Assembly (NCBI GenBank): GCA_017475405.1 | Contig: JAFVFN010000008.1 | Coordinates: forward strand, 1,254-65,253 | DNA length: 64,000 nt | Reading direction: 5' to 3' | From: Elusimicrobiaceae bacterium | GTDB taxonomy: Bacteria > Elusimicrobiota > Elusimicrobia > Elusimicrobiales > Elusimicrobiaceae | Part shown: piece by piece, positions 1 through 64,000 of the stretch | How positions within the stretch are numbered: the first letter of the stretch is position 1 | How the letters are laid out: each line of letters starts with the position of its first letter | Program-made: the position numbers and the translations under genes | Notes under the pieces: generated by a model | The model's input: only the letters and a program-made list of their open reading frames with translations | The model's database searches: none | What the model was told of the DNA's origin: nothing

Positions 1-273
1 CGTCGGAGATTTTAATATCTTTGACAAATTTTAAAAGTTCTTGGCAATTTCTGCTTGTACTTTATGCCAACAAAACCACAGTACTGATTACATATATAAG
101 TATAGCAAATTGAGTAAAAATTGACAACCCCCTTTTGTTGAACCGCTACGCAAGTTTCTAATGCGACTTACCAGAATCTCTCCTAATGCTGGCCTCAAAC
201 AAAAGCGGACGAATAAGCGAAAAGGGACCGCTCACGCAATCCCTTTTTACATTTAATTCGCACAACAGCGACC

Positions 274-669
274 TTATTTAAATGGTAAAGATGCCGGTTG
301 AGATTGAGCTACCAAACGATCGTGATAAGCTTCACTGGACTCATTGGGAAATCGACCACCTAAGAAAATCGCCTTAAGCCATTGTTTTACGCTTCCTTCT
401 GCCTGCTTGGCGAGAGCCTTTGAGGCAACCGGTTTGGCCGGGCTGTCTTTTTTTACCTGCTGCGCCTTAACACTGGCTTGAGCCACACGACGGGTCACTG
501 CCTTTTGCAGATTCAACTGCCGCGTAGTTTGAGTCGACGCACGGCAGGTAACACCTGTATTACCGTTTAAGGCCGCACTAGTAATAGCTACTTCAACCCG
601 AGGGGATTGAGCTTGTACCGCAGCCGCAACATATACGACTGTGGCAAGGATAAGTATTATTTTTTTCAT
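274..669 (-). CDS. Hypothetical exported protein (~131 aa)
   Basis: ORF track 274..720; preferred start MKKIILILATVVYVAAAVQA at 669 has a GGAGA Shine-Dalgarno and a signal-peptide-like N-terminus; no family recognised. Confidence 0.6.
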   Translation of the reverse strand: MKKIILILATVVYVAAAVQAQSPRVEVAITSAALNGNTGVTCRASTQTTRQLNLQKAVTRRVAQASVKAQQVKKDSPAKPVASKALAKQAEGSVKQWLKAIFLGGRFPNESSEAYHDRLVAQSQPASLPFK

Positions 670-867
670 TTTTCTGTCTCCTAATCTAGATATCAAAAAA
701 GAGACCTCGCATTTTTTCATTGTATTGCGAGGTCCCTTGCTACAAAAACCAAATTTATTTCATCAAGCCCACTCGCAAATAAAGCCCTCCTCTAGCCACA
801 TCATCGGGCAAGAGTTAATCATAAAGGACAAACAATAATTGCGTGTGTTAATACTTTGCATAGTTTC

Positions 868-897
868 AGTATAACATAACTACTTTTTGGATGTCAA
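868..897 (-). promoter_or_regulatory. Sigma70-type promoter
   Basis: Minus strand TTGACA-18 bp-TATACT with TGn extension, upstream of the 274..669 gene. Confidence 0.5.
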
Positions 898-979
898 TTT
901 TTTCATTTATCAATTCATTACTATACAACATATACAGAGTCCCGTATCAAAAGATTTGTACTCTGGGAACAGAGATATT

Positions 980-1020
980 AAAGAAGGCCTGCGCGTAGCG
1001 CAAACCTTCTTTTGTTTTTT
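980..1020 (+). terminator. Intrinsic terminator-like hairpin
   Basis: AAAGAAGG..TGCGC-GTA-GCGCA..CCTTCTTT followed by a T-rich run. Confidence 0.45.
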
Positions 1021-1076
1021 GTACCCGTTTTAGTTTTTATTACCCCACTAACTGAGGTAAATCGTTATCAATCCCC

Positions 1077-1115
1077 AAAAAAACGACCCCCACCGATTTC
1101 AGTTAGGTGGGGGTT
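1077..1115 (-). terminator. Intrinsic terminator downstream of the 28-aa leader ORF
   Basis: Minus strand CCCCCACC/GGTGGGGG stem followed by T7. Confidence 0.7.
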
Positions 1116-1137
1116 CTATCAAAAATAAAATAAACTA

Positions 1138-1224
1138 TTACGCCCACCCAACATACAACGGCTCTAGCCAATTAGATTGGTTAAAGTATACGTTATGTTT
1201 AATGTTCGTAATCACTTGCTGCAT
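1138..1224 (-). CDS. Putative leaderless 28-aa peptide MQQVITNIKHNVYFNQSNWLEPLYVGWA (possible attenuator leader)
   Basis: Translated by hand; ATG lies 6 nt after the -10 of a near-consensus promoter; followed by a terminator; two Trp codons. Confidence 0.5.
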   Translation of the reverse strand: MQQVITNIKHNVYFNQSNWLEPLYVGWA

Positions 1225-1230
1225 GATTTT

Positions 1231-1259
1231 ATAATAGCAAGTTTTGCACACAGTGTCAA
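1231..1259 (-). promoter_or_regulatory. Sigma70-type promoter for the 28-aa peptide
   Basis: Minus strand TTGACA-17 bp-TATTAT with TGn extension. Confidence 0.7.
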
Positions 1260-1279
1260 ATAAATGTTATTCTTATGGT

Positions 1280-2284
1280 ATGGATTTAAAAACTCTTTTA
1301 AAACATACCTCCCGCAGCTTGTACTTGAGTGTAAAGATGCTGCCTTCTAAGATGCGTCTTCCTTTTGGCATTGCCTATTTGCTTTGCCGCTACGCAGATA
1401 CCATTGCTGATACCGCCCTGCTTCCCGCCCCGCGGCGCCTTTATTGGGTAGAAAAATTTCCTCAATTGGTCCAAGAAGAAAACATTGCCGAACAAGAAAC
1501 ACTTGCCCGGGAACTAACCGGAACTAGCGAGAACCCTTACGAAGCGTCTTTGATTACCCATTTAACAGATTGCTTGAAAGAACTTAAACGGGTTGCGCCC
1601 GATCTCAAACCATATATATATGAGGTAGTAGCAGCCGTATGCGAGGGGATGAAAATTGATTTAACCACATTCCCTAATAACCAAGCGGTTCATCCTGTTG
1701 CTTTTAATACTGAAAGCGAATTGGCACTTTACTGCCGCTTAATGGGCGGCAAGCCTGGACTATTTTGGAGTCAGCTCATTTATCATACTCTTTGTGTGAA
1801 ACTTCCCAAAGAACAATTTTTTGAACTTGGACAAAAGATCGGAGACAGTTTGCAGATTGTAAATATCCTGCGGGATTTACCTAAAGACTTACAAAACGGA
1901 CGCTGTTATCTCCCTCGAACAGATTTACATATGTATGGACTGGCTCCTGCAGAGTTGCAACTTAAAAAAAATTTCAAGAAATTTGTTCCTATCCAAAAAA
2001 AATGGACCCATTGGGGTAAAGAAAATCTGCTACATGCAACCGCCTATTACACAGCTCTTCCCAAAACAGCGTTTCGTGTACGTGCAGCCGTGGCTTGGCC
2101 CATGTTATGGACTGCCGATACCTTTGCCAAATTAACACAAACTCCGGATTTATTAAATCCACAGAAACGTGTCAAAATTTCAAGAGTACGGGTGTATGCT
2201 ACCATGTTAGTTACTCCCTGTATCCTGTTAAGTAACCGGTTATTTAGTTGGTGGATCAACTACAAATTAAATAAATTGCCATAG
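1280..2284 (+). CDS. Squalene/phytoene synthase family protein
   Basis: Motifs YLLCRYADTIADT and LQIVNILRDLPKDLQNGRCYLP; ATG at 1280 preferred (6 nt after TGnTATTCT). Confidence 0.8.
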   Translation: MDLKTLLKHTSRSLYLSVKMLPSKMRLPFGIAYLLCRYADTIADTALLPAPRRLYWVEKFPQLVQEENIAEQETLARELTGTSENPYEASLITHLTDCLKELKRVAPDLKPYIYEVVAAVCEGMKIDLTTFPNNQAVHPVAFNTESELALYCRLMGGKPGLFWSQLIYHTLCVKLPKEQFFELGQKIGDSLQIVNILRDLPKDLQNGRCYLPRTDLHMYGLAPAELQLKKNFKKFVPIQKKWTHWGKENLLHATAYYTALPKTAFRVRAAVAWPMLWTADTFAKLTQTPDLLNPQKRVKISRVRVYATMLVTPCILLSNRLFSWWINYKLNKLP

Positions 2285-2364
2285 GTCTGCCAAAAAAGAT
2301 ATACTATTACGTATTTATTTTTTGCCCCTGTTTGCTTGTACCCGCAATCAAAAGGAGCTGTTAT

Positions 2365-3738
2365 ATGTTGGAACAATTCTCACAAGCAGTAGCCTTTATT
2401 AACGATCAGTGTTTGGGCTATCTCCTTATCACCGCGCTGATTGCGTCCGGTGTATATTTTACCATCGTTACTCGTGGGGTACAGTTCGCCCGTCCCAAAG
2501 AAATGTTTCGCCTTATGTTGGGGGGCAATAATAAACCCAAAGCCAAAGAACATATTTCTCCGTTTCAGGCCTTTGCCATCAGCACGGCCTCGCGTGTAGG
2601 AACCGGCAACATTGCAGGCGTTGCATTGGCCATCACGACCGGCGGACCGGGGTCCGTTTTTTGGATGTGGCTCATTGCCGTATTCGGCGCCGCTTCTGCC
2701 TTTGCAGAAAGCACCCTGGCCCAAATCTATAAAGTCAGAACCGGAAAAAACTTCCATGGCGGGCCTGCGTATTATATCCAAACAGCTCTTAAAAACAGAC
2801 CGCTCGCCACAGCGTTTTCTATTAGTTTAATTGCTACTTTCCCGTTTGTCTTTAACTCCGTGCAATCCAATACCATTGCACTGTCTTTAAAAACAACATT
2901 TGACGCAGATCCACTCGTAACGGGAGTAGTACTGGCCGCTTTAACAGCTATAATTATTTTTGGCGGACTCAGACGCATTGCCAAATTTTCGGCAGTTATT
3001 GTACCAATATTTGCACTGGCCTATATCGTAATTACGTTTGTTATGATGTTGCTAAATATTACGGAGATTCCACATGTGTTCAGCCTGATTATTTCCGATG
3101 CTTTCAGTTGGAAAAAACTAATCGGCGGAGCTTTGGGAGCTACTATCATGACAGGGGCACGACGAGGACTATTTTCCAATGAAGCGGGTATGGGTTCTGC
3201 ACCTAATGCAGCCGCTACCGCACATACTTCCCACCCGGTCAAACAAGGTTATGTGCAGGCCTTTAGTGTATTTGTAGATACCTTGATTATTTGCAGTTGT
3301 ACGGCTTTTATTATACTATTAGCTGACTATACACAGTTCCCCAGAGTCGAAGGAATCGCCCTTACACAGGCCGCACTAACCCAAGAACTTGGCCCATTTG
3401 GCAATTACTTTATTTCGGCCAGTGTACTACTTTTTGCATTTACTTCTATTATCGGTAACTATTATTATGGCCAGGCCAACATAGAGTTCTTAAGCCGCAG
3501 ACGTATCGTCATGGTAATATTTCGCACGGCTGTTAGTTTGATGATACTGTTGGGAGCTGTTATGCAGTTCAAACTGGCCTGGGGACTAGCCGACCTGTGC
3601 ATGACATGTATGGCCCTTATTAACATTTATGCCATTTCACGGTTACGTAAACAAGTCGTAGCAGCACTGGATGATTACCGCATCCAAAAAGAAAAGGGGC
3701 AAGACCCCGTATATAGGGGAACTGGTGTTTGGGAATAA
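2365..3738 (+). CDS. Alanine/glycine:cation symporter (AgcS/AlsT family)
   Basis: ISPFQA, RVGTGNIAGVALAITTGGPGSVFWMW and RRGLFSNEAGMGSAP motifs; AAGGAG SD before ATG 2365. Confidence 0.9.
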   Translation: MLEQFSQAVAFINDQCLGYLLITALIASGVYFTIVTRGVQFARPKEMFRLMLGGNNKPKAKEHISPFQAFAISTASRVGTGNIAGVALAITTGGPGSVFWMWLIAVFGAASAFAESTLAQIYKVRTGKNFHGGPAYYIQTALKNRPLATAFSISLIATFPFVFNSVQSNTIALSLKTTFDADPLVTGVVLAALTAIIIFGGLRRIAKFSAVIVPIFALAYIVITFVMMLLNITEIPHVFSLIISDAFSWKKLIGGALGATIMTGARRGLFSNEAGMGSAPNAAATAHTSHPVKQGYVQAFSVFVDTLIICSCTAFIILLADYTQFPRVEGIALTQAALTQELGPFGNYFISASVLLFAFTSIIGNYYYGQANIEFLSRRRIVMVIFRTAVSLMILLGAVMQFKLAWGLADLCMTCMALINIYAISRLRKQVVAALDDYRIQKEKGQDPVYRGTGVWE

Positions 3739-3813
3739 AAATCTCCGACGATAAAAAATATTTTTAAAATTGGGTCTTGAAATTTTAAAAAAAAGTCTTA
3801 TTATACTATTAAC

Positions 3814-3986
3814 TATTAGTACTTGGGAAACGGGCTTGCTCCCTGGTTGCAGTTGTGCGTTCACTGCGTGAGTGCCGATTGCGTGAAGACCCGGAGAGGT
3901 TCCACCCCTAGGAAATAGGAACATGGAGTCATAATAATGACACGAATGAGCTAAACCCCCGAATTGGTACGCGGGGGTTTATTTTT
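3814..3986 (+). ncRNA. Candidate stand-alone ncRNA, 6S RNA-like rod
   Basis: ORF-free interval with promoter (TTGAAA 3777, TATTAT/TATACT ~3800); by-eye rod: TCCCTG..CAGTT closing stem with AATTGG..CGGGGG, central bubble, ATTgCGTG/CACGAAT, GAC/GTC, GTTCC/GGAAC; 3' AAACCCCC/GGGGGTTT hairpin plus T run. Confidence 0.5.
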
Positions 3987-4077
3987 AGAGTGAATTTCGA
4001 TAACATAAAAGACTGGTTTTTGCCAGTCTTTTTTGAGTTTATAGTAATTTAAAGGATGTCTCCTTGTATTGAACGTT

Positions 4078-4461
4078 TTACTTCCCTTCACGGCTTTTAC
4101 GTTTCATTTCCCGCCATACAGATAATGCTTCTTCCGGGCTGGCCGCTTTGGCTTGATCGCCAAATACATGCGGATGGCGGTAATGCAACTTATCATATAA
4201 TCCCTGAATCACATCGTCAATCGTAAAGAATCCCTCTTCTTTGGCAATTTGTGCGTGCAATAATACTTGAAGAAGAACATCCCCAAGTTCTTCTTTCATA
4301 TTATCGGTATCTTTCTTCTCAATAGCAGCTATCAGCTCTTCGCTTTCTTCACGCATATTTTTAATAAGGCTCTCATGGGTTTGTTTCTTATCCCACGGAC
4401 AACCATTCGGACCGCGTAAAATGGCAAAAGTTTCTACTAAATCGGCAAAATTATTTTTCAT
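4078..4461 (-). CDS. MazG-family nucleotide pyrophosphohydrolase (single domain)
   Basis: LRGPNGCPWDKKQT and EELGDVLLQV motifs. Confidence 0.85.
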   Translation of the reverse strand: MKNNFADLVETFAILRGPNGCPWDKKQTHESLIKNMREESEELIAAIEKKDTDNMKEELGDVLLQVLLHAQIAKEEGFFTIDDVIQGLYDKLHYRHPHVFGDQAKAASPEEALSVWREMKRKSREGK

Positions 4462-4493
4462 CGTATCCCCCAAAAATGTTATACAATTATTAT

Positions 4494-5801
4494 ATGAAAA
4501 AATTATCCCTCATTACGACTTTCCTATTTTGTTTTTCTCTTTGTGCTTGGGCACAAATGACGATAGTGCGCATGGACGGTAATAAAGTATTCTTAGATAC
4601 CTCCGAAGAAAAAACTGTACTTACTAAAGGTTCTACTTTTAAAGTAATCGTTTCTTCTGAAACACTAACAAATCCTAAAACAGGAAAAAACTTAGGCGAA
4701 ATCTATAAGTATTCTGATGCGGGAATCATTACAGAAGTACAACCCTTATACGCTGTGGGCGAACTAAAAAATACTACTGGTGTTACGGTGGGTAAACAGG
4801 TTGTATTAGAAGAAATCAAACCTGTTACAGTTGGAGAAACTTCGATTTCTTCTAAAGAAACCCCTAAATCTGCACGACCTACCACTACTTATCAACCAAT
4901 TGAACAAACGGTAATTAGTTTAACTGAGGCCAATGTAACAGCCGCCGACGCCAAAAATATCATTACACTTTCCAATAACAATGAGGTAACGGTTTTCTCA
5001 CGCGCTGAAAAAGAAATCTTAACACCGCAACTTAGTTTCGCGCTCCCAGCCGGGAAAAAAGGGCTGTCCATTTCCGCGGCAGCTGTCAAAGAAGGTCTTG
5101 CCCAAATTTTTGTGACTGTATATAATCTGGACCGTGGACAAATCAATACGCTAGTACTTGAAAACAAAAACGGAACGTTGGAAAATACGGCTACGCTTCC
5201 CTTCTTTACCAAAGAACTGGGGTGCGGAACAGATAAAAAAATATGGGGACAACGTCCATTTGTCTTGGGAACTAATCCCGGTAATGCCCGTGAAATTATT
5301 TATAAAAATGACAAATTTGAAGCCGGTAAAAATACATTCAATACACGTCATAATTTCTTGGAAGGACTTAATTACTACCCGGTAGAAAAAGCCCATCAAA
5401 ACAACTTAATTTTCACGGCTAGCAACGGTACGCTGCGTATGCTTTTAGCCAACGGAAAGCGTGCCGAAAGCACCGACGCATTTGGCTCGACACCACTTCG
5501 CATACAATATAAGCAGGAAATTTTGAAATTCTACCCGTCTGTACAAATTTTTGGCGAACCGGGAAATGCTACTCTAGTCGCTGTGGAAAACAGCACCAAA
5601 TTTGGATTATTAACTGAAACTTTCGGTCAATACCAAAATGGAAAAGTTCACTTTTTAAACTATCAAAAAGGCCGTTTACAAATAACGGATACCGTTCTAT
5701 TAGACGGTGTACTGTATGACACCGCTTGTACAGACAACGCTATTTTAACAGCCGAAACTTTGCCTGACGGTACAAGTACAATAGTAGAAATTTTAAAATA
5801 A
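4494..5801 (+). CDS. Hypothetical exported protein
   Basis: Long ORF with signal peptide MKKLSLITTFLFCFSLCAWA; N-terminal TNPKTGKNLG segment reminiscent of FlgT/CsgG-associated domains (weak). Confidence 0.65.
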   Translation: MKKLSLITTFLFCFSLCAWAQMTIVRMDGNKVFLDTSEEKTVLTKGSTFKVIVSSETLTNPKTGKNLGEIYKYSDAGIITEVQPLYAVGELKNTTGVTVGKQVVLEEIKPVTVGETSISSKETPKSARPTTTYQPIEQTVISLTEANVTAADAKNIITLSNNNEVTVFSRAEKEILTPQLSFALPAGKKGLSISAAAVKEGLAQIFVTVYNLDRGQINTLVLENKNGTLENTATLPFFTKELGCGTDKKIWGQRPFVLGTNPGNAREIIYKNDKFEAGKNTFNTRHNFLEGLNYYPVEKAHQNNLIFTASNGTLRMLLANGKRAESTDAFGSTPLRIQYKQEILKFYPSVQIFGEPGNATLVAVENSTKFGLLTETFGQYQNGKVHFLNYQKGRLQITDTVLLDGVLYDTACTDNAILTAETLPDGTSTIVEILK

Positions 5802-5818
5802 TTTTAGGAGAAACCACT

Positions 5819-6511
5819 GTGGCACAAACAACTGAAAAAATTGATGTCTTAGATAAAGGCTTTGTACGCCTGATTGATTTTATGGGCGGTGATGACCGCG
5901 CCGTGCAGGCAGCACGTGTATCATTCGGTGCTGTATCCAAAGGGCCGGAACAAGATAAACGGCTTATTAAATATTTAATGGAACATGCACACCATACGCC
6001 ATTTGAACACTGCTATTTCCAGTTTCATATTTGCTGTCCCATTTATGTGGCACGCCAATGGATGCGCCATCGTTGGGGTTCTTACAATGAAGTAAGTGCT
6101 CGTTATACGGAAGTAAAAGATGAGTTTTACATTCCGCAAACGTTCCGCGGACAAGACACTAAGAACAAACAGGGGTCTGTGGATACCGCCAGTTTAGATC
6201 AGGCAGCCTTACATAAAATTTATGAAGACTGCATTGAAACTTCTTATGCGGCTTACCATAAACTTATTGAAGCCGGCGTAGCACGGGAAATGGCCCGCGG
6301 AGTGCTTCCAGTATGTCAATATACCCAATTTTACTGGAGTGTAAACGCACGCAGCTTATTTAACTTTTTATGCTTACGCACCGATAAACATGCCCAATAT
6401 GAAATCCGTGTTTACGCCGACGTAATCGCGAAGATGGTACAGGAAAAAATGCCGTGGGCTTGGGAAGCGTTTGAAGCCTTAAACAAACAGCTTCCGCTCG
6501 GCGCAGCATAA
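5819..6511 (+). CDS. thyX: FAD-dependent thymidylate synthase
   Basis: HHTPFEH and RHRWGSYNEVSARY (RHRx7SxR) motifs; GTG start with AGGAG SD. Confidence 0.95.
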   Translation: MAQTTEKIDVLDKGFVRLIDFMGGDDRAVQAARVSFGAVSKGPEQDKRLIKYLMEHAHHTPFEHCYFQFHICCPIYVARQWMRHRWGSYNEVSARYTEVKDEFYIPQTFRGQDTKNKQGSVDTASLDQAALHKIYEDCIETSYAAYHKLIEAGVAREMARGVLPVCQYTQFYWSVNARSLFNFLCLRTDKHAQYEIRVYADVIAKMVQEKMPWAWEAFEALNKQLPLGAA

Positions 6512-6528
6512 TAAAAGGGGAAACCATT

Positions 6529-7737
6529 ATGAGAGTGCTGGGGATGATTATGGCCGGGGGCAAAGGAGAACGTCTTTACCCGCTGACCAAAGACCGCTCA
6601 AAACCGTCCGTACCTTTCGGCGGAAAGTACCGTATTGTAGATTTTGTGCTTTCCAACTTCATTAATTCGGGTATTTTTTCTTCGTATGTGTTGGTGCAGT
6701 ATTTATCTCAAAGTTTGATTGAATACCTACGTACCACCTGGCGTACCGAAGGGATTGTTGCCGATCACTTTTTGACCTGCGTACCGCCGCAAATGCGCTT
6801 AGGAGAAATTTGGTATCGCGGTACGGCCGATTGTGTGCGTCAAAATATCAATTTGGTAAAAGACTTTGCACCAGATTTGGTAGCTATCTTCGGAGCGGAT
6901 CATATTTACCGGATGGACGTGCGACAAATGATTGATTTTCACGTGAAACACAAAGCCGATGTCACAGTGGCTGCAAATACCGTTCCGTTGCAACAGGCAA
7001 CCGCTTTTGGCGTACTAGGTACCAATGAAGACGGACGCATTATTGAGTTTAATGAAAAACCGGCTCATCCCCAGTGTATCCCCGGTGATCCTAAACATGC
7101 CTATGCGTCCATGGGTAACTATATTTTTAATACAGATACTCTCTTACAGGTCCTTCAAAAACGATTTGCCGATACGCCCGCTCTAGATTTTGGTAAACAC
7201 ATTTTACCCAAAATTTTAACGGACTATCGCACCTATGCCTACAATTTCCAAAGTCAAAAACTGCCCGGATCCAAGGCATATGAAGAGCAAGGATATTGGC
7301 GAGATGTAGGTACGATTGAATCTTTTTGGCAAACCAATATGGATTTATTGGGACCCAAACCCAAATTGGACTTAAATAATTCCAACTGGCCGGTCAGCAC
7401 TACCCTGCACCGGGTTCCGCCCACTAAGTTTTTGGGCGGCAGTGTTACCAATTCTATGATTGGGGATGGCTGCGTAATTAACCCCAAGGCCAAGATCAAG
7501 AACTGTGTTATTAGCGATAGCGTAATTATCGGAGAGGGAGCCGAATTAGAAGGTTGTGTAATTATGGATAATTGTGAAATTAAAGCGGGTTGTAAACTCA
7601 AAAAAGTAATTATGGATCGCTTTAACACGATTGCCGCCAAACAAACCATCGGTCTTGATTTAGAGAAAGATTCCCAGAAATATTATATTGATCCCTCGGG
7701 GATTATAGTTATCCCGCGCGGTAAAAACAAATATTAA
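6529..7737 (+). CDS. glgC: Glucose-1-phosphate adenylyltransferase
   Basis: MAGGKGERLYPLT, KPSVPFGGKYRIVDF, YRGTAD, FNEKP, YWRDVGTI motifs. Confidence 0.95.
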   Translation: MRVLGMIMAGGKGERLYPLTKDRSKPSVPFGGKYRIVDFVLSNFINSGIFSSYVLVQYLSQSLIEYLRTTWRTEGIVADHFLTCVPPQMRLGEIWYRGTADCVRQNINLVKDFAPDLVAIFGADHIYRMDVRQMIDFHVKHKADVTVAANTVPLQQATAFGVLGTNEDGRIIEFNEKPAHPQCIPGDPKHAYASMGNYIFNTDTLLQVLQKRFADTPALDFGKHILPKILTDYRTYAYNFQSQKLPGSKAYEEQGYWRDVGTIESFWQTNMDLLGPKPKLDLNNSNWPVSTTLHRVPPTKFLGGSVTNSMIGDGCVINPKAKIKNCVISDSVIIGEGAELEGCVIMDNCEIKAGCKLKKVIMDRFNTIAAKQTIGLDLEKDSQKYYIDPSGIIVIPRGKNKY

Positions 7738-8180
7738 TGCAATCACATATTTTTTATAACACGGATATTCCCAAATACTTACGTCGCACCGGGCTTTTTA
7801 AAAAAGCACTGGAAAAGGGTCTTAAAAAATTTGCCAAACAAAATATAGAAGTAAACGTAATTTTTGTAGGCGAAAAAGAAATCCTGCGTGTCAATAAACA
7901 GTATTTGGGACACCTCTATGTAACGGATGTAATTTCATTTAACAATGAACGTCCTCCAGTAATACTGCCTGGCGAACCTTGGGAATTTGGAGATATCTTT
8001 GTGTGTTATCCGGTAGCACGTAAAAATGCCAAAAAATTTGACCACACGATTTTACAGGAAATGCTTATGTACGTAACACACGGAGCACTGCATTTATCAG
8101 GCATGGATGATCACGAACCGAAAGACCGCGCAGAAATGGACCGACAGGCCGAAAAAATTATTCAAGAAATTCTTAAATAA
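7737..8180 (+). CDS. ybeY: rRNA maturation endoribonuclease YbeY
   Basis: TDVISF, GDIFVC and HGALHLSGMDDH zinc motif. Confidence 0.9.
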   Translation: MQSHIFYNTDIPKYLRRTGLFKKALEKGLKKFAKQNIEVNVIFVGEKEILRVNKQYLGHLYVTDVISFNNERPPVILPGEPWEFGDIFVCYPVARKNAKKFDHTILQEMLMYVTHGALHLSGMDDHEPKDRAEMDRQAEKIIQEILK

Positions 8181-8208
8181 AACTCTTCGGAAAATTTTTA
8201 GCAGTCAA

Positions 8209-8985
8209 TTATACGTTGATGACCGTTGGAACACCCTGGTCAGAAATTTCCAAATACTGTAATTTGCGGTGCATACCTACATCCAAGGCTATCATACTGA
8301 TGACCCGATCAATAACTACATTTTCTACAGGAGTATGACCGATTACCTGCCATATGGGGCTTCCCTGCGGGTAAGAGGTGATCAAATCACCTAAATCTTC
8401 CCAAAAGATTCCTCCAAAACGGTCCGGTCCTTTGCGACTTAGGCTGATATTGAAAATAGGGTGTTTAAAGAACGCATGTTTAATGGATTCCTTAAAAATC
8501 AGATTGATTAAAATAGCTAAATTGGCCGCATTGGGATCATCTAGCTGCATTTTGAAAATACGAAAAAGTTTGCGTGTAACCCCGGCATGTGTAAACAGAA
8601 ATCCCTTATATGCATAGGCTCCTTTTAAGTCCCCGCTAAGCACCTGTCCAATAAGTTTCGCGCGAATTTGTACGGCTTGCTCACGTTGGAACTCTGAAAT
8701 CAAATAGTTTTCCATCATCAGTTCCAATTCATGATTGCCTACCAAACGGATTACTTCTCCGCCCCCAGCCAATGCTTCGACCTGTAATTGGTCTAGCAAA
8801 GCTGCTACTTTTAGTGAAAACGGTCCGCGATCTAAAATATCTCCGATCTGTACCAGTCGGTTATGCCCACCGCACCAATGCTGTTCGGCATCAATCAGTT
8901 TGGCATGACGCAGGATTTTGACCAATCCTTCAAATTGGCCATGCACATCTCCTACGGCAACAAGCTTACGCGGTATTTTCTGCAT
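8209..8985 (-). CDS. Calcineurin-like metallophosphoesterase (Shewanella-like phosphatase type)
   Basis: GDVHG, GDILDRG, GNHE, HAG and GHT motifs; AGGAAG SD before ATG 8985. Confidence 0.85.
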   Translation of the reverse strand: MQKIPRKLVAVGDVHGQFEGLVKILRHAKLIDAEQHWCGGHNRLVQIGDILDRGPFSLKVAALLDQLQVEALAGGGEVIRLVGNHELELMMENYLISEFQREQAVQIRAKLIGQVLSGDLKGAYAYKGFLFTHAGVTRKLFRIFKMQLDDPNAANLAILINLIFKESIKHAFFKHPIFNISLSRKGPDRFGGIFWEDLGDLITSYPQGSPIWQVIGHTPVENVVIDRVISMIALDVGMHRKLQYLEISDQGVPTVINV

Positions 8986-9026
8986 AAAAAACTTCCTAAA
9001 TACTATAATATAGTATAGCAAATACT

Positions 9027-10994
9027 ATGAAACTATCGCCGCAAGCTACTGAAAAACTCAAACAAATCGTGGGTAATTCCCATGTACTGACTGATGAACT
9101 TTCGCTTTCTCTTTACTCTTACGATTGTTCGCTGTCTCGCACACGCCCAGACGGAGTTGTACTTGTACAAAACACGGCACAGATAGCTGACATTATACGC
9201 GTACTTTCGGATTATCATATTCCGTTCGTCCCGCGTGCCAGTGCCACCAATCATGCGGGCAGTTGCATTGCTTTAAAGGGCGGTATCATTTTAAATTTAA
9301 CCCAACTAAACCATATCCTAAAAATCAACACCCAAGAGGGCTTTGCCATCGTGGAACCTGGAGTAATCACTGCAGATTTACAGGATGCACTGGCTCCGTT
9401 GGGATATTTCTATGCGCCAGACCCGGCCAGCACGAGGGCATGTACCTTAGGTGGCAATTTAGCTCAAAATGCCAGCGGTGCTCGGTGTATGAAATACGGC
9501 GGTACATTAGATCATGTATTGGCTGCTGATTTTGTCATGTCAAACGGTACTCAAATTCATCTCTCTCGCACAGATAGTGGCCCAGATTTAATCGGATTGA
9601 TCGCAGGGAGTGAGGGCACGTTGGGAGTTCTGACGCAATTAACAGTGAAAATACTGCCCGTTGCCAAACATATCCAAACTTTTTTGGTAACATTTCCTTC
9701 GCTGCAATCCAGCGTACAAACCGTCAGTGACTTGTGCGCACACGGTATTATTCCCCGATGCGTAGAGGCCATGGACCAAACTACGACACGTGCCGTAGAA
9801 GAATTTGCCCACGCCGGTTATCCGGTGAATGCAGAGGCCTTACTGATTTTAGAATTAGACGGAACCCCCGCTCAAATCAAAAAACAACAAAGTATTTTGA
9901 CACAGATTTGTTTGGCACATAATGCACAGAAATTTATAGCGGCCAAAACCGATGAGGAGCGTGAAAACTTATGGCGAGGCCGTCGCAGTGCCTATGCGGC
10001 TATGGCCCGGTTGTCTCCAAATGTTATGGTAGGAGACGGTACCGTGCCGCGCAGCGAACTGCCCGCCACATTGGAACGGGTACAACAAATTATTACACAA
10101 AATAACCTGCGTGCCAGTTTATTGTTCCACGCAGGAGACGGAAATTTCCATCCGCATATTTTATTTGACCAACGCAATAAACTGCAAACCATGCATGCCA
10201 CACAGGCACTAAATCAGATTTTAAAAACATGTGTAGATTCCCAGGGTACTCTATCAGGCGAACACGGAGTAGGCGTTGAAAAACGTGCAGTAATGTCTTA
10301 TCAATACGATGAAAGCACGTTAAAAGCCATGCAAAAAATAAAACATGCCTTAGACCCCAAAAATATCGCCAATCCACTTAAAATTTTACCTTGCCAATTT
10401 CAAGAGAAGTCACGCCAAACGTCACCGTTTCCTGCCGAAATTGCAATACTCCAAAAACAACTTAAAACGTGGAACAAGACCGATACGGCTTTTGAGATCC
10501 TTGGAAGTAATTCCAAACTAAAAACAACAACAAAAACGGTATTATCTTCTAAAGTGCTTTCGCAAATTATAGAAATCGACACCGCCAATTATACCGTAAC
10601 TGCGCAAGCGGGCATCAAACTGTCTGATTTAGCCACTGCACTCAAAAAAGCGGGGGTCCACAGTATCTTACCCACTGAAAAAGGAACCCTGGGCGGCGTC
10701 TTTGCCTCAGGTATACTTCCCGAATTTTATTCCCAGGTAACTGGACTAGAAGCACTTTTAAAGGACGGATCTTATGTACGCTATGGCGGCAAGCTTACCA
10801 AAAACGCGGCCGGATATCCATTAATACACTTGTTGGCCGGATCCCGGGGAACTCTTGGACTGGTAACCCAACTGACTTTTAAAGTCTTTGCCCAAGCACA
10901 AAAAATACCCAAGCCACGAACTTTTACACCTGCTCAGGGTAATGAGTTGTGGGCTCGACTTATCTGTGCCTTCACGGAGGGAATCCATGCATAA
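9027..10994 (+). CDS. FAD-linked 2-hydroxyacid oxidase, GlcD-like, with a C-terminal second GlcE-like FAD-binding module
   Basis: APDPAS, GSEGTLG, HAGDGNFHP and SGEHGVG motifs, then a second TAQAG...GSRGTLG segment. Confidence 0.8.
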   Translation: MKLSPQATEKLKQIVGNSHVLTDELSLSLYSYDCSLSRTRPDGVVLVQNTAQIADIIRVLSDYHIPFVPRASATNHAGSCIALKGGIILNLTQLNHILKINTQEGFAIVEPGVITADLQDALAPLGYFYAPDPASTRACTLGGNLAQNASGARCMKYGGTLDHVLAADFVMSNGTQIHLSRTDSGPDLIGLIAGSEGTLGVLTQLTVKILPVAKHIQTFLVTFPSLQSSVQTVSDLCAHGIIPRCVEAMDQTTTRAVEEFAHAGYPVNAEALLILELDGTPAQIKKQQSILTQICLAHNAQKFIAAKTDEERENLWRGRRSAYAAMARLSPNVMVGDGTVPRSELPATLERVQQIITQNNLRASLLFHAGDGNFHPHILFDQRNKLQTMHATQALNQILKTCVDSQGTLSGEHGVGVEKRAVMSYQYDESTLKAMQKIKHALDPKNIANPLKILPCQFQEKSRQTSPFPAEIAILQKQLKTWNKTDTAFEILGSNSKLKTTTKTVLSSKVLSQIIEIDTANYTVTAQAGIKLSDLATALKKAGVHSILPTEKGTLGGVFASGILPEFYSQVTGLEALLKDGSYVRYGGKLTKNAAGYPLIHLLAGSRGTLGLVTQLTFKVFAQAQKIPKPRTFTPAQGNELWARLICAFTEGIHA

Positions 10995-12225
10995 TAGACT
11001 AGGCACGCTGCATACCCCGTTAGGGATACGTGATTTGTATGATTCGGTTTGTTTTTGCAACCGTTGCGGTATGTGTGCTCCCGTTTGCCCTGCGTATGCG
11101 GCAGATCCGCAGGAAAGCAATTCTCCCCGAGCGCGTAATCAAGCGTTACGGCTGTTACTTGAAAACAAATTAAAAAACAATACCATCTCAAAAGAGCTAA
11201 ATCAATTAATTACTTCCTGCACTTTATGCGGACGATGTACGCACGTTTGCCCCGGACAAATCCCTACGGCTGAACATATACTGGAACTGCGTCGGCTATT
11301 AAAGTTGCAACTATTGCCGCGTTCTTTGTTCAAGCTACTGCGTTTGCGGGAAACATCCCCGCGATTGTTTTATGCAATTATACGTATAGGACTCCTGTCT
11401 CGACGCATAGGTCTTTTACGGCTGACAGCATGTATGCCGGGTTTTGCATGGGTTAAACACCTGCTGCAAATTTTACCGACGCGCAGCATTAAACCCTTTG
11501 CGGCAAAAGACCAAAAACGGCCTACGCTGATTTATTTACCCTCCTTGGAAGCAGAATTTTTATTTCCCGATTTGGCCCAACATGTATATAACTCGGCGTT
11601 AAAAAAATACCGCGTAATTGTATGGCAAAACACAACCTGTGGGTTATTTGAATACCTCTACGGCGATGTCCGCTCGGCACGTAAAATATTGCGCCGATTG
11701 ATCCTGCAACACCAACAAACAGCAAACACACAACTGCCCATACTGACAGACAGTATAGATGTCTATCATTTTTTAAAACGATCTGCGCAACTGTTCCACG
11801 GGTTTACGGCTTGGGAAGAAAAAGCACTCCATTTTGCCCAGTGTGTTCGGTTCGTTACGGATATTTTCCCGCAAAAACCGTCAAACCTGTCTGCCTGCAA
11901 AAAACCTGTTTTGTTTATGAACAGCGCCGTTTTTACCGAAGACAGTGCATTACAGACCAAGATAGAAAAAAAATTACAAACACTTTTTAAGAAAAATTTA
12001 GTACAGTGTGGGTATAAGGATGCTTGCATAGCACCTGCGGGATATGGATTTATAAAGGGATCTCGCGAGGCAGTGTATAATTTGCAAGCTGTGCGTACGG
12101 TCGCCACACATCAGGCACAGACCGTGATTGTGTTAAGCGGACTAGCACAATTGGAACTTAATTTTCAGTTGCGTCAGTTTTATCCGACAGCACATGCACA
12201 ACATATTGCGAACTTAAACGGGTAA
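10987..12225 (+). CDS. Fe-S protein, GlcF-like
   Basis: Two CxxCxxCxxxCP motifs (CNRCGMCAPVCP, CTLCGRCTHVCP); ATG 10987 overlaps the upstream stop. Confidence 0.75.
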   Translation: MHNRLGTLHTPLGIRDLYDSVCFCNRCGMCAPVCPAYAADPQESNSPRARNQALRLLLENKLKNNTISKELNQLITSCTLCGRCTHVCPGQIPTAEHILELRRLLKLQLLPRSLFKLLRLRETSPRLFYAIIRIGLLSRRIGLLRLTACMPGFAWVKHLLQILPTRSIKPFAAKDQKRPTLIYLPSLEAEFLFPDLAQHVYNSALKKYRVIVWQNTTCGLFEYLYGDVRSARKILRRLILQHQQTANTQLPILTDSIDVYHFLKRSAQLFHGFTAWEEKALHFAQCVRFVTDIFPQKPSNLSACKKPVLFMNSAVFTEDSALQTKIEKKLQTLFKKNLVQCGYKDACIAPAGYGFIKGSREAVYNLQAVRTVATHQAQTVIVLSGLAQLELNFQLRQFYPTAHAQHIANLNG

Positions 12226-12228
12226 TGT

Positions 12229-13479
12229 ATGCAATACTTTCAACAAAGTAACAAACTGACGGCCGAACAAAAACTAAAACTCTTAGTTGAGTTTGGAACG
12301 CGTACGTCCGGAGAAATCCGTTTGGATAAACTGTTAGATATTATTGCCCAACAGATTTCTGCGATGTTGGATGTGGGACGTTGCACCATTTACCTCAAAG
12401 ACGTGGAAAAAAACGAACTGTGGTCTAAAATTGCCCAGGGGCGCGGACTGGAACATACCGAAATCCGTATCCCGTTAAATGGCAACAATGCTGTTTCCAT
12501 TGTAGCACGTACCGGTGAAATATTAAACTTCCCGAATGCCTATGAAGACCCGCGGTTTTCCATGGATGTGGATATGGTTACCGATTACCGTACACATACC
12601 ATGTTGGCGGTCCCATTAAAAAATAATTCTGGGAAAGTATTGGGAGTATTCCAAGTTGTTAACAAAGCTGATGGTGCAGCGTTTGATAAAAACGATGAGG
12701 GGCTTTTGACACTGCTTGCCACTTTGGCCGGGAGTTCCATTGAGATTGCCAAACTCTATCAGGACGTGCATGTGGCCCAGTTGGAAACTATTTACCGTCT
12801 GGCTGTTACCGCCGAATACCGTGACCAACAGGATACGCGTTCTCATTTAAAGAATATCAGTATTATTTCTTACTTATTGGCACGTGCACTTGGCATGGGA
12901 ACTAAAGATTCCGAACTGATCAAAAATGCCAGCCCACTCCATGATATTGGTAAAGTGGCATTGGCCGACAATATTTTATTAAAACCCGGCAAGTTGACCT
13001 CCGAAGAATTTGAGATCATGAAATCCCATACCGTTTACGGCGGACGCATTTTGGAAGGCGCACATTCTAAAGTATTAAAGATTGCCCACAAAATGAGTCT
13101 GTATCATCATGAAAAATGGAACGGTAAAGGATACCCCAGCGGGTTAAAAGGCGAAGAGATCCCTTTGGAAGCACGTATTATCACGGTAGCTGATGTATTT
13201 GATGCTTTGTGCCAGTTTCGCGTCTATAAACAGGCCTGGAAAACCGAAGAGGCTTATGAATATATTTTAAGTGAATCTGGACAATCCTTTGATCCGCGCA
13301 TCGTGGCGGCATTTAAAAAGATTTACCCATCTATCCGCAAGCTATACTCACACATTTCTGTCAACAAGCCGGCCGGAACACGCTCCGGCACCGAAGAAAC
13401 TCAAGCGGCCTTTGCCAGTACGGACAGCTCAACACATGATGAGACATTTCGTCGCATGCTTGAAAACGATAAAGAATAA
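12229..13479 (+). CDS. GAF + HD-GYP cyclic dinucleotide phosphodiesterase
   Basis: N-terminal GAF (NAYEDPRF, AVPLKN, VFQVVNK); HDIGK, HHEKWNGKGYP and ADVFDAL motifs. Confidence 0.9.
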   Translation: MQYFQQSNKLTAEQKLKLLVEFGTRTSGEIRLDKLLDIIAQQISAMLDVGRCTIYLKDVEKNELWSKIAQGRGLEHTEIRIPLNGNNAVSIVARTGEILNFPNAYEDPRFSMDVDMVTDYRTHTMLAVPLKNNSGKVLGVFQVVNKADGAAFDKNDEGLLTLLATLAGSSIEIAKLYQDVHVAQLETIYRLAVTAEYRDQQDTRSHLKNISIISYLLARALGMGTKDSELIKNASPLHDIGKVALADNILLKPGKLTSEEFEIMKSHTVYGGRILEGAHSKVLKIAHKMSLYHHEKWNGKGYPSGLKGEEIPLEARIITVADVFDALCQFRVYKQAWKTEEAYEYILSESGQSFDPRIVAAFKKIYPSIRKLYSHISVNKPAGTRSGTEETQAAFASTDSSTHDETFRRMLENDKE

Positions 13480-13503
13480 TAATTTTTTAAAACTTTCCAA
13501 ATG

Positions 13504-13534
13504 ACGCGCATATTGTAAAAGTATGCGCGTTTTT
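13504..13534 (+). terminator. Intrinsic terminator overlapping the -35 of the pilin leader promoter
   Basis: ACGCGCATA/TATGCGCGT stem plus T4; TTGTAA lies in the loop, TGnTATATT downstream. Confidence 0.6.
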
Positions 13535-13550
13535 GCTATATTATAGGTAC

Positions 13551-13738
13551 AATTTAATCTATTTTTGAACTGTATGAAGAATACAGGATACTTCGCAACA
13601 GAAGTAATCAGAAGGGTCAAAAATAGCCGATTAGGCACACAAGAGCGACGGCTTGCGTGTGTCAAGCGTTTCCTGCGTATGCGGGGAACCACGGCTGTTA
13701 TATTAGACTTCCCTTCTGATGCCTAATATGGCAGCCGT
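13551..13738 (+). ncRNA. Pilin leader structured RNA, copy 1
   Basis: P1 AATCTATTTTTGA/TCAAAAATAGccGATT; pseudoknot ATCAGAAGGG (13607-16) with CCCTTCTGAT (13711-20); 16-bp terminal stem ACGGCTGTTATATTAG/CTAATATGGCAGCCGT. Confidence 0.85.
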
Positions 13739-13786
13739 CATTATTTATATATCGTTCAAGAATAGATTTAAAAATAGGAGATATGT

Positions 13787-14335
13787 ATGACAAGAAACAA
13801 AAAAGCATTTACACTAATCGAATTGCTCGTTGTAGTACTGATTACAGGAATTTTAGCAGCCGTGGCGGTACCACAATACCAAAAAGCAGTGGAAAAAAGT
13901 AAAGCTAGCGAGGCTCTAATATTACTTAAAACATTGGCCACTGCTCAAGAAGTATATTATTTAGCGAACGGATCTTATGCAGAGTCCTATACCGAATTAG
14001 ATATTGATATTCCCTGGACAGGAACAACAAAATTTAAACCCGATACTACCGACGCTGTATCCAATGCTGATTGGTCGGCGTCCCTACAGCAGAAGAGTGG
14101 TTATACGAACATTATGCTAGGCCGAATTACTGGTAAATATACAGGAGCTGGATTTATATGGGTACTTACAACAAAATCTGGCCTCAAAGAAAAACAAATC
14201 CTCTGCTTTGAACGGACCAATGGAACTTTTGTTTTTGATACCAACCTATCAAATGGGGCCTATTGCCAGCAAATCATAGGAGGAACTCCTGTTTCTGGCG
14301 GGGCCTCAGGCAGATATTACACCTTACCGTATTAA
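13787..14335 (+). CDS. Type IV pilin-like protein (prepilin cleavage/methylation domain)
   Basis: [31 protein letters not shown]; AGGAGA SD. Confidence 0.9.
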
Positions 14336-14447
14336 TAATTCTGTGTAAACACATGCAAGTAGAAAGCTCTCTAGAAAAAATACTAAAATATAAGAGTCCT
14401 TTTGGCTTTCAACCTTAAGTACAAATCTATTATTTAACGAGGTTCTG

Positions 14448-15527
14448 ATGGAAAAAGAGACCGTTCTAGTCGGCTTGTCCGGTGGGGTAGATTCTGCCGC
14501 TACAGCTGTACTTTTAAAAGAGCAGGGATACCATGTTATCGGTGCTACCATGCTGATTTGGGATCCGTCGCTCCCTGTCCCGAAAGAGGGACACCAAAAA
14601 AATGCCTGTTTGGCTCCGGAAAAAGAGGACTTACAAGAAGTAGAGTCTATTGTCAAAACATTGGGTATTGAGTTTTTGACGGTGGACTGCCGTGAACAAT
14701 ATAAACATACGGTGCTAGATAATTTCCGCTTGGAATATTCCTGCGGACGTACCCCCAATCCGTGTGTATTGTGTAACAGTTTAATCAAATTCGGTGTCCT
14801 TCCTAGCGCCGCTGCGAAACAGGGAATTAAGTTTGACAAATTTGCCACAGGACATTATGCCCGTGTGGAACAAGACCCTAAAACCGGGAAATACCTGCTT
14901 AAAAAAGCTGTGGATCTATCGCGTGACCAGAGCTACTTTTTACACCGTTTAAAACAGGAACAACTCTCCCATGTATTATTTCCGTTAGGTGAAAAAACAA
15001 AACCCGAAATCCGTGAAAAAGCACGTCAGGCCGGGTTGGTAGTCGCTGATAAAGAAGACAGTATGGATTTTTACTGCGGGGATTATAACGATTTATTAAA
15101 CTTCCCCAATAAACCCGGTGAACTGGTTACCTCAGACGGCAAAGTATTGGGACAACATAACGGGATTTGGAACTATACCATCGGCAAACGCAAAGGCCTG
15201 GGTCTAAGCGGATTTGCCGAGCCAATGTATGTAGTTAAAATTGATGCCGAAAAGAACCAAGTCATTATCGGCCCCAAAAGTGCATTGTACTCAGATACAC
15301 TGACTGCCACCAATGTCAGTTGGGTAGCTGGGGAACCGCCAGCCCAAACTTTTGACTGCGAAATCAAAATCCGCAATTTACATGTGCCGGCCAAAGCACA
15401 GGTAACGATAAACGAAGACGGTAGTTTTACAGCCAAGTTTACAGAGCCACAAATGTCTATTACTGCCGGACAAAGTGCCGTTATGTATAACGGGGACATT
15501 GTATTAGGCGGAGGAATTATCCAATAA
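14448..15527 (+). CDS. mnmA: tRNA 2-thiouridylase MnmA
   Basis: SGGVDS, TPNPCVLCN, ATGHYAR, RDQSYFL, TIGKRKGLG and TAGQSAV motifs. Confidence 0.95.
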   Translation: MEKETVLVGLSGGVDSAATAVLLKEQGYHVIGATMLIWDPSLPVPKEGHQKNACLAPEKEDLQEVESIVKTLGIEFLTVDCREQYKHTVLDNFRLEYSCGRTPNPCVLCNSLIKFGVLPSAAAKQGIKFDKFATGHYARVEQDPKTGKYLLKKAVDLSRDQSYFLHRLKQEQLSHVLFPLGEKTKPEIREKARQAGLVVADKEDSMDFYCGDYNDLLNFPNKPGELVTSDGKVLGQHNGIWNYTIGKRKGLGLSGFAEPMYVVKIDAEKNQVIIGPKSALYSDTLTATNVSWVAGEPPAQTFDCEIKIRNLHVPAKAQVTINEDGSFTAKFTEPQMSITAGQSAVMYNGDIVLGGGIIQ

Positions 15528-15548
15528 AACTTGTTCCTTTATCCAAAC

Positions 15549-15579
15549 AAAAAGTACGTGTATCAACCACGTACTTTTT
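15549..15579. terminator. Bidirectional intrinsic terminator (mnmA/dnaJ)
   Basis: AAAAAGTACGTG/CACGTACTTTT between convergent genes. Confidence 0.75.
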
Positions 15580-15603
15580 GTTATATGTTTTCGAGATTCC
15601 CTG

Positions 15604-16716
15604 TTATTTGCAAAACAAGTCTTTAAAGAAACTCTTTTTGCCGCCAGTTTCTTCAGCAAGTGCTTCTAATAATTCCTTTTGTTTAGCAGTCGGTTTCTTG
15701 AGGACCTCAATCTGTACATTGATTAATAAATCTCCAAAACCTTTCTTGCCCAGTTTAGGCATACCGTTACCCTGTACTTTAAGTACCTCACCAAATTGAG
15801 TTCCTTTGGGAATGGTCACTTCCATTTCTTTCCCCTCAATAGTAGGGACCTTGATTGTACCGCCTAATACGGCCTGCGGGTAAGTAATCGGAGCATCAAT
15901 AATTAAATTATCTCCTTCTCGGCGGAAAATCTTATGTTCTTTGACATGCACTTCTACGTACAAGTCTCCAAACCCGCCTCCGTTCTCACCAATGTCTCCG
16001 CCGTTGGATACGCGAAGCGTAACCCCGGTACGTACACCAGAGGGAACTTTGACTGTGATTTTTTCTTTGACGCGTTTGTGGCCCGTACCGCGGCATTCAC
16101 CACACGGTTTTTCAACCACCGTACCTTTCCCCCCGCAATCAGGACAAACCTGCCGCATACTAAAAATCCCTTGCGAATACGTTACCTGTCCGGATCCGCC
16201 GCAGGAACGACACGTCTTTCGGGCACTTCCCTGCGAGGCTCCGCTGCCGTCACACACTGAGCAGTTATCCAAGCGTGTATAATCTACTGGGATCTCTTTG
16301 CCGGAAAACGCTTCTTCCAAAGTTAGGGTTACATCGAGTTTAAGGTCTTCTCCGCGGGTTACGCGCGGTCCGCGGGAACGTCCGCCAAAAGCCCCTCCAA
16401 ACATATCCCCGAATACAGAACCGAAAATCTCATTAATATCCCCAAACCCGCTGGCATTAAAACCGCTAAAACCGCCAGCTCCGTTCACGCCTTCGTGGCC
16501 GTATTGGTCATACATGTGTTTTTTTTGCGGATCGGACAATACAGAAAAAGCTTCGTTTACTTTTTTAAATTGTTCCTCGGCATTTTTATCGCCGGGATTA
16601 CGATCGGGATGGTACTTCATGGCCTGTTTACGGAAGGCCGATTTAATTTCAACCTCGGTAGCCGTACGCTCAATACCAAGGATAGTATAATAATCTTCTT
16701 TCATAGTAGTTGGCAT
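15604..16716 (-). CDS. dnaJ: Chaperone DnaJ
   Basis: J domain with HPD, G/F region, four CxxCxGxG repeats; start 16716 or 16704. Confidence 0.95.
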   Translation of the reverse strand: MPTTMKEDYYTILGIERTATEVEIKSAFRKQAMKYHPDRNPGDKNAEEQFKKVNEAFSVLSDPQKKHMYDQYGHEGVNGAGGFSGFNASGFGDINEIFGSVFGDMFGGAFGGRSRGPRVTRGEDLKLDVTLTLEEAFSGKEIPVDYTRLDNCSVCDGSGASQGSARKTCRSCGGSGQVTYSQGIFSMRQVCPDCGGKGTVVEKPCGECRGTGHKRVKEKITVKVPSGVRTGVTLRVSNGGDIGENGGGFGDLYVEVHVKEHKIFRREGDNLIIDAPITYPQAVLGGTIKVPTIEGKEMEVTIPKGTQFGEVLKVQGNGMPKLGKKGFGDLLINVQIEVLKKPTAKQKELLEALAEETGGKKSFFKDLFCK

Positions 16717-16860
16717 AATAAATTCGTAGTTATATTTTAGCAAATCTAGCACTTATATAGCTAGTGTGCTACTTTAGATTTGGCATGCGCGTACGCTTTA
16801 TGCTATAATATAAGAGCTAAAAAGCGCTTTTTATAAAGTGCGCTGCTAGCGAGTTAACTT

Positions 16861-17169
16861 ATGTACGCAATTATTGAAACTGGTGGAAAACAGTACTGGG
16901 TAAAACCCGGTCAAGATCTGCAGGTTGAAAAGCTGGACGCGGAAGTAGGCGCCAACGTAGAACTCAAAGTTCTCTGGGCCGCTAACGAAGAAGGTACCTC
17001 AGCAGATACCAAAGCCGCTACTGCGGCCAAGGTCACCGCTCAAGTGGTCAAACACCTGAGAGGTCATAAAGTGATTGTCTATAAACGCCGCCCCAAAAAA
17101 GGGTATGAACGTACCCAGGGCCATAGACAAAACTTAACGCAAATTAAAATCACGGATATCCAGTTATAA
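16861..17169 (+). CDS. rplU: 50S ribosomal protein L21
   Basis: MYAIIETGGKQY and GHRQNLT motifs. Confidence 0.95.
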   Translation: MYAIIETGGKQYWVKPGQDLQVEKLDAEVGANVELKVLWAANEEGTSADTKAATAAKVTAQVVKHLRGHKVIVYKRRPKKGYERTQGHRQNLTQIKITDIQL

Positions 17170-17185
17170 ATTGGGAGACTAAACT

Positions 17186-17557
17186 ATGGCACATACAAAA
17201 GCTCAAGGTTCTTCCTCCAACGGAAGAGACAGCCACGGCCAACGTTTAGGGATTAAACGTTACGGCTCCCAGTTTGTAAACGCTGGGGAAATCATCGTAC
17301 GTCAACGCGGTACCAAGTTCCTGCCTGGAACCAACGTATCTCGCGCCAGCGACGACAGTCTCTTTGCCCGCGTAAGCGGTATTGTTACCTTTGAATGGGT
17401 AAGAAGAGGCAAACAACAAATTTCCGTGTACCCCAAAGTTGCGGAAACCAAAGAAGCCAAAGCGCCTGCTAAAAAAACTGCAGCCCCTAAAGCTGCCGCT
17501 AAAAAGGCGCCCGCCAAGAAAGCTGCCAAACCGGCTGCTAAAAAAGCGGACAAATAA
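17186..17557 (+). CDS. rpmA: 50S ribosomal protein L27 with Lys/Ala/Pro-rich C-terminal tail
   Basis: [24 protein letters not shown]; follows rplU. Confidence 0.95.
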
Positions 17558-17571
17558 ACATTTGGCAAATT

Positions 17572-17604
17572 AAGGCGGCGGGAATTTTTCCTGCCGCTTT
17601 TTTT
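17572..17604 (+). terminator. Intrinsic terminator after rpmA
   Basis: GCGGCGGGA/TCCTGCCGC stem plus T run. Confidence 0.75.
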
Positions 17605-17616
17605 GCCAGTAAAACC

Positions 17617-17775
17617 ATGAAACAAGACGATTTACACGTAGTACAGGACGAATGGAGCTACACCGTTACTAAAACATCGGCCCGTAAAAAAGCCAAGCGT
17701 ACTCGCCAAAAGGCGAAGCGGCAACTAAGCAAAAAGCTACTGGCACAAGACGACCCCGGTGAATCGTTGTTATAA
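17617..17775 (+). CDS. Putative 52-aa basic small protein
   Basis: Hand-translated MKQDDLHVVQDEWSYTVTKTSARKKAKRTRQKAKRQLSKKLLAQDDPGESLL; fills the rpmA-obgE gap; no clear SD. Confidence 0.4.
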   Translation: MKQDDLHVVQDEWSYTVTKTSARKKAKRTRQKAKRQLSKKLLAQDDPGESLL

Positions 17776-17783
17776 GGATTTTT

Positions 17784-19163
17784 ATGCAATCAGGCAGTTT
17801 TTTAGACCGTGTTAAAATTTACGTGACCGCTGGTAAAGGCGGAGACGGATGTTTGTCGTTTCGGCGCGAGAAATTCATTGAATTTGGCGGTCCGAACGGC
17901 GGTTGCGGCGGACGCGGGGGAGATGTGATCCTGCGTGCCGAACCAAATTTAACCACGCTCTTAGAACTAGCCTACCACCCGCATATTGACGCTCCTAACG
18001 GTGAAAAGGGAGGCTCTTACAATAAAACAGGCCGTGCCGGTGAAAACCGCTACGTATATGTACCCTGCGGTACCATTGTACGTACGTTGGAAGGAGAATT
18101 TTTAGTTGATATGACCAAACCTGGCCAAGAATTTACCGTGGCCAAGGGCGGTGCGGGTGGACGCGGGAACCAATCCTTTAAAACCCAGCAAAACACGGCT
18201 CCGCATATTGCCGAAAATGGACTCCCCGGAGAAGAAGTAACGTTGATTTTGGAGCTTAAAGTACTGGCCGATCTCGGACTCGTAGGATTCCCCAATGCAG
18301 GCAAAAGTACTTTCTTAAGCCGCATCTCGGCTGCCAGACCGCGTATCGCTAATTATGCGTTTACGACTTTGAACCCCAACTTAGGTATTACATTGCACCA
18401 AGGAGTTAGTTTTGCCACAGCTGATATCCCTGGTATCATTGAAGGGGCCAGTGAGGGGAAAGGACTGGGGATCCAATTTTTAAAACACATTGAACGCACC
18501 CGTGTATTACTACACTTAGTGGATCCAGAAGGATTTGACAGGCTAAGTGCAGAAGAGAGCGTTAAAGTTATTGAAAAAGAACTTAAAAACTTTAATAAAA
18601 AACTCTTTGAAAAACCACGTATTATAGCCGTAAATAAGGCCGATCTTCCTGCTGCCGAAAAAGTTTATAAAACTCTTAGTAAAAAGTTAAAAAAACATAA
18701 AGTAATGCTGATTTCAGCTGCTACGGGACTAGGTGTAAAAGAAGTACTTAACGAGGTGGTCCAAATCTTGTCATCCACCCCTGTTGAGCAACTCACTGTA
18801 GAAGAAGAAAAATCCGTAGTACATAAAGTAGAACCTATTTTTACCATTACGCGCGATGAAAACGATATTATCCATATCACAGGTAAAAAAGTAGAAGAGT
18901 TCATTGCCATGACTAATTTCACGCAACCCGAAGCCGTTACCCGATTAAAAGGTATTTTCAAAAAAATCGGACTTGAAAAAGCACTGCTTAAACAAGGCGT
19001 TCAGGATGGAGACCTGTTAGTCGTTGGCGGTAAAGAGTTTGAATGGAACGGCGATTTTGACGAAGAAGCTCCGCAAGCCCCTGAGCATGCCGGATACAAA
19101 CGCCGGGAAACCAAGGCCGAACGTTTAGCTAAACGCAAAGCAAGACGGGAAGGGAAAAAATAA
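17784..19163 (+). CDS. obgE: GTPase ObgE/CgtA with C-terminal OCT domain
   Basis: Gly-rich Obg fold, GFPNAGKS, YAFTTL, DIPG and NKAD motifs. Confidence 0.95.
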   Translation: MQSGSFLDRVKIYVTAGKGGDGCLSFRREKFIEFGGPNGGCGGRGGDVILRAEPNLTTLLELAYHPHIDAPNGEKGGSYNKTGRAGENRYVYVPCGTIVRTLEGEFLVDMTKPGQEFTVAKGGAGGRGNQSFKTQQNTAPHIAENGLPGEEVTLILELKVLADLGLVGFPNAGKSTFLSRISAARPRIANYAFTTLNPNLGITLHQGVSFATADIPGIIEGASEGKGLGIQFLKHIERTRVLLHLVDPEGFDRLSAEESVKVIEKELKNFNKKLFEKPRIIAVNKADLPAAEKVYKTLSKKLKKHKVMLISAATGLGVKEVLNEVVQILSSTPVEQLTVEEEKSVVHKVEPIFTITRDENDIIHITGKKVEEFIAMTNFTQPEAVTRLKGIFKKIGLEKALLKQGVQDGDLLVVGGKEFEWNGDFDEEAPQAPEHAGYKRRETKAERLAKRKARREGKK

Positions 19164-19176
19164 TTTTCCTTTCCTC

Positions 19177-19728
19177 TCAATAATTCCATCCATATATATT
19201 TGAAGACGACCAGGATACATCTGCCTCAGAATGATTTGTTTCATTTTTACAAATTTGATAGGGAATTCCCGTTTTATTTGATCCATATGCATAACAAACG
19301 GTTTTTCCCGGCGTACGATTAGAATGATTTAAATGGATAAAATATCCTAATACACGATCATGGACATCATCTGTTACTCCTGTTTGGTATAAAGAGCAGG
19401 AAACAGAAGCTACAACATCTTTAAATACCTCTAATCCGCATTCTCCCCATTTATAGTAATATGTTCCATAACTTTCCACTTCTGAAGTTCTTTCTGGCGT
19501 AGGGATTTCTATATCCAAATTTTGGATTCGATCAGTATAAGAACCTGTTGCTAAATAATATACTTCTTCTGCCGCGGCTATTGTTTTGGCTATATGTTTA
19601 ATAGTTGCAAAACGACTTTTCCACACCGCTTTTTGATATTGTGGCACCGCTACCGCTGCTAAAATTCCTATAATTAGCACTACTACCAAAAGCTCTATGA
19701 GCGTAAATGCTTGTTTATTTCCTTGCAT
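19177..19728 (-). CDS. Type IV pilin-like protein (no structured leader)
   Basis: [36 protein letters not shown]. Confidence 0.9.
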   Translation of the reverse strand: MQGNKQAFTLIELLVVVLIIGILAAVAVPQYQKAVWKSRFATIKHIAKTIAAAEEVYYLATGSYTDRIQNLDIEIPTPERTSEVESYGTYYYKWGECGLEVFKDVVASVSCSLYQTGVTDDVHDRVLGYFIHLNHSNRTPGKTVCYAYGSNKTGIPYQICKNETNHSEADVSWSSSNIYGWNY

Positions 19729-19762
19729 AATTATCTCTCCCTATTAGGTATTCTATAGAGAC

Positions 19763-19791
19763 AGAATATCAAAAAAAAAAAAACGCGTCAA
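19763..19791 (-). promoter_or_regulatory. Pilin promoter with poly(T)13 spacer tract (putative phase-variable)
   Basis: Minus strand TTGACG-CG(T13)GA-TATTCT, 17-bp spacer; A13 on + strand at 19771-19783. Confidence 0.7.
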
Positions 19792-19886
19792 GCGAAATTT
19801 TTGGTTCCACAGTTCAACCTGCTAGTGCAACTTTAGTTAGTTTTTATTGTTTGCCTTTTTTAACGATTTCTTGTTACAATGGATTT

Positions 19887-21011
19887 ATGAAGTCCCTGAA
19901 AGCCATTTTCCTTCTCTTGTTGATGACGATCTTCTTGCCGTTACATGCCGGTGGAGGTATTCGTTTTTTACAAAAGGCAGGTAGAGCACTGTCTCCCCAA
20001 GAAGCACGCTTACAACGGGCTATTTCTTATCATATGGACCGTGCCGTACTAAATGCTTCGCATACAGCACAACTAGCAAACACAAACCGGTTGGCTTATT
20101 TTCAATCGTCTCGTACTATTCCTTTTCAACGTATGGCCACAGTCAGTGCCCCAGACCGATATTTGCCGGAGCCCGTAGACCCTTTGTTTATTTTGCGTAA
20201 TGACAAAATGGCCTTTCAATGGTTTGAAACTATAGAAAAAGATCTACATTTTTTGCAAGACCAAAAAGACGCTATTTATAAGACGATAAACTGGCAACGC
20301 GTGTCCCCAGAACAAATGGATTACGCCGCTCTTATTCCAGCAACTGTTCGCAAAATCTTTGTAGGCGAGGAACACAACCAACCTGCCATTTATAAAGCAT
20401 TTGAAAATATGGTATTTCAGTACCAAAAAAAATTTCCGGAACGAAAAATTATTGTTTTAACCGAATTTGTATCAGACCGATTATTACCTTGGCAAAAACC
20501 GGGAAAACCTGTAGGACGTTTGGAGATGCCACTTCGACGTAATTCAAATAAATTTACTTTTTTTAATAAATTTATCCGTGCAGGTATTCAGGTAATCGGT
20601 TTAGAAAATGTAGGATATATTAAAGACCATGAATCTTTGATTACTCCCTCGGAAAGCCAATACGAATCGGTTTACGGTATGCAGGAGCGTAATGCCCACT
20701 GGCGACATATTATCAGCTATGTGGCAGATAATAATCCGGACGCCGTACTTTTTATTTATGCAGGGAATATGCATACACATTACCGGGCACCTTTTACCTT
20801 GGCAAACTCTTCCCCGCAAAACTTTGTAATCCAACTGGAATCTGCTTCTTTGGGAGCAGATATGCCTTTTGGATTTATTATGAAACAAGAACCTTTTACA
20901 CAGGCTTATGCCAATAAATTAACCGTACTAAGTTGGGGCGAAAAAGATCCTGTTTTTCGCACCCGCAGTGGTTTTGATGCTTGTATTATCTTCCCTACGG
21001 AGAACCCATGA
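19887..21011 (+). CDS. Exported hypothetical protein, possibly ChaN/EreA/Tiki-superfamily fold
   Basis: Signal peptide; VGEEH, TEF, GLEN, ERNAHW and YAGNMH pattern resembles the superfamily motifs; fold call is tentative. Confidence 0.55.
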   Translation: MKSLKAIFLLLLMTIFLPLHAGGGIRFLQKAGRALSPQEARLQRAISYHMDRAVLNASHTAQLANTNRLAYFQSSRTIPFQRMATVSAPDRYLPEPVDPLFILRNDKMAFQWFETIEKDLHFLQDQKDAIYKTINWQRVSPEQMDYAALIPATVRKIFVGEEHNQPAIYKAFENMVFQYQKKFPERKIIVLTEFVSDRLLPWQKPGKPVGRLEMPLRRNSNKFTFFNKFIRAGIQVIGLENVGYIKDHESLITPSESQYESVYGMQERNAHWRHIISYVADNNPDAVLFIYAGNMHTHYRAPFTLANSSPQNFVIQLESASLGADMPFGFIMKQEPFTQAYANKLTVLSWGEKDPVFRTRSGFDACIIFPTENP

Positions 21012-21973
21012 AAAAGCTTTTTTTCTTACTTATTTGTTTCATGTCTATTTCGCTATATGCTGAGGTTAGCGTAATGACAGTAACAGATGAGAACAAACAT
21101 ACTACCAAAGAAGATTTTAACCATACCTTTGAATATTACATCGTGTCAAACGGACGAAGCTCTAAATGTCAGGCAACCCGTATTGCTCCGCGGTGGTTTG
21201 CCACTGCAGCCCACTGCGTCAAAGATATGTGCGCCCAGTCTTGTGAAATCCGCATGGATTTATTGGATTTACCTGTCTCTATCTTAGCAGAAACCCAACA
21301 TACAGCCAAAAAGCCCAATATTTTTGTGCATCCCGGTTATAAAGAAGGAAAACTCGTCAAAGATGATTTTGCACTTATCCGTTTAGATATAAACCGGGCA
21401 CCAAAAACCTATTATCGCCGAGCTACATCCAAAAACCCTAAAAATGTAGCGATGAGCGAGCAACAATTTATCGCTTGGATGTCCCGCAATCCGCGCTCCA
21501 ACAGTAAATACCGACACGTATTAAGTCCGGATTTACCGCCCATAGCCATATTTGACAACGCAAATTATGTATTGGATAGAAAAATGTCAGTAATTTCTAT
21601 TTTTAGCGGAAAAAGGGAAGTTAAACCGGACCCAAATCCTGTATATTACGTCAAAGATTTGGGGTATGCCTATACTAAGAACTTCGGCATCCGCAAAGGG
21701 ATGAGCGGATCCGGCGTGATGACCAATACTGGGGAACTCATTGGAATTATTTCTGCCTATGTAGGAGCGGATCTCTATAAAGGCAAAGAAAAAATCAAAC
21801 ATGCAGATTTGTTTATGTTTCCAGTCTTTAATGAAAGTTTGGTCAGTTTTATGCGCGATACCCTAGGTAGTGATTGGGGACGCGTAGACCAAAAAGACGC
21901 TTATCCGTATTTAGTCAAAAAGACAAAAAAAGATTTTACGGAAGTGATGGTAATTATGAAAGACAGTAAATAA
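21008..21973 (+). CDS. Exported trypsin-like serine protease
   Basis: TAAHC (His), DDFALIRL (Asp), GMSGSG (Ser); signal peptide; ATGA overlap with the upstream stop. Confidence 0.8.
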   Translation: MKKLFFLLICFMSISLYAEVSVMTVTDENKHTTKEDFNHTFEYYIVSNGRSSKCQATRIAPRWFATAAHCVKDMCAQSCEIRMDLLDLPVSILAETQHTAKKPNIFVHPGYKEGKLVKDDFALIRLDINRAPKTYYRRATSKNPKNVAMSEQQFIAWMSRNPRSNSKYRHVLSPDLPPIAIFDNANYVLDRKMSVISIFSGKREVKPDPNPVYYVKDLGYAYTKNFGIRKGMSGSGVMTNTGELIGIISAYVGADLYKGKEKIKHADLFMFPVFNESLVSFMRDTLGSDWGRVDQKDAYPYLVKKTKKDFTEVMVIMKDSK

Positions 21974-22008
21974 AGATTTTTGTTATAATAAAAGTGTAGC
22001 AAGAAGAA

Positions 22009-22210
22009 AATTTAATCTGTTTTTGGAAGCGTTTTAGAAACGCTGAGCTGTTATAAACTAACAGCACCAAGTAAGTCCAAAAACAGCTGTTTTAGGTACT
22101 ATACCCATAAGCTGATCCCTTGTTGGTATAGTGCCGAGTGTTTGCCACATGGTGGCAAGCCACGGCTGTTATTGATGGGTTACTTACTTGGACTCGGATA
22201 TAGCAGCCGT
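22009..22210 (+). ncRNA. Pilin leader structured RNA, copy 2
   Basis: P1 CTGTTTTTGG/CCAAAAACAG; pseudoknot CCAAGTAAGT (22067-76) with ACTTACTTGG (22182-91); terminal ACGGCTGTTAT/ATAGCAGCCGT; TGTTATAAT at 21981. Confidence 0.85.
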
Positions 22211-22251
22211 TTTTATTACGTATTTTCCAAAAACAAATTTTAGGAGAATAT

Positions 22252-22773
22252 ATGAAAAATAATAAACAAGCATTTACACTCATTGAGCTTTTAGTCGTTG
22301 TACTCATTATAGGAATTTTAGCATCAGTGGCCCTTCCTCAATACAGGAAAGCAGTTGATAAGGCTCATTTTACGGAATTACTAAATGCCATTCGACCTCT
22401 TAGAGATATGCAAGAAATTTACTACTTAGCAAATGGAGAATATGCTAAAGATTGCGAAGAATTAGGAGCCGAATTTCCTGGATATAATTTAAACTCAAAA
22501 AAACAATTAGTAAATAACAAAAACCATTTTGTACTAGATTGTCAACGCGGTATTACCGATGGAGATAATGGCTATGACCGAGTAGAAGGCCTTACCACCC
22601 CGATACAAATTACTTTTGGATTTATGTTATCACATGCAAAGTATGTAAATTCGCGTAATAAAATGTATTGTTATGCTGTAAATACAAGCACATATCATCA
22701 ACAATTGTGCCAAAGTTTTTGTGGAGAGTTAGAACCTATTTTATTCCAGGGCAAAGGATGCTATATGAATTAG
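22252..22773 (+). CDS. Type IV pilin-like protein
   Basis: [31 protein letters not shown]. Confidence 0.9.
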   Translation: MKNNKQAFTLIELLVVVLIIGILASVALPQYRKAVDKAHFTELLNAIRPLRDMQEIYYLANGEYAKDCEELGAEFPGYNLNSKKQLVNNKNHFVLDCQRGITDGDNGYDRVEGLTTPIQITFGFMLSHAKYVNSRNKMYCYAVNTSTYHQQLCQSFCGELEPILFQGKGCYMN

Positions 22774-22803
22774 AAATAGCCCGCTCATTAGAGCGGGCTA
22801 TTT
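22774..22803. terminator. Bidirectional terminator (pilin/rplA)
   Basis: AAATAGCCCGCTC/GAGCGGGCTATTT. Confidence 0.8.
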
Positions 22804-22824
22804 GTGTTTGCAAAAGAGAGTTTG

Positions 22825-23499
22825 TTACTTATTGGTTACAAATACTCCGGGCCCCATGGTAGAGCTTACTGCAATGCTCTGCACATACACCCCTTTGGAG
22901 GTGCTGGGCTTTACACGGAGGATTGTTTCTAACACAGCTTTTGCGTTTTCTGCCAATTTGGTGGCGTCAAAAGACGCTTTACCGATAATGGCATGTACGA
23001 TACCGTAAGCATCGGCCTTGAACTCAATACGACCGGCTTTTAAAGCTTTAATCGTATTGGCCAAGTCAAAGGTCACGGTGCCGGATTTCGGGTTAGGCAT
23101 TAAACCGCGCGGGCCCAAGATTTTGGCGGCTTTGGCCAAATCTTTCATGGTATCCGGTGTAGCAACGAGCACATCAAAGTCAATTTTGCCTTTAAGTACT
23201 TCGTCTACAATGTCTTCGCATCCGACTTTATCGGCCCCGGCATTTTGCGCTTCTTGAGCGTGCTCGCCTTTGGCGATAACGGCGATGCGTTTGGTTTTAC
23301 CTGTACCGTGCGGCAATGCTACCGTAGAGCGGACCTGTTGGTCGGCTTTTTTGGTATCAATGCCCAGCTTTACGTGCAGTTCCACCGTTTCATCGAATTT
23401 GGCTTTGGCATTATCTTTTACGATTTGCACGCCTTCTTCTACGGTGTACACTTTCTTTTTATCGTACGCTTTAGCTGCTGCTTCTAATCTTTTTCCCAT
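22825..23499 (-). CDS. rplA: 50S ribosomal protein L1
   Basis: KFDETVE, LPHGTG, LGPRGLMPNPKSGTV and SSTMGPG motifs. Confidence 0.97.
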   Translation of the reverse strand: MGKRLEAAAKAYDKKKVYTVEEGVQIVKDNAKAKFDETVELHVKLGIDTKKADQQVRSTVALPHGTGKTKRIAVIAKGEHAQEAQNAGADKVGCEDIVDEVLKGKIDFDVLVATPDTMKDLAKAAKILGPRGLMPNPKSGTVTFDLANTIKALKAGRIEFKADAYGIVHAIIGKASFDATKLAENAKAVLETILRVKPSTSKGVYVQSIAVSSTMGPGVFVTNK

Positions 23500-23513
23500 C
23501 TAAATACTCCTTA

Positions 23514-23541
23514 GGTTCAAGCGGGCTTGCGCCCTCCCTGA
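23514..23541 (-). promoter_or_regulatory. Probable L1-binding translational operator before rplA
   Basis: GGGAG-GGC-GCAA-GCC-CGCTTGAACC immediately before the rplA SD; resembles L1 autoregulatory sites. Confidence 0.45.
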
Positions 23542-23549
23542 GACTTAAA

Positions 23550-23984
23550 TTATTTAACTACGTCTACACCCATGCTGCGGCAGGTACCTTTTACCATTTC
23601 CGCGGCTTGTTTGATGTCTTTGGTGTTCAAATCGGGCAATTTTTGGGCCGCGATTTTTTCACATTGGGCTTGCGTAATCTTGCCGACTTTATCTTTGTGT
23701 GGAGCTCCGGAACCTTTTGCCAGTTTAAGCTCTTTGATAATCAGCGTGGCCATAGGCGGCATCTTGGTAATAAAGGTGAAAGAGCGGTCTTCAAAAACAG
23801 TGATGATGACCGGGATCTTAATACCTTTCTCCATTTTAGCAGTCTTGGCGTTGAATTGTTTGCAAAATTCCATGATGTTTACACCGTGCTGACCCAAAGC
23901 CGGACCCACAGGCGGGGCCGGGTTGGCTGCACCGGCAGGAATTTGCAATTTAATGTATCCTTTAATTTTTTTCTCTTTTGCCAT
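23550..23984 (-). CDS. rplK: 50S ribosomal protein L11
   Basis: [32 protein letters not shown]. Confidence 0.97.
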
Positions 23985-24025
23985 TTTTGTGTTACTCCAT
24001 AATTTTTACTGCTTACGCGGTAAAA

Positions 24026-24565
24026 TCAGTTCTTTTCTACTTGCAGGAAGTCCACTTCTACGGGGGTGGCACGGTCAAATACCGTTACCATGACTTTGAG
24101 TTTGTTCTTTTGTTCGTTAACTTCTTCTACAACCCCAATAAAGTGTTTAAACGGACCTTCGGTAATACGTACACTTTCGCCACGTTTAAATTCCACCAAA
24201 TATTTCGGTTTGCCGCCAGGATTATTAATGCGGTCTAAAATTTCGGTGACATCCTCTTCCGACAGCGGCACAGGAGACGGATCACCTAAAAACCCGCTGA
24301 CCCCCGTAATATTGCGAATAAACCAATAAGCTTCGCTGGTCATTTTCATTTCCACAAGCACATAGCTAGGGAAAAATTTACGTTGGTGACGGATTTCTTT
24401 ATTTTGTTTTACTTCGCGCACTTCTTCCGTCGGAACAAGCGCTTGGAAGATTTGTTCACCCATCTGATGGGTTTCCACATCTAACAAAATTTTCTTTTTT
24501 ACTCTTTCTTCGTAGCCGGTTTGTGTATGTACGACGTACCAAGCGGTAGGTGTTTCTTCAGCCAT
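24026..24565 (-). CDS. nusG: Transcription factor NusG
   Basis: WYVVHTQTGYE, FFPSYVLVEM and KOW domain ITEGPF..G.VEEV. Confidence 0.95.
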   Translation of the reverse strand: MAEETPTAWYVVHTQTGYEERVKKKILLDVETHQMGEQIFQALVPTEEVREVKQNKEIRHQRKFFPSYVLVEMKMTSEAYWFIRNITGVSGFLGDPSPVPLSEEDVTEILDRINNPGGKPKYLVEFKRGESVRITEGPFKHFIGVVEEVNEQKNKLKVMVTVFDRATPVEVDFLQVEKN

Positions 24566-24756
24566 TAGTGCCCTCCTACTACGGCGCCCAAAATGCGCGT
24601 AAGGCCAAAGTCTATGATACCGACATAGGCCGATACCAATACTACCACGATGCCCACCAAGATGGTGGATTGAATTACTTCCTGTCTGGACAACCAGGTG
24701 GACTTTTTCAGTTCTGCTACAGAATCCTTTACGAATTGGATTGCCTTATTCATCAT
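24565..24756 (-). CDS. secE: Preprotein translocase subunit SecE
   Basis: FVKDSVAELKKSTWLSRQE plus one TM; upstream of nusG; true start after tRNA-Trp. Confidence 0.9.
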   Translation of the reverse strand: MMNKAIQFVKDSVAELKKSTWLSRQEVIQSTILVGIVVVLVSAYVGIIDFGLTRILGAVVGGH

Positions 24757-24782
24757 AGGGTGGTTTTCCTTGGTATAAAACC

Positions 24783-24857
24783 TGGCAGGAGCGGAAGGAC
24801 TCGAACCTTCAGTCCCGGTTTTGGAGACCGGTGGTTTACCAGTTAACCGACGCTCCC
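24783..24857 (-). tRNA. tRNA-Trp(CCA)
   Basis: Cloverleaf, anticodon loop CTCCAAA, GTTCGAG T-loop, encoded CCA. Confidence 0.95.
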
Positions 24858-24866
24858 ACAAAAAAC

Positions 24867-25028
24867 TTAAGAGGCTTTGCCTTCTTTATGTACAGTTTGT
24901 TTTCCGCAAGCTTTGCAGAATTTATTTAATTCTAACTTGTACTCTTTCTTTTTGCCGCGCACTTTATAATAGTTCTTGTTTTTGCATTCCGTGCAAATCA
25001 GCGCGATCGTCATTCTTTCAGTTGCCAT
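24867..25028 (-). CDS. rpmG: 50S ribosomal protein L33 (Zn-binding type)
   Basis: IALICTECKNKNY..LELNKFCKACGKQTVHKE. Confidence 0.95.
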   Translation of the reverse strand: MATERMTIALICTECKNKNYYKVRGKKKEYKLELNKFCKACGKQTVHKEGKAS

Positions 25029-25134
25029 CTTGTGTTTCCTTACAAAGGGATAATTTTGCCGTACGTTCACCTGCGCAGGGGCGGGATTTATCTCCCGCCC
25101 TGCGGCAGAGAACTAAACATGCAAAGTACTGCGT

Positions 25135-26325
25135 TTACTCAATAATTTTGGTTACTACACCAGCGCCTACGGTGTGGCCACCTTCGCGGATAGCGAAGCG
25201 TAAACCTTCTTCCATAGCTACCGGGGTAATAAGTTTTACTTCAATTTCGGCATTATCGCCAGGCATAATCATGTCTTGATCAAAAGACAATTCACCGGTT
25301 ACGTCCGTGGTGCGGAGGTAAAATTGCGGTTTATAGCCTTTGGCGAGCGGAGTGTGGCGTCCGCCTTCTTCTTTTTTCAAGATGTAAACTTGGCCTTTGA
25401 AGTGTTTGTGCGGGGTTACCGTTTTCGGAGCAGCCAATACCTGACCGCGTTCTACTTGGTTCTTATCAATACCGCGCAACAAGATACCGACGTTATCACC
25501 GGCGATACCTTCGTCTAAGAGTTTGCGGAACATTTCGATACCGGTGGCTACCGTATTCATGGTATCGCGGAAGCCGATGATTTCCAACGGATCACCGACG
25601 TGTACCTTACCGCGTTCAATTCTACCGGTGGCTACCGTACCACGACCGGTGATGGAGAATACGTCTTCCACAGCCATCAAGAACGGTTTATCGGTTTCGC
25701 GTTTAGGTTCAGGAATCCAGCTGTCCAAGGCTTCCATTAAGCGTTTAATGCAGGGTTCGCCCAGTTCGCTCTGATCGCCTTCAATGGCTTTCAAAGCAGA
25801 ACCGCGTACGATCGGTGTATTATCACGATCAAATTCATATTTGCCCAGTAAGTCGCGGATTTCTTCTTCAACGAGGTCTAACAAATCTTTGTCATCAACC
25901 AAGTCTACTTTGTTCAAAAATACAACGAGTTTCGGTACGTTTACCTGTTTGGCAAGCAGTACGTGTTCGCGGGTTTGGGGCATCGGACCGTCCACGGCGG
26001 ATACTACCAAGATAGCACCGTCCATTTGGGCAGCGCCGGTAATCATGTTTTTAATATAGTCGGCGTGTCCGGGGCAGTCAATGTGCGCATAATGGCGGTT
26101 GTCGGATTCATATTCTACGTGAGATACAGCTACCGTTACGATTTTGGAAGCGTCACGTACTACACCGCCTTTGGCGATATCGGTATAAGCCATAGCTTTG
26201 GCTTTACCCTCTTTCGCTAATACTTTGGTAATAGCGGTAGTGAGCGTGGTCTTACCGTGGTCTACGTGTCCAATGGTACCGACGTTCACGTGCGGTTTGC
26301 TGCGAGAAAATTTCTCTTTAGCCAT
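25135..26325 (-). CDS. tuf: Elongation factor Tu
   Basis: [30 protein letters not shown] and [10 protein letters not shown]; atypical switch I. Confidence 0.97.
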
Positions 26326-26364
26326 TTGTTTAGTTCTCCTTAATTTATTTCTTAGTTTTCAGTA

Positions 26365-26437
26365 AGCTGGGAGTGGGAATCGAACCCACGACCTTTTCCT
26401 TACCATGGAAATGCTCTACCTACTGAGCTACCCCAGC
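26365..26437 (-). tRNA. tRNA-Thr(GGT), copy 1
   Basis: Cloverleaf, TTTCC-ATGGTAA-GGAAA anticodon arm. Confidence 0.93.
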
Positions 26438-26463
26438 GCTACTTTGATTACTTCAAATTTATC

Positions 26464-26536
26464 AGCTGGGAGTGGGAATCGAACCCACGACCTTTTCCTT
26501 ACCATGGAAATGCTCTACCTACTGAGCTACCCCAGC
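26464..26536 (-). tRNA. tRNA-Thr(GGT), copy 2 (identical)
   Basis: Exact duplicate of 26365-26437. Confidence 0.93.
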
Positions 26537-26549
26537 GACTCAAATTCTT

Positions 26550-26620
26550 AGCGGGCGAAGGGAATCGAACCCTCGTCACAAGCTTGGAAGGCTAGTGTTC
26601 TACCATTGAACCACGCCCGC
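26550..26620 (-). tRNA. tRNA-Gly(TCC)
   Basis: Cloverleaf, anticodon loop CTTCCAA. Confidence 0.93.
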
Positions 26621-26821
26621 AAAACAATACCCTAATATTATACAAAAAATTATTGCAGCTTCCAAATATTTTTCTGCGTGGGTACCGTCAAAAAGGACCC
26701 CCGTAGGGGTCTATATATTTTTATTATAACAAATTACATAAAAGAGTGCAACAAAATTGTTTATAAAAATATTTTTAAATTAGGCCTTGAAATTTTTTTG
26801 TTTTCCATTATAGTACTAGTA

Positions 26822-26922
26822 AGGGAGTGCCACTTAGGCCCGTTTTAAGGGTATGCCTCTTGTAGGGGAATCGGCCTCCCTGCTAGATTTGAACTCCGGC
26901 ATTATGGGTGCCGGAGTTCTTG
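26822..26922 (+). ncRNA. Candidate small structured RNA
   Basis: TTGAAA-16-TATAGT promoter; GGGAGtGCC/GGCCTCCC closing stem; then 11-bp GAACTCCGGCA/TGCCGGAGTTC hairpin. Confidence 0.35.
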
Positions 26923-27150
26923 TGATATTTGCCAAAAGAGTTTGTTCGCCGTCGTTTTCTAATATAAGCACCTTCAAACTCAGACAAATAAATAGATATT
27001 TCTCTAAATAATAATGAGGATTTTCTTAATAGATTCTCACTTCAAGTTCGTATTTCAATCTTTACAGAAAGCAGCGCCCAACTCAGAATTATTATAACTA
27101 AAATATAGCGGCTTAATATGCAACTTATGCACAAAATATAAAAAGAAGAA

Positions 27151-27222
27151 AGGTGCGGGTGGGAATCGAACCCACGAATAAGAGTTTTGCAGACTCTCGC
27201 CTTACCACTTGGCCACCGCACC
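27151..27222 (-). tRNA. tRNA-Cys(GCA)
   Basis: Cloverleaf, anticodon loop CTGCAAA, U discriminator. Confidence 0.95.
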
Positions 27223-27291
27223 ATTACATCTTAAATTTTTTATATTATAACAAAAAACATCCTTCTTTGTAAAACAAAACACACATGTCCG

Positions 27292-27858
27292 TTATACCAA
27301 CAACACCAAAAACCAAATAAAGAAAACACCCAACAGCGTGACAAATGCACATACGGGAATAAATCCAAACAGCCATCCGCCAATCGCTTCAGCCGCGTCT
27401 ACCTGCCAGGCATATTGCAAACCACGCACCAAATAAATCAGTTGCAAAACAAATACACCGAGTAGTGCTATCGGAGCCAACCAACCCAAATGCGCCTGAG
27501 GGCAGGCAGCTGAAATAAGCGCAAAAGCAATCAGCAGTGCTTTCATAAACCCGGCACTTCCCACCAGTACAAAGAGTTGCGCAGAAGATACTTTCACGCG
27601 ACGTAAATCCAAAAATAATCCGCACAGGGCCGCAATAAAATAACCGGCCGTAAGTTCCGCAGCAAATACCAGAATTAACTTGATCAACAAAACCGGTAAA
27701 CTTAGCCCGTCACCGATATTAAAAAACAATACCCATCCCAACGTGGCTACAAAATAGCCCAAACAGGCTTGTCGAAATGAACGACGATCTAATAGTCTTC
27801 GTACAGCCGCGGCCGAATCCTGGGTATACATAAAATAAGTCGTAAGTAAGTGTTTCAT
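27292..27858 (-). CDS. Multi-pass membrane protein (Yip1-like)
   Basis: About five hydrophobic segments; TAATG overlap with the sppA stop. Confidence 0.65.
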   Translation of the reverse strand: MKHLLTTYFMYTQDSAAAVRRLLDRRSFRQACLGYFVATLGWVLFFNIGDGLSLPVLLIKLILVFAAELTAGYFIAALCGLFLDLRRVKVSSAQLFVLVGSAGFMKALLIAFALISAACPQAHLGWLAPIALLGVFVLQLIYLVRGLQYAWQVDAAEAIGGWLFGFIPVCAFVTLLGVFFIWFLVLLV

Positions 27859-29015
27859 TAGTTTATCCACAAATAAGATACGCTAGGAGTGGCCAATGAT
27901 TCAAGTTGTTTTACCAGAGAGTTCCCTTCCATGGAAGAACCAAACGAAAAAATAAAATCACGCAGATTATCAGACCTGGAAGAAATAATCTTGGGATCTT
28001 TTACCCCTGCCAATTCTCCGGCTAATTGCAACGCTTCCTCTTCGCCGCCCAATTTATCAATAAATCCTAAATTATAGGCACGCTGCCCGGTAAACACACG
28101 TCCGTCCGTATATTCACGTAAAGTGTCTTCGGATACTTCGGGACGCCCTGCCTTTACAGCGGCAAAAAATTGGGAATACGTATCATCTACCATATCCTGC
28201 AAAAGTGCCCGTTCGGCATCCGTCATCGGACGATACGCAGAACCCATATCCTTATATTTGCCGGATGTAATCGGTACCATTTTGACGCCAATTTTATTAA
28301 ATAGTCCTTCTACGTTACTGGTCTGCATAATTACCCCCACAGAACCCGTAATCGTACCCGGTTCAGCCACAATTTTATCAGCTGCCATGGCCACATAAAA
28401 CCCGCCGCTAGCCGCCACATCGCGAAATAAGGCTACGACTTTCTTGCCGTTTTGCTTGGCTCTTAAAATTTCACTGTAAATATTTTGCACAGCAGCTACC
28501 GTACCCCCGGGAGAATTAATATCCAAAACAATAGCTTTAACATCTTTGTCTTCGCCGGCTTCTCGTATTTTTTTGGCAATGGCACCAGCTCCCTGCGGAC
28601 GGGAAAACGGAGAGGAAGAATTATCCGTGGCAATTACACCGCGCACCTTAATCCAGGCCACATTGGCCTTATCATCCTTAGACGAAAGTGAAGAAGAAAT
28701 GACTGAAGACACGCTGCTGTCTTTGGTCCCTTTTTGGGGACATTGCAGTCCCGGTTTAACTGTTAAATACAGGCCGCACAACGAAGAAACCAAAAATAAA
28801 GCAAGCAATAACCCGGCCCAAAATCGGCCGCCGGAAACTACTTTTTCAGAACCCATCGGAGGTTGCGGTGTTTGCATATTCGCCTCATTTTTGGCAGACT
28901 GCGTAGTTGGATTAGCTGCCATTTTTTCCCAGGCCTGTTCGGGTAAACTAGTTGTAAAAGTAGCAACATTTTCTTTTTGATCATTTAATTCTTGCGGCGT
29001 AGGCTGCTGTGACAT
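27858..29015 (-). CDS. sppA: Signal peptide peptidase SppA (S49)
   Basis: INSPGG, AASGGFY, GSVGV and GKYKD motifs; N-terminal TM. Confidence 0.9.
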   Translation of the reverse strand: MSQQPTPQELNDQKENVATFTTSLPEQAWEKMAANPTTQSAKNEANMQTPQPPMGSEKVVSGGRFWAGLLLALFLVSSLCGLYLTVKPGLQCPQKGTKDSSVSSVISSSLSSKDDKANVAWIKVRGVIATDNSSSPFSRPQGAGAIAKKIREAGEDKDVKAIVLDINSPGGTVAAVQNIYSEILRAKQNGKKVVALFRDVAASGGFYVAMAADKIVAEPGTITGSVGVIMQTSNVEGLFNKIGVKMVPITSGKYKDMGSAYRPMTDAERALLQDMVDDTYSQFFAAVKAGRPEVSEDTLREYTDGRVFTGQRAYNLGFIDKLGGEEEALQLAGELAGVKDPKIISSRSDNLRDFIFSFGSSMEGNSLVKQLESLATPSVSYLWIN

Positions 29016-29100
29016 AAAACAAAATCCTCTGTAAAATAAGTTACTTTATTATACCAATTAAATTGCTACAATATGAACAAAGAACCTTTAGGAGAATCTT

Positions 29101-29988
29101 ATGTTACAGGGTGTATTTACGGCATTAGCCACACCATTTTTACAAAACGGAAATTTAGACAAAGAAAATTTACTGAAATTATTACGTGCTCAACTTAAAG
29201 CTGGCGTACAGGGAATCGTACTTTTAGGTACCACGGCAGAAACTCCCACTCTTACCTCGCAGGAGAAAAAAGAAATTCTGGATATCTGTATACCCGAAAT
29301 TAAGAACGCAGGCGTACAATTGATTATCGGGGTAGGCACCAATAATACGGTTTCTACGGTAGAAAACATACAATTAGCCGCGCTCTATCAACCAGACGCC
29401 GTGCTTGTCGTTACTCCGTATTACAACAAACCCAATCCAGCAGGGATGATTGTGTATTTCAAAGCAGCTGCCGCGCAGGGACTGCCTATTGTGCTGTATC
29501 ATATTCCGGGACGTACCGGACAAAAGTTATCCGCACAAATGCTTGATACATTACTCAAGGAAGTCCCGCAAATCATCGCAGTCAAAGAATCCGATTACGA
29601 CATGACTCACATAACTGATACGGCGGTATATCATAAAAATCGTATCAGTTATTTATGTGGTAATGACGATCTGTTTCCACAATTTTTAGCACTTCAGGCG
29701 TCCGGTATCATCAGTGCCGCTGCTTGCGTATGTGCTCCAACTTTTGTAAAAATTTATCAGTTATTTCATGCCAATAAACCTCAAGAAGCGTTTGAAATAT
29801 TTACGCAAGTGTATCCGCTTATTAAAGCGTGTTATCTGGAAACCAATCCGACCTGCATCAAATATATGCTTTCCAAGTTGGGATTTGGCTCACAAACAGC
29901 ACGAGCACCGTTGGGTGAAATTTCCGCTGAAAACAAAGCAAAGATTGACACGCTATTATCCCAAACAAATAAGGAGTTTTTAATTTAA
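29101..29988 (+). CDS. dapA: 4-hydroxy-tetrahydrodipicolinate synthase
   Basis: GTTAE, VTPYYNKP, LYHIPGRTG and VKES motifs; dap context. Confidence 0.9.
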   Translation: MLQGVFTALATPFLQNGNLDKENLLKLLRAQLKAGVQGIVLLGTTAETPTLTSQEKKEILDICIPEIKNAGVQLIIGVGTNNTVSTVENIQLAALYQPDAVLVVTPYYNKPNPAGMIVYFKAAAAQGLPIVLYHIPGRTGQKLSAQMLDTLLKEVPQIIAVKESDYDMTHITDTAVYHKNRISYLCGNDDLFPQFLALQASGIISAAACVCAPTFVKIYQLFHANKPQEAFEIFTQVYPLIKACYLETNPTCIKYMLSKLGFGSQTARAPLGEISAENKAKIDTLLSQTNKEFLI

Positions 29989-29989
29989 T

Positions 29990-30871
29990 ATGACAACTGT
30001 AGGTATTATCGGAATTAATGGTATGGTCGGGCGTAATGTACAAGCCCAGTTGCAAAAAATAAAACACCCGTTTGAATTAAAAACTTTTGGTCGAAATGAC
30101 GAAATCCCTGCACTAGATATCGCGGTTCTCTGTACGGATAACCCGGTCAGCGCGGCCTTGGTTCCCCAATTAAAAGATCGTGTTCGATTCATGGTAGATA
30201 TGTCTTCGCAGTTTCGCATGACACCGAGAATCCCGTTAGTCATTCCAGAAATTAATCCGCAAACAATTACAGGGGACACACATCTTATCGCCAGTCCTAA
30301 CTGTACGACCACCGGACTGGTTATGAGTTTGGCACCGTTGCGAGATTTTTACCATATTCAAGAAATCTTTTTCTGCTCATATCAGGCCATTAGCGGTGGG
30401 GGCAAAAAGTTACTAGATGATTTCCATACTCTGGGCAGCTTATACGCTGAGAACTGCGTACCGCTAATCGGTAGTATACAAGACAATGGGCACACATCAG
30501 AAGAACTCAAAGGCTTGTATGAAACCCGAAAAATTATGGATTGGCCACAGGTAAAAGTATATTGTCATACAGTACGTGTAGGGGTGGAAAATTCACACTC
30601 CCTGGGTATCACGATTAAGGCACAAGAAAACTTTGATTTAGAGCAAGTCAAAAAGCTATGGAATTCATTTCCCCATCTTGCATACAGCGACGACATAATT
30701 ACTCCCAAACAGGCCAGTGGCAAAGAAGAAACATTTATTTGTCGTTTGCGCGTAGACGTGGAAGATCCGAAAATTATTCACTATTTCGTCACGTTTGACA
30801 ATCTGTTAAAAGGAGCTGCCATGAACGGTCGACAAATTGTAGAATTATTGTTGGAGCGGTTTTTCAAATGA
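29990..30871 (+). CDS. asd: Aspartate-semialdehyde dehydrogenase (short form)
   Basis: GINGMVG, ASPNCTT, YQAISGGG and DNLLKGAA motifs. Confidence 0.85.
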   Translation: MTTVGIIGINGMVGRNVQAQLQKIKHPFELKTFGRNDEIPALDIAVLCTDNPVSAALVPQLKDRVRFMVDMSSQFRMTPRIPLVIPEINPQTITGDTHLIASPNCTTTGLVMSLAPLRDFYHIQEIFFCSYQAISGGGKKLLDDFHTLGSLYAENCVPLIGSIQDNGHTSEELKGLYETRKIMDWPQVKVYCHTVRVGVENSHSLGITIKAQENFDLEQVKKLWNSFPHLAYSDDIITPKQASGKEETFICRLRVDVEDPKIIHYFVTFDNLLKGAAMNGRQIVELLLERFFK

Positions 30872-31560
30872 AAAGAAATAAAATCATTCGCGTATTACTA
30901 AACGGTGCCAACGGTAAAATGGGACAGGCCATTGCACGGCTTATTCAAGAAAATCCCCAAAAGAATTTAATGGTTTGCGTCAAACGAGAATTCGGTCAAA
31001 CGGATATCCAAGAACCGTTTGATATGGTAATTGATTTTTCTACGCCGGTGGGCGCACAAGAAGCTTTTTGGCTAGCCAAAAAACACAAAAAACCATTTTT
31101 AACGGGTACCACCAATTTGCCGGAAGTATTTTTATTTCAACTCCAATCTGAAGAAAAAATCCCTGTTTTCTATGCTCCCAATGTCAGTTTAAGCGTATAC
31201 TTTTTTACAGAACTTATTAAACAGGCCTGTAAAATGTATAAAAGTTATGAAAAAGCACTGCATGAAATCCACCATGTGCACAAAAAGGATGCTCCCAGCG
31301 GTACGGCCAAACGAATCGCGGATATAATGGATTTGCCTGTTTCACAGGTAACCTATGAACGCATCGGAGAAACTGTCGGGACTCATAGTGTTCAGTTATC
31401 CTCAGATTTAGATGAAATTACTTTAACACATAAAGCAACCAACCGAGACTTATTTGCAGCTTCTGTACTTGATATAGCAGCATGGCTTGTAAAAAGACCC
31501 GGCGGTTTTTATACGATGAGCGATTTTGCAAAATTTAAATTAAAGGAAAAGAAAAAATGA
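30868..31560 (+). CDS. dapB: 4-hydroxy-tetrahydrodipicolinate reductase
   Basis: GANGKMG, IDFS, GTTN and EIHHVHKKDAPSGTA motifs. Confidence 0.92.
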   Translation: MKRNKIIRVLLNGANGKMGQAIARLIQENPQKNLMVCVKREFGQTDIQEPFDMVIDFSTPVGAQEAFWLAKKHKKPFLTGTTNLPEVFLFQLQSEEKIPVFYAPNVSLSVYFFTELIKQACKMYKSYEKALHEIHHVHKKDAPSGTAKRIADIMDLPVSQVTYERIGETVGTHSVQLSSDLDEITLTHKATNRDLFAASVLDIAAWLVKRPGGFYTMSDFAKFKLKEKKK

Positions 31561-32972
31561 AAATTCACTTTGTAGGTATAGGCGGCGTTGGTATGAGTGC
31601 CTTGGCACAACTACACGCCATGGGCCGTGACGAGGTTACCGGCTCAGACCGGTTAATCAGCAAAGGCTATACGAATATGGCCTTGTGGGATTATTTAAAA
31701 AAATTAAATATTAAATTATTTCCGCAAGACGGCAGCGGTATTGATGAAAATACCGAATTGGTGATTTTGTCTTCTGCAATCGAAGGAGATAATCCGGAAT
31801 TGTTAAAAGCGAAACAACTCGGCATACCGACTATGCACCGAAGTGAACTGCTTGCGAAACATGTAGCACAGCACCGCACCATTGCCGTATCGGGTACAAG
31901 CGGTAAAAGTACTACTACCGCTATGGTCTATGATATTTTAGCCTTTGCCGGATTATCACCGTCTGTCATTACGGGAGCATCTATTTTATCTCTGCAAAAA
32001 GAACAAGGAGTCTTTGGGAATGTCTATAAGGGGAACAGTGATATTTTAGTCATTGAAGCCGACGAAAGTGACGGATCCATTGTGAAGTACCAACCCTATT
32101 TAGGTTTATGTTTAAACCTACAGAAAGACCATAAAGAAATAGATATTTTGCAAGGCTACTTTAAGCAGTTTATTTCACATTGTAAAACTGCGATTATCAA
32201 TGCCGAAGAAGAAAATCTTTGTGTTTTGGGTGGGGATAAATCCTTTGGTCTGTCCTTGGGAGACATACATCCCAGTGATATCAAAGTAGACGGATTTGGA
32301 TCGGACTTCACTATTAACGGACAATCTTTCCGTTTACAAATCCCGGGGGTACACAACGTAGCCAACGCCACCGCGGCCGTGGCTGCCGCTGTGCACATGG
32401 GCGTTGATTTACAAACCTGCGCGCAGGCTCTGAGCAAGTTTACGGGGATTGCTAGACGTTTTGCTTCTATCGGCAGTTATAATAAAATTGAGGTAGTAGA
32501 CGATTTTGCTCACAACCCGCATAAACTAGCAGCTACAATTGCCGCAGCACATTTACGCGGAAAACGCGTGCTTGCATTTTATCAACCGCATGCGTTTACT
32601 TCTATTAAACTTTTATCGCATGAATTTGTGGACAGTTTTGCCAAAAGCATCGGGCCAGAGGATCACTTATGGCTGACGGAAGTATATTATCCGGGAGGTA
32701 CCATCCCGGAAGGGATTACCTGCAAAACGATCTATAATGAGCTAAAAAAACGTTGTGTTAATGTGTCTTACGAAGAATGCCGCGAACGCATCTTAGCTCA
32801 AATGGCCGCTGCTGCCCAACCGGGAGATATCCTGTTAGTACTGGGTGCCCGCGACCCGACCTTAACAGACTTTGCCAGGAAATTATTGGCTGCTTTGAAA
32901 GTAGCCCAAGAAATGTGTAATTGCGGCAAATGTATGCTCGGTAATTGCTGTATGAATTATACTACAAAATAA
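31557..32972 (+). CDS. murC: UDP-N-acetylmuramate--L-alanine ligase (MurC/Mpl family)
   Basis: HFVGIGGVGMSALA, SGTSGKSTTT, EADESDG and DDFAHNP motifs. Confidence 0.8.
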   Translation: MKIHFVGIGGVGMSALAQLHAMGRDEVTGSDRLISKGYTNMALWDYLKKLNIKLFPQDGSGIDENTELVILSSAIEGDNPELLKAKQLGIPTMHRSELLAKHVAQHRTIAVSGTSGKSTTTAMVYDILAFAGLSPSVITGASILSLQKEQGVFGNVYKGNSDILVIEADESDGSIVKYQPYLGLCLNLQKDHKEIDILQGYFKQFISHCKTAIINAEEENLCVLGGDKSFGLSLGDIHPSDIKVDGFGSDFTINGQSFRLQIPGVHNVANATAAVAAAVHMGVDLQTCAQALSKFTGIARRFASIGSYNKIEVVDDFAHNPHKLAATIAAAHLRGKRVLAFYQPHAFTSIKLLSHEFVDSFAKSIGPEDHLWLTEVYYPGGTIPEGITCKTIYNELKKRCVNVSYEECRERILAQMAAAAQPGDILLVLGARDPTLTDFARKLLAALKVAQEMCNCGKCMLGNCCMNYTTK

Positions 32973-32987
32973 GTTCTAAACAACCTA

Positions 32988-33013
32988 AACAAGGGGCTTA
33001 CAAGCCCCTTGTT
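32988..33013. terminator. Bidirectional terminator (murC/pilin)
   Basis: AACAAGGGGCTT/AAGCCCCTTGTT. Confidence 0.8.
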
Positions 33014-33116
33014 TTTCGTTACAATGCTTTTCTTCTTGGTATTCTAAGAATCTGTAAAAGAATTCACCATATGAATGTACATTGTGCAATGTTTTACTAA
33101 CGGATTTATCCTTGGA

Positions 33117-33656
33117 TTAGTTATACTTCCACTCTGTATACCCTGCTGATTTTGGAGTATGTGTCGGGACTATAAGACCTGTTTCTAATTTACACAATCT
33201 ATTGGACAAATGATCTAAATCCGTAGTATAGGCTATACATTGCTCCCATTTAGACCTTGATAAATTTCCCTTCTCATAATACTGTTTATAAAAAACATCA
33301 ATACCACCTACTTCCGTTCTACAAGCAATAGCCGTACCATAACTCCGACACTCCCACCCATCAAACAAATAAATAATCTTGGTTACCTCGTCATTTTCAC
33401 CCCTATCCTTTTCTTCTTCATATCCGGCAGGGAGATCTACATCTAAAACCGCTAAATCTATTGCATATTTTCCGTTGGCTAGGAAATATACTTCCTGCGC
33501 TTGAACTATACTTTTCACTAAAAGTTTTAATCTAGCAAATCTACTTTTTGCCACAGATATTTGGTATTGTGGCACAGCTACTGCTGCCAAAATCCCTATT
33601 ATTAATACTACAACGACTAATTCAATTAGCGTAAACGCTTGTTTATTTAGTTTCAT
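33117..33656 (-). CDS. Type IV pilin-like protein
   Basis: [36 protein letters not shown]; AAGGAGA SD before ATG 33656. Confidence 0.9.
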   Translation of the reverse strand: MKLNKQAFTLIELVVVVLIIGILAAVAVPQYQISVAKSRFARLKLLVKSIVQAQEVYFLANGKYAIDLAVLDVDLPAGYEEEKDRGENDEVTKIIYLFDGWECRSYGTAIACRTEVGGIDVFYKQYYEKGNLSRSKWEQCIAYTTDLDHLSNRLCKLETGLIVPTHTPKSAGYTEWKYN

Positions 33657-33706
33657 AATATTTCTCCTTATATGCTTCAATTCTCTGTTATGAAACCCAA
33701 TAAAAA

Positions 33707-33908
33707 ACGGCTGTCTCTTTTGAGCTCATAGGAGTGACCCAATCAAAACAGCCGTGGTCTACCGCAAGACGGTAAACGCTCGGCACAACATAATGGGATT
33801 ATAAGTTCCATCATGCTGTACCTAAAACAGCTGCTTTTGGACTCCTATGATGCCTTTAATATTTAAAAGCTCTCCGTTTCTTAAACGGTTCCAAAAACAG
33901 ATCAAATT
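33707..33908 (-). ncRNA. Pilin leader structured RNA, copy 3
   Basis: Minus strand: TTGCTA-17-TATACT promoter; P1 CTGTTTTTGG/CCAAAAGCAG; pseudoknot TCATAGGAGT (33841-50) with ACTCCTATGA (33726-35); terminal ACGGCTGT/ACAGCCGT plus T run. Confidence 0.85.
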
Positions 33909-33968
33909 ATATGTATAGTATAAGAAGTTTTTTGCTTTTTAGCAAGAAAAATATTTCAAAAAAATGGC

Positions 33969-34529
33969 TTAATTAAACTGGTTCATGGCCTTTTCCAGAC
34001 CATCTTTAAAATAACTTTCTAGCGCGCAGACCGCGCGCTCTAAGGCAGGTTCTAATTGGGTTTCTTCGTTCCGGGTAAATTTACCCAGTACAAAATCCAC
34101 TAAAGTATAAGGAGAAGGCTTGGGGCCAATCCCCAGGCGCAGACGGGCAATTTTGTCCGTTCCCAACTGCTCAATGATGTTTTTCATTCCTTTTTGACCA
34201 CCGGCAGAACCGCTGCCGCGCAGGCGCAGTTTCCCGACTTCCAAAGAAACATCATCAAAACACACGAGTACTCGCTCCGGTGTAATTTTGTAAAACCGGG
34301 CCAGGCTGCTTACAGCCTGACCCGATAAATTCATATACGTGTGGGGTTTTAACAAAAAGATGTCATGCCCCTCCACGGATACCTTGCTATATTCTCCCAA
34401 CTTTTGCCAAGACTGCCACTGTGCCCCCCATTTATGAGCCGCGGCATCCACGATGCGAAACCCCACATTGTGTCGCGTACGCTCGTATTCAGGGCCAGGA
34501 TTGCCCAGGCCAGCCAGGAGATATTGCAT
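33969..34529 (-). CDS. pth: Peptidyl-tRNA hydrolase
   Basis: GLGNPG..Y..TRHNVGF and KPHTYMNLSG motifs. Confidence 0.95.
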   Translation of the reverse strand: MQYLLAGLGNPGPEYERTRHNVGFRIVDAAAHKWGAQWQSWQKLGEYSKVSVEGHDIFLLKPHTYMNLSGQAVSSLARFYKITPERVLVCFDDVSLEVGKLRLRGSGSAGGQKGMKNIIEQLGTDKIARLRLGIGPKPSPYTLVDFVLGKFTRNEETQLEPALERAVCALESYFKDGLEKAMNQFN

Positions 34530-34532
34530 AAA

Positions 34533-35204
34533 CTATTTTTTGGCAGCGTCGGTACCTTTGGTAAGGTTACCTTCTTCGTCTTTTTTACCCTTGGTAGAAG
34601 AGCTTTCCGGTTGAGCAGCCGCATCGGCAGGAGCAGCAGCGGAAGCATCATCTTTCGGGATAGACAAGGCCACCACAGGGGCTTGTACATCGGTTTTAAG
34701 TTCTACGCCTTCAGGCAATTTAATATCGCCGGCGACAATGCCTTTATTGATGGTCATCGAAGTAATATCTACTACGATTTCGTGCGGGATGGCACTTACC
34801 AAAGCGCGTACTTCGATTTCACGCATAATGTGTTCCACGATAGCACCGTATTGGGCAATATCGGCAGGAGTACCTTCCAAACGAATCGGGACCACTACGT
34901 CCATTTTATCTTTCATGCTTACACGTTGAAAATCAGCATGAATCGGTCTGTCGGTTACAGCATGATATTGTACTTCTTTTACCAGGGCCAATTCTTGGGC
35001 ACCGTTTAAGTTGATTTCTACTAACGTATTTTTACCGGCTTTAATGATTTTATCCAAATCTTTTACGCTTACGGTTACGCTAACAGGTTCTTTATGTCCG
35101 CCGTATACAACAGCCGGCACATTTTTTTCCGCTCTAATTTTAGAAAGAGCTCCTTTGACGCCAATACCTTCACGGGCGGCGGCAGAGATAGTTACTTTTT
35201 CCAT
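34533..35204 (-). CDS. rplY: 50S ribosomal protein L25/Ctc
   Basis: PAVVYGG, VQYHAVTDRPIHADF; long Ctc form. Confidence 0.93.
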   Translation of the reverse strand: MEKVTISAAAREGIGVKGALSKIRAEKNVPAVVYGGHKEPVSVTVSVKDLDKIIKAGKNTLVEINLNGAQELALVKEVQYHAVTDRPIHADFQRVSMKDKMDVVVPIRLEGTPADIAQYGAIVEHIMREIEVRALVSAIPHEIVVDITSMTINKGIVAGDIKLPEGVELKTDVQAPVVALSIPKDDASAAAPADAAAQPESSSTKGKKDEEGNLTKGTDAAKK

Positions 35205-35230
35205 CTTATATTTCCTCCAAGTATTAAAAA

Positions 35231-36175
35231 TTAATTAAACATGCCACTGATGGATTGTCCATCGTGGTTACGTTGAATAGCATCTGCTAAAATATGGGAA
35301 ACAGACAAAGTTTCCACTTTCGGACCTAAATCACGCACAGGCAAGGAATCAGTAATAATCAATTTTTTAATGTCACTGTTATTAATACGTTCCAATGCAT
35401 TGCGTGATAATAATCCGTGGGCACATACCGCGTAAATATCGCGAGCGCCTTGTTCTTTAATTTTATTGGCTACAGTGGTTAATGTTCCCGCCGTATCCAC
35501 AATATCATCAAAAATAATACATACTTTATCCCGCACATCCCCAATGACGTTATACACGACTGCTTCATTGGGTTTGGGACGGCGTTTATCAATAATGACC
35601 AGTCCGGCGTCCATTTTGGCGGCAAATTTACGGGCACGTTCCACGCCGCCCACATCCGGCGAAATTACCACTAAATCCTCGCGTTTAAAATCTTGGAAAT
35701 AATCCAAAAATACTTTGCGAGCGCGCAAATGGTCTACCGGGATATCAAAGAACCCCTGGATCTGTCCTGCATGCAAATCAATTGACATAATACGGTCTGC
35801 CCCAGCCTCTGTAATTAAATTACTGGCCAACTTTGCCGTAATCGGCACACGAGGGGAGGACTTTCGATCTGCACGGGCATATCCAAAATAGGGAATAACC
35901 GCCGTAATTTTACCGGCACTGGCGCGCTTAAAAGCATCAATCATAATCAAGAGTTCCATCAGATTTTCGTTGACGGGCGGGCAGGTAGGCTGAATAATAT
36001 AGCAATCGTGTGCACGCACAGACTCTAAAATCTGTACATCAATTTCACCATCGGCAAAACGTTCTACACGCAGTTTGCCAAGTTCCATATTCAAGTGTTC
36101 GCAAATCTTTTGTGCCAACGGAAGATTGGCATTACCGGAAAAAATACGTAAGTCGCCATTTACACTTTTAGTCAT
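35231..36175 (-). CDS. prs: Ribose-phosphate pyrophosphokinase
   Basis: RFADGE, PYFGYARAD, DLHAGQIQGFF and DDIVDTAGT motifs. Confidence 0.96.
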   Translation of the reverse strand: MTKSVNGDLRIFSGNANLPLAQKICEHLNMELGKLRVERFADGEIDVQILESVRAHDCYIIQPTCPPVNENLMELLIMIDAFKRASAGKITAVIPYFGYARADRKSSPRVPITAKLASNLITEAGADRIMSIDLHAGQIQGFFDIPVDHLRARKVFLDYFQDFKREDLVVISPDVGGVERARKFAAKMDAGLVIIDKRRPKPNEAVVYNVIGDVRDKVCIIFDDIVDTAGTLTTVANKIKEQGARDIYAVCAHGLLSRNALERINNSDIKKLIITDSLPVRDLGPKVETLSVSHILADAIQRNHDGQSISGMFN

Positions 36176-37571
36176 GTTCTTTTTTCACACCTTTTTTTTC
36201 TAAAACGACCTGACGCGAACGGGCAATCGCTAAACCTTGTGATGCTACTTCTTTGGTAATGGTTGACCCCGCGCCGATTTTTGCATATTCGTGCACCGTG
36301 ACTGGTGCCACAAAATTCACGTTAGACCCTACAAACACATGATCTTCAATAATGGTTTGGTATTTGTTTTTACCGTCATAATTACATGTAATGGTTCCGG
36401 CCCCTACATTAACCCCGGCTCCCATTTGGGTATCCCCGATGTAACTGAGGTGATTGACCTTGGAACCTTCTCCGATGACGGCCTTTTTAATTTCAGAAAA
36501 ATTCCCTACTTTTGCACCTTTCTTTAAAATAGACTGCGGGCGCAAATGCGCATACGGTCCTAATTGGCAGGTCTCAGCTACTTCCGATTTTTCAATATAT
36601 GTGCCCTGTTTAAGGGTTACATCATCATGGATAATAGAATCCACAATATACACACTGCTTTCCAAGGTACAATTGGAGCCGATTTGGGTATTCCCCAGTA
36701 AATAGCAACCCGAAGCTATGAGCGTATCCGGTCCGATTTGTACGCCTGCATCAATATATGTGTCCTGCGGGTTAATCAACGTGACCCCGTTATCCATATG
36801 ATATTGGTTAATACGAGTCCGCATAATTTGGGCGGCTTGTGCCAGCTGCGCGCGGCTGTTTACGCCAAGGGCCTGCTCATAGTCTTCGCTGGTAAATACC
36901 ACTGCCGGCAGTCCCGCTTGTTTGATGAATCCCAGTGTATCGGTTAAATAGAACTCATGTTTGGAACCCTGCGGTTTTAACTGGGCGAGAGCCTCACATA
37001 GGGCTTTACTGTTAAAAACATACATGCCGCTGTTAATTTCGCAGATCTTTTTGGTTGCTGCGTCGGCATCAGTATCTTCTACAATCGCTTCAAAATTATT
37101 TTGGCTGTCACGTACAATACGTCCGTAACCATCCGGATTAGGGACTTTAACAGCCAGTACAAGTGCCCCTGCATGAGACTCATTAAAGACAGACTGCATG
37201 GCTTGAAGCGTATCAGCTTGCAGCAAAGGAGTATCCCCGTTTAGGATCATCACATCTTCTTGTTTTTGTAAAAACGGCAAAGCGGCTTTTACGGCAGATC
37301 CTGAACCCGTTAGTTCGGTTTGGACAAAAAATTCCACCGGGACAGTAATACCCCAAGCGGCTAAATTGGCTAATACGGTATCTTTAACTTGCTGAGCTCC
37401 ATGCCCGATAACAATACCAACTGCGGCAGGATTTAATGCCTGTGCTGTTTTTAAAATATGAGCTAGGATCGGATACCCGCAGACCGCATGTAACGGTTTG
37501 GGGAGACTAGATTTCATGCGCGTGCCTTTACCGGCCGCAAGGATAAGGATACTTCTATTTTTGGCTACCAT
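36168..37571 (-). CDS. glmU: Bifunctional GlmU
   Basis: LAAGKGTRMKS, GYGRIVR, EFYLTD, hexapeptide repeats and HLSYIGD; start at 37571 preferred. Confidence 0.95.
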   Translation of the reverse strand: MVAKNRSILILAAGKGTRMKSSLPKPLHAVCGYPILAHILKTAQALNPAAVGIVIGHGAQQVKDTVLANLAAWGITVPVEFFVQTELTGSGSAVKAALPFLQKQEDVMILNGDTPLLQADTLQAMQSVFNESHAGALVLAVKVPNPDGYGRIVRDSQNNFEAIVEDTDADAATKKICEINSGMYVFNSKALCEALAQLKPQGSKHEFYLTDTLGFIKQAGLPAVVFTSEDYEQALGVNSRAQLAQAAQIMRTRINQYHMDNGVTLINPQDTYIDAGVQIGPDTLIASGCYLLGNTQIGSNCTLESSVYIVDSIIHDDVTLKQGTYIEKSEVAETCQLGPYAHLRPQSILKKGAKVGNFSEIKKAVIGEGSKVNHLSYIGDTQMGAGVNVGAGTITCNYDGKNKYQTIIEDHVFVGSNVNFVAPVTVHEYAKIGAGSTITKEVASQGLAIARSRQVVLEKKGVKKEHD

Positions 37572-37614
37572 TTTGTTTAACTCTTGCCTAAAATAAGATA
37601 AATTGGATAGATAT

Positions 37615-37643
37615 ATTATACAAAAATACACAAAATATTACAA
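37615..37643 (-). promoter_or_regulatory. Sigma70 promoter of the glmU-prs-rplY-pth operon
   Basis: Minus strand TTGTAA-17-TATAAT overlapping the 3' end of the frameshifted pilin. Confidence 0.7.
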
Positions 37644-38204
37644 AAGTACACAAATTCGCCATCCCAGGCGGGCTTTCCACCAAGTCCCTCACAAACAGCA
37701 CGGTGCAGTCCATAATAAGAAGCCGTCTTAATCGTCGTGGCAATGCAAGCTCCCTGATGTGCCAGAGGATCATCTTCTTCCCTGGTTGCATCTACACGCG
37801 CATTGACCCATAAACTAAGTGTATCCTGCCCCTCCTGATTGATACTCAGCCCTATCAAACGACAGGAACTCGGCTCTATTTGTCTGCCGTCTTTATCTGT
37901 ATCTCCGGCCGAAGTACACCAAATACTCATATCACCTTTTTTATAAAGGCTTTCATCTACCTCTTGATAACATTCCCATGCAAAACCGGCAGGTAAAAAC
38001 TCTGCTAATTCAGGTTCAACAGGGCAATGACCCTCCAGTGAGCGTACCTCTACTAAATTAGAGATTCGTCGTCCCAAAGATAATAATTTGGCAACGGGTT
38101 TTCCAAACTGCTTTTTGATATTGAGGCACAGCAATGACCGTTAATACCCCTATAATGATAACAACGACCAAAAGTTCCAATAATGTAAATCCATGACTAC
38201 GCAT
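37616..38204 (-). pseudogene. Frameshifted type IV pilin-like gene
   Basis: ATG 38204 reads [37 protein letters not shown] then stops 11 codons later; the pilin body (AKLLSLGRRI...) continues in the frame of ORF 37616..38134; shift near 38092. Confidence 0.8.
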
Positions 38205-38320
38205 ACTATACCTCATTACTGATAGTGTACATGGTATTACTTTAAAACATGGGTCAAAAGACCTACGTAATTTTAAGGCCTATCCCTGGAATTTATGTTA
38301 TAATAAAAGTGTAGTAATAA

Positions 38321-38524
38321 AATTTAATCTGTTTTTGAAACCGTCTAAGAAGCGGGTTGCTTTAGCAAAACTAAAGTTTCAGTGAGTTCAAAAGCAGTCG
38401 ATTAGGTACAACGCCAACGGAATTGCAAACCTGTTACGTTGTGCTAAATGTTTATCGCATTCGTGTGATAAACTACGGCTGTTATATATTGGGTAACTCA
38501 CTGAGCTCAAAAAATAGCAGCCGT
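38321..38524 (+). ncRNA. Pilin leader structured RNA, copy 4
   Basis: TGTTATAAT at 38296; P1 CTGTTTTTGA/TCAAAAGCAG; pseudoknot TCAGTGAGTT (38379-88) with AACTCACTGA (38495-504); terminal ACGGCTGTTAT/ATAGCAGCCGT. Confidence 0.85.
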
Positions 38525-38573
38525 TTTATTGGGTTTCATAACAGATCGCTGACTACGATTAAGGAGATAAGTT

Positions 38574-39059
38574 ATGAAATCAAATATACAAGCATTTACA
38601 TTAATTGAGCTACTCGTTGTTGTGCTGATTATAGGCATGCTAGTGGCTGTAGCCATACCACAGTATAAGAAAGCTGTTCTTAAAAGTCGTTTAGCCGCTA
38701 TTAAACCTATTTTATCGGCCATTAAAACAGCTGAAGAATCCTATTATTTGGCTAATGGAGAATATACTTATAATATGGATTTATTGGATATTGGGAGTAG
38801 TTGTTCTAGAGAAGCAGATGTAAGTTTGGTCCGATGTGATCCCTATTTTTTAATAGATATTATGGGAGATAGCGGAACCAATTTGAACTGGCGATATATA
38901 GAAGCTGCCTATTGTTTAGGCAAAAAAGTCACATGGAGCGAGTGCGAACCAGCCGATTTTTATTATAGGAGATGGTACAACTACTCAACCTATCCCAATA
39001 AGGAAGAATGTATAGGTGTAACCGACATAGGCAAAGAAATGTGCAAAAGTATAAACTAA
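38574..39059 (+). CDS. Type IV pilin-like protein
   Basis: [36 protein letters not shown]. Confidence 0.9.
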   Translation: MKSNIQAFTLIELLVVVLIIGMLVAVAIPQYKKAVLKSRLAAIKPILSAIKTAEESYYLANGEYTYNMDLLDIGSSCSREADVSLVRCDPYFLIDIMGDSGTNLNWRYIEAAYCLGKKVTWSECEPADFYYRRWYNYSTYPNKEECIGVTDIGKEMCKSIN

Positions 39060-39065
39060 ATAATT

Positions 39066-39098
39066 ATGGGCATCACAATAAGACTTGTGATGCCCTAT
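39066..39098. terminator. Terminator hairpin between pilin and atpC
   Basis: GGGCATCACAA/TTGTGATGCCC. Confidence 0.7.
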
Positions 39099-39114
39099 AT
39101 AACCAATTAAACAA

Positions 39115-39530
39115 TTAGATATGTTTCTTTTTCTTGACTTTCATGCGGGCTATGGCTTGCTTGATTTCCATCTCCGCCAGTTCAAAGTCAATATCTGCAT
39201 CTTTGTTGGAGAGCGATTCTTTTAGCGCTTTAATGCGCTGTTTTTCTTTTTCCTCGTCAATTTCTCCGGCCAAAGCAGCGTTTTCGGCAAACACATTAAC
39301 CACATCGTCTAACACTTCTACAAAACCACCCAATGCGGCGAACTCCTCTTCCTGCCCGTCTGCTTTATACCGAAGAGACCCCATGCCCAGTTGCACCACG
39401 GTTTTTACATGACCGGGCAAAATCCCCATTTCGCCCAAGAGAGCTGGTAAAATAACCATATCTACCGGCTTATCTTGGATAAGCTGTTTTTCGGGCGTAA
39501 CTAAATTCAGTGTTAGTTTTTTGCCGGACA

Positions 39531-39531
<1 letters not shown>
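39115..39531 (-). CDS. atpC: ATP synthase F1 epsilon
   Basis: LVTPEK, GEMGILPGH and GGFVEV motifs. Confidence 0.93.
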
Positions 39532-40961
<1,430 letters not shown>

Positions 40962-41867
40962 TTAACTGTTAAGAGCTTCTGCTCCGTTGACAATATCTAA
41001 AATTTCATTGGTAATACCGGACTGACGTACTTTATTTAGTTTAACACCCAACGCGGTGACCAGTTCTCCGGCGTTCTTACTGGCTGCATCCATGGCATTC
41101 ATGGTGGCTGCCAAGTTCGCAGCTTGAGATTCCAAAAGCACGCGGTATAAATTCGCCTTTATAAGCCGCGGAACCAATAATTTAAAAATTTCCAAAAGTC
41201 CGGGCTCAAACTCAAAATCACGGACCTCTTTTTCTTTTTTTACCTGCTCAAAATCAAAAGGCAACCATTGACGTTCTACTAACGTTTGGCTGGCCAGCGA
41301 TTTAAAATCATTGTAAATCAATGTGACAGAAGCCAGTTTCTCATCCAAAAAAGTCTTGAGTACCGCATCCCCCAAAAGCTCGGCATGTGCATAAGACACT
41401 TTGGGGAATATCCCCACGCTCTCATAGGTTAAATGCAAGTTACGCATTTTAAGGCGGTTCAAAAAGTCACGTCCCTTTTTGCCGATCGCAAAAATAAAAA
41501 TCTCTTTGTCTTTATTTCGACGTAAAAACGCCAGGGCACTTCGTAAAATTACTGCGTTAAAAGAGCCAGTTAAGCCTTTGTCCCCTGTAATAACAATAAG
41601 TCCTATTTTATGTGGATCTCCGCTACGGTTTACAAAAATACGACCGGCCCAGTTTTCACTGCCGTCCTCGGGTTGCGGCAACGCCAAAATATCCTGTTTT
41701 AAATCGTCTACCATTTCAAGCATTTTTTTAGCAAACGGACGAGCGGCTATCATGGAGTCCTGCGCTTTGCGGATGCGTGCATTGGAGATCATCTTCATCG
41801 TCTGCATGATCTGTTGAGTGGACTTGATAGCTTTAATATTTTGGCGTATGTCGCGTAACGATTCCAT
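40962..41867 (-). CDS. atpG: ATP synthase F1 gamma
   Basis: STQQIMQTMKMIS, DKGLTGSFN and NKVRQSGITNEI motifs. Confidence 0.95.
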   Translation of the reverse strand: MESLRDIRQNIKAIKSTQQIMQTMKMISNARIRKAQDSMIAARPFAKKMLEMVDDLKQDILALPQPEDGSENWAGRIFVNRSGDPHKIGLIVITGDKGLTGSFNAVILRSALAFLRRNKDKEIFIFAIGKKGRDFLNRLKMRNLHLTYESVGIFPKVSYAHAELLGDAVLKTFLDEKLASVTLIYNDFKSLASQTLVERQWLPFDFEQVKKEKEVRDFEFEPGLLEIFKLLVPRLIKANLYRVLLESQAANLAATMNAMDAASKNAGELVTALGVKLNKVRQSGITNEILDIVNGAEALNS

Positions 41868-42806
41868 TTATCTGTTTTCCGCTTTTAAGATTTTTACGTA
41901 ATCGGCAATCCCCGTCTCCAAGGTATAATCCGGGGTATATCCCAGTTTTTCTTTGGATTTGGTAATATCTGCCTGCGTTTTTACTTGGAAAAACGCCGCA
42001 TACGGGTTGTCAATATATTCAGGTTCCAAGTGGGTCCCCATCTCTTTGTTTAAGCACGCAATCATTTCATTATAATCGCGCGGGATACCCGTAGCCGCGT
42101 TATAGACACCGGATTCTTTACCGTTATTTAACGCACACAAATTGATTTTCACGATATCTTTTACATAGACAAAATCACGTTGTTGTTCGCCCATTTTGAA
42201 AACACGAGGGCGTTTGCCTTCTTTCATTTGCAAATACAACTGATAGACCATACTGGCCATTTTGCCCTTATAATATTCGCCGGGACCATATACGTTAAAA
42301 TAACGCAATCCAATCACTGTCATATCATGGTTTTCTTCTACAAATTGGCGAGCGACGTTATCCATAACCGCCTTGGAAAACCCATAAATATTTTCCGGAT
42401 GGGTGGGTTGTGTTTCCACATTGGGAACCGGACCGTTGCCATATGTGGCGGCCGAAGAAGCATAAACCACTTTTTTGATCCCATTTTCCGCAGCAAAATT
42501 AAGCAAATTTTTAAACGCTTCTACGTTTTGCTCCATCATGGCCTTTTGGTCCATGACTGTTGTATCGGTAATAGCCGCTTCGTGAAAGATAGTATCAAAA
42601 TACATATCTCCCAATAAAGTTTGGAATAAATCTGCAGCAATCACATCCCCTTTAAAACCAATCAGGTTTTTAAAGTGTCCGTTTTTAGAAAAGTCATCCA
42701 ATACGGTTACTTCATGTCCCTGGGCTTCCAACGTTTTGGCAATATTGCTGCCGATAAAACCGGCTCCGCCTGTTACTAAATATTTTTTTCTGTTTTTAGC
42801 GTCCAT
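41868..42806 (-). CDS. rfaD: ADP-L-glycero-D-manno-heptose 6-epimerase-like NAD-dependent epimerase
   Basis: GGAGFIGS, YASSAATYG, YGFSK and RYFNVYGPGEYYKGKMAS motifs. Confidence 0.85.
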   Translation of the reverse strand: MDAKNRKKYLVTGGAGFIGSNIAKTLEAQGHEVTVLDDFSKNGHFKNLIGFKGDVIAADLFQTLLGDMYFDTIFHEAAITDTTVMDQKAMMEQNVEAFKNLLNFAAENGIKKVVYASSAATYGNGPVPNVETQPTHPENIYGFSKAVMDNVARQFVEENHDMTVIGLRYFNVYGPGEYYKGKMASMVYQLYLQMKEGKRPRVFKMGEQQRDFVYVKDIVKINLCALNNGKESGVYNAATGIPRDYNEMIACLNKEMGTHLEPEYIDNPYAAFFQVKTQADITKSKEKLGYTPDYTLETGIADYVKILKAENR

Positions 42807-42815
42807 AAATTCTCC

Positions 42816-44871
<2,056 letters not shown>

Positions 44872-44872
44872 A

Positions 44873-45367
44873 TTATTTCCCTTTAACTTCCTCTAAAACT
44901 TGTGCCACAATCTGATCAGCCGCGTTGTCAGTAACCTGACGCCCCACTACGCGCGAAGCCGCTAACAAGCTGATAGAGGCAATCTCGCCGCGCACATCAG
45001 ACAGAGCTTTGTTTTTTTCCGCCTCAATTTGTACTTTGGCCTGCTCTATCAGTTTTTCGGCTTGTACTTTGGCTTGCGCTAAGAGATGATCCCGTTGAGC
45101 TTCACCCAGTTTAACGGCCTGTGCCATTTTTTTGGCGGCCTCATCCGATATTTGCGCTAAACGTGCGTCCAGTTCTTGTTTAAGTTGTTCGGCACTTTGG
45201 CGTGCATCGGCAGCCGTTTGCTTGTCTGCGGCAATTTGTGTTTCGCGTTTCTCCAGAGCTTCAATAATTGGTCCCCACGCAAATTTTTTAAGCAAATACA
45301 CCAAAAGCAAAAAGTTACAAACCGTTAGCGCCAATACGCCGTAATCCGGCTTTAACAAATCTTCCAT
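44873..45367 (-). CDS. atpF: ATP synthase Fo subunit b
   Basis: N-terminal TM FLLLVYLLKKFAWGPI plus coiled coil. Confidence 0.92.
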   Translation of the reverse strand: MEDLLKPDYGVLALTVCNFLLLVYLLKKFAWGPIIEALEKRETQIAADKQTAADARQSAEQLKQELDARLAQISDEAAKKMAQAVKLGEAQRDHLLAQAKVQAEKLIEQAKVQIEAEKNKALSDVRGEIASISLLAASRVVGRQVTDNAADQIVAQVLEEVKGK

Positions 45368-45370
45368 AAA

Positions 45371-45601
45371 TTATTTCATGACCATCGTCAGTAAGCAGAT
45401 CACCAAGCCTAACATCGCAGCCCCTTCTAACAAAGCGGCAATAATGATCATCGTGGTACGCAGATCAGAAGCGGCTTCCGGTTGGCGGGCAGAACCTTCC
45501 AGAGCAGCAGCGCCGATTTTACCAAGTCCAAACCCGGCACCCAATACTACCAATCCTGCACCGATACCGGCGGCGATATATTTAAGTGCTACTAGTTCCA
45601 T
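45371..45601 (-). CDS. atpE: ATP synthase Fo subunit c (H+-type motif)
   Basis: GxGxGxG, ARQPE loop, LLEGAA; start MELVALKY with AAGGAG SD. Confidence 0.93.
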   Translation of the reverse strand: MELVALKYIAAGIGAGLVVLGAGFGLGKIGAAALEGSARQPEAASDLRTTMIIIAALLEGAAMLGLVICLLTMVMK

Positions 45602-45639
45602 ACTTTTCTCCTTAGCGGATACGTCCGCTGTTATAAAAT

Positions 45640-46401
45640 TTAATGCGTATGTATAACCGATCCTGCAAAAATAGCAGTCAGCAGGGTAAACACATACGCT
45701 TGTAAAAACGCGACTAACAACTCTAAACACGTCATAAAAATTTCTAATACCATGGCGGGCAATAAGGCTCCTACTCCGGCAGCTTTACTCATACCACCCA
45801 CAATAAAGATAATCAGTAAAAGACAAATCAGTACCATGTGCCCCGAGAGCATATTGGCAAATAAACGAATAGCCAGCACACAGACTTTAATAATAAGACT
45901 CACTACTTCCAACGGGAAAATAAGCGGCACCAGCCACTTCGGCGTACCCGACGGTACAAACCCTTTTAAAAAACCAATGAAGCCATGATACTTAAGACCG
46001 CTAAACACAATCAGTGCTCCCGAACACAACGCAAGCGCTGCCGTTACAGAAATATTAGACGTAGCGGTCTTCATTTCTGGGATCATACCTACTAAATTTA
46101 CCGATAAAATAAACAAAAAAAGTGTACAAAAATACGGCAACATTCCACGTCCTTCTTGTCCCATATTAGGAAGTACCATCCCGTCGCGGATAAACGAAAC
46201 ATATTCTTCTAAAAGCGTAGTAACTAAACGCCCGGCGCGACTGGTGTGTTTGCGCGTGGCCCATGCAAGCGTTAAAATAAGAAGTATACTAACGGTAAAA
46301 ATAGTAACCGAATGGGTAGTAACCGGGAGACGAAATCCGTTGAATACCACTCCCCAATCGTGGTCTAAAATATGGTGAGATATTGTTTCAGCTACGTCCA
46401 T
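45640..46401 (-). CDS. atpB: ATP synthase Fo subunit a
   Basis: LAIRLFANMLSGH and LQAYVFTLLT motifs. Confidence 0.93.
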   Translation of the reverse strand: MDVAETISHHILDHDWGVVFNGFRLPVTTHSVTIFTVSILLILTLAWATRKHTSRAGRLVTTLLEEYVSFIRDGMVLPNMGQEGRGMLPYFCTLFLFILSVNLVGMIPEMKTATSNISVTAALALCSGALIVFSGLKYHGFIGFLKGFVPSGTPKWLVPLIFPLEVVSLIIKVCVLAIRLFANMLSGHMVLICLLLIIFIVGGMSKAAGVGALLPAMVLEIFMTCLELLVAFLQAYVFTLLTAIFAGSVIHTH

Positions 46402-46633
46402 GTTTATCAACCTTTTTCAAATCTATATTTGCTTGACGAGCAACACTGATAATGCGCCACAACCCGAAAGCAAATCCTACTAAAACTCCCCCTACCAAAC
46501 ACCAGGGCAAAGAGCCCAGTTTCCCATCTAACCAATAGCCCGTTACGGCCCCAATAATTTCTGTTAGTGCAAACTCAGTACCTAAAGAAGTAATCTCTAA
46601 ATGGTCTTTAGCACTAAACGGACCTAGTGGCAT
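46388..46633 (-). CDS. AtpZ/AtpI-family membrane protein
   Basis: GYWLDGKLGSLPW..GFAFG; first gene of the atp operon. Confidence 0.8.
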   Translation of the reverse strand: MPLGPFSAKDHLEITSLGTEFALTEIIGAVTGYWLDGKLGSLPWCLVGGVLVGFAFGLWRIISVARQANIDLKKVDKHGRS

Positions 46634-46731
46634 GGAATAAATTCTCCTCTAGCAGGGGATACTTACATTATAAAAAATTAGAGAAGAAAATTCACAAGAA
46701 ATTTTGTTATAATGAAAGTGATGTAAACTAA

Positions 46732-46916
46732 AATTTAATCTATTTTTGAGCCGCATATAGATGCGGGTTTGCTTAATAAGCATCCATCGAAGTCAAAAAT
46801 AGCCGATTAGGTACAATGGGACCGTACATCCTGTTGTACCAAATGCTTATCGTTTATCACGATAAGCTACGGCTGTTGTATTGAGCTTCTTCGATGGGGA
46901 TTAATACAGCAGCCGT
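46732..46916 (+). ncRNA. Pilin leader structured RNA, copy 5
   Basis: TGTTATAAT at 46705; P1 AATCTATTTTTGA/TCAAAAATAGccGATT; pseudoknot CCATCGAAG (46784-92) with CTTCGATGG (46889-97); terminal ACGGCTGTTGTATT/AATACAGCAGCCGT. Confidence 0.85.
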
Positions 46917-46953
46917 TTTCTGTGAATGTGTCTAAAAATAGATAGGAGAAATT

Positions 46954-47427
46954 ATGAAAACAAATAAACAAGCATTCACACTCATTGAACTTTTGGTTGT
47001 CGTGTTAATTATAGGGATACTGGCAGCTGTAGCTTTGCCACAATATCAAATAGCTGTTTTTAAATCTCGTATTACACAAGCAATACCGTTTGTAAAAACT
47101 CTTAAAGAAGCACAAGAAATATATTATTTAGCGAACGGAGAATATACAAATCATATTGAAAATCTAGATATTGATACAGGAATATGTCCCATAGGCTGGA
47201 AATGTTCGGTAAATACAACAGCTGTTAGAGCACAATGGTATGAGAATGATAAGTATATCTTGGCTTTAGTATATAGCCTAAACCATAGAAAAGACTCCCT
47301 CTCTAGAAGAGCAGGGAAATTATACTGTTATACCAAAACAACTAGTCAAATAGGAATGCGCGTCTGTAAAACTATGGGAGAAGAATTTTCACGTTCAGAT
47401 AGTGAAATCCTATATGTCTTAAATTAA
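46954..47427 (+). CDS. Type IV pilin-like protein
   Basis: [35 protein letters not shown]. Confidence 0.9.
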   Translation: MKTNKQAFTLIELLVVVLIIGILAAVALPQYQIAVFKSRITQAIPFVKTLKEAQEIYYLANGEYTNHIENLDIDTGICPIGWKCSVNTTAVRAQWYENDKYILALVYSLNHRKDSLSRRAGKLYCYTKTTSQIGMRVCKTMGEEFSRSDSEILYVLN

Positions 47428-47439
47428 AAACAATATTTG

Positions 47440-48906
47440 TTAAATACTAAACGTAAATATCTTACACTCATAAGGTTTTAACACCATCTCCATACCCTGA
47501 GATGCCAATTCTCTAGTGAGCGTAATTTCCTTCCCCTCAATTTCTTCACGTACCTTTAAATCTATAATTCCCTTAAACGGAACGCGACATTGGGACGGGA
47601 AATCACTGTAATTGATAAAAACGAGTTTACCGGTGTGACGTTGTTTCCATTGCCAAGATAAGATATTATGGCACGAGGTTTCACCCGAATACACGGCTAC
47701 CGTGTCATGCAACGACCATTGTCCGCCATGGAAAGCCGGGTCTGAGGCAATCCGTAAAATCTTGCCATAATAATGTGTAACTGCCGCATCTACTTGAAAA
47801 TCATCGTTAATATACTGGATCGGCAAACGAGCCGGTCTTCCTAAAATTTGGAACAAGTGAAATAACCGCGCGCCGGGAAGCGTTGCCATAATAGTAGCAG
47901 CCGCTAAGGATTTTTCCCGACCAAAGGCTTTGAGGCTTTCCTCTTCGTCGTGGTTGGAGGTAAACCGAATGGAGCGCATTTGGAACAAATGCTCGGCGCG
48001 TAAGTGCCCGCGAATGCTGTCTGCATTGGCAAACCGTAAACGGTCATACAACACTTTATCGTAGGTATAATCAAAGCCCAGTTCCTGAATATCCCATTCC
48101 AGTCCCCAGTATACTTCGGCAATGAATATAAACTCGGGATAATCGGCTCTGACAGCACTTAAGGCCTTTGTCCAAAACTCTTCTCGAGGCAAATCTCCGC
48201 CGATAAATTCCCACCAAGTATCACGCTGTACTTTGTTAAGCGACAACATGGCCATATCGCAGCGTACACCGTCACACATGGTTGCCACGTGCAACAGCTG
48301 TTCCAACATAAATTCCCGGGTCTGTGGATTAAAATAGTTGAGTTGTGCCGTATCGGTCCACGGCGCAAAATATGGATCGCGCCCATGGGCAATATAGTGT
48401 CCGTTTTTATTCTTAAAAAACCAATCTTTGTGGATATGCGGCTCTTGGGTCCCCGTCGTTACAAATAAATCAGGCCGTTGCGTTACAGCAGGGGAATCAA
48501 TGGCCGTGTGGTTGCCTACAAAATCCAAGAATAATAAAATACCGCGTTCGTTTAGGTTTTGGCGAAAAACAGCCAACGCTTCATCGCCACCCAAGCTATC
48601 ATCTACTGTGTATTCATACACCGCATACGGGGAGGCAGTAATATCTTCCACTTTAAAATCGGGTTTAATCGTACGTACTTGGTGTTGGATGTCCGTGCTT
48701 TCACGGGCAATCTGCTGAGCCATGGGACTGGTTTTCCACACCCCCATCAACCATACGGCATCAAAACCGTTTTGTTGGATTTTATCCCAAACTTCTGACG
48801 GAATATCGACTAACGTAACCAGACGGTTATATTTTATTGATAAGCGTTTGAGCCAAGAACGTGCATTGATTTCTAAAATATGCGGATTATTGCGCATAGA
48901 TTTCAT
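47440..48906 (-). CDS. Alpha-amylase family (GH13) glycoside hydrolase
   Basis: DFVGNH, DGVRCDMA, IAEVYW and SNHDE catalytic regions. Confidence 0.88.
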   Translation of the reverse strand: MKSMRNNPHILEINARSWLKRLSIKYNRLVTLVDIPSEVWDKIQQNGFDAVWLMGVWKTSPMAQQIARESTDIQHQVRTIKPDFKVEDITASPYAVYEYTVDDSLGGDEALAVFRQNLNERGILLFLDFVGNHTAIDSPAVTQRPDLFVTTGTQEPHIHKDWFFKNKNGHYIAHGRDPYFAPWTDTAQLNYFNPQTREFMLEQLLHVATMCDGVRCDMAMLSLNKVQRDTWWEFIGGDLPREEFWTKALSAVRADYPEFIFIAEVYWGLEWDIQELGFDYTYDKVLYDRLRFANADSIRGHLRAEHLFQMRSIRFTSNHDEEESLKAFGREKSLAAATIMATLPGARLFHLFQILGRPARLPIQYINDDFQVDAAVTHYYGKILRIASDPAFHGGQWSLHDTVAVYSGETSCHNILSWQWKQRHTGKLVFINYSDFPSQCRVPFKGIIDLKVREEIEGKEITLTRELASQGMEMVLKPYECKIFTFSI

Positions 48907-48999
48907 CCCCCCATTTGTTTTATACCAATTTTTGCACGGTATTGTAAAGTATTTTTCAAACCAATGCTTCCTTTCAAACTGGGTTCTTTGGATGGCAAA

Positions 49000-49032
49000 A
49001 CAAGACCCAAAATAAATTATTTTGGGTCTTGT
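49000..49032 (-). terminator. Terminator after gyrA
   Basis: ACAAGACCCAAAATA/TATTTTGGGTCTTGT. Confidence 0.7.
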
Positions 49033-49060
49033 ATGTAAAACATCCTGTTATGAGAATCAA

Positions 49061-51589
49061 TTACTTAGCTTCTTCAGCAGAATTCTCTTCTTCCGTTTTC
49101 ACAACCGGGGCAATACGTGCAATCTTATCGCCTTCTTCCATTTTGGCGAGCGTTACACCTTGCGCGTTGCGTCCTACGGAACGGATATCTGCACAACGTA
49201 AACGAATGGTCATCCCTTTTTCGGTAATAATCATCAGATCCTTACTTTCGTCTACGAGCTTAATACCTACTACCTTACCGTTACGGGCAGAAGTCTTAAT
49301 GGTAATGACTCCCATCCCGCCGCGGTGTTGGCGTTTGTATTCACTAAATTCGGTACGTTTACCAAATCCGTTCTCACAGACAGACAATACATCGGGCTGT
49401 ACGGAACCGTCATTGGGAGCCTGTTCCATACCAACCACTACGTCACCGTCTTCCAAACTGATAGCACGTACCCCGCGGGCTTGTCGACCCATGGCACGTA
49501 CTTCGTTTTCGTCAAATCGGATAGATTTACCGTTTTGGGTAGCGACTAAGATATCGCTCTTACCAAACGTCATTTGAGCGCTAATAAGAACATCGCCCTC
49601 ATCAAGTCCGATGGCAATAATACCTGAACGGCGAATATGGTCAAACTCTCTTAACGCCACACGTTTAATAGTACCCAAACGTGTACAGAGTGTTAAGAAA
49701 GCTTGTTCTTGTTCGCTGTGTTTTTCCGGGTTGAAATCCTCAATAGCTAAGGTAGAAGTTACTTTTTCCTCACCGGTTAACTGCAACAGGTTCACAAGCG
49801 CTTTTCCTTTGGACAAACGGTTTCCTTCTGGGATTTCAAAAGCCCGAAGCGGGAACGCACGTCCGCGGTTGGTAAACATCAAAATGGTAGCATGTGAAGA
49901 GGTAATAAAGAGGTTCTCCATAAAATCTTCTTCTTTGGTTTTGCTGCCAATAATACCTTTACCGCCACGGTTTTGGCTGCGGTATGTGGAAAGCGGAATT
50001 CGCTTGGCGTAGCCGTCATTGGAAATCGTGATGACCACGTCTTCTTTTTCAATAAAGTCTTCCATGGAAAAATCTTCCATATCCGGACCGATTTTGGTGC
50101 GACGCGGATCATCAAAATCTTTTTTAAGCTGTGCCAGTTCGTCCACAATGATATCCAAAATTTTCTGCGGGGAGGCCAAGATAGCCTGTAAGTCCGCAAT
50201 CAATTTTAAGAGGTCTTTACGTTCGTTTTCAATAGCTAAGCTAGACAGTTGCGTTAACTGGTGTAAACGCATATCCAAAATAGCTTGTGCCTGTACTTCG
50301 GTTAACGTAAAGCGTTTCATAAGCGTAAATTTGGCTTCAGTCGGATCTTTAGCATTGCGGATAATGGCTACAACTTCGTCCATATTGGCAATGGCAATGA
50401 GTAACCCGTTTAAGATATGTTCACGTTTTTGAGCTTTATTGAGGTCAAACTTTGTACGGTTGGTTACAATCTCTTGGCGGTGTTTAACATACGCTTTCAT
50501 GACTTCTTTAAGCGATAACACACGCGGCCGACCGTCTACAATGGCCAACATATTGACCGGGAAGGTAGTTTGCAGTTGGGTGTGTTTAAAGAGATGGTTT
50601 AAAACGACTTGAGCGTTGCCATCACGTTTTACTTCAATCACCAAACGCATTCCGCGGCGGTCCGACTCATCACGGATATCGGAAATATCCGTCACTTTTT
50701 TATCACGCACCAGTCCTACAATGCTTTCAATCAAAGAAGTTTTATTTACCTGATACGGAATGGCCGTGACAATAATGGCCTGGCGACCGCCTTTGCGATC
50801 CTCGATTTCTGTATCGGCCTGTACTTTAACGCTGCCGTGTCCGGTTTCAAAATATTCGTAAATGGCTTTGGTACCGCGAATCGTAGCACCCGTCGGGAAA
50901 TCCGGTCCTTTGATGATTTTCATCATCTCTTTTGTCGTAATATCCGGGTTTTTAATATAGGCAATAATCCCGTCACATACTTCGCCCAAGTTATGGGTGG
51001 GGATATTGGTTGCCATACCTACGGCAATACCTGCCGAACCGTTTACCAATAAGGCCGGCAATTTCGCAGGCAATACGGACGGTTCCAACAAAGATCCGTC
51101 ATAGTTCGGGATCATTTTGACGGTATCTTTATCCAAATCGTCTAACATCGTATCTGAGATTTTTTCCAAGCGGCATTCCGTATAACGCATGGCGGCTGCC
51201 GAATCTCCATCAATAGAACCGAAGTTTCCCTGGCCATCTACTAGAGGTTTACGAATGGAAAAATCTTGTGCCAAACGAACCAATGTATCATATACGGCGG
51301 TGTCTCCGTGCGGGTGATATTTACCAAGCACATCTCCGACTACACGCGCTGATTTCTTATAGGGACGGTTATATTTAAGTCCCATTTCGTTCATGGAATA
51401 CAATACACGGCGGTGTACGGGTTTTAAACCATCACGCACATCCGGCAAAGCGCGTCCGACAATAACGCTCATGGCATAATCAATATAGTATGAACGCATT
51501 TCGGTGGCAATATCACGTTGCTGAATATCACCGAACAAATCCACGTTTACATTTACTTCTTGAGACGAATTATTTAATTCTTCACTCAT
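49061..51589 (-). CDS. gyrA: DNA gyrase subunit A
   Basis: [29 protein letters not shown] and GyrA-box QNRGGKG; ATG 51589 or TTG 51595. Confidence 0.97.
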
Positions 51590-51602
51590 TGTCAAAATCT
51601 CC

Positions 51603-54077
<2,475 letters not shown>

Positions 54078-54087
54078 CTAGAACTCC

Positions 54088-54384
54088 TTAAATAATTTCA
54101 ATATGTTTAATCCACGGTGTTTCAAAATGTTTATTTAATTCACTAATCAGTTGTCTTCTTCGACCTGTTAGTTCATTTTTAGCTACCGATACTTTTACCT
54201 GTACATATAACGTATCTTTTTGAACAGCGTGTAAGACCCAAAAACGGCCTTTCGGACCCACCAACTGGCTCCAGATATAATCAAGTACCATCAGTCTATT
54301 TAAATTGCGACTTAACGCGTTTTGAGCACCTGATAATTCCTGACTAGAACGCCACTGCTTCTTGACAGGTTGGCCAAACTTCAT
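54088..54384 (-). CDS. DUF721/DciA-family protein
   Basis: Small ORF between dnaN and gyrB, W..LVG motif, helicase-loader-like position. Confidence 0.65.
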   Translation of the reverse strand: MKFGQPVKKQWRSSQELSGAQNALSRNLNRLMVLDYIWSQLVGPKGRFWVLHAVQKDTLYVQVKVSVAKNELTGRRRQLISELNKHFETPWIKHIEII

Positions 54385-55493
54385 TAAGCCCTCATCGGCA
54401 TAATGACATACTTAAAGGTTTTATCTTCTACTGGCTCAATCAGTACCGGTAAAGAAGCATTTACAAACGAAAAAGATACTTTTTCGGCAGAAATATTTTT
54501 AAGTACATCAATGATATATTGAGGTTTAAAATTAGCTTCAAATATTTCACCGTTATATTCAACGGGCAATTCATCAGTAAAATCCATATTTTGAGAATTA
54601 GACGATACCGTAAGTTTATTATTCTCAACTTTATACTTTACAATACTTCCAAACTCACCTGCACACAAAGCAGCGCGCCGAGTAGAAGCTAATAATTCTT
54701 TTACAAAAGACTCAAATTTAATGGTGGTTTTAGTAGGAATAACCTGTTTATAGTTCGGGAAATTTCCTTCAATTAACCGAGAAATAAATGTAGTTTCATT
54801 CATAATAAAACTAACCTGATTGGTTGCTACGTTTACTTCAATTTTCGTATCTTTATCCGGTTTAGCAATAGATACAAAACGACATAGTTCATTTAAAATC
54901 TTAGTAGGGATAATAATCTTAAATTCGTTGCTTCCCGCTAAGGCAGGTTGCGTAGCAACGGCTAAGCGACCTCCATCAGTAGCTACCACTTCAAAACTCT
55001 CGGCACTGCTGCTCCATAATAAACCATTTAAGATATAGCGCGTTTCTTGTGTAGAAGCGGAAAAAGCGGTCTTTTCAACCATTTGTTGCAGTAAAATCGG
55101 ATCTAACTGCACAGAACCGGAACGCTCAATTTCGGGAATAGCCGGGTATTCGCTTTTCGGAGTACCTATAACCCAAAACTTACTTTTACCAGATTTAATA
55201 TGCAACTTGTTATTTTCGTCACCTGTTAAGGTAATTTCTTTATCATCCGGTAAATTTTTTATAATATCCGAAAATTCTTTTAAAGGAACCGTAATACTAC
55301 CTTCTTCTACTATTTCTGCCTGTACAAAGTGTACAGTAGCCATTTCCATATCAGTACGAACCATTTTTAGTTTTCCTTGCTGCGTTTCCATTAAAAAGTT
55401 ATGCAGGATTGGCAGGGTAGTACGGGAAGATACTCCAGAAGAGATAATTTGGATACCTTCCAACAGGGTTGCTTTAGTAATATTTATTTTCAT
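54384..55493 (-). CDS. dnaN: DNA polymerase III beta clamp
   Basis: TLPIL, ATDGGRLA, SRLIEGNFPNY and IMPMR motifs. Confidence 0.95.
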   Translation of the reverse strand: MKINITKATLLEGIQIISSGVSSRTTLPILHNFLMETQQGKLKMVRTDMEMATVHFVQAEIVEEGSITVPLKEFSDIIKNLPDDKEITLTGDENNKLHIKSGKSKFWVIGTPKSEYPAIPEIERSGSVQLDPILLQQMVEKTAFSASTQETRYILNGLLWSSSAESFEVVATDGGRLAVATQPALAGSNEFKIIIPTKILNELCRFVSIAKPDKDTKIEVNVATNQVSFIMNETTFISRLIEGNFPNYKQVIPTKTTIKFESFVKELLASTRRAALCAGEFGSIVKYKVENNKLTVSSNSQNMDFTDELPVEYNGEIFEANFKPQYIIDVLKNISAEKVSFSFVNASLPVLIEPVEDKTFKYVIMPMRA

Positions 55494-55680
55494 ATTTATC
55501 CTTACTAATGTATACTGTTGATAGTGTGTATACTGTTACTTACACAATACAACCGAACTTTTAATTTTTGTGCATAAAGGTGTATGTTTATCCACAATAT
55601 GCACTGTTTAAATCATTTATCCAACCAAGGGGAGCTTATTTCACAGTTTATCCCCTACTTATTTACAACTTTTCCACAGC
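55494..55680. other. Probable replication origin oriC (DnaA-box cluster)
   Basis: TGTGCATAA 55569-77, TTATCCACA 55588-96, TTTTCCACA 55670-78 plus near-matches, between dnaA and dnaN; gene orientation flips nearby. Confidence 0.8.
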
Positions 55681-57036
55681 TTTAATATCGGTAATAATTT
55701 GGTTAATTTCAGCAGTGAAAAAGGGGTCTGTATTAATTTTTTCTTTAATTAAATCACGCGCATGTACCACCGTACTGTGATCTCGGTTAAACTCACGACC
55801 AATTTCCGGTAAAGAAAGATCAGTCAGTTCTGTGGACAGATACATCGCGATTTGTCTGGGCCAAGCAATAGACTGCGTTTTACGCTTGGCACTAAAATCT
55901 TCCATACGAATATTAAAGTGTTTACCGACTACTTTTTTTATAATATTTACAGATACAGTTTTATCTTGCTCACTGACCAATAAATCTCCGAGCAATTCCC
56001 GTGCAATCGGGATGGTGGGAGTTACGCCGTGTGTGGTACAATATGCACGCAAACGGATTAAGGCTCCTTCAAGTTCCCGAATATTAGTTTGTACCCCTTC
56101 TGCCAAGAATGTAACTACATCATCGCCGATGATAAAGTTCATAGAATCTCTTTTTTGGCGTAGAATCGCAATACGTGCTTCTACATTCGGGCGTTTAATT
56201 TCTGTACTAATCCCGGAAAGTAATCGGGAAGAAAGTCGTTCATCCCATTCTAATTGTTGAGGGGAACGATCGGAAGATAATACAATTTGCTTTCCGCTCT
56301 CAAAGAGTGTATTAAATGTATAAAAGAAGGCTTCGGAGCTGTATTGTTTACCAACGACAAATTGAATATCGTCTACCAAAAAACAATCCAAAAAACGGTA
56401 TTTTTTTCGAAATGCGTCACCGGTTTTCTGGTGCATGGATTCGATGTATTCATTGACAAATTCTTCCCCGGACATATACATTACTTTAGATTGGGGTTTT
56501 TCTTTTAGGATTTGGTTTCCGATAGCTTGTAATAAGTGAGTTTTTCCTAATCCTGGAGCTGAATAAATTACCAACGGATTATTTTCCCGTGCTCCTAGTT
56601 TATGAACGACAGCCTGTGCTGCTTTATAGGCAAACCGGTTGGAGGGGGATTCAATAAAATTATCAAAGGTATAATTCGGATTAAAACGCGCAGAAAAAGG
56701 ATTAACAGCCGGGATAAATGTTTCAGTTGGTACAGATGATAGTACATCTTGAGCCGATGAAATAGAAGGAGTGACTGCAGCTGGAGTAGTATCTACATTA
56801 TAAATAACCTGAATAGTCATGCCGGTATGCTTTAAAAACGCATCCGTAATAATCTGTTCATAGCGTGATTTAAGGGTTTGTCCCCATGTAACGTTAGGAA
56901 TCGTTACCGTCAATGTATTAACATTTAAAGTAAATCCGGCTGTTTTAAACCACAAATCGTATGTTTCTTTACCAATAATTTGTTCTACTTCTTGAAAAAT
57001 AGGAAGAAGAGATGCATCTAACTGAAAATTATCCAC
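55663..57036 (-). CDS. dnaA: Chromosomal replication initiator DnaA
   Basis: [28 protein letters not shown] and RDHSTV motifs; GTG start. Confidence 0.97.
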
Positions 57037-57301
57037 CGTATTTCGTCCTTACTACAATCTTTTTCTTTATATTACTACTTATTGAGAGTTTGGTCAATGG
57101 GTAAAAATCTTTAAAACGCAAATAAACGCATAAAATAGGGGTTTTTAGACATTTTTATAAAAAATAGCAGTCAGGGTATTAAATAATCTATTTTAATGTT
57201 GTATAAGCGGTTTTGGCAAACTAACCCTTTTTTGGACTTGTCAAATATATCCTAAGCTATGTTATAATAAGAGTAATCAAGTTTTATATGAAGAGGTATC
57301 T

Positions 57302-57805
57302 ATGCGTCAATTAACCATGGGGGGAACTCCGATTACGGTTACAGGAGCTGATTTAAAAATTGGTCAGCAGGCACCGGATTTTAAGTTGTTAGGTCTTAAT
57401 TTTAATGAAGTAAAACTGAGTGACTTTAAGGGGAAAATTTTGGTGATTTCGTGTGTTCCATCAATAGATACACCGGTATGTGATTTGCAAACGCGTCGTT
57501 TTAATCAGGAAGCCGCTCTTTTACCGGAAGAACTGTGTATTTTGACGGTCAGTAAAGATTTGCCTTTTGCGCAGGCACGTTGGTGCGGAGCTCATGGAAT
57601 TAATAAGGTAATGATGGCTTCGGATTTTCGTGATTTTGGGTTTGCTAAGGATTATGGTGTATTGTTGGAAGAAATGGGACTGTTGGCCCGTGCTGTTTTT
57701 GTTATTGATAAACAGGGTATCATTCGTGCGATCGAATTTGTACCCGAAGTAGGACAAGAACCCGATTATGAGAAAGTGCTTATTGCTATTAAACAATTAA
57801 TTTAG
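57302..57805 (+). CDS. tpx: Thiol peroxidase (Tpx)
   Basis: PSIDTPVCD and SKDLPFAQARWCG motifs. Confidence 0.93.
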   Translation: MRQLTMGGTPITVTGADLKIGQQAPDFKLLGLNFNEVKLSDFKGKILVISCVPSIDTPVCDLQTRRFNQEAALLPEELCILTVSKDLPFAQARWCGAHGINKVMMASDFRDFGFAKDYGVLLEEMGLLARAVFVIDKQGIIRAIEFVPEVGQEPDYEKVLIAIKQLI

Positions 57806-57814
57806 GAGGAATCT

Positions 57815-58201
57815 ATGACGAACTTAAATGAAATTTATAAATGTACGGTATGTGGAAACATGGTAGAAGTCGTATACGCGTCAACAGGCGAATTAACCTG
57901 TTGCGGAAAACCCATGCATAAGCTGGTAGCCGGAGAGACGGACGGTGCGGCTGAAAAACATGTTCCTGTTTTGGAAAAAATTGAGGACGGATATAAGGTA
58001 AAAGTAGGATCTGTTCCGCATCCAGCCACCGAAGAGCATCACATTGAGTTTATTGAACTGATTTGTAATACGTGTCATCAAGTACAGCGTGCTTATATTA
58101 AGCCTGGTAATCCGGCAGAAGCAGTATTTAAAGCATGTTCCGACGATGTGACTGCCCGCGAATATTGTAATTTGCACGGACTGTGGCAAAGCAAAAAATA
58201 A
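57815..58201 (+). CDS. dfx: Desulfoferrodoxin (superoxide reductase)
   Basis: CTVCGN..CCG centre I; EKHVP, HP..EHHI and CNLHGLW centre II. Confidence 0.93.
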   Translation: MTNLNEIYKCTVCGNMVEVVYASTGELTCCGKPMHKLVAGETDGAAEKHVPVLEKIEDGYKVKVGSVPHPATEEHHIEFIELICNTCHQVQRAYIKPGNPAEAVFKACSDDVTAREYCNLHGLWQSKK

Positions 58202-58220
58202 CAGAGGAGAAGAATAGATT

Positions 58221-59414
58221 ATGAAAGCAGTACAAATTTCTCCCAAAGTATATTGGGTAGGTGCTATTGATTGGAATTTACGAGATTTTCACGGGTATGC
58301 CACGGATCGTGGTACTACGTATAATGCGTATTTGATTTTGGGTGAAAAACCGACCTTGATTGATACGGTCAAAAAAGCTTTTTATCCCGAAATGTTGACC
58401 CGCATTCAAAGCGTAATTGATCCTCAGAAAATTGAAATTATTATTTCCAATCACGCGGAAATGGATCATTCGGGAGCTTTATGCCAGGCCGTAGCGGATA
58501 TGAACCCCAAAGAGGTATATGCTTCGGCGATGGGGGTTAAAAATTTAACGGCTCAGTTACATCCCGCGTTTGAAATTAAAACTGTCAAAACCGGCGATAA
58601 AATTGACATCGGAGGGGACACTTTATCCTTTGTAGAAGCACGCATGCTTCATTGGCCGGACAGCATGCTAGCGTATCTGGAGAAAGAAGATATTTTGTTT
58701 ACCAACGACGTATTTGGCATGCATTTGGCAACATCTAAATTGTTTGATGATGAGAATGATGAACAGATTTGGATCCAGGAAGCAAAAAAATATTATGCCA
58801 ATATTGTACTGCCGTATTCAGATATTGTTACACGGTTTTTAGGTCAGGTACAACAAATGGGGTTATCTCCGAAGGTAATTGCCCCGGACCACGGTTTTAT
58901 TTGGCGTAAGGATCCATCTAAAATTGTCGGATTATATGCTCAATTTGCGGCTCAAAAACCGACGAATAAAGCTGTTCTTGTGTATGATACAATGTGGGGA
59001 AGCACGGAAAAAATGGCTTTTGCCATTGCCGACGGACTGCGACAGGGGGGAACAACTGTTCAACTCATGTCTATGCATACTTGCCACCGAAGTGATGTGG
59101 TTACGCAGCTGTTGGATGCCGGTGCAATTTTGGTGGGAACTCCCGTGCTAAATAGTAATATTTTCCCGGCGATGGCCGACGTACTGTGTTATTTGAAAGG
59201 GCTTAAAAAGAAAAATCTCATTGGGGCGGCTTTCGGGTCTTATGGATGGAACGGAGCACCCATCGACAGCGTTACCAAAATACTAGAAGAGATGGGTATA
59301 GAAATAGTGTCCCCGTCGGTGAAATCTCTTTTTGTGCCGGATCAACCCAAGTTACAAGAATGTGAAGATCTAGGCAAGTTGGTCAATCAAAAACTCACGG
59401 AAAAGGTAAAATAA
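58221..59414 (+). CDS. fprA: Flavodiiron protein (FprA/Roo)
   Basis: GTTYNAYL, HAEMDHSG, LHWPD and APDHG motifs plus flavodoxin domain. Confidence 0.93.
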   Translation: MKAVQISPKVYWVGAIDWNLRDFHGYATDRGTTYNAYLILGEKPTLIDTVKKAFYPEMLTRIQSVIDPQKIEIIISNHAEMDHSGALCQAVADMNPKEVYASAMGVKNLTAQLHPAFEIKTVKTGDKIDIGGDTLSFVEARMLHWPDSMLAYLEKEDILFTNDVFGMHLATSKLFDDENDEQIWIQEAKKYYANIVLPYSDIVTRFLGQVQQMGLSPKVIAPDHGFIWRKDPSKIVGLYAQFAAQKPTNKAVLVYDTMWGSTEKMAFAIADGLRQGGTTVQLMSMHTCHRSDVVTQLLDAGAILVGTPVLNSNIFPAMADVLCYLKGLKKKNLIGAAFGSYGWNGAPIDSVTKILEEMGIEIVSPSVKSLFVPDQPKLQECEDLGKLVNQKLTEKVK

Positions 59415-59923
59415 TGGACTCCTGCGTGTGCCAAAGTTTAAATTGTATTTCGTACGGCCTTTATATTGTCACGACGGCCGATGAAGCGCAAAAAAACGGA
59501 CTGATTGTAAATACGGCATTTCAGGTATCTGCAGATCCGGCTCAAATAGCGGTATGTGTTTGTAAAAACAGTTTTACACACCAACTGATAGAAAAAAGCC
59601 GTGTGTTTGCTGTGATGCCGTTAGAACAACAGACCCCTATGGTATTTATCGGTAATTTTGGGTTTCGTACGGGACGGACCTATGATAAATTTGCCAAAGT
59701 AACTTTTACAAGGGGGCAAACAGGAGTTCCGATCGTTACCGAGCATACCCTGGCAAGTATAGAGTCACGAGTATTGCAAATGGTGGACGTAGGAACACAT
59801 ACCTTATTTATCGGAGATGTAGTATCCGGACAAATTTTAAAGCCGCAAGGCATCCCTTTAACGTATGAATATTACCATACGGTCATTAAAGGAAAAACCC
59901 CTCCAGGGGCAACTCATTTATAG
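59414..59923 (+). CDS. Flavin reductase-like (flavoredoxin) protein
   Basis: ISYGLYIVT, FGFRTGR..DKF and GTHTLFIG motifs. Confidence 0.85.
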   Translation: MDSCVCQSLNCISYGLYIVTTADEAQKNGLIVNTAFQVSADPAQIAVCVCKNSFTHQLIEKSRVFAVMPLEQQTPMVFIGNFGFRTGRTYDKFAKVTFTRGQTGVPIVTEHTLASIESRVLQMVDVGTHTLFIGDVVSGQILKPQGIPLTYEYYHTVIKGKTPPGATHL

Positions 59924-59932
59924 GAGAAAATT

Positions 59933-60091
59933 ATGGTGAAATATGTATGTGAAGTGTGTGGTTATGTATACGATCCTGCCGTCGGAGATACGGATAATGG
60001 AGTTCCGGCCGGAACGGCTTGGGAAAATGTAAAAGAAGATTGGGTATGCCCGGTCTGCGGAGTAGGAAAGGATCAATTCAAAGCTGCTTAA
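59933..60091 (+). CDS. Rubredoxin (52 aa, below the ORF-track cutoff)
   Basis: [28 protein letters not shown]; AGGAGA SD. Confidence 0.95.
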
Positions 60092-60113
60092 TAAGAAAAC
60101 AGTTACATGCTAT

Positions 60114-60151
60114 AAAAAGCTCGTCTCTTTTTGGAAAGGGACGAGCTTTTT
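60114..60151. terminator. Bidirectional terminator
   Basis: AAAAAGCTCGTCTC/GGGACGAGCTTTTT. Confidence 0.75.
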
Positions 60152-60185
60152 AATAAGCTTGTTAACAGAGTACTAATTATCCGTA

Positions 60186-60500
60186 TTAATATCCGTATGC
60201 GTTTTGACAACTGTTTGCATAGGTAAAACGGTAATCATATGTTGAATCTAACCACACAATATGATGTAGATTTTGTTGTTGCATGGCTTCAAACAACGTA
60301 TCAGGCGTTTTGTGTTTATGCCACGGCCAGGGAATGAAACCCAATATTAAGAAAGAACACGAAGAGGCCTTTTTAAGCTGATCAATGTGTGATAAATCAG
60401 CTTGTTGGGCGTTTAAGTCTACATTGTACTTTGTGGTACCGTATAAACCGCAACCCGCAAACAGAAGACTACATATAGCTAGAATAAATAACTTTTTCAT
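60186..60500 (-). CDS. Small lipoprotein, TRL-like
   Basis: Lipobox LFAGC; SCSFLILG..C pattern. Confidence 0.65.
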   Translation of the reverse strand: MKKLFILAICSLLFAGCGLYGTTKYNVDLNAQQADLSHIDQLKKASSCSFLILGFIPWPWHKHKTPDTLFEAMQQQNLHHIVWLDSTYDYRFTYANSCQNAYGY

Positions 60501-60560
60501 ATTTTTAAGTTACCAAATTATGTTCATACCGTCAACGATAAAACTTGCTATAATAATCGT

Positions 60561-61649
60561 ATGAAGATTTTATATGTAATTACATCCTCAGATGTGGGAG
60601 GAGCTGAGCGAGCTTTGACGAATTTGGTACGTTTTTTGCCAAAATATTATCAAATTAAAGTAGTTTGCCTCAAACCGTTAGGGGAACAAGGTAAGATTTT
60701 GCGAGAGTTGGGAGCCGATATTACGTCGCTAAACATGCAGGGAGCCGGTTTAGGTATTGTATCTAAATTGGTGCACGAAATAGAGTCTTTTAAGCCAGAT
60801 ATTGTACATGCCATGTTGTTTCGGGCCATTGAGTTTACACGTTTGGCGTGTGCGGGTAGGAATATCAACCTAATAACTACTCCTCATTTTGATTTATCAA
60901 AAAAACCATTATGGATGCGCTGGCTGGACCGTTCTTTAAAAAGCATAGATACAATCAGTACGGCCGAATCCGTATCCACTTATAACTATTTAGTGGATAT
61001 CCAAGGTTACCCCAACAAAAAAACGTTGCTTATAGGTAATTCTGTTGAAAAATCTTTATTTTTTAAGGATAATTATTTAAAAAGCCACATGCGAGAAAAA
61101 TATCACTTTGCAAAGGATGATGTAATCTTTATAAGTGTGGCGCGTTTAGCCGCTGTTAAGAATCCTCTATTTGCGGCAAAAGTTTTTTTAAAAATTTTAT
61201 CCACTTGTCCAAAAGCTAAATTTGTTTTTGTAGGAGAGGGTATGGAGCGTACCGTTCTAGAAAAATTTATTCAAGAAAATAAATTAGAAAAACAAATTAT
61301 TTTGGCAGGAGAACAAAAAAATATTAATGAGTGGTTAAATCTGGCAGACGTATTTGTTTTGGTATCTAAAGAGGAATCCTTGCCGTTAGCATTGTTAGAG
61401 GCTCGACAGATCGGACTTCCATGTATTGTCAGCAACGTTGGAGATATGCCTAAGCTGGTGGAACATGGAAAAAATGGATTTGTGGGGCGTCCTAAAGATG
61501 AAATATTAATGAGTTGCTTTTTTGCTGAACTGTATGAAAATAAACAGCTTCGCCAGCAAATGGGCGAAAAATCGCTCTGTATGGCTGGTCAGGTAAAAGA
61601 TAGTTCTCAACAATATCAACAACTTTATCAACAAATTTTAAATCAGTAA
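60561..61649 (+). CDS. Glycosyltransferase family 4
   Basis: GGAER, VARL..VKN and ESLPLALLEA..GLPCIVSNVG motifs. Confidence 0.9.
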   Translation: MKILYVITSSDVGGAERALTNLVRFLPKYYQIKVVCLKPLGEQGKILRELGADITSLNMQGAGLGIVSKLVHEIESFKPDIVHAMLFRAIEFTRLACAGRNINLITTPHFDLSKKPLWMRWLDRSLKSIDTISTAESVSTYNYLVDIQGYPNKKTLLIGNSVEKSLFFKDNYLKSHMREKYHFAKDDVIFISVARLAAVKNPLFAAKVFLKILSTCPKAKFVFVGEGMERTVLEKFIQENKLEKQIILAGEQKNINEWLNLADVFVLVSKEESLPLALLEARQIGLPCIVSNVGDMPKLVEHGKNGFVGRPKDEILMSCFFAELYENKQLRQQMGEKSLCMAGQVKDSSQQYQQLYQQILNQ

Positions 61650-61651
61650 AA

Positions 61652-61667
61652 GTTTTCACGTGAAAAC
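61652..61667. other. parS-like palindrome 1
   Basis: GTTTTCACGTGAAAAC near parAB. Confidence 0.75.
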
Positions 61668-61680
61668 TTTTTGGAGGAAT

Positions 61681-62652
61681 ATGGAAGCAAGATTATTTAT
61701 TGCCGCGTGTATTATGTATGCCTTTATGCTGTTGACGCGCTGGTTAAAGAAACAAAAAAAATTAACATTGTCAGCAGTTTTTAATAAGTGGCATGGTGTG
61801 TTTTTATTTTTAATTTTGACTTGTGCGCTATATATCTTTTTATTTGTAATGAACGGGGGTGCCGGGGAGCCTTATCCTATCACAAAGTTCCTTATAGGAG
61901 AGCTATTTGTTTTAGGCGTTTCTGTTTATGGTTATATAATAGCTGGAAAAGCCACATCAAAAGAGCAGGAGAAAATAATTAAGACGGATGTAGATTGGTG
62001 TAATACGGTTTATTTTGCTGGATTTGTGGCTTCCATTGTAATGTTCTTTTTTATCCAGGCTTTTAAAATCCCTTCTGCTTCTATGCATAATACACTGGTA
62101 GAGGGAGATCATTTATTTGTCAACAAAGCCGTTTATGGATTTCGTATTCCGTTGACAAATATTCGTTTTGGACAATTTAAGAATATTGAAAAAGGAGATA
62201 TTATTGTCTTTGAATTTCCAGCCAAAGATAGAACTCAATTAAACTGCGGAGGACAAGCACAATACGGACGAGATTTTGTAAAACGCGTGGTGGCCCTTCC
62301 AGGGGATAAAGTAGAAGTAAAGAAAGGGCGTCTTTGGGTAAATGATAAAGAAGTTACCAATGAACCCTACGCTGTCTATGAAAATGTAGAACGTGTTCCT
62401 GAACTGGAAAATAATGATCCCCAATTATACCAGCAGATTTGGCAAGAACATCTTTTGGATAATTATTTAGGGCTGGAATTGCGGGATAGTTTTGGACCAG
62501 TCACGGTACCCGCAGATACTTATTTTGCCATGGGAGATAATCGTGATAACTCATGCGATTCTCGGTTCTGGGGCCCTGTACCGCGAGAAAATATTAAAGG
62601 CAAGGCTTGGTTTATTCATTGGCCGCTTAGCAAAATAGGCTTAATTAAATAA
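61681..62652 (+). CDS. lepB: Signal peptidase I with multi-TM N-terminal extension
   Basis: IPSASM (Ser), FVKRVVALPGD (Lys), GDNRDNS.DSRFWG; GGAGG SD before ATG 61681. Confidence 0.92.
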   Translation: MEARLFIAACIMYAFMLLTRWLKKQKKLTLSAVFNKWHGVFLFLILTCALYIFLFVMNGGAGEPYPITKFLIGELFVLGVSVYGYIIAGKATSKEQEKIIKTDVDWCNTVYFAGFVASIVMFFFIQAFKIPSASMHNTLVEGDHLFVNKAVYGFRIPLTNIRFGQFKNIEKGDIIVFEFPAKDRTQLNCGGQAQYGRDFVKRVVALPGDKVEVKKGRLWVNDKEVTNEPYAVYENVERVPELENNDPQLYQQIWQEHLLDNYLGLELRDSFGPVTVPADTYFAMGDNRDNSCDSRFWGPVPRENIKGKAWFIHWPLSKIGLIK

Positions 62653-62665
62653 AAAGCATTTAAAA

Positions 62666-62681
62666 GTTTTCACGTGAAAAC
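62666..62681. other. parS-like palindrome 2
   Basis: GTTTTCACGTGAAAAC within a 30-bp perfect palindrome. Confidence 0.8.
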
Positions 62682-62711
62682 TTTTAAATATGTCATAATT
62701 TAATACAAGGA

Positions 62712-62727
62712 GTTTTCACGTGAAAAC
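62712..62727. other. parS-like palindrome 3
   Basis: GTTTTCACGTGAAAAC within a 28-bp perfect palindrome directly upstream of parA. Confidence 0.8.
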
Positions 62728-62775
62728 TCCTTGCAATTTTATCTTATTTATGGTTTAATGTATGTAGGAGGAGTT

Positions 62776-63609
62776 ATGGCAGAAATTGTAGTAGTAGCGA
62801 ACCAAAAAGGGGGTGTGGGGAAAACAACCACATCTATTAATTTAGCATACGCACTGGCCTGCCTAAATCAGGAAGTGCTCTTAGTAGATTTTGATCCGCA
62901 GGGAAATGCCGGGTCGGGATTAGGGGCAGCTGTAAATGATGGAGAAAAATCAGTATATCATTTGCTTACCAAGGTATCTCCATTTGACCAAGTAGTACGG
63001 CAAACCTCTAATGAATTTTTAGATGTACTGCCAGCTTGTAAAGATTTGGCTGGAGCAGAAGTAGAGTTAGTCAATGTCCGTGGTCGGGAAAATATGTTAA
63101 AGGACGCATTGGGCCCCATTCGCGATATGTATAAGTTTATCATCATAGACTGTCCCCCGTCTTTGGGTCTTTTGACGCTTAATGCCATGATGGCTGCAGA
63201 TAGTGTCATTACTCCAGTGCAGTGTGAATATTATGCGATGGAAGGATTAGCGCATTTTATGGGAACTGTAAATAAGATTAAACAATTTTTACATCCAAAA
63301 TTAAAAATGGATGGTGGTGTACTAACAATGTATGACGGACATTTAAATTTGGCCAAGCAGGTGCGAGAAGAAGTCAGTCGTTTCTTCGGAGACAAAATTT
63401 ATAAAACACCGATCCCGAGAAATATTCGTTTGGCTGAGGCTCCCAGTTTTGGTCAATCCATTTTTGATTATGAACCTGCCTGTCGCGGAGCCGAGTCCTA
63501 TATTAAATTAGCAGTCGAATTTTTGACACGCCGCGGTGCAAAATTAGAGGATTACCGGGATTTCAAGCTTGCCGGTGATACTCCTTTAAACTACGATTTT
63601 GGAGGATAA
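62776..63609 (+). CDS. parA: Chromosome partitioning ATPase ParA/Soj
   Basis: NQKGGVGKTT, DFDPQGN, IDCPPSLG and IPRNIRLAEAPSFG motifs. Confidence 0.95.
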   Translation: MAEIVVVANQKGGVGKTTTSINLAYALACLNQEVLLVDFDPQGNAGSGLGAAVNDGEKSVYHLLTKVSPFDQVVRQTSNEFLDVLPACKDLAGAEVELVNVRGRENMLKDALGPIRDMYKFIIIDCPPSLGLLTLNAMMAADSVITPVQCEYYAMEGLAHFMGTVNKIKQFLHPKLKMDGGVLTMYDGHLNLAKQVREEVSRFFGDKIYKTPIPRNIRLAEAPSFGQSIFDYEPACRGAESYIKLAVEFLTRRGAKLEDYRDFKLAGDTPLNYDFGG

Positions 63610-63610
63610 G

Positions 63611-64000
63611 ATGTCCAGACAAGCATTGGGAAAAGGGTTAGATGCCCTTATTAAACAAACACAGGAAGTAGCCAATTTAGATGTACAAGAGGCTGCGGAA
63701 GTAGTACAGAATACTCCCGGTATGAGTGTACAAAAAATTGATGTTAAAAAAATTGTTCCGAACCGATTTCAGCCGCGACGCGTGTTTGATGAAGAAAAAC
63801 TCCAGGAATTAGCCTCCTCCATTAAAGAGCACGGTCTTACACAGCCTATTGTTGTTGTGTATGATGCCAGCCTAGATAAATATGAAATTGTAGTGGGGGA
63901 ACGTCGTTTCAGAGCTACGCAACTGGCCGGACTTACCGAAATTAATGCCATTGTACATAGCCATTTAGATGATCAACAAATGTGCGCCTTGGCTCTTATT
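63611..64000 (+). CDS. parB: ParB/Spo0J (5' part, truncated by the window end)
   Basis: Hand-translated ALGKGLDALI, NRFQPRRVF, GLTQPIVV and GERRFRA. Confidence 0.93.
   Translation, partial: MSRQALGKGLDALIKQTQEVANLDVQEAAEVVQNTPGMSVQKIDVKKIVPNRFQPRRVFDEEKLQELASSIKEHGLTQPIVVVYDASLDKYEIVVGERRFRATQLAGLTEINAIVHSHLDDQQMCALALI

Follow-up and report, generated by a model that had tools for sequence, protein, structure and literature searches.

Within a 64,000-nt stretch of an Elusimicrobiaceae genome (the window), five genes for type IV pilin-like proteins are each headed by a structured leader, which raises the question of whether these leaders form one regulatory RNA family and how such an RNA might act on the genes that follow. 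All five leaders were recovered by covariance-model matches at the positions given in the initial annotation, and an ATG-initiated ORF begins 37–50 nt past each of them, its product matching Pfam N_methyl above the curated cutoff (Table 1). The description as a five-copy family holds for the window but not for the small genome of this gut Elusimicrobiaceae (1.68 Mb, 93% complete), in which 126 nhmmer matches and 127 covariance-model matches were obtained. The family is also present in most congeners and in many gut Elusimicrobiaceae MAGs. Pairwise identity among copies averages 59% and nowhere exceeds 84%; judged by this mean identity, the copies are old paralogues. The search of Rfam that had been proposed returned no match by sequence or structure, so this is not an existing Rfam family. 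The leader is a previously undescribed family of structured RNAs of ~205 nt and a candidate cis-regulator.

Table 1. Positions of promoter elements, leader RNAs, selected strands and pilin-like genes for the five copies in the window.
Feature	Position	Strand	Evidence or remark
Copy 1, -10 box TATTAT, TGC before it	13539..13544	+	sequence reading
Copy 1, leader RNA	13551..13742	+	covariance model, 156.3 bits
Copy 1, J strand ATCAGAAGGG	13607..13616	+	perfect 10-bp complement of 13711-13720
Copy 1, segment B (P1 3' strand and linker) CAAAAATAGCCG	13618..13629	+	pairs with A, 13559-13567, giving P1
Copy 1, P5 stem-loop, C ACGGCTGTT ... D GCAGCCGT	13691..13738	+	
Copy 1, P5 loop strand CCCTTCTGAT	13711-13720	+	partner of J
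Copy 1, segment E GTTCAAGAATAGAT	13754..13767	+	complements A and its extension; duplex -20.6 kcal/mol
Copy 1, pilin-like gene, 182 aa	13787..14335	+	Pfam N_methyl, E = 3.2e-8
Copy 2, extended -10 box TGTTATAAT	21984..21989 (hexamer)	+	
Copy 2, leader RNA	22009..22214	+	covariance model, 206.6 bits
Copy 2, J strand CCAAGTAAGT	22067..22076	+	perfect complement of 22182-22191, ACTTACTTGG
Copy 2, P5 stem-loop and U-tract (GCAGCCGTTTTT)	22162..22214	+	
Copy 2, segment E TTCCAAAAACAAATT	22225..22239	+	complements A; duplex -16.1 kcal/mol
Copy 2, pilin-like gene, 173 aa	22252..22773	+	Pfam N_methyl, E = 1.1e-8
Copy 3, promoter TTGCTA, 17-nt spacer, TATACT	33917..33945	-	promoter scan
Copy 3, leader RNA	33703..33908	-	covariance model, 201.4 bits
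Copy 3, J strand TCATAGGAGT	33841..33850	-	perfect complement of 33726-33735, ACTCCTATGA
Copy 3, P5 stem-loop and U-tract	33702..33755	-	
Copy 3, segment E GGGTTTCATAACAGA, CAU inside	33684..33698	-	with A -16.1 kcal/mol
Copy 3, pilin-like gene, 179 aa from ATG 33656	33117..33656	-	Pfam N_methyl, E = 3e-7
Copy 4, extended -10 box TGTTATAAT	38299..38304 (hexamer)	+	
Copy 4, leader RNA	38321..38528	+	covariance model, 185.3 bits
Copy 4, J strand TTCAGTGAGTT	38378..38388	+	11-bp complement (one G·U) of 38495-38505, AACTCACTGAG
Copy 4, P5 stem-loop and U-tract	38475..38527	+	
Copy 4, segment E GGGTTTCATAACAGA	38531..38545	+	with A -17.3 kcal/mol as alternative
Copy 4, pilin-like gene, 161 aa	38574..39059	+	Pfam N_methyl, E = 2.4e-6
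Copy 5, extended -10 box TGTTATAAT	46708..46713 (hexamer)	+	
Copy 5, leader RNA	46732..46920	+	covariance model, 161.2 bits
Copy 5, J strand TCCATCGAAG	46783..46792	+	10-bp complement (one G·U) of 46889-46898, CTTCGATGGG
Copy 5, P5 stem-loop and U-tract	46869..46919	+	
Copy 5, segment E GTCTAAAAATAGAT	46930..46943	+	complements A; duplex -14.7 kcal/mol
Copy 5, pilin-like gene, 157 aa	46954..47427	+	Pfam N_methyl, E = 3.1e-8

By using RNAalifold, the fold order first described was reproduced, with a pair of hairpins and a single strand inside P1, followed by P3, P4 and the terminal stem ACGGCTGTT...CAGCCGT (P5), and the P4 sequences quoted were correct. For the leader of copy 4 the folding energy is -65.3 kcal/mol, and comparison with 200 dinucleotide shuffles gives z = -5.05. 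The predicted pairs are kept in 94.6% of cells among 43 sequences and 93.7% among 90, against only 37–49% when partners were slid by 1–3 columns, and both sides have changed in 42 and 48, respectively, of the 63 leader pairs. The structure is far beyond chance, none of 500 shuffles matching the observed values of pairing and covariation. Mutual information, calculated from a MAFFT alignment with no structure as input, recovers P1, P3, P4, P5 and a long-range helix. In paired cells G·U occurs 622 times and A·C 52 times, a ratio of 12:1 which indicates a sense-strand RNA whose pairing is read from one strand. The view that this is a covarying RNA structure and not a dsDNA site is borne out by both the double changes and this excess. 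Only P1 and P5 have kept their sequence; the other helices drift freely.

The segment of ~10 nt inside P1 is present as described, but it is not single-stranded, its partner being the apical loop of the terminal stem. This long-range helix joins strand J, just 5' of B, to the P5b loop; its sequence differs from copy to copy, and it reaches 9–12 bp in ~95% of copies, both in this genome and across species, compared with a peak at 5–6 bp for wrong-partner controls. These copy-specific words have no excess of matches elsewhere in the genome over control words.

The freely drifting hairpins P1a, P1b, P3, P4 and P5b separate five conserved switch strands that are near-identical among copies: A, the 5' strand (UCUGUUUUUGG), B (CCAAAAACAGCCG), C (ACGGCUGUU), D (GCAGCCGU, then a U-run) and E, past the U-run. 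The 3' strand of P1 with its linker (AACAGCCG) complements the 5' strand of P5 (CGGCUGUU), so that in copy 1, for example, B is complementary to C as well as to A. Of 710 B:C cells, 98.9% are paired (15–57% in slid controls), and the only exchange seen in the linker CC is between C and U. Two-sided covariation is almost lacking because C is invariant, and the pairing percentage does not clearly exceed its shuffle control, being reached in 24 of 500 shuffles; this complementarity could be explained by conservation of the sequence alone. In MFE folding with D unavailable, 111 of 113 copies form B:C and 2 form P1, whereas with D present P1 forms in 105 and P5 in 104. A conserved U-tract follows P5 and precedes a further conserved segment, both absent from the initial annotation. 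U occupies positions +1 to +4 past P5 in 84–94% of cross-species copies, and the run is weak in about one third of those in this genome, copy 1 included (tail CATTATTTAT). The apical region of P5 spans ~30 nt, an uncommon size among intrinsic terminators, and a consensus terminator scanner allowing loops of 3–8 nt did not call it. Taken as anatomy, the terminator-like P5, the U-tract and the complementary alternative strands are consistent with the attenuator-like or riboswitch-like role suggested at the outset.

The segment past the U-run, named E and often GGUUUCAUAAACAG, can have either the P1 5' strand or the start codon as its partner. A:E duplexes are more stable for matched than for mismatched pairs in this genome (-15.3 vs -13.3 kcal/mol, p = 4e-8) and across species (-14.5 vs -13.2, p = 0.018), as are those of E with the start region (-8.2 vs -5.8, p = 1e-7), which pair the AUG in 69 of 109 copies. 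E carries an anti-start codon and covaries with the first codons of its own copy. For copy 3 the alternative pairing of E with the start-codon region amounts to -11.9 kcal/mol, and in the 270-nt MFE fold of copy 4 it is E with GUUAUGAAAUC around the AUG that is formed (-14.3 kcal/mol). Segment E is not universal, and both A:E and E:start are weak in ~25–40% of copies.

As for its genomic setting, the leader lies directly after a promoter and ahead of the SD of pilin-like genes, as had been claimed: 105 of 124 copies have a -10 hexamer (at least 5/6 positions) 8–45 nt before P1, compared with 17% of random positions, and 75 of these 105 bear a TG extension. This spacing predicts transcription to start at leader nt 1 or ~10 nt earlier; the box of copy 1 ends 15 nt from the C of P1, inside the family-wide cluster of 15–16 nt. 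No promoter was found at a consistent position after P5. Most of the ~126 copies precede genes for type IV pilin-like surface proteins. The proposed dedication to pilins fails, since ~5% of copies here (6–8 of 126, lacking an intact pilin ORF called downstream, two being frameshifted pilins and two having no ORF called) and ~26% in other species (21 of 80, before lipoprotein, glycosyltransferase, CapD-like, TPR or membrane-protein genes) head other genes, of envelope type. Control of the whole pilin repertoire is likewise contradicted: only 119 of 231 prepilin-type ORFs have the leader, and those without it have another promoter, of poly-T type, and a short UTR with an SD hairpin. Leader-plus-pilin units occur singly, dispersed among housekeeping genes.

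The reading that we favour, with a little better than even confidence, is a new cis-regulatory leader coupling conditional termination with start-codon masking. We infer that the RNA alternates between two folds in vivo and thereby controls both termination and translation. From its own extended -10 promoter, each copy would be transcribed at the head of a monocistronic mRNA that in most cases encodes a type IV pilin-like protein. In fold 1, A:B (P1) and C:D (P5 with its U-tract, terminator-like) would form and transcription would stop, and in any read-through RNA the start codon would be covered by pairing with E. In fold 2, B would pair with C and block the terminator, the J:loop helix could lengthen B:C as an ordinary nested helix, and the freed A would capture E and expose the start codon. 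When fold 1 was forced, the AUG was masked in 71 of 109 copies; with fold 2 forced, A:E formed in 65 of 109 and the AUG was still paired in 42 of 109. The energy difference of 1.5 ± 4.9 kcal/mol makes the two near-isoenergetic, and the choice is probably kinetic, falling within the ~40 nt that separate synthesis of C and D. The trigger is possibly a small-molecule ligand and, just as possibly, an RNA-binding protein; only slightly less probable is the lack of any dedicated trigger, with RNA polymerase speed, temperature or fixed partial attenuation deciding.

An unlikely alternative is a constitutive, non-switching structural 5' UTR, acting as a pseudoknotted cap against 5'-end-dependent decay or excised by processing, in which P5 and the U-run might be a fixed partial attenuator that sets the expression level. 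In its favour, the leader folds very stably (z = -5) from a point at or near the transcript 5' end, abundant envelope proteins are the products of the genes it precedes, A:E would make a stalk of 14–18 bp around the whole leader, much like a processing stalk, and searches for a trigger, a NusG paralogue, CsrA and Hfq found none. The ompA 5' UTR and S-layer gene leaders are structured stabilisers of this kind, simple hairpins which, like the present leader, place long stable structure at the head of mRNAs for abundant surface proteins. However, they lack a terminator-like stem with U-tract, dual-partner strands and a covarying pseudoknot, all of which this leader has. A constitutive UTR also leaves unexplained why P1 and P5 keep their sequence while other helices drift, why B complements both A and C through a linker changing only by wobble, why E carries an anti-start codon covarying with its own first codons, and why a U-tract directly after P5 is conserved.

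It is improbable that the terminated leaders of ~210 nt are functional small RNAs that cross-regulate copies in trans, with pilins made by read-through. Such a role would suit 126 promoters each followed by a conserved RNA ending in a terminator-like stem and U-run, and the strands A to E are common to all copies, the switch strands being near-identical, so an abundant leader RNA could pair with nascent leaders; yet trans action is purely inferred, the helix words are copy-specific without surplus genome matches, the tight layout of E, SD and AUG favours action in cis, and no Hfq-like chaperone was found in the genome. A site for protein-dependent processive antitermination is very improbable. 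RfaH (ops/JUMPstart), LoaP and UpxY have regulons of pilus and polysaccharide operons, which the pilins, GT2/GT8 glycosyltransferases, CapD-like dehydratase and lipoproteins found downstream resemble. Those systems act on long operons, whereas the targets here are short and monocistronic, with no need of processivity; neither JUMPstart, an ops-like element nor another Rfam model matched, and tblastn of the 93%-complete genome gave one NusG-like gene, without a paralogue. Least credible of all is a DNA-level element, namely a recombination site or mobile-cassette end spreading pilin genes. The dispersal of single units would fit it, but the excess of G·U over A·C reflects RNA pairing on one strand, the fold forms a unit with promoter, SD and AUG, and copies only 59% identical are not recent transpositions.

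For the favoured reading, conditional termination with start-codon masking, the closest kind among known systems would be the terminating riboswitch or attenuator, and the nearest functional precedent is the c-di-GMP-II riboswitch that precedes pilA1 of Clostridioides difficile, which shares the placement before a type IV pilin gene. No ORF with GGDEF, EAL or HD-GYP motifs was found in the genome, so c-di-GMP is an unlikely ligand. T-box leaders are similar in length (~200 nt), in having several stems, in the competition of terminator and antiterminator and in the many copies per genome, and the linker AUUAGGUAC loosely resembles the T-box sequence; RF00230, however, did not match even at E <= 10, specifier-loop architecture is absent, and surface-protein genes stand downstream in place of aminoacyl-tRNA synthetase or amino-acid genes. 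With terminating riboswitches in general the leader shares a structured 5' region, conserved junction nucleotides, a pseudoknot-type long-range helix and a terminator-like stem with U-run whose 5' strand has an alternative upstream partner. It differs from known riboswitches in its ~126 copies per genome, against a few, in a long-range helix whose sequence is particular to each copy, and in an extra strand past the terminator that is predicted to mask the start codon.

The leader that precedes the pilin-like genes is strongly supported as a real and previously undescribed structured RNA family. Its five copies in the window (c1 to c5) lie exactly where the initial annotation had placed them, and RNAalifold returned from them the same order of helices that had been read by eye, with P1 around two hairpins (P1a and P1b), followed by P3, P4 and the terminal stem ACGGCUGUU...CAGCCGU, named P5, which holds the apical hairpin P5b. 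The five-way alignment shows a column identity of 66–72%, with invariant blocks between variable hairpins, and compensatory change was found among these copies in 23 of the 63 RNAalifold pairs. The fold of c4 has an energy of -65.3 kcal/mol, with z = -5.05 in comparison with dinucleotide shuffles. The covariation anticipated for a larger alignment was recovered in two sets fitted to the covariance model: in 43 sequences (own genome and 11 other species), pairing holds in 94.6% of cells versus 39–49% in slid controls, with two-sided change in 42/63 pairs, and in 90 sequences from other genomes the values are 93.7% versus 37–45%, with double changes in 48/63 pairs and a covariation score of 0.558 versus 0.06–0.11. 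As these alignments were fitted to the model, the 126 copies of the genome were also aligned with MAFFT, blind to structure, and APC-corrected mutual information was computed; the top pairs belong to P4, P3, P5 and P1, together with an unpredicted set joining columns ~56–65 and ~175–184. At paired positions G·U outnumbers A·C by 622 to 52, an excess which argues that it is the sense-strand RNA that folds, as had been proposed against a dsDNA site. Like a riboswitch, the leader has a structured domain in the 5' UTR of its gene, and this domain is conserved and covaries. Of the helices, only P1 and P5 keep their sequence and every other one drifts freely, which is expected if the strands of these two helices serve two partners each. 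A putative extension of P1, by pairing of the 5' tail AAUUUAAU with the linker AUUA, was dropped, since the linker found across species (UUUU) breaks it and it gives no mutual-information signal.

What had been described as a five-copy element is a far larger family. Using a profile built from the five window copies, nhmmer found 126 full-length leaders in the host genome (1.68 Mb, 30 contigs, 93% complete), and the covariance model found 127; in the contig numbering of this genome the window corresponds to C18:1254-65253. The copies measure 185–230 nt, with a mean identity of 59% and no pair above 84%; judged by their sequences, they are old paralogues and not a recent repeat burst. Within the genus, the leader was found in 20 of 25 genomes, counting that of the window, and 16 genomes belonging to other families in the order gave none; copy numbers in this survey are lower bounds, since at most 59 candidates were scored per genome. 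A pattern scan of named genomes revealed it in many MAGs of Elusimicrobiaceae, 'Elusimicrobium' and 'Candidatus Avelusimicrobium', from rumen, yak, reindeer, human and bird gut sources. Pilin homologues were also searched for a host in culture, and only MAG-derived names came back. Strong matches (133–166 bits) were also noted in bins labelled as other phyla, at loci L052 and L073 (Spirochaetes, UMGS352), L078 (Muribaculaceae), L125 (Duodenibacillus) and L096. These contigs are probably mis-binned or mislabelled Elusimicrobiaceae, and for this reason the leader could act as a taxonomic marker. Three pattern-only matches, L084, L101 and L112 (bins Lachnospiraceae, Pyrinomonadaceae and WOR-3), failed the covariance model and were taken as chance. 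Regarding novelty, a scan of the whole window against Rfam 15 at the gathering threshold gave five tRNAs only and no leader match, and three leader copies searched at E <= 10 gave no match common to the copies; no description of the leader was found in the literature searched on pilins, riboswitches and structured RNAs of Elusimicrobia and Elusimicrobiaceae.

All five window leaders are followed by prepilin-type ORFs with Pfam N_methyl above cutoff, in agreement with the initial annotation. Its further proposal, of an RNA dedicated to pilins, does not hold strictly. In this genome 118/126 leaders have an ORF with the prepilin N-terminus [GA]FTLIELLVV within 150 nt, and a few are followed by a GT2-like glycosyltransferase, an unknown protein of 318 aa or frameshifted pilins. 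In other species the prepilin motif follows 59/80 sampled copies, and the genes after the remaining 21 encode lipoproteins, a zinc-ribbon membrane protein, GT2/GT8 glycosyltransferases, a CapD-like dehydratase or TPR proteins. Nor is the whole pilin repertoire under its control, as had been suggested: the genome encodes 231 ORFs with the prepilin N-terminal motif (~7% of the DNA, most with 150–175 residues after the motif), and 119 have the leader. The ORFs after two intact leaders of this genome, C30:22803-23010 and C14:1541-1744, read as frame-shifted translations of the pilin helix, e.g., FHAHRALGRCTHYRHIGSSG, and the pilin genes there are probably broken. In other species (loci L050–L129) the prepilin motif often lies 115–390 nt after the leader, and the sequence in between, when translated, gives recurring strings (VILNLIQDL..., NQVQDD..., ICPPCGE...), a pattern that points to insertion of a short repeat between leader and pilin gene.

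The unpredicted set of covarying columns is a helix. Its 5' side is J, the strand just 5' of the 3' strand of P1, which had been described as a single strand of ~10 nt and pairs instead with the apical loop of P5b. This J:loop helix comprises 9–12 bp in ~95% of the parsed copies, while J with the loop of another copy peaks at 5–6 bp, the result being the same in 113 copies of the own genome and in 79 across species. Its sequence differs in every copy, as exemplified by the five pairs in the window. Trans targets of these copy-specific words were considered and rejected, as the words have no surplus of genome matches over control words from P3. In the fold with P1 and P5 the helix would form a pseudoknot, and in the alternative fold described below it would be nested and would lengthen the antiterminator beyond an internal loop. 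The full J:loop helix and P5b together leave linkers of 0–1 nt and should therefore be sterically exclusive, yet each covaries. Thus, P5b may be a transient hairpin that presents its loop for fast pairing in the short window before the 3' strand of P5 is made.

P5 has the features of a predicted intrinsic terminator, with a G+C-rich stem directly followed by a U-run. The stem ACGGCUG/CAGCCGU is invariant, with all G-C pairs conserved; U occupies positions +1 to +4 after it in 84–94% of cross-species copies, and in the own genome most copies have 5–6 U among the first 8 nt. The apical region, of ~30 nt and holding P5b, departs from the usual 3–8 nt loop, and a consensus terminator scanner does not call P5 because of its limit on loop length. 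Upstream of P1, a -10 hexamer (at least 5/6 match) was found at 8–45 nt in 105/124 copies, in comparison with 17% of random genome positions, with a TG extension in 75 of the 105 and spacings to P1 clustered at 15–16 and 23–28 nt. The predicted transcription start is at leader nucleotide 1 or ~10 nt before it. A second promoter, downstream of P5 and ahead of the AUG, was rejected: -10-like hexamers occur there in 47/113 copies, scattered through AT-rich sequence, and none is at a consistent position, so the gene would depend on transcription through the leader. Terminator-then-promoter junctions similar to that before c1 (see table) precede many leader copies.

The strands of P1 and P5 have alternative partners. 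Strand B, composed of the 3' strand of P1 and the linker (AACAGCCG), is the exact complement of strand C, the 5' strand of P5 (CGGCUGUU), and across 90 sequences B:C pairing occurs in 98.9% of cells versus 15–57% when slid; the linker CC, outside P1, shows only C/U variation. When strand D, the 3' strand of P5, was withheld to mimic transcription, the MFE fold contained B:C in 111/113 copies and P1 in 2; when D was present, P1 was formed in 105/113 and P5 in 104/113. After the U-run lies a conserved segment E (e.g., GGUUUCAUAAACAG), complementary to strand A, the 5' strand of P1, and to its extension into P1a. The A:E duplex has an energy of -15.3 kcal/mol when matched, -13.3 with the E of another copy (p = 4e-8) and -8.2 when shuffled; across species the matched and mismatched values are -14.5 and -13.2 (p = 0.018). 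In ~60% of copies E carries a CAU and pairs with the start codon and first codons of the same copy (E:start energy -8.2 matched versus -5.8 mismatched, p = 1e-7), leaving the AUG fully paired in 69/109 copies, and this pairing is visible in the MFE fold of c4. With P1 and P5 forced, E:start formed in 83/109 copies and the AUG was masked in 71/109; with B:C forced, A:E formed in 65/109 and the AUG was masked in 42/109.

In these modelled folds, the complementarities of an expression platform (A:B, B:C, C:D, A:E and E:AUG) are all present and the states are near-isoenergetic, differing by 1.5 ± 4.9 kcal/mol. B:C lacks two-sided covariation because strand C is invariant, which also makes the shuffle control indecisive; it is a candidate pairing, consistent with the data. 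The anatomy of the leader fits a dual transcription/translation switch, in which one strand exchange, from (A:B, C:D) to (B:C, A:E), would gate termination and start-codon access together.

Several known systems were considered for the trigger of such a switch. c-di-GMP is the precedent for pilin riboswitches; the leader has no Rfam match to the c-di-GMP-I or -II riboswitch (GEMM-I or GEMM-II), and a crude regex found no ORF with GG[DE]EF, EAL or HD-GYP motifs in the genome, the cyclase and phosphodiesterase signatures, which makes c-di-GMP an unlikely ligand. A T-box leader (RF00230), with its Stem I specifier and antiterminator bulge, gave no match at E <= 10 in three copies. Antitermination by a NusG paralogue of the RfaH/LoaP/UpxY type was rejected, since tblastn with E. 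coli NusG and RfaH queries found a single NusG-like gene (C18:25285-25818) and no specialised paralogue in the 93%-complete genome. Control by CsrA, as for flagellin (hag), finds no CsrA-like match below E = 0.3 in the genome, and the conserved unpaired motif of the leader is AGGUA and not A(N)GGA. Hfq was likewise undetectable in the genome. A more speculative reading, which we regard as very improbable, is that the leaders form an RNA selector for a surface repertoire of >100 members, an RNA analogue of antigen-gene exclusion: the switch strands would be shared, the strength of the private 10-bp 'address' helix would set a read-through threshold per gene, and terminated leaders of active copies would act in trans on the shared strands of other nascent leaders. 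Pilins would then be expressed in a hierarchy or to the exclusion of one another, in parallel with the ~110 pilin genes that have poly-T, phase-variable promoters.

If the dual-switch model holds, the leader would be a new class of regulatory RNA, large and pseudoknotted, and would control half of a very large family of 231 pilin-like genes, in a gut phylum that is poorly understood. It would also open a practical way into the question of how Elusimicrobiaceae handle their surface repertoire. What is new is the family itself, with its copy number, private long-range helix and start-codon mask after the terminator, the kind of mechanism being already known. To our knowledge, no other single class of cis-regulatory RNA reaches ~126 copies in 1.68 Mb (~1.5% of the DNA), and an orphan riboswitch-like RNA with >100 natural variants per genome is an ideal dataset for covariation and mutational studies. 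Even if it merely stabilises transcripts, the leader provides a new Rfam-grade family and a better annotation of Elusimicrobiaceae genomes.

Features of the window outside the leaders (positions in nucleotides of the window)
Feature	Position	Strand	Context
Hairpin GCGCATA...TATGCGCG, then TTTTT	13499-13540		Immediately 5' of the c1 promoter; probable terminator of the gene before it (12229-13479)
Poly-T promoter	19763-19791	minus	Upstream of pilin gene 19177-19728; ~100 further sites genome-wide
Genome's single NusG-like gene	~24026-24565	minus	Beside the tRNA genes
Five tRNA genes, four clustered	24786-24857 and 26365-27222	minus	Rfam scan

Of the 112 pilin-like genes that lack a leader, most share a very uniform promoter, TTGACGCG-(T)12-GATATT. 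Its spacer is a T12-13 homopolymer, which makes these genes candidates for slipped-strand phase variation. In the short UTR that follows, UCUCUCUUUAUA and UAUAAGGAGAGA are predicted to form a hairpin over the SD, which would sequester it. Some of the poly-T promoters stand back-to-back with leader promoters (AAAAAAAAAAAACGCGTCAAGCG...TTGCTATAAT...leader), for example upstream of the leaders at C30:23010, C12:89288 and C16:163607 on other contigs of the genome, giving divergent pilin pairs with one gene of each class.

Follow-up and report, generated by a model that had tools for sequence, protein, structure and literature searches.

A copy-specific long-range pairing in pilin gene leaders of Elusimicrobiaceae, probably part of a transcription antiterminator

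The window analysed here, a stretch of 64,000 nucleotides from an Elusimicrobiaceae genome, contains five leader RNAs in each of which one strand, the key, is the exact complement of another, key', located downstream in a terminator loop (Table 1). We consider it rather likely that these leaders represent an undescribed transcription-attenuation leader placed before more than 100 pilin genes, and that key:key' makes up the outer part, free to vary and probably acting as the nucleating toehold, of a long-range antiterminator helix which competes with the transcription stop.

The key:key' pairing and the leader family

All five key/key' pairs of the original prediction were located, each exactly once and at the coordinates given, key and key' being 104-116 nt apart. 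As first described, the key immediately precedes the P1 3' arm; key' sits in the loop at the tip of a hairpin, which is GC-rich and has a U-tract after it. When the key of one copy was set against the loop of another, the longest exact complement had a mode of 4 nt and reached at least 9 nt in 3 of 3000 trials, so that the probability of five matches out of five is about 1e-15 and chance is excluded.

A covariance model identified 127 full-length copies in the 1.68-Mb genome of the window, which is that of a gut Elusimicrobia, and they are followed almost without exception by type IV pilin-like genes of ~170 aa. Every copy is oriented like its gene, with the U-tract downstream and, upstream, a promoter of its own of the TGnTATAAT type. 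The leader RNA matches no Rfam family, cobalamin or any other (c-di-GMP-II gives no match even at E<=10), and it was not found in the searchable literature. Among the 125 copies of this genome that could be parsed, 124 have an exact key/key' complement of at least 7 nt (mode 10 nt), the last one, once correctly parsed, pairs CTCGTCAA with TTGACGAG, and no two of the 125 keys are the same. Nor do homologues often lack the complementarity, since it is kept in 131 of 132 copies from other Elusimicrobiaceae species. In a model-based alignment of 77 copies, the 8 scored pairs of the key helix all vary at both positions, with pairing in 89% of the cells. This is the strongest covariation of all helices in the leader RNA, where five further helices covary; the whole-structure values were reached by none of 500 shuffles.

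Table 1. Coordinates of the five leader copies (A to E) of the window, their segments and the genes that follow them
Feature	Position	Strand	Remark
Leader A	13551..13746	+	full covariance-model match, 160.8 bits
A, segment 1 (P1 5' arm, TCTATTTTTGA)	13558..13568	+	
A, key ATCAGAAGGG	13607..13616	+	
A, segment 2 (P1 3' arm / antiterminator 5' strand, TCAAAAATAGCCG)	13617..13629	+	
A, segment 3 (terminator 5' arm / antiterminator 3' strand, CACGGCTGTTAT)	13690..13701	+	
A, key' CCCTTCTGAT	13711..13720	+	terminator apical loop
A, segment 4	13728..13741	+	terminator 3' arm + U-tract start
Pilin-like gene A	13787..14335	+	182 aa, N_methyl motif
Leader B	22009..22218	+	covariance model, 210.8 bits
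B, segment 1	22016..22026	+	
B, key CCAAGTAAGT	22067..22076	+	
B, segment 2	22077..22089	+	
B, segment 3	22161..22172	+	
B, key' ACTTACTTGG	22182..22191	+	
B, segment 4 + U-tract	22200..22213	+	
Pilin-like gene B	22252..22773	+	173 aa
Leader C	33699..33908	-	covariance model, 205.3 bits
C, promoter-like site	33945-33917	-	TTGCTA-17-TATACT
C, segment 1	33891..33901	-	
C, key TCATAGGAGT	33841..33850	-	minus-strand reading
C, segment 2	33828..33840	-	
C, segment 3	33745..33756	-	
C, key' ACTCCTATGA	33726..33735	-	
C, segment 4 + U-tract	33704..33717	-	
Pilin-like gene C	33117..33680	-	longest ORF 187 aa; later ATG probably true start
Leader D	38321..38532	+	covariance model, 187.6 bits
D, segment 1	38328..38338	+	
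D, key TCAGTGAGTT	38379..38388	+	
D, segment 2	38388..38400	+	shares last key base
D, segment 3	38474..38485	+	
D, key' AACTCACTGA	38495..38504	+	
D, segment 4 + U-tract	38514..38527	+	
Pilin-like gene D	38574..39059	+	161 aa
Leader E	46732..46924	+	covariance model, 164.8 bits
E, segment 1	46739..46749	+	
E, key CCATCGAAG	46784..46792	+	
E, segment 2	46793..46805	+	
E, segment 3	46868..46879	+	
E, key' CTTCGATGG	46889..46897	+	
E, segment 4 + U-tract	46906..46919	+	
Pilin-like gene E	46954..47427	+	157 aa

Competing helices and their predicted energies

The leader consists of four conserved strands, 1 (UCUGUUUUUGG), 2 (CCAAAAACAGCCG), 3 (CACGGCUGUUAU) and 4 (AUAGCAGCCGUUUU), for which two folds can be drawn. 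One combines 1:2, i.e. P1 formed around hairpins P2 and P3, with 3:4, the intrinsic terminator; the other has 2:3 as an antiterminator around P4 and P5, strand 1 being re-paired with strand 4. Strand 2, which follows the key, has the 5' end (in P1) or the terminator 5' arm (CGGCUGUU) as its partner, and covariation supports each of the 1:2, 2:3 and 3:4 helices. The key precedes strand 2 by 0-3 nt and key' follows strand 3 at 9-13 nt, in antiparallel register with 2:3, so that key:key' constitutes an outward nested continuation of the antiterminator; this register and adjacency hold in 120-125 copies.

In the antiterminator core (AACAGCCG:CGGCUGUU), 214-239 of 239 copies show pairing, and the independent alignment of 77 copies gives 98.6%. 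At X'10-X''6, double changes from G-C to A-U occurred in two copies (C4_36894 and L068), where the P1 partner forms a C.A mismatch, and A at X''8 is seen only alongside U at X'8 (3 cases out of 3). Positions X'11 and X'12, which have no P1 partner, vary only between C and U opposite invariant G's. The independent double changes behind this covariation are few because strands 2 and 3 answer to three partners; the bridging CCAA:UUGG section is weak, with 82% pairing and essentially no covariation.

When the nested key:key' fold is forced, it reproduces the predicted architecture and is predicted to be isoenergetic with the terminator fold (ddG of +0.4 +/- 4.8 kcal/mol over 120 copies; values for the two folds of -76.5/-78.6, -78.2/-78.1, -60.6/-63.1, -67.6/-69.0 and -70.5/-70.9 for the five window copies). 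The energy model attributes about -14 kcal/mol to the key helix, and it would be through this helix that the read-through fold matches the stop fold in stability. For a nascent transcript cut 2 nt past key', 119 of 120 copies are predicted to fold into key:key' with the antiterminator, by a margin of -12.8 kcal/mol. There is no correlation between key strength and the energy gap that it should balance (r = -0.04).

We propose that P1 would form first during transcription and leave the key exposed in a three-way junction, and that the emerging key' could dock on it, giving an intermediate with a brief pseudoknot relative to P1. Inward zipping of the helix would then displace strand 1 from strand 2 and sequester strand 3 and the loop, and with the terminator blocked RNA polymerase would read into the pilin gene. 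Masking of the key, or stabilisation of P1, would lead to termination.

Alternative explanations of the pairing

The original prediction was of a static or OFF-state pseudoknot with P1 and terminator both formed, in which pairing of the apical loop with the junction strand would lock the stop fold or couple the P1 domain to the terminator, in the manner of the cobalamin riboswitch kissing loop. It is true that key and key' are both single-stranded in the minimum-energy terminator fold, that the key abuts P1, so that the helices could stack, and that a state with P1 and key:key' must arise at least transiently as key' emerges; we nevertheless regard the static state as unlikely. With the terminator formed, key' takes up about 10 of the 12-13 nucleotides of the apical loop, leaves a 3' linker of 0 nt in 102 of 120 copies and, in some copies, has its outermost base in the loop-closing stem. 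A 10-bp stem 1 with a loop 3 of 0 is sterically impossible while this closing stem, which covaries at 7 of its 7 pairs, exists, and a 10-bp H-type pseudoknot on the intact terminator was rejected as implausible for these reasons. Melting of the weak upper terminator stem would provide linkers of ~10 nt, and a rough energy sum, made with nearest-neighbour energies that are unable to evaluate pseudoknots, then gives a stability on paper about equal to that of the other states. But a lock of -14 kcal/mol on the stop fold would, on paper, render the switch irreversible, and it leaves the selected 2:3 pairing and the C/U-only pattern at X'11 and X'12 unexplained. What survives is a loop-junction pairing that is real, selected and copy-specific and that involves the terminator apical loop; the static lock is not supported, given the covariation of 2:3, the nested register and the 0-nt linker. 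Relative to P1, a pseudoknot should occur only for a short time, as a toehold intermediate.

Another possibility, to which we give little credence, is that pairing takes place between two molecules of one leader, the key of the first with key' of the other, either in a dimer or in trans, when a terminated leader meets a nascent transcript; interaction would then be confined to transcripts of a single gene and provide gene-specific feedback. A stable hairpin that displays key' at its apex is the classic arrangement for antisense recognition, and the 6-nt self-complementary word present in 88 of 120 P4 apices (21% expected) would help to join molecules. Besides, every key is unique in the genome, keys persist across species as other parts of the leader change, and covariation does not separate cis from trans for identical molecules. 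However, the cis partner is always ~117 nt away and favoured by local concentration, and the fixed register beside strands 2 and 3 follows from pairing in cis and is not needed in trans. Furthermore, the keys are not over-dispersed within the genome: nearest-neighbour keys are more alike, not less, than in a composition-matched null, which also gives no support to the idea that copy-specific keys serve orthogonality.

Keys had also been imagined as address tags. Each would be read by its own trans-acting RNA, or at some other site of the genome, and the pilin gene to be expressed would be selected in this way. Their uniqueness within the genome and the recurrence of identical keys in other species (12/12 identity in 5 pairs, compared with 0.03 expected) would suit such a role, which we find very improbable and which is largely refuted at the sequence level. 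For keys of at least 9 nt, exact complements in the genome outside the leaders number 468, and shuffled keys give 462-596; extended matches reach 13-15 nt at most, which is chance level, and are unclustered, the gene's own mRNA yielded no key complement, and NusG is single, no locus-specific antiterminator paralogue having been found. Finally, an action of the inverted repeats at the DNA level in recombination or replication (e.g. as cassette recombination sites), which gain and loss of leader-plus-pilin cassettes between species and the non-syntenic sites of leaders sharing one key could evoke, is hardly credible when G.U is tolerated ~20x more than A.C in the sense strand (P1 counts of ~89 vs 4), promoter and U-tract follow gene orientation in every copy, and five further helices covary.

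Comparison with known regulatory leaders

The zipper-type transcriptional attenuator cATTpLS20 of the Bacillus subtilis plasmid pLS20, which has been studied experimentally, shares with the pilin leader a stable stem-loop domain in the centre, with a stem-loop upstream of it and an intrinsic terminator downstream (PMC13401043). In both, the upstream element has a 3' strand complementary to the terminator 5' stem as well as the loop, so that the central helix can be lengthened into an antiterminator; calculated energies are similar for the terminator and antiterminator folds (PMC13401043). The two are without sequence relationship, and cATTpLS20 serves conjugation operons with one copy per plasmid, whereas the pilin leader serves pilin genes with >100 copies per genome. 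Unlike cATTpLS20, the pilin leader has two hairpins (P4 and P5) as its central domain, an outer section that is hypervariable between paralogues, and extra partners for strand 1 (strand 4 and a downstream element).

Three-helix attenuators, made of an anti-antiterminator, an antiterminator and a terminator, include the E. coli trp leader (1:2/2:3/3:4) and the B. subtilis pyr/PyrR leaders. Common to these and the pilin leader are four strands upstream of the regulated gene, 1:2 + 3:4 excluding 2:3, and a U-tract on the intrinsic terminator. The pilin leader differs in that neither a leader peptide nor a known protein-binding site was identified in it, in the copy-specific 10-bp extension added to 2:3, in its structured inserts between strands and in belonging to a massively paralogous family.

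Ligand-gated strand displacement operates in transcriptional riboswitches such as ZTP and pbuE adenine, to which synthetic toehold switches can be added. In all of these, as presumably in the pilin leader, an exposed strand acts as a toehold that nucleates a helix invading a pre-formed one during transcription, and engineered orthogonal toehold libraries likewise combine one scaffold with many differing toeholds. In contrast to ZTP and pbuE, the pilin leader has no evident conserved ligand pocket, its junction strand being the variable key, and synthetic toehold switches, unlike the pilin leader, act in trans on translation. The L5-L13 kissing loop of cobalamin riboswitches also joins sensor domain and expression platform by a long-range tertiary-type pairing, but it is a few-pair loop-loop contact compatible with all helices, whereas the pilin leader has 10 bp that fill the loop, in competition with neighbouring helices. 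The c-di-GMP-II riboswitch upstream of Clostridioides difficile pilA1 is, similarly, a transcriptional leader switch before a type IV pilin gene, with another architecture and one copy as against >100.

The key/key' arrangement extends far beyond the five leaders in which it was first noted, to some 127 leaders of one genome. If key:key' is the outer section of an antiterminator, each paralogue would have its own key because the key sequence is free to vary, provided that both sides match.

A leader family in front of pilin genes

A search with a covariance model built from the five leader copies of the window (A, B, D, E and, on the minus strand, C) revealed 127 full-length copies of this folded RNA in the 1.68 Mb (30 contigs) of the genome that holds the window, i.e. 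one every 13 kb or so, together 1.6% of the genome DNA. Nearly all of them are followed, after 25-45 nt, by the start of a pilin-like gene of about 170 aa (median leader-to-ORF-start distance ∼35 nt), and a few by GT2-type glycosyltransferase-like or other genes. The ORFs behind the five window leaders (157-187 aa) carry a motif for prepilin N-terminal methylation and match type IV pilin or pseudopilin families more weakly; the same genome also encodes a single prepilin peptidase together with four ATPases of the PilB/PilT type. The ∼120 paralogous pilins are near-identical over their N-terminal ∼55 residues and at most 60% identical pairwise over the remainder, and in most of them Ala replaces the canonical Gly before Phe in the prepilin cleavage motif. 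Several contigs break off within pilin genes, in their conserved 5′ portion, so the real number of cassettes may be above 127. Two pairs of pilin ORFs, 95-98% identical, had been taken as recent duplicates with different keys; both consist of ORFs truncated at contig ends and were discarded.

A pattern scan of public genomes gave matches confined, besides a few evidently mislabelled bins, to Elusimicrobiaceae MAGs from gut and rumen, which are labelled "Candidatus Avelusimicrobium" or uncultured Elusimicrobium. The leader model matched 20 of the 24 same-genus genomes and, within the family, four of ten genera; elsewhere in the order, 16 genomes representing other families had no match. No family of Rfam 15 matched the leader: the whole window at gathering thresholds and two leaders at E ≤ 10 returned only tRNAs and noise. 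As far as we searched the literature on Elusimicrobia, pilins and RNA motifs, the leader family is undescribed.

Locations of features discussed in the text (G000 is the genome that holds the window; C19 to C30 are its contigs)
Feature	Location	Strand	Remark
Copy D cassette	window 38321-39059		atpC-adjacent site
P4 apex, copy D	window 38420-38436
P4 apex, copy C	window 33790-33806	minus
Fifth conserved element	window 38536-38550		GGGTTTCATAACAGA
Fifth conserved element	window 22228-22240
Prepilin cleavage motif with Ala	window 22252-22340
Contig ends within pilin genes	G000 C22:1-443; ends of C19 and C20
Divergent leader variant	G000 C29:16466-16673	minus	47.5 bits
Site lacking the cassette of a relative	G000 C30:5122-5656		534 bp between flanking genes

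Four conserved strands and a matched key

Upstream of each copy, a TGnTATAAT-type -10 element is found 10-25 nt before the first of four conserved strands (UCUGUUUUUGG, CCAAAAACAGCCG, CACGGCUGUUAU and AUAGCAGCCGUUUU for strands 1 to 4). The order is strand 1, then P2, P3 and the key, strand 2, P4 and P5, strand 3, key′ and strand 4, where the key is the stretch of about 10 nt directly 5′ of strand 2 and key′ its own complement in the apical loop of the terminator. Among 239 distinct leader copies, strands 1 and 2 (helix P1) are paired at each position in 235-239 copies, two of the pairs covarying between G-C and A-U, and strands 3 and 4 pair in 196-239 copies to form the terminator, which is followed by UUU(U). 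Strand 2 is also complementary to strand 3 (AACAGCCG with CGGCUGUU), positions 6-13 of the former (X′) pairing with positions 3-10 of the latter (X″) in 214-239 of the 239 copies per position. At X′10-X″6, G-C is replaced by A-U in two copies, leaving a C.A mismatch at the P1 partner of X′10; an A at X″8 is seen only alongside a U at X′8 (three of three cases); and X′11 and X′12, which have no P1 partner, are only C or U opposite invariant G's (109 transitions versus two transversions). On alignment A2 (77 copies), pairing in the 2:3 core reaches 98.6%, and the 77-copy alignment shows covariation in P2, P3, P4, P5 and both terminator stems, the upper one included. Since the helices tolerate G.U roughly 20-fold more often than A.C, the structure resides in the sense-strand RNA.

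Judged from these pairings, the leader is a 1:2 / 2:3 / 3:4 attenuator: an intrinsic terminator lies between promoter and ORF, 2:3 is an antiterminator using the 5′ strand of the terminator, and P1 an anti-antiterminator sequestering the 5′ strand of the antiterminator. A consensus terminator scanner, whose loop limit is 8 nt, misses these terminators. Regarding a sensor, no Rfam aptamer matches the leader, the genome has a single NusG and no NusG paralogues, and the junction strand that carries the key is variable and thus holds no conserved pocket.

Two further elements were noticed along the leader. The P4 apical loop falls into a few types (GGACUAAUUACCC, GGAACUUAUAAUCCC, GGACCUUCGAAACCC, GGGUCUCGAGCCCC, GAGUCAGCUGCUC and others), and a 6-nt self-complementary word is present in 88 of 120 P4 apices, versus 21% in shuffles; such an arrangement recalls the dimerisation sites of kissing loops and points to contacts between leaders. 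In at least 74 of the 127 copies another conserved element, the fifth (CAUAAACAGA or CCAAAACAGA), follows the U-tract and precedes the ribosome-binding site, ∼10-40 nt past the terminator. Strand 1, at the leader 5′ end, could pair with this complementary element in the full-length mRNA, which possibly protects the 5′ end or affects the ribosome-binding site.

Each of the five key/key′ pairs of the window was found once, where the original prediction had placed it. In all five, the first member is directly 5′ of the conserved strand CCAAAAACAG, which closes a helix with the leader 5′ end, and 104-116 nt further 3′ the second lies within the loop at the tip of a GC-rich hairpin, ahead of a U run. 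Out of 125 parsed copies from the same genome, 124 have, within the 16 nt that lead up to the 3′ arm of P1, an exact complement of at least 7 nt to their own loop (mode 10, range 7-14) and the remaining one pairs CTCGTCAA with TTGACGAG; all 125 keys differ from each other. The helix extends over 10-11 bp if G.U is allowed (4% of pairs), and the median spacing from key to key′ is 117 nt. A chance origin is as unlikely as had been supposed: mismatched key/loop partners give a mode of 4 and reach 9 nt or more in three of 3000 trials. Homologues in other genomes, had the prediction been wrong, were expected often to lack the complementarity; it is kept in 131 of 132 leaders from other species, the mode being again 10. 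In the Infernal alignment, whose 77 copies come mostly from other species, each of the eight scored key pairs varies on both sides, with two-sided changes in 21-41 of the 74 distinct sequences per pair, and 89% of the key cells are paired despite the fixed column register; for the structure as a whole, the observed values were not approached by any of 500 shuffles or by any slid register. Key:key′ is the strongest-covarying helix of the leader RNA.

The keys are not fully random in sequence. Counted in all copies over the 12 nt before strand 2, C is found at -10 in 50%, U at -7 and -6 in ∼47%, A at -3 in 70% and U at -1 in 59%. The key helix stops abruptly, with A frequently opposite G at its outer end, and the pair types immediately beyond it were uninformative. 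A divergent leader variant in the same genome keeps a matched key (GATTCTGAAC/GTTCAGAATC); the gene behind it is not a pilin gene (273 aa, weak restriction-endonuclease-like matches only), and a similar variant is present at a locus of another species (L021).

A probable place of the key in the antiterminator, and competing readings

Between the key and strand 2 there are 0-3 nt, and between strand 3 and key′ 9-13 nt; given this antiparallel register next to 2:3, key:key′ is a nested outward extension of 2:3. When key:key′ was forced as a nested helix in ViennaRNA, the fold comprised the key helix, a short CCAA:UUGG bridge and the 2:3 core around P4 and P5, and strand 1 was re-paired with strand 4. 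The mean energy of this fold is -71.8 kcal/mol, versus -72.2 kcal/mol for the fold with P1 and the terminator, in which the key is unpaired; the difference is +0.4 ± 4.8 kcal/mol (n = 120 copies), and 0.1-2.5 kcal/mol in the five window copies. The key duplex amounts to -13.7 kcal/mol, and according to these models an antiterminator deprived of it could not compete. For transcripts ending 2 nt past key′, i.e. in the state just before strand 4 exits the polymerase, the minimum-energy fold has key:key′ and 2:3 in 119 of 120 copies, and these are favoured by -12.8 ± 3.4 kcal/mol. Key strength and energy gap showed no correlation.

The original prediction was of a loop-junction pseudoknot locking the fold. 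Its pairing is real and selected; as to the role of that pairing, we lean towards key:key′ being the variable outer part and the toehold of the antiterminator rather than a lock. With pairings that covariation has shown, we infer an order of events, a default state and a direction of regulation as follows. P1 would form first, the key staying exposed in the P1/P2/P3 junction; key′ would then dock on the key as on a toehold, and the key helix would zip inward, displacing strand 1, so that strand 3 and the loop would be sequestered and the polymerase would read through. Masking of the key or stabilisation of P1 would instead result in termination.

The same pairing could be engaged in a pseudoknot whose upper terminator stem is melted, or in a transient intermediate combining P1 and key:key′, and we regard either as a possibility. 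A full pseudoknot of the terminator loop with the junction strand, P1 and terminator being intact, is sterically disfavoured: the apical loop of the terminator fold has a median of 12-13 nt, about 10 of which are taken by key′, there is no unpaired nucleotide 3′ of key′ in 102 of 120 copies (0-3 on the 5′ side), and the 7-bp upper stem closing the loop covaries at all seven pairs. By established pseudoknot stereochemistry, in an H-type geometry the 3′ linker must span the minor groove of a 10-bp helix, for which zero nucleotides are insufficient, and thus the full pseudoknot needs the upper stem to be melted. As for an H-type or kissing-loop riboswitch class, no curated riboswitch family of Rfam 15 matched at gathering thresholds, and matches at E ≤ 10 were noise.

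Another reading, which we hold to be very improbable, is that the keys constitute a gene-specific RNA memory, the key′ of a terminated leader binding the exposed key of nascent transcripts of its own gene alone, blocking the toehold and forcing termination. The terminated leader would show key′ in a stable apical loop, read-through transcripts would hide key′ in cis, and self-complementary P4 loops would bring leaders together. If this were true, more than 100 pilin genes would be independent heritable ON/OFF switches operating with no DNA change, and a gut bacterium would have an RNA-only path to surface variation.

It had also been speculated that distinct keys keep the paralogous leaders orthogonal. 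Nearest-neighbour keys within the genome are in fact closer than in a column-shuffled null (mode 9/12 versus 8/12), hence there is no over-dispersion, and distinct keys need no special explanation because the pilin paralogues are old (no two full-length pilins exceed 60% identity). The use of keys as address tags for trans-acting RNAs is unsupported. Keys of at least 9 nt match exactly outside leaders 468 times, and shuffled keys 462-596 times; extended matches reach 13-15 nt at most, no longer than chance would give, and do not cluster. No partner for either key or key′ was found in the mRNA that follows it, and the second complementary site elsewhere in the genome that a trans-encoded antisense or address system calls for was not found.

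Key turnover and relation to known attenuators

Between species, five pairs of keys are identical at 12 of 12 positions and 13 pairs at 11 or more, versus 0.03 and 0.28 expected, respectively, from a composition-matched null. Most of these same-key pairs are non-syntenic and their pilins are only ∼40% identical. One locus of a related genome (L004) is roughly syntenic with window copy C and has the entire key in common with it; P2-P5 differ. In one clear pair of protein orthologues there is a compensated key substitution (TCATACAT versus TCATGCAT); in another the keys are unrelated. Orthologue assignment by pilin protein gave best cross-species matches of only ∼45% identity, and by key-masked leader identity the best and second-best matches were indistinguishable (0.72-0.74). 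The leader/pilin cassette of copy D is absent from the atpC-adjacent site in all 17 same-genus relatives (L145-L161), where homology stops at the common atpC terminator of the atp operon; elsewhere, a cassette present in a relative is matched here by only 534 bp between the flanking genes. Leader-plus-pilin cassettes are quickly gained and lost at the edges of housekeeping operons. Given the recurrent keys, the compensated change and the gain and loss of cassettes, keys are heritable, change by compensation and travel with fast-turnover cassettes.

The closest characterised system is cATTpLS20, a zipper-type attenuator of the B. subtilis plasmid pLS20 (PMC13401043). As in cATTpLS20, the key plus strand 2 complements strand 3 plus key′, enclosing P4 and P5, and the two conformers are near-equal in stability (+0.4 ± 4.8 kcal/mol in 120 copies of our leader). 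However, cATTpLS20 is upstream of conAn-type conjugation operons, whereas our leader precedes pilins and a few glycosyltransferases, and unlike the pLS20-family leaders it belongs to an Elusimicrobiaceae host and not to a Gram-positive plasmid. There is no sequence relationship to the pLS20 leaders, and the likeness is mechanistic only. The leader family is new, and its mechanism is a variant of known attenuators.

About 1.6% of a 1.7-Mb genome is devoted to 127 copies of an elaborate leader RNA that would control a pilin repertoire. With more than 100 different sequences serving one structural purpose on a single scaffold, the key helix forms a natural collection, which offers both an unusually rich covariation record and a test bed for the relation of toehold length and strength to termination efficiency. 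Placing the key helix in the read-through fold gives the expected direction of mutant effects. The question is now narrowed to what triggers the switch, and to whether gut Elusimicrobia choose among their pilins at the RNA level for surface variation.

Follow-up and report, generated by a model that had tools for sequence, protein, structure and literature searches.

The window analysed here, a stretch of 64,000 nucleotides from the genome of an Elusimicrobiaceae bacterium, contains seven pilin genes, designated P1 to P7, of which six are intact open reading frames and P5 is a frameshifted copy. Flanking genes were identified by NCBIfam profile matches. The pilin genes, the 5' modules that precede six of them (classes 1 and 2, described below) and the hairpins at their 3' junctions are as follows:

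13525-13786 (start approximate), + strand: P1 5' module, class 2, extended -10 TGCTATATT; terminator-like hairpin at 13691-13738
13787-14335, + strand: P1 pilin, 182 aa, Ala at -1; codirectional, with an HD-GYP regulator and mnmA on either side
19177-19728, - strand: P2 pilin, 183 aa; convergent with obgE, gap 13 nt
19763-19791, - strand: P2 class 1 promoter, TTGACG-CG-T13-GA-TATTCT; the only class 1 gene in the window
21975-22251, + strand: P3 5' module, class 2; leader helix P1 at 22017-22086, terminator-like hairpin at 22162-22210
22252-22773, + strand: P3 pilin, 173 aa; convergent with rplA, gap 51 nt
22774-22803, no strand: hairpin between P3 and rplA, 13-bp stem, probable bidirectional terminator
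32987-33014, no strand: strong hairpin between murC and P4, 12-bp stem
33117-33659, - strand: P4 pilin, 180 aa from the ATG at 33659; convergent with murC, gap 144 nt
33660-33968, - strand: P4 5' module, class 2; terminator-like hairpin at 33707-33755
37616-38204, - strand: P5, frameshifted pilin, Gly at -1, without either 5' module; codirectional, upstream of glmU
38330-38573 (start approximate), + strand: P6 5' module, class 2; hairpin at 38475-38524
38574-39059, + strand: P6 pilin, 161 aa; convergent with atpC, gap 55 nt
39068-39095, no strand: strong hairpin between P6 and atpC, 11-bp stem
46724-46953 (start approximate), + strand: P7 5' module, class 2; hairpin at 46869-46916
46954-47427, + strand: P7 pilin, 157 aa; convergent with a GH13 gene, gap 12 nt, and divergent from the atp operon

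An earlier note on this DNA had described seven genes with a class III signal peptide and a first helix in common, five of them tail-to-tail with obgE, rplA, murC, atpC and the GH13 gene and three of these across a terminator hairpin. Both descriptions were borne out, with P5 counted as the frameshifted seventh and with strong hairpins at the three junctions. The note had also stated that the window is free of pilus assembly genes and of transposases or recombinases. No T2SSE ATPase, A24 peptidase or secretin was found on the contig, and no transposase or recombinase among the window ORFs scanned, a few small ORFs lying outside the scan. The longest ORF of P4 extends to 33680, beyond the ATG at 33659.

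All six intact proteins matched PF07963 (27-35 bits against a cut-off of 21.2) and TIGR02532 (23-30 bits against a cut-off of 16.3), and in the NCBIfam scan their matches were confined to the N-terminal ~70 residues. The signal features are a short basic leader peptide, a small residue at -1, Phe at +1 and Glu at +5; the intact window pilins share K/Q-A, with Ala at -1, and further on PQYQ.AV.KS. The corresponding motif, M-x(4-12)-[AG]-FTLIEL with [AG] at -1, was found in ~240 genome copies. Gly was present at -1 in 62 of 206 copies and Ala in 144, the latter being unusual for PilD substrates. The C-domains in the window share no more than 25-35% identity, and this over partial lengths, so their description in the earlier note as unrelated-looking is fair at that level; most are nevertheless distant homologues, 144 of the 206 genome copies joining one single-linkage cluster. 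The cysteine count is even in 201 of 206 copies, and the cysteines are conserved within the P6 subfamily. An AF2 model of P6, the sole protein modelled, has a pLDDT of 91.5, an N-terminal helix of 52 residues (10-61) and a five-strand beta-sheet, and its best PDB matches were the gonococcal pilin structures 5vxx_A and 1ay2_A (probability 0.96-0.99). P6 is thereby predicted to be a pilin 'lollipop', with a globular head on a long N-terminal helix. Elsewhere in the genome lie one A24 peptidase (PilD, on contig C17), two secretin and ATPase loci (on C3 and C23) and two PilT-like ATPases (on C17 and C11). The leader motif, the profile models, the fold of P6 and the presence of peptidase, ATPase and secretin in the same genome all agree with type IV pilins.

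To place the window in its genome, pilin genes were counted throughout the 1.68-Mb assembly. Approximately 249 profile-HMM matches and 240 N-terminal motifs were found among ~1645 called genes; pilin genes make up 15% of all genes and their coding sequence 8.0% of the genome, and the seven in 34 kb do not mark a local peak. The genes are dispersed, single genes accounting for 188 of 216 pilin runs, and they are diverse, the best C-domain identity between paralogues being 72% and most values falling between 30 and 50%. The seven window genes represent a local sample from an expansion of type IVa-pilin-like genes specific to the lineage of this rumen Elusimicrobiaceae bacterium, and no description of such a pilin expansion was found in the literature searches. 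Across 145 species of the family the motif count ranged from 0 to 217 per species; the relatives are MAGs, and both counts and some absences in them are uncertain because MAGs break at pilin repeats. The source genome is itself a MAG, and a pilin gene is found within 500 nt of 22 of its 60 contig ends, as might be expected if the pilins were repeats that assembly or binning had collapsed or made chimeric and had put in the wrong place between housekeeping genes. The C-domains are, however, unique sequences, and independent metagenome assemblies recover the same junctions with their pilins on contigs of up to 255 kb, which leaves such an artefact a negligible probability.

Two 5' modules were identified. 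Class 1 is a sigma-70 promoter, TTGACG-CG-T12-GA-TATTCT, in which the T tract forms the spacer between -35 and -10, and class 2 consists of an extended -10 promoter and, behind it, a structured leader of ~230 nt that ends in a terminator hairpin. Over 206 copies, 86 were assigned to class 1, 107 to class 2 and 13 to neither. The class 1 module precedes a pilin in 92 of its 94 occurrences and the class 2 module in 55 of 55, and this near-exclusive association upholds the proposal of the earlier note that promoter, leader and pilin form a self-contained unit. No Rfam family matched the class 2 leader at gathering or E-value thresholds. A sigma-54 promoter, considered from the sequence, was rejected; sigma-54 is reportedly absent from E. 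minutum. The tract is T12 in 80 of the 86 class 1 paralogues; that of P2 reads T13 in the window and T12 in seven other assemblies of the strain, as assembly consensus. The T tract therefore looks like a fixed spacer and not like a switch caught in different states.

Genome-wide, the 5' class is not coupled to C-domain type, and within a class 1 subfamily ~180-bp 5' blocks are 96-100% identical between some genes with unrelated C-domains. Such mosaic blocks show that paralogues have recombined in the past. Homogenisation of the N-terminal region at the DNA level throughout the genome was considered and rejected, as third codon positions are only 0.41-0.46 identical and near-identity does not extend beyond the class 1 subfamily. 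A large family with a conserved 5' part, a variable 3' part and mosaic blocks of this kind might suggest antigenic variation of the Neisseria type, in which silent partial copies donate sequence, by gene conversion, to one expressed locus. Such a system was excluded in its silent-cassette form, in agreement with the earlier note, since no copy lacks a promoter, RBS, ATG, signal peptide or full N-terminal helix of its own. Apart from those at contig ends, only ~5 copies (roughly 2%) are cut short, 5' class and C-domain are not coupled, as described above, and P4, P6 and P7 showed no sequence difference across assemblies of the strain, bar one truncated P7; overall, we regard gene conversion into a single expression site as highly improbable.

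The position of pilin genes relative to their neighbours was then compared between junction types. Pilins occupied 31.6% of convergent, 16.2% of divergent and 10.2% of codirectional junctions (chi-square p = 2.6e-14), convergent junctions being occupied three times as often as codirectional ones, with statistics that depend on a crude ORF-based gene caller. The pilin 3' end was convergent in 151 of 226 cases, and in 65 of the 84 occupied codirectional junctions the pilins were antisense (p = 5e-7). A lagging-strand (head-on) preference does not lie behind the convergent bias, since 59% of pilins and 58% of other genes are on the leading strand. The claim that pilins sit at housekeeping operon boundaries stands in part: location at boundaries is largely expected of any intergenic gene in a dense 1.7-Mb genome, and it is in the bias towards convergent and antisense positions that the real placement signal lies. 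The same two biases support the description of these junctions as safe sites.

Related genomes were inspected for empty sites, as the earlier note had proposed. The atpC-glmU junction measures 36-53 bp in congeners against 1480 bp here, the GH13-atpI junction 68-72 bp against 794 bp, and in ~20 congeners the HD-GYP gene directly adjoins mnmA without P1. Gain and loss are therefore real, and the alternative under which the note's reading would fail, that each paralogue is fixed at an orthologous position across the family, does not hold. P1 is a clean ~850-bp addition found in this lineage only and consists of promoter, leader and coding sequence with nothing else; by eye, comparison of occupied and empty junctions at P6, P7 and P1 places the ends of the insert at the promoter and ~40 nt beyond the stop codon. 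In other species the same site holds pilins with dissimilar C-domains, a comparison of the relatives L086 and L087 suggests that C-domains are exchanged while the leaders ahead of them stay conserved, and the closest homologues of P6 in other species (47-53% identity) follow a NUDIX gene, not atpC. A P2 orthologue that adjoins rplA was found in one relative (L001). Its C-domain has a dN of 0.55, compared with a dN of 0.006 for rplA at an rplA dS of 0.66; C-domain divergence is near the neutral rate.

Within the strain the picture was one of stability. In the other assemblies covering them (at least 8 assemblies, compared as consensus sequences), P4 to P7 were in place, with differences of 0.0% in nearly all features. 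The frameshift of P5, which puts its N-terminus and body in different frames, was found in every other strain assembly covering the gene; another relative (L084) carries an intact orthologue of 187 residues counted from the -1 residue. Pilin units turn over between species and are fixed within the strain.

The addition of P1, the presence and absence of units at other junctions, the enrichment of convergent junctions and the near-identical 5' blocks ahead of unrelated C-domains could each be produced by an active mobile cassette, which would at present reach terminator-proximal targets, by copying or by movement, through a dedicated recombinase or as a non-autonomous element. Against this, the window ORFs scanned include no transposase or integrase, no terminal inverted repeats, attC-like site or target duplications were seen by eye at P6, P7 and P1, near-identical copies at different sites are absent (C-domain identity at most 72%), and at least 8 assemblies of the strain show no positional differences. 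With no transposase, no end repeats and no C-domain pair above 72%, nothing shows recent copying; we consider current mobility quite unlikely, and the earlier note's 'repeatedly copied' is not sustained as a live process.

Instead, the placement, anatomy and turnover of the genes probably, in our judgement, reflect autonomous single-gene pilin units that are insulated, turn over at junctions and have their display chosen by transcriptional control. Each gene comprises its own promoter with one of two family-specific 5' control modules, followed by the conserved class III signal peptide, the first helix and a fast-evolving head rich in paired cysteines. Units lie one at a time in intergenic junctions, with preference for 3'-3' junctions and for an orientation opposite to the neighbours, where housekeeping transcription would not read through into the pilin nor pilin transcription into the neighbours. 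Gain, loss and replacement of units at these junctions accompanied the divergence of species within the genus. The single PilD would cleave the products, which may then be fed to the two secretin/ATPase machines encoded elsewhere, and the heads displayed would be chosen through transcription at the 5' modules and not by DNA recombination into an expression site. Control by expression, as the earlier note had put it, and any selectivity are what we infer from gene anatomy.

The principal competitor to this reading is a constitutive, broad-spectrum set, in which most of the ~250 genes are co-expressed at a low level without switching and their diversity provides breadth of ligands. The products could be adhesin or binding heads combined in a mixed coat, or membrane-anchored periplasmic or surface binding proteins that are merely processed by PilD, comparable to archaeal bindosome proteins. 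Two common modules cover 193 of the 206 genes, and ~107 genes with one leader type predict co-regulation rather than a one-at-a-time choice; the nearly invariant T12 tract, the stability of loci within the strain and the retention of paired cysteines and subfamily motifs in C-domains across species are also consistent with such a set. On the other hand, the antisense and insulated placement suggests a need for tight control of each gene, constitutive genes would pay a high price for a ~230-nt leader that has a terminator and a possible antiterminator, and the C-domains diverge at close to the neutral rate, none of these points being decisive. Constitutive expression of this kind is possible but, on balance, doubtful.

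A stronger form of transcriptional choice was also considered, in which the ~250 genes amount to antigenic or adhesive variation free of any expression site. Genes would be switched singly, by slippage of the T tract or through their own leader, so that one or few heads are displayed per cell. The variable, covarying leader hairpins would then be gene-specific addresses for trans-acting RNAs or proteins, and the 5' repeats, dispersed as they are, would let heads exchange control modules and would be a driver of inversions in the chromosome. We rate this version as unlikely.

A 1.7-Mb gut bacterium that invests 8-10% of its DNA in ~250 separately controlled pilin genes must rely on them, and attachment, nutrient capture and evasion of phage or host are candidate roles. 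The genome offers a quantified example of a large surface-protein family housed in a compact genome as single units in transcriptionally insulated junctions, the units turning over between species while the flanking genes stay put. With a homopolymer-spacer promoter and an attenuator-like leader on one protein family, it also provides a natural test bed for two alternative control designs. If expression is selective, the family would represent a way of varying the bacterial surface for which gene conversion and an expression site are both dispensable. None of the papers searched describes the placement bias, the pair of dedicated 5' modules or the turnover at conserved junctions.

Several known systems share parts of this arrangement. 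The Mycoplasma hyorhinis vlp, Neisseria opc and porA and Bordetella fim promoters have a homopolymer in the promoter spacer, as do the class 1 pilins (86 genes; P2 in the window) between -35 and -10, and vlp is likewise a multigene surface family in which the mature parts vary while promoter, leader and signal region are highly conserved. Unlike the clustered vlp genes, these pilins are dispersed; in contrast to all four systems, the tract is nearly uniform at T12, its variation being one T13 versus seven T12, and half of the pilin family uses an RNA leader instead. The resemblance to Neisseria pilE/pilS lies in the type IVa pilin with its conserved N-terminal helix and hypervariable C-terminal region (the disulfides being putative here) and in the structural match of P6, whereas silent truncated copies, a single expression locus and strain-level sequence change were not seen. 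Planctomycetes, Verrucomicrobia and Lentisphaerae carry expansions of dozens to hundreds of dispersed genes with a prepilin N-terminus and an H-X9-DG motif (DUF1559, TIGR04294), which are similarly numerous, scattered and equipped with a class III signal peptide. Membership of that group was rejected, the NCBIfam scan of the six intact proteins giving no TIGR04294 match, and the body here differs in being a small pilin-like alpha/beta head, as judged from the P6 model. The nearest parallel in phylum and family is Elusimicrobium minutum, which reportedly has many pilE-like genes and resembles the present bacterium in having a small genome with many prepilin-type genes and with the pilus or type II secretion machinery at other loci; here, by contrast, the family has reached ~250 genes, 15% of the total.

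Seven pilin-like genes, P1 to P7, were located in the window by motif scan and translation, and their flanking genes were identified with NCBIfam.

Pilin genes of the window and their neighbours
13787-14335, plus strand: P1, between an HD-GYP regulator gene and mnmA, all three co-directional
19177-19728, minus strand: P2, tail-to-tail with obgE
22252-22773, plus strand: P3, tail-to-tail with rplA
33117-33659, minus strand: P4, tail-to-tail with murC
ATG at 38204, body to 37616, minus strand: P5, N-terminus and body in different frames; upstream of glmU and co-directional with it
38574-39059, plus strand: P6, tail-to-tail with atpC
46954-47427, plus strand: P7, tail-to-tail with a GH13 gene

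The earlier note, made from the sequence alone, had described seven paralogues with a prepilin N-terminus, and these were recovered as six intact genes and one frameshifted copy. PF07963 and TIGR02532 matched all six intact genes above cut-off; the remaining model matches covered residues ~5-90 only and all fell below cut-off. The motif common to the six starts K/Q-A| at the cleavage site, with alanine rather than glycine at position -1 in every case. Because the P5 frameshift is kept in every other same-strain assembly that covers the gene, and a congener carries an intact orthologue (L084 9316-9997, 187 residues counted from -1), comparison of these sequences indicates that P5 is a real pseudogene and not an assembly error. 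P5 has glycine at -1 and neither of the 5' modules found upstream of other copies.

An AlphaFold2 model of P6, built from 75 homologues (pLDDT 91.5), combines an N-terminal helix of 52 residues with a sheet of five strands and a C-terminal helix, and its only meaningful matches in the PDB were the gonococcal pilin structures 5vxx and 1ay2 (probability 0.96-0.99). Together with the N-terminal profile matches, the predicted fold of P6 supports reading the family members as pilins. In 201 of 206 copies the cysteines after residue 35 are even in number. The genome encodes one prepilin peptidase, two PilT-like ATPases and two secretin and ATPase loci; four divergent pseudopilin-like genes come after one of these loci. 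The contig of the window carries no pilus ATPase, A24 peptidase or secretin, and no transposase or recombinase was found among the window ORFs scanned, in agreement with the earlier reading. Alanine occupies -1 of the cleavage site in 144 of the 206 genes, where the near-universal residue elsewhere is glycine. Since orthologues differ at this position (alanine in P2, glycine in its counterpart in L001, the closest relative), the single PilD presumably accepts both residues.

The description of dispersed paralogues within 34 kb was correct and understated the family, which extends over the whole 1.68 Mb genome, 30 contigs in all, with the window at 1254-65253 of contig C18. Among about 1645 crudely called genes, the N-terminal pilin motif was found about 240 times and HMMs gave 249 hits, so that pilins account for 15% of genes and, in length, for 8.0% of the DNA (about 10% when the 5' modules are included); 188 of 216 pilin runs are single genes. 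Because the family is spread genome-wide at this scale, seven pilins per 34 kb is an ordinary density for this organism. Relatives retrieved via rplA, glmU and mnmA were MAGs of Elusimicrobiaceae from the guts of cattle, yak, sheep and other hosts. In 145 species of this family, counts of the exact FTLIELLVV coding motif ran from 0 to 217 per genome (about 5 to 217 in congeners, 206 here). Pilin counts from MAGs are lower bounds because short-read assemblies break at members of the family: of the 60 contig ends in this genome, 22 fall no more than 500 nt from a pilin gene. Several public contigs begin about 90 nt before the ATG of a pilin.

The genes were also found to be self-contained cassettes, as had been proposed, with a dedicated 5' module of one of two classes in 193 of 206 genes. 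Class 1 (86 of 206 genes; P2 in the window) has the layout TTGACG-CG-T12-GA-TATTCT...AAGGAGAG..ATG, which reads as a sigma-70-type promoter with the T tract as spacer. Sigma-54 has been reported absent from E. minutum. Class 2 (107 of 206 genes; P1, P3, P4, P6 and P7) has an extended -10 promoter, TGnTATAAT or TGCTATACT, and downstream of it a leader of ~230 nt with four helical domains, for which Rfam gave no match.

Elements of the class 2 leader
Helix P1 (an RNA helix, distinct from the gene P1): CUGUUUUUGG/CCAAAAACAG, enclosing two hairpins
Helices P2 and P3: second and third domains
Terminal hairpin: ACGGCUGUU...AACAGCCGU, with a U run

The 3' strand of leader helix P1 (AAACAGCCG) repeats the 3' arm of the terminator, and an antiterminator pairing is therefore possible. 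The modules are essentially pilin-specific, preceding pilins in 92 of 94 class 1 cases and in all 55 of class 2, and the leader P1-helix pattern was present in 104 of 145 family genomes. Several divergent class 1/class 2 pilin pairs in this genome (for example on contigs C3 and C4) share a fixed junction, …GATATCAAAAAAAAAAAACGCGTCAAG-N~15-TGCTATAAT…, with the two promoters placed back to back, their spacing conserved.

A Neisseria-type system is excluded, as the note had held, each gene being a complete cassette with its own 5' module. Judged from this anatomy, a variation repertoire controlled by expression is plausible. The class 1 T tract is nearly uniform among paralogues (T12 in 80 genes, T13 in four, T9 and T10 in one each). 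The P2 tract is T13 in the window, whereas seven other assemblies, which match it everywhere else over the ~100-130 nt displayed upstream of P2, have T12; this difference may reflect slippage or a homopolymer assembly error and, with the near-uniform T12, does not demonstrate phase variation.

The tail-to-tail position of five window pilins was confirmed; strong hairpins occupy three of the five convergent gaps, and the remaining two are just 12-13 nt long. The 'safe' positions proposed for these genes proved to be preferred genome-wide. Using an ORF-based gene caller and classing junctions between non-pilin genes after pilin removal, pilins occupied 62 of 196 convergent junctions (31.6%), 31 of 191 divergent junctions (16.2%) and 100 of 979 co-directional junctions (10.2%; chi-square p = 2.6e-14). 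A single pilin was antisense to both neighbours in 65 of 84 co-directional junctions (p = 5e-7), and the pilin 3' end met the 3' end of a neighbour in 151 of 226 cases, compared with 30% for other genes. A replication-strand effect was rejected as the cause, 59% of pilins and 58% of other genes lying on the leading strand. We infer that transcriptional insulation has been selected for, perhaps together with a tolerance for insertions that leave promoters undisrupted.

Comparison with congeners of the same flanking gene order revealed empty sites, which speak for gain and loss of cassettes. Three species have 36-53 bp between atpC and glmU, compared with 685-1741 bp in those holding one or two pilins and 1480 bp here; the GH13-atpI gap is 68-72 bp in two species and 794 bp here. 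In about 20 congeners the HD-GYP gene directly adjoins mnmA, so P1 is a gain on this lineage. The ~850 bp added with P1 contain nothing but promoter, leader and coding sequence and extend to about 40 nt beyond the stop codon. A pilin sits at the rplA-proximal site in about 8 of 56 relatives, and junctions that are empty here are filled in other species, for example after mnmA. Where different species hold a pilin at one and the same junction, the heads (the variable C-terminal part) are dissimilar. The congeners L086 (6825-7827) and L087 (9012-10000) are 82-100% identical in atpC, the leader's 5' portion and glmU, but their pilin body and 3' part of the leader cannot be aligned, which suggests that the body was replaced and the 5' portion in front of it retained. 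In two other species (L171, L173), the nearest P6-type homologues have the same architecture at a different site: each follows a NUDIX gene directly and faces the gene after it tail-to-tail.

Repeated copying was upheld as history on the scale of species divergence; as a present-day process it could not be demonstrated, and several observations speak against it. No pair of paralogues exceeds 72% identity in the C-domain, and best matches are mostly 30-50%. In independent same-strain assemblies, P4 to P7 occupy the same places with 0.0% differences; the only pilin variant among them is a truncated P7 in L164 (13639-14010), called at 123 rather than 157 aa with a C-domain 1.2% different. Mobility genes were not seen among the window ORFs scanned, nor end repeats or target duplications at the insertion junctions of P6, P7 and P1. 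No relative of P6 between 100% and 56% identity was found in a collection of 5.8 billion proteins.

In some class 1 genes with unrelated heads, the stretch from about -90 to +90 forms a sharply delimited block of 96-100% identity, which shows that paralogues have recombined. Genome-wide, genes with related heads share their 5' class at chance level (0.475 versus 0.446 +/- 0.022). Elsewhere, N-terminal conservation is at the protein level, third codon positions being 0.41-0.46 identical. The L001 pilin adjoining rplA is orthologous to P2 rather than to P3; it and P2 are 91% identical over the first 34 residues and 77% over the first 66, and their heads are 40% identical with common cysteine motifs. 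The C-domain has dN 0.55 and dS 1.25, compared with 0.006 and 0.66 for rplA. Non-synonymous change in the P2 head is about 90 times that of rplA and close to the neutral rate; despite this fast change, the ORF has stayed open and the cysteines are kept.

The h386-h330 block between P2 and P3 (19177-22773) is inverted relative to several congeners (rplA> h330> <obgE; sequences compared for the region: L004, L178, L186, L188 and L179), and L188 has a different block between two inverted pilins. Synteny around P2-P3 often breaks at pilin genes, as if dispersed 5' repeats mediated rearrangements. Five tRNA genes (Rfam matches) lie near tuf and nusG on the minus strand (24786-27222). The genes gyrA, gyrB, dnaN and dnaA are on the minus strand at 49061-57036, GC skew switches sign near 55 kb and genes diverge from about 55-57 kb; the replication origin probably lies inside the window.

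Follow-up and report, generated by a model that had tools for sequence, protein, structure and literature searches.

One promoter, with a poly-T run as its spacer, precedes about 100 pilin-like genes scattered over the genome as so many copies, is conserved in two genera and appears to be pinned in length by selection. We consider it probable that the tract described here is the spacer of this stereotyped sigma-70-type promoter, that T12 is its selected optimum, and that the T13 tract of the window (the whole 64-kb stretch of DNA analyzed) deviates from that optimum and does not represent an ON state. Phase variation through homopolymers in promoter spacers is textbook knowledge for a few pathogens; here such spacers are found in a commensal gut lineage with a tiny genome. 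A literature search returned no publication on this promoter class or on the control of the Elusimicrobium pilin expansion.

Results

A T13 tract forms the spacer of a promoter upstream of a pilin-like gene

The minus strand reads TTGACG-CG-T13-GA-TATTCT from 19791 to 19763, in agreement with the -35/-10 assignment and the 17-bp spacer of the original prediction (Table 1). TG-A stands immediately 5' of the -10 hexamer, which makes it an extended -10 element; where the window copy has TGA-TATTCT, relatives show TGATATAAT, TGGTACAAT, TGATAAATT and TGATACACT. The site has the features of a sigma-70-type extended -10 promoter, namely a TTGACA-like -35, TGn plus TAnnnT, and a spacer within 16-18 bp. 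It also shares one feature with contingency promoters: the -35/-10 spacer is occupied by a homopolymer (T13 or T12), and a change in its length would move the two elements apart or together.

Table 1. Features of the promoter and the downstream gene (window coordinates)
Feature	Position	Strand	Remarks
Promoter letters as read on the + strand	19763..19791	+	AGAATA 19763-19768; TC 19769-19770; A13 19771-19783; CG 19784-19785; CGTCAA 19786-19791
A-rich UP-like stretch AAAAATTTCGC	19792..19802	-	abuts the -35 on its upstream side
-35 hexamer TTGACG	19786..19791	-	5/6 match to TTGACA
CG dinucleotide between -35 and tract	19784..19785	-	YG in every copy
T13 tract (A13 on the + strand)	19771..19783	-	+1 variant of the canonical T12
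GA and -10 hexamer TATTCT	19763..19770	-	with the last T of the tract, TGA-TATTCT, extended -10
Predicted transcription start, A 7 nt past the -10	19756	-	inferred from the cassette alignment
Short hairpin; UCUCUAUAG right after the -10 pairs with the Shine-Dalgarno region CUAAUAGGGAGA	19738..19761	-	RNAfold
Shine-Dalgarno sequence AGGGAGAG	19735..19742	-	6 nt 5' of the ATG
Prepilin-type (type IV pilin/pseudopilin-like) gene, 183 aa	19177..19728 (start 19728)	-	ORF, Pfam record

As had been noted before, T13 is the longest homopolymer in the 64-kb window, and it is the sole one longer than 8 nt. A/T runs of 5, 6, 7 and 8 nt number 355, 117, 39 and 8, none has a length of 9-12 nt, and one is 13 nt long. 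Because the counts decay this steeply, with zero at 9-12, the run is not a chance occurrence; extrapolation of the decay gives about 0.02 runs of 13 nt or more in the window. The bare -35/-10 pattern is not significant alone (2 sites in the window against 2.5 expected from shuffles), and the promoter owes its significance to the 104 genomic occurrences of the complete cassette rather than to its hexamer match. Two other readings of the region were ruled out. The T-run is not a terminator tail, since the preceding stem has just 3 bp and a terminator scan gave no match, and TATAAG in the leader is not an alternative -10, since it has neither a -35 nor a TG motif and is missing from relatives.

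The pilin gene starts 34 nt downstream of the promoter and is convergent with obg. Pfam PF07963 (N_methyl) is on record for a product identical to the 183-aa protein, whose N-terminus carries the methylation/cleavage motif followed by a hydrophobic helix with Glu5, as in prepilin-type proteins. The genome also encodes a prepilin peptidase (PF01478, Peptidase_A24, matches at C17:9774-10115) and assembly ATPases of the T2SS/T4P type (PF00437, T2SSE, four matches). Obg similarity places the genome with uncultured Elusimicrobium from the ruminant gut. In RUG10714, the nearest GTDB species by Obg (96% identity), no pilin adjoins obg, so that the window promoter has no cross-species orthologue.

The divergent neighbor (window 19851-19889, + strand) encodes a secreted protein of 374 aa whose ATG is at 19887, and lies upstream of a trypsin-like protease gene. 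Before it stand TTGCCT, an 18-bp spacer and TACAAT (19875-19880), the last preceded by TGT. The ATG is located exactly 7 nt past the -10 and is not preceded by a Shine-Dalgarno sequence, which makes the transcript a candidate leaderless mRNA.

The promoter cassette recurs throughout the genome

In the genome (1.68 Mb, 30 contigs, 44% GC), A/T runs of 8, 9, 10, 11, 12 and 13 nt occur 115, 6, 1, 2, 99 and 5 times, respectively. Nearly all of the 12- and 13-mers fall in a single cassette type with the layout (A-rich)-cGC-TTGACG-CG-T12-GA-TATTCT-CTCTTTATAA...TATAAGGAGAG-ATG. The genome holds 104 of these cassettes, at least 103 of which lead to pilin-like genes: 93 are positioned 30-45 nt 5' of such a gene, and 10 of the 11 others reach one via longer leaders. 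The -35 belongs to the TTGACx or TTGCAT class in all 104 (TTGACG, TTGACA, TTGCAT, TTGACT), and in the consensus of 95 cassettes AAatttcGC precedes TTGAC, with conservation ending further upstream. Tract lengths are T12 in about 93 cassettes, T13 in 5, T11 in 1, T10 in 2 and T9 in 1; counting T12-type tracts, 93 of 98 are exactly T12 (5.1% off-length). The canonical T12 yields a 16-bp spacer, and its last T together with the G starts the extended -10. The tract had been taken for a private device of this one paralogue, but about 104 promoters of the genome share the design.

We identified 226 pilin-like N-termini in the genome (median length 169 aa), dispersed singly among housekeeping genes. 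About 97 of the 226 genes have a T-tract promoter within 300 nt, while most of the remaining ones carry a leader of about 180 nt with a terminator-like hairpin at its end. The T-tract class is about half of the pilin family, not one odd paralogue, and the contrast between a DNA-tract class and an RNA-leader class among the pilins is real. The long leader, with the conserved parts ..AAAAAUAGCCGAUUAGGUACA..CCACGGCUGUUAU..AUAGCAGCCGUUUU, is present on at least 81 pilin genes of the genome, probably on about 120, and precedes the four other intact pilins of the window at 13587-13786, 22052-22251, 38374-38573 and 46754-46953 (+). An Rfam scan of the window returned tRNAs only, and neither leader type matches a known RNA family. 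Pilin-like N-termini are abundant in the genus as well, with 31 to more than 150 in each of 20 genomes out of 20.

Several further elements were observed in the course of this survey. A repeat of 8-9 copies, which is among the cases with longer leaders, breaks the assembly at contig ends (C3:34849, C8:73594, C10:353, C11:32175, C21:290, C23:86869, C26:74337 and C29:242); it consists of a T12 promoter with the -10 TAGCTT, a leader of about 195 nt and a distinct pilin subfamily (MKKKGFTLSELLVVVVIIGVLSAVVLPKF), and the leader contains two poly-G runs that vary between copies (G6/G7; and GGGAGGGG / G6 / G7). The promoter at C10:8457 (-) is the sole T12-spacer promoter driving a non-pilin gene; the usual anti-Shine-Dalgarno (anti-SD) leader is present, and the product is a secreted protein of 295 aa with a signal-peptide-like N-terminus (MIFHTMTQRVVLGLLGTVMYLGGLGLPASA). 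Long G/C runs (G11 at C1:29843, G10 at C1:36589, C1:67378 and C25:27639, G9 at C7:11620 and C9 at C29:61263) are far above the background of a 44%-GC genome and are candidates for classical slipped-strand phase variation.

Tract length is conserved among diverged paralogues and relatives

To 62 of the cassettes belongs an identical 19-residue N-terminal peptide. In pairwise comparison, identity is only 52% at its synonymous third positions and 42% over the 300 nt that follow, yet the tract has remained exactly T12. The 52% synonymous identity rules out that this uniformity stems from recent duplication or from gene conversion. Where the bases next to the tract differ, the run length compensates. 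With three non-T bases after the -35, T11 keeps the 16 bp (TTGACA-TCG-T11 in G032 and TTGTAA-TCG-T11 at L030); with one non-T base, T13 does (TTGCTT-A-T13, L086); and where the first T is substituted the run is T11 (CGC-T11, C19:25175), again with 16 bp. From the maintenance of T12 despite synonymous divergence and from this compensation to 16 bp, we conclude that tract length is under purifying selection.

In a relaxed pattern search, 35 of the 41 Elusimicrobium genomes contained the design, the highest copy number being about 114, and the reversed-pattern control gave 0 in 38 of the 41 genus genomes. The modal total spacer length is identical across the genus genomes, and congeners have 10-35% off-length paralogues (hand count among the matches listed). 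G123, a genome of the same genus, has weak -35s (TTGTTT, TTGTAA), and its runs range from T9 to T15 with spacers of 13-19 bp, in contrast to the tight T12 mode of genomes with TTGACx. This scatter, seen in one genome, suggests that the length constraint arises from the positioning of a functional -35. It may reflect either relaxed constraint or active tract variation in that species. A survey of 121 genomes of the phylum confined the design to the family Elusimicrobiaceae (two genera); elsewhere there are 0-1 matches, which is chance level. When GTDB contigs were scanned for exact copies of the T12 cassette, the genome of the window alone gave matches. The TATTCT cassette is species-specific, and relatives carry other -10 hexamers.

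Tract length varies at few loci among related assemblies

Orthologous loci were found in public assemblies by exact-protein look-up with wide flanks and were defined by 260 downstream nt of about 100% identity. The comparison assemblies cover 21 samples, mostly from one ruminant metagenome project, and provide consensus calls, which are blind to within-population mixtures. All 8 other assemblies with an identical pilin have T12 at the window locus, in otherwise identical sequence. The four other T13 loci of this genome are T12 elsewhere in 5/5, 7/8, 4/4 and 3/3 calls, so that all five pooled are T12 in 27 of 28 calls from other assemblies. Loci that are T12 in this genome (G000) are T12 in 60 of 64 calls elsewhere, the rest being two T13, one T11 and one T8. 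Outside this genome, T12-type calls total 92, of which 87 are T12 and 5.4% are off-length (three T13, one T11, one T8). The T9 and T10 loci are fixed at the same length (8/8 each), and the lone T11 call agrees. The length difference between related strains by which the switch was to be checked was seen at this locus, with T13 here against T12 in eight assemblies, but overall the tracts are nearly invariant (about 5% off-length), which comes near to the invariance across populations that had been named as refuting a switch.

Differences between T12 and T13 are the only recurrent 1-bp indels over 273 kb aligned at 99.96% identity, and the T-tracts are the most indel-prone sites of the genome. 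Since other 1-bp indels are absent across the 273 kb, this assembly is not generally error-prone at homopolymers, and a general homopolymer error was ruled out. The most variable tract, C4:49150 (+), is T12 in seven samples, T13 in two (ERZ28654714 and SRR12529323) and T8 in one (ERZ28018951); this locus and its orthologues L170-L179 precede an identical 176-aa pilin. At C25:53378 a T13 allele is present in two assemblies, and C20:39095 has one T11. The clustering of off-length calls by locus indicates that at least some of the length variation is real. Missing mismatch repair was ruled out as a source of tract instability, as MutS and MutL are intact in the genome. The T13 of the window itself is an ordinary +1 variant, which may be a true variant of the strain, or a miscall.

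These comparisons do not support the claim that T13 is the ON state. T12 with its 16-bp spacer is the mode in the genome, at the locus and across two genera, and it is T12 that is maintained against synonymous divergence.

A short leader can fold into an anti-SD hairpin

For the 34 nt past the -10 of the window copy, RNAfold gives -6.2 kcal/mol, against -3.3 kcal/mol for shuffles. The same hairpin is predicted in 84 of 93 cassettes (mean -6.4 against -2.0 for shuffles), and the pairing keeps a fixed register, with offsets 2-8 in 88-99% of copies and offsets 1-6 (anti-SD) in 77-99%. Covariation is sparse: pair 5 is U-A in 73 copies and C-G in 5. The gene had been described as leader-free. It does lack the leader of about 180 nt found on the four other intact pilins, but the predicted and conserved anti-SD hairpin means that it is not leader-free. 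Offset 7 past the -10, where transcription canonically begins, holds an A in 89 of 93 cassettes, and in 81 of the 93 this position is the earliest purine. If transcription starts there, as predicted, the geometry implies that the gene's own mRNA would be made without the anti-SD segment, and the hairpin would be limited to transcripts that read through from adjacent operons.

Discussion

We propose that Elusimicrobiaceae use a poly-T-spacer promoter almost exclusively for pilin-like genes, laid out as an A-rich UP-like stretch, a TTGACx -35, YG, T12, G-n and a TAnnnT -10. Two sigma-70-family genes were found in the genome, and the primary sigma factor would recognize this promoter. Poly(dA:dT) DNA is stiff, with a helical repeat close to 10 bp. 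The stiff, over-twisted run would set the distance and the angle between the hexamers, and upstream of the -10 it would also provide T-rich sequence and the TG. With T-tract making up three-quarters of its 16 bp, the spacer would be twisted in total by an amount intermediate between 16 and 17 bp of mixed-sequence DNA. The additional T of the window may have arisen by replication slippage in this lineage or by an assembly miscall. Slippage in the T-tracts is real, yet would seem to resemble mutational noise around a selected optimum.

In E. coli libraries, spacers of 15-19 bp were all highly active, with an optimum at 17-18 bp (PMC8695583). Given this tolerance, one added T should modulate the promoter and not switch the gene on or off. 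As T12 is the selected optimum of the lineage, T13 is more likely to be mildly altered than ON, the size and sign of the effect being predicted only; as the E. coli optimum includes 17 bp, T13 as a stronger state is possible on sequence alone. Spacer T-tracts can be stimulatory structural elements (PMC5758882). It counts against a spacing role alone that it leaves the need for an uninterrupted, mutable homopolymer unexplained.

The T13 call could be a technical artefact, a 12-nt homopolymer miscalled as 13 by short-read sequencing or assembly, which we regard as possible if somewhat unlikely. Short-read data are known to be error-prone at long A/T homopolymers, the five T13 loci of this genome are contradicted by 27 of the 28 calls from other assemblies, two of the five lie less than 300 bp from contig ends, and the off-length rates here and elsewhere are similar, as uniform error predicts; the window locus, however, is mid-contig, shorter homopolymers show no indel differences in the 273 kb, and off-length calls cluster in a manner unlike random error (3 of 10 at C4:49150, including a 4-nt deletion, and T13 twice at C25:53378). 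If the length differences are instead biological, the approximately 100 T-runs could be true contingency loci, at which slipped-strand mispairing dims or switches each pilin-like gene, with T13 as one state and a combinatorial repertoire of surface or secreted pilins in populations as the outcome. We think this unlikely and do not class the tracts as a demonstrated phase-variation switch. Tract lengths exactly T12 in 95% of calls over 21 samples are not the dispersed lengths that genes parked OFF would give, mismatch repair is intact, the T9 and T10 variants are fixed without fluctuation, and a change from 16 to 17 bp is no on/off step in E. coli; consensus assemblies are, in addition, blind to heterogeneity within populations. 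What speaks for contingency loci is that a homopolymer lies within the promoter spacer throughout a surface-protein family, that paralogues of congeners range from T9 to T15, and that the T-tracts are the sole indel-variable sites in 273 kb, with near-identical strains differing at the window locus, at four others, at C4:49150 and at C20:39095, and with the T13 allele of C25:53378 in two assemblies. The genome also has few sigma factors, matching the argument made for H. pylori (PMC4081817).

A different reason for a conserved length would be that T12 is the recognition site of a dedicated trans-acting factor that co-regulates the pilin regulon, the length being kept for binding; a second sigma factor, a poly(dA:dT)-binding nucleoid protein or an activator would be candidates. 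The class serves pilin-like genes almost without exception (at least 103 of 104 promoters), is lineage-restricted together with the pilin expansion and is conserved at each position of the run, and a second sigma-70-family gene is present. Nevertheless, we hold this to be very improbable, as the hexamers and TGn fit a housekeeping extended -10 promoter that needs no extra factor, and as the run becomes T11 where three non-T bases follow the -35 and T13 where one does, a compensation that points to spacing; a candidate factor was not identified. That the T-tract serves as a gene-by-gene mutational dimmer (rheostat) is possible but doubtful; the 5% of T12 tracts that are off-length, the three alleles at C4:49150 and the off-length paralogues of congeners, with the T9 to T15 scatter of G123, would fit such a role as well. 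More speculative, and in our view decidedly unlikely, is a combination of two coupled devices, in which a slippable T12 spacer, held by selection at its optimum, would act as a heritable and reversible volume knob for each gene and the anti-SD hairpin would silence the translation of read-through from nearby housekeeping operons. The T13 of the window would then be a dimmed or altered state in a regulon of about 100 genes, the output of each being set by its own promoter, a reading to which we likewise give little credence. If true, no bacterium described so far would have a mutationally tunable repertoire of surface proteins of nearly this size.

The cassettes constitute a natural experiment on spacer sequence and length, with 100 near-replicates per genome and natural variants from T8 to T15, and they bear on which property of such tracts is selected, mutability or DNA structure. 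The motif is precise enough to annotate transcription units of the pilin family in metagenome-assembled genomes of Elusimicrobiaceae. One-base differences at T-tracts should be read as ON or OFF only with read-level data.

Among known systems, the vlp genes of Mycoplasma hyorhinis are among the closest in mechanism: every paralogue has a poly-A tract in its promoter (Citti & Wise 1995, as summarized in PMC10502178). In both cases a homopolymer is located between the promoter elements of each member of a surface family, and the genes form single-gene units, which makes gene-by-gene slippage possible. The vlp tracts vary in length by paralogue and clone, and their switching is frequent and demonstrated, whereas about 95% of the approximately 100 Elusimicrobium tracts have one length and strain variation is about 5%; the Elusimicrobium family is also about 10 times larger and belongs to a diderm, mismatch-repair-proficient organism. 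In Bordetella pertussis, the promoters of fim2, fim3 and fimX contain a C-stretch, and porA and opc of Neisseria meningitidis have poly-G or poly-C in or near the spacer. There, too, a homopolymer sets the distance between promoter elements, and its length modulates transcription of fimbrial or outer-membrane genes. Those tracts are made of G/C, are highly polymorphic and concern a handful of genes, in contrast to the present T-tract, which runs into an extended -10 and whose length is conserved between species.

The T-tract of H. pylori sabA functions as a rheostat, its length altering local DNA structure, RNA polymerase binding and graded output, and such a mechanism has been put forward for bacteria that have few regulators (Aberg et al. 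2014, PMC4081817). Both T-tracts adjoin the core promoter. The sabA tract, however, lies beside the -35, shifts the alignment with UP-like elements and is highly variable in vivo, while the Elusimicrobium tract itself constitutes the -35/-10 spacer and seldom varies. At ECF sigma promoters of Bacillus subtilis, spacer T-runs are stimulatory, probably via DNA trajectory (Gaballa et al. 2018, PMC5758882). The T-run of Elusimicrobium would likewise be a structural promoter element, although the B. subtilis runs comprise 4-5 nt and are -35-proximal, whereas 12 nt nearly fill the spacer of a housekeeping-type extended -10 promoter in Elusimicrobium. Spacer sensing by the sigma-70 of E. coli is reportedly the subject of a related study.

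The leader has its own counterpart in IS10/Tn10, for which Davis, Simons and Kleckner are said to have described fold-back inhibition of transposase translation in 1985. There, a segment complementary to the ribosome-binding site lies upstream of the element's own start, which confines the hairpin block to read-through from outside. The Elusimicrobium leader, which precedes a pilin and not a transposase gene, would have a like arrangement, argued from geometry with a predicted start. The Elusimicrobium tracts match contingency loci in location and in their multigene setting, while their polymorphism between strains is low.
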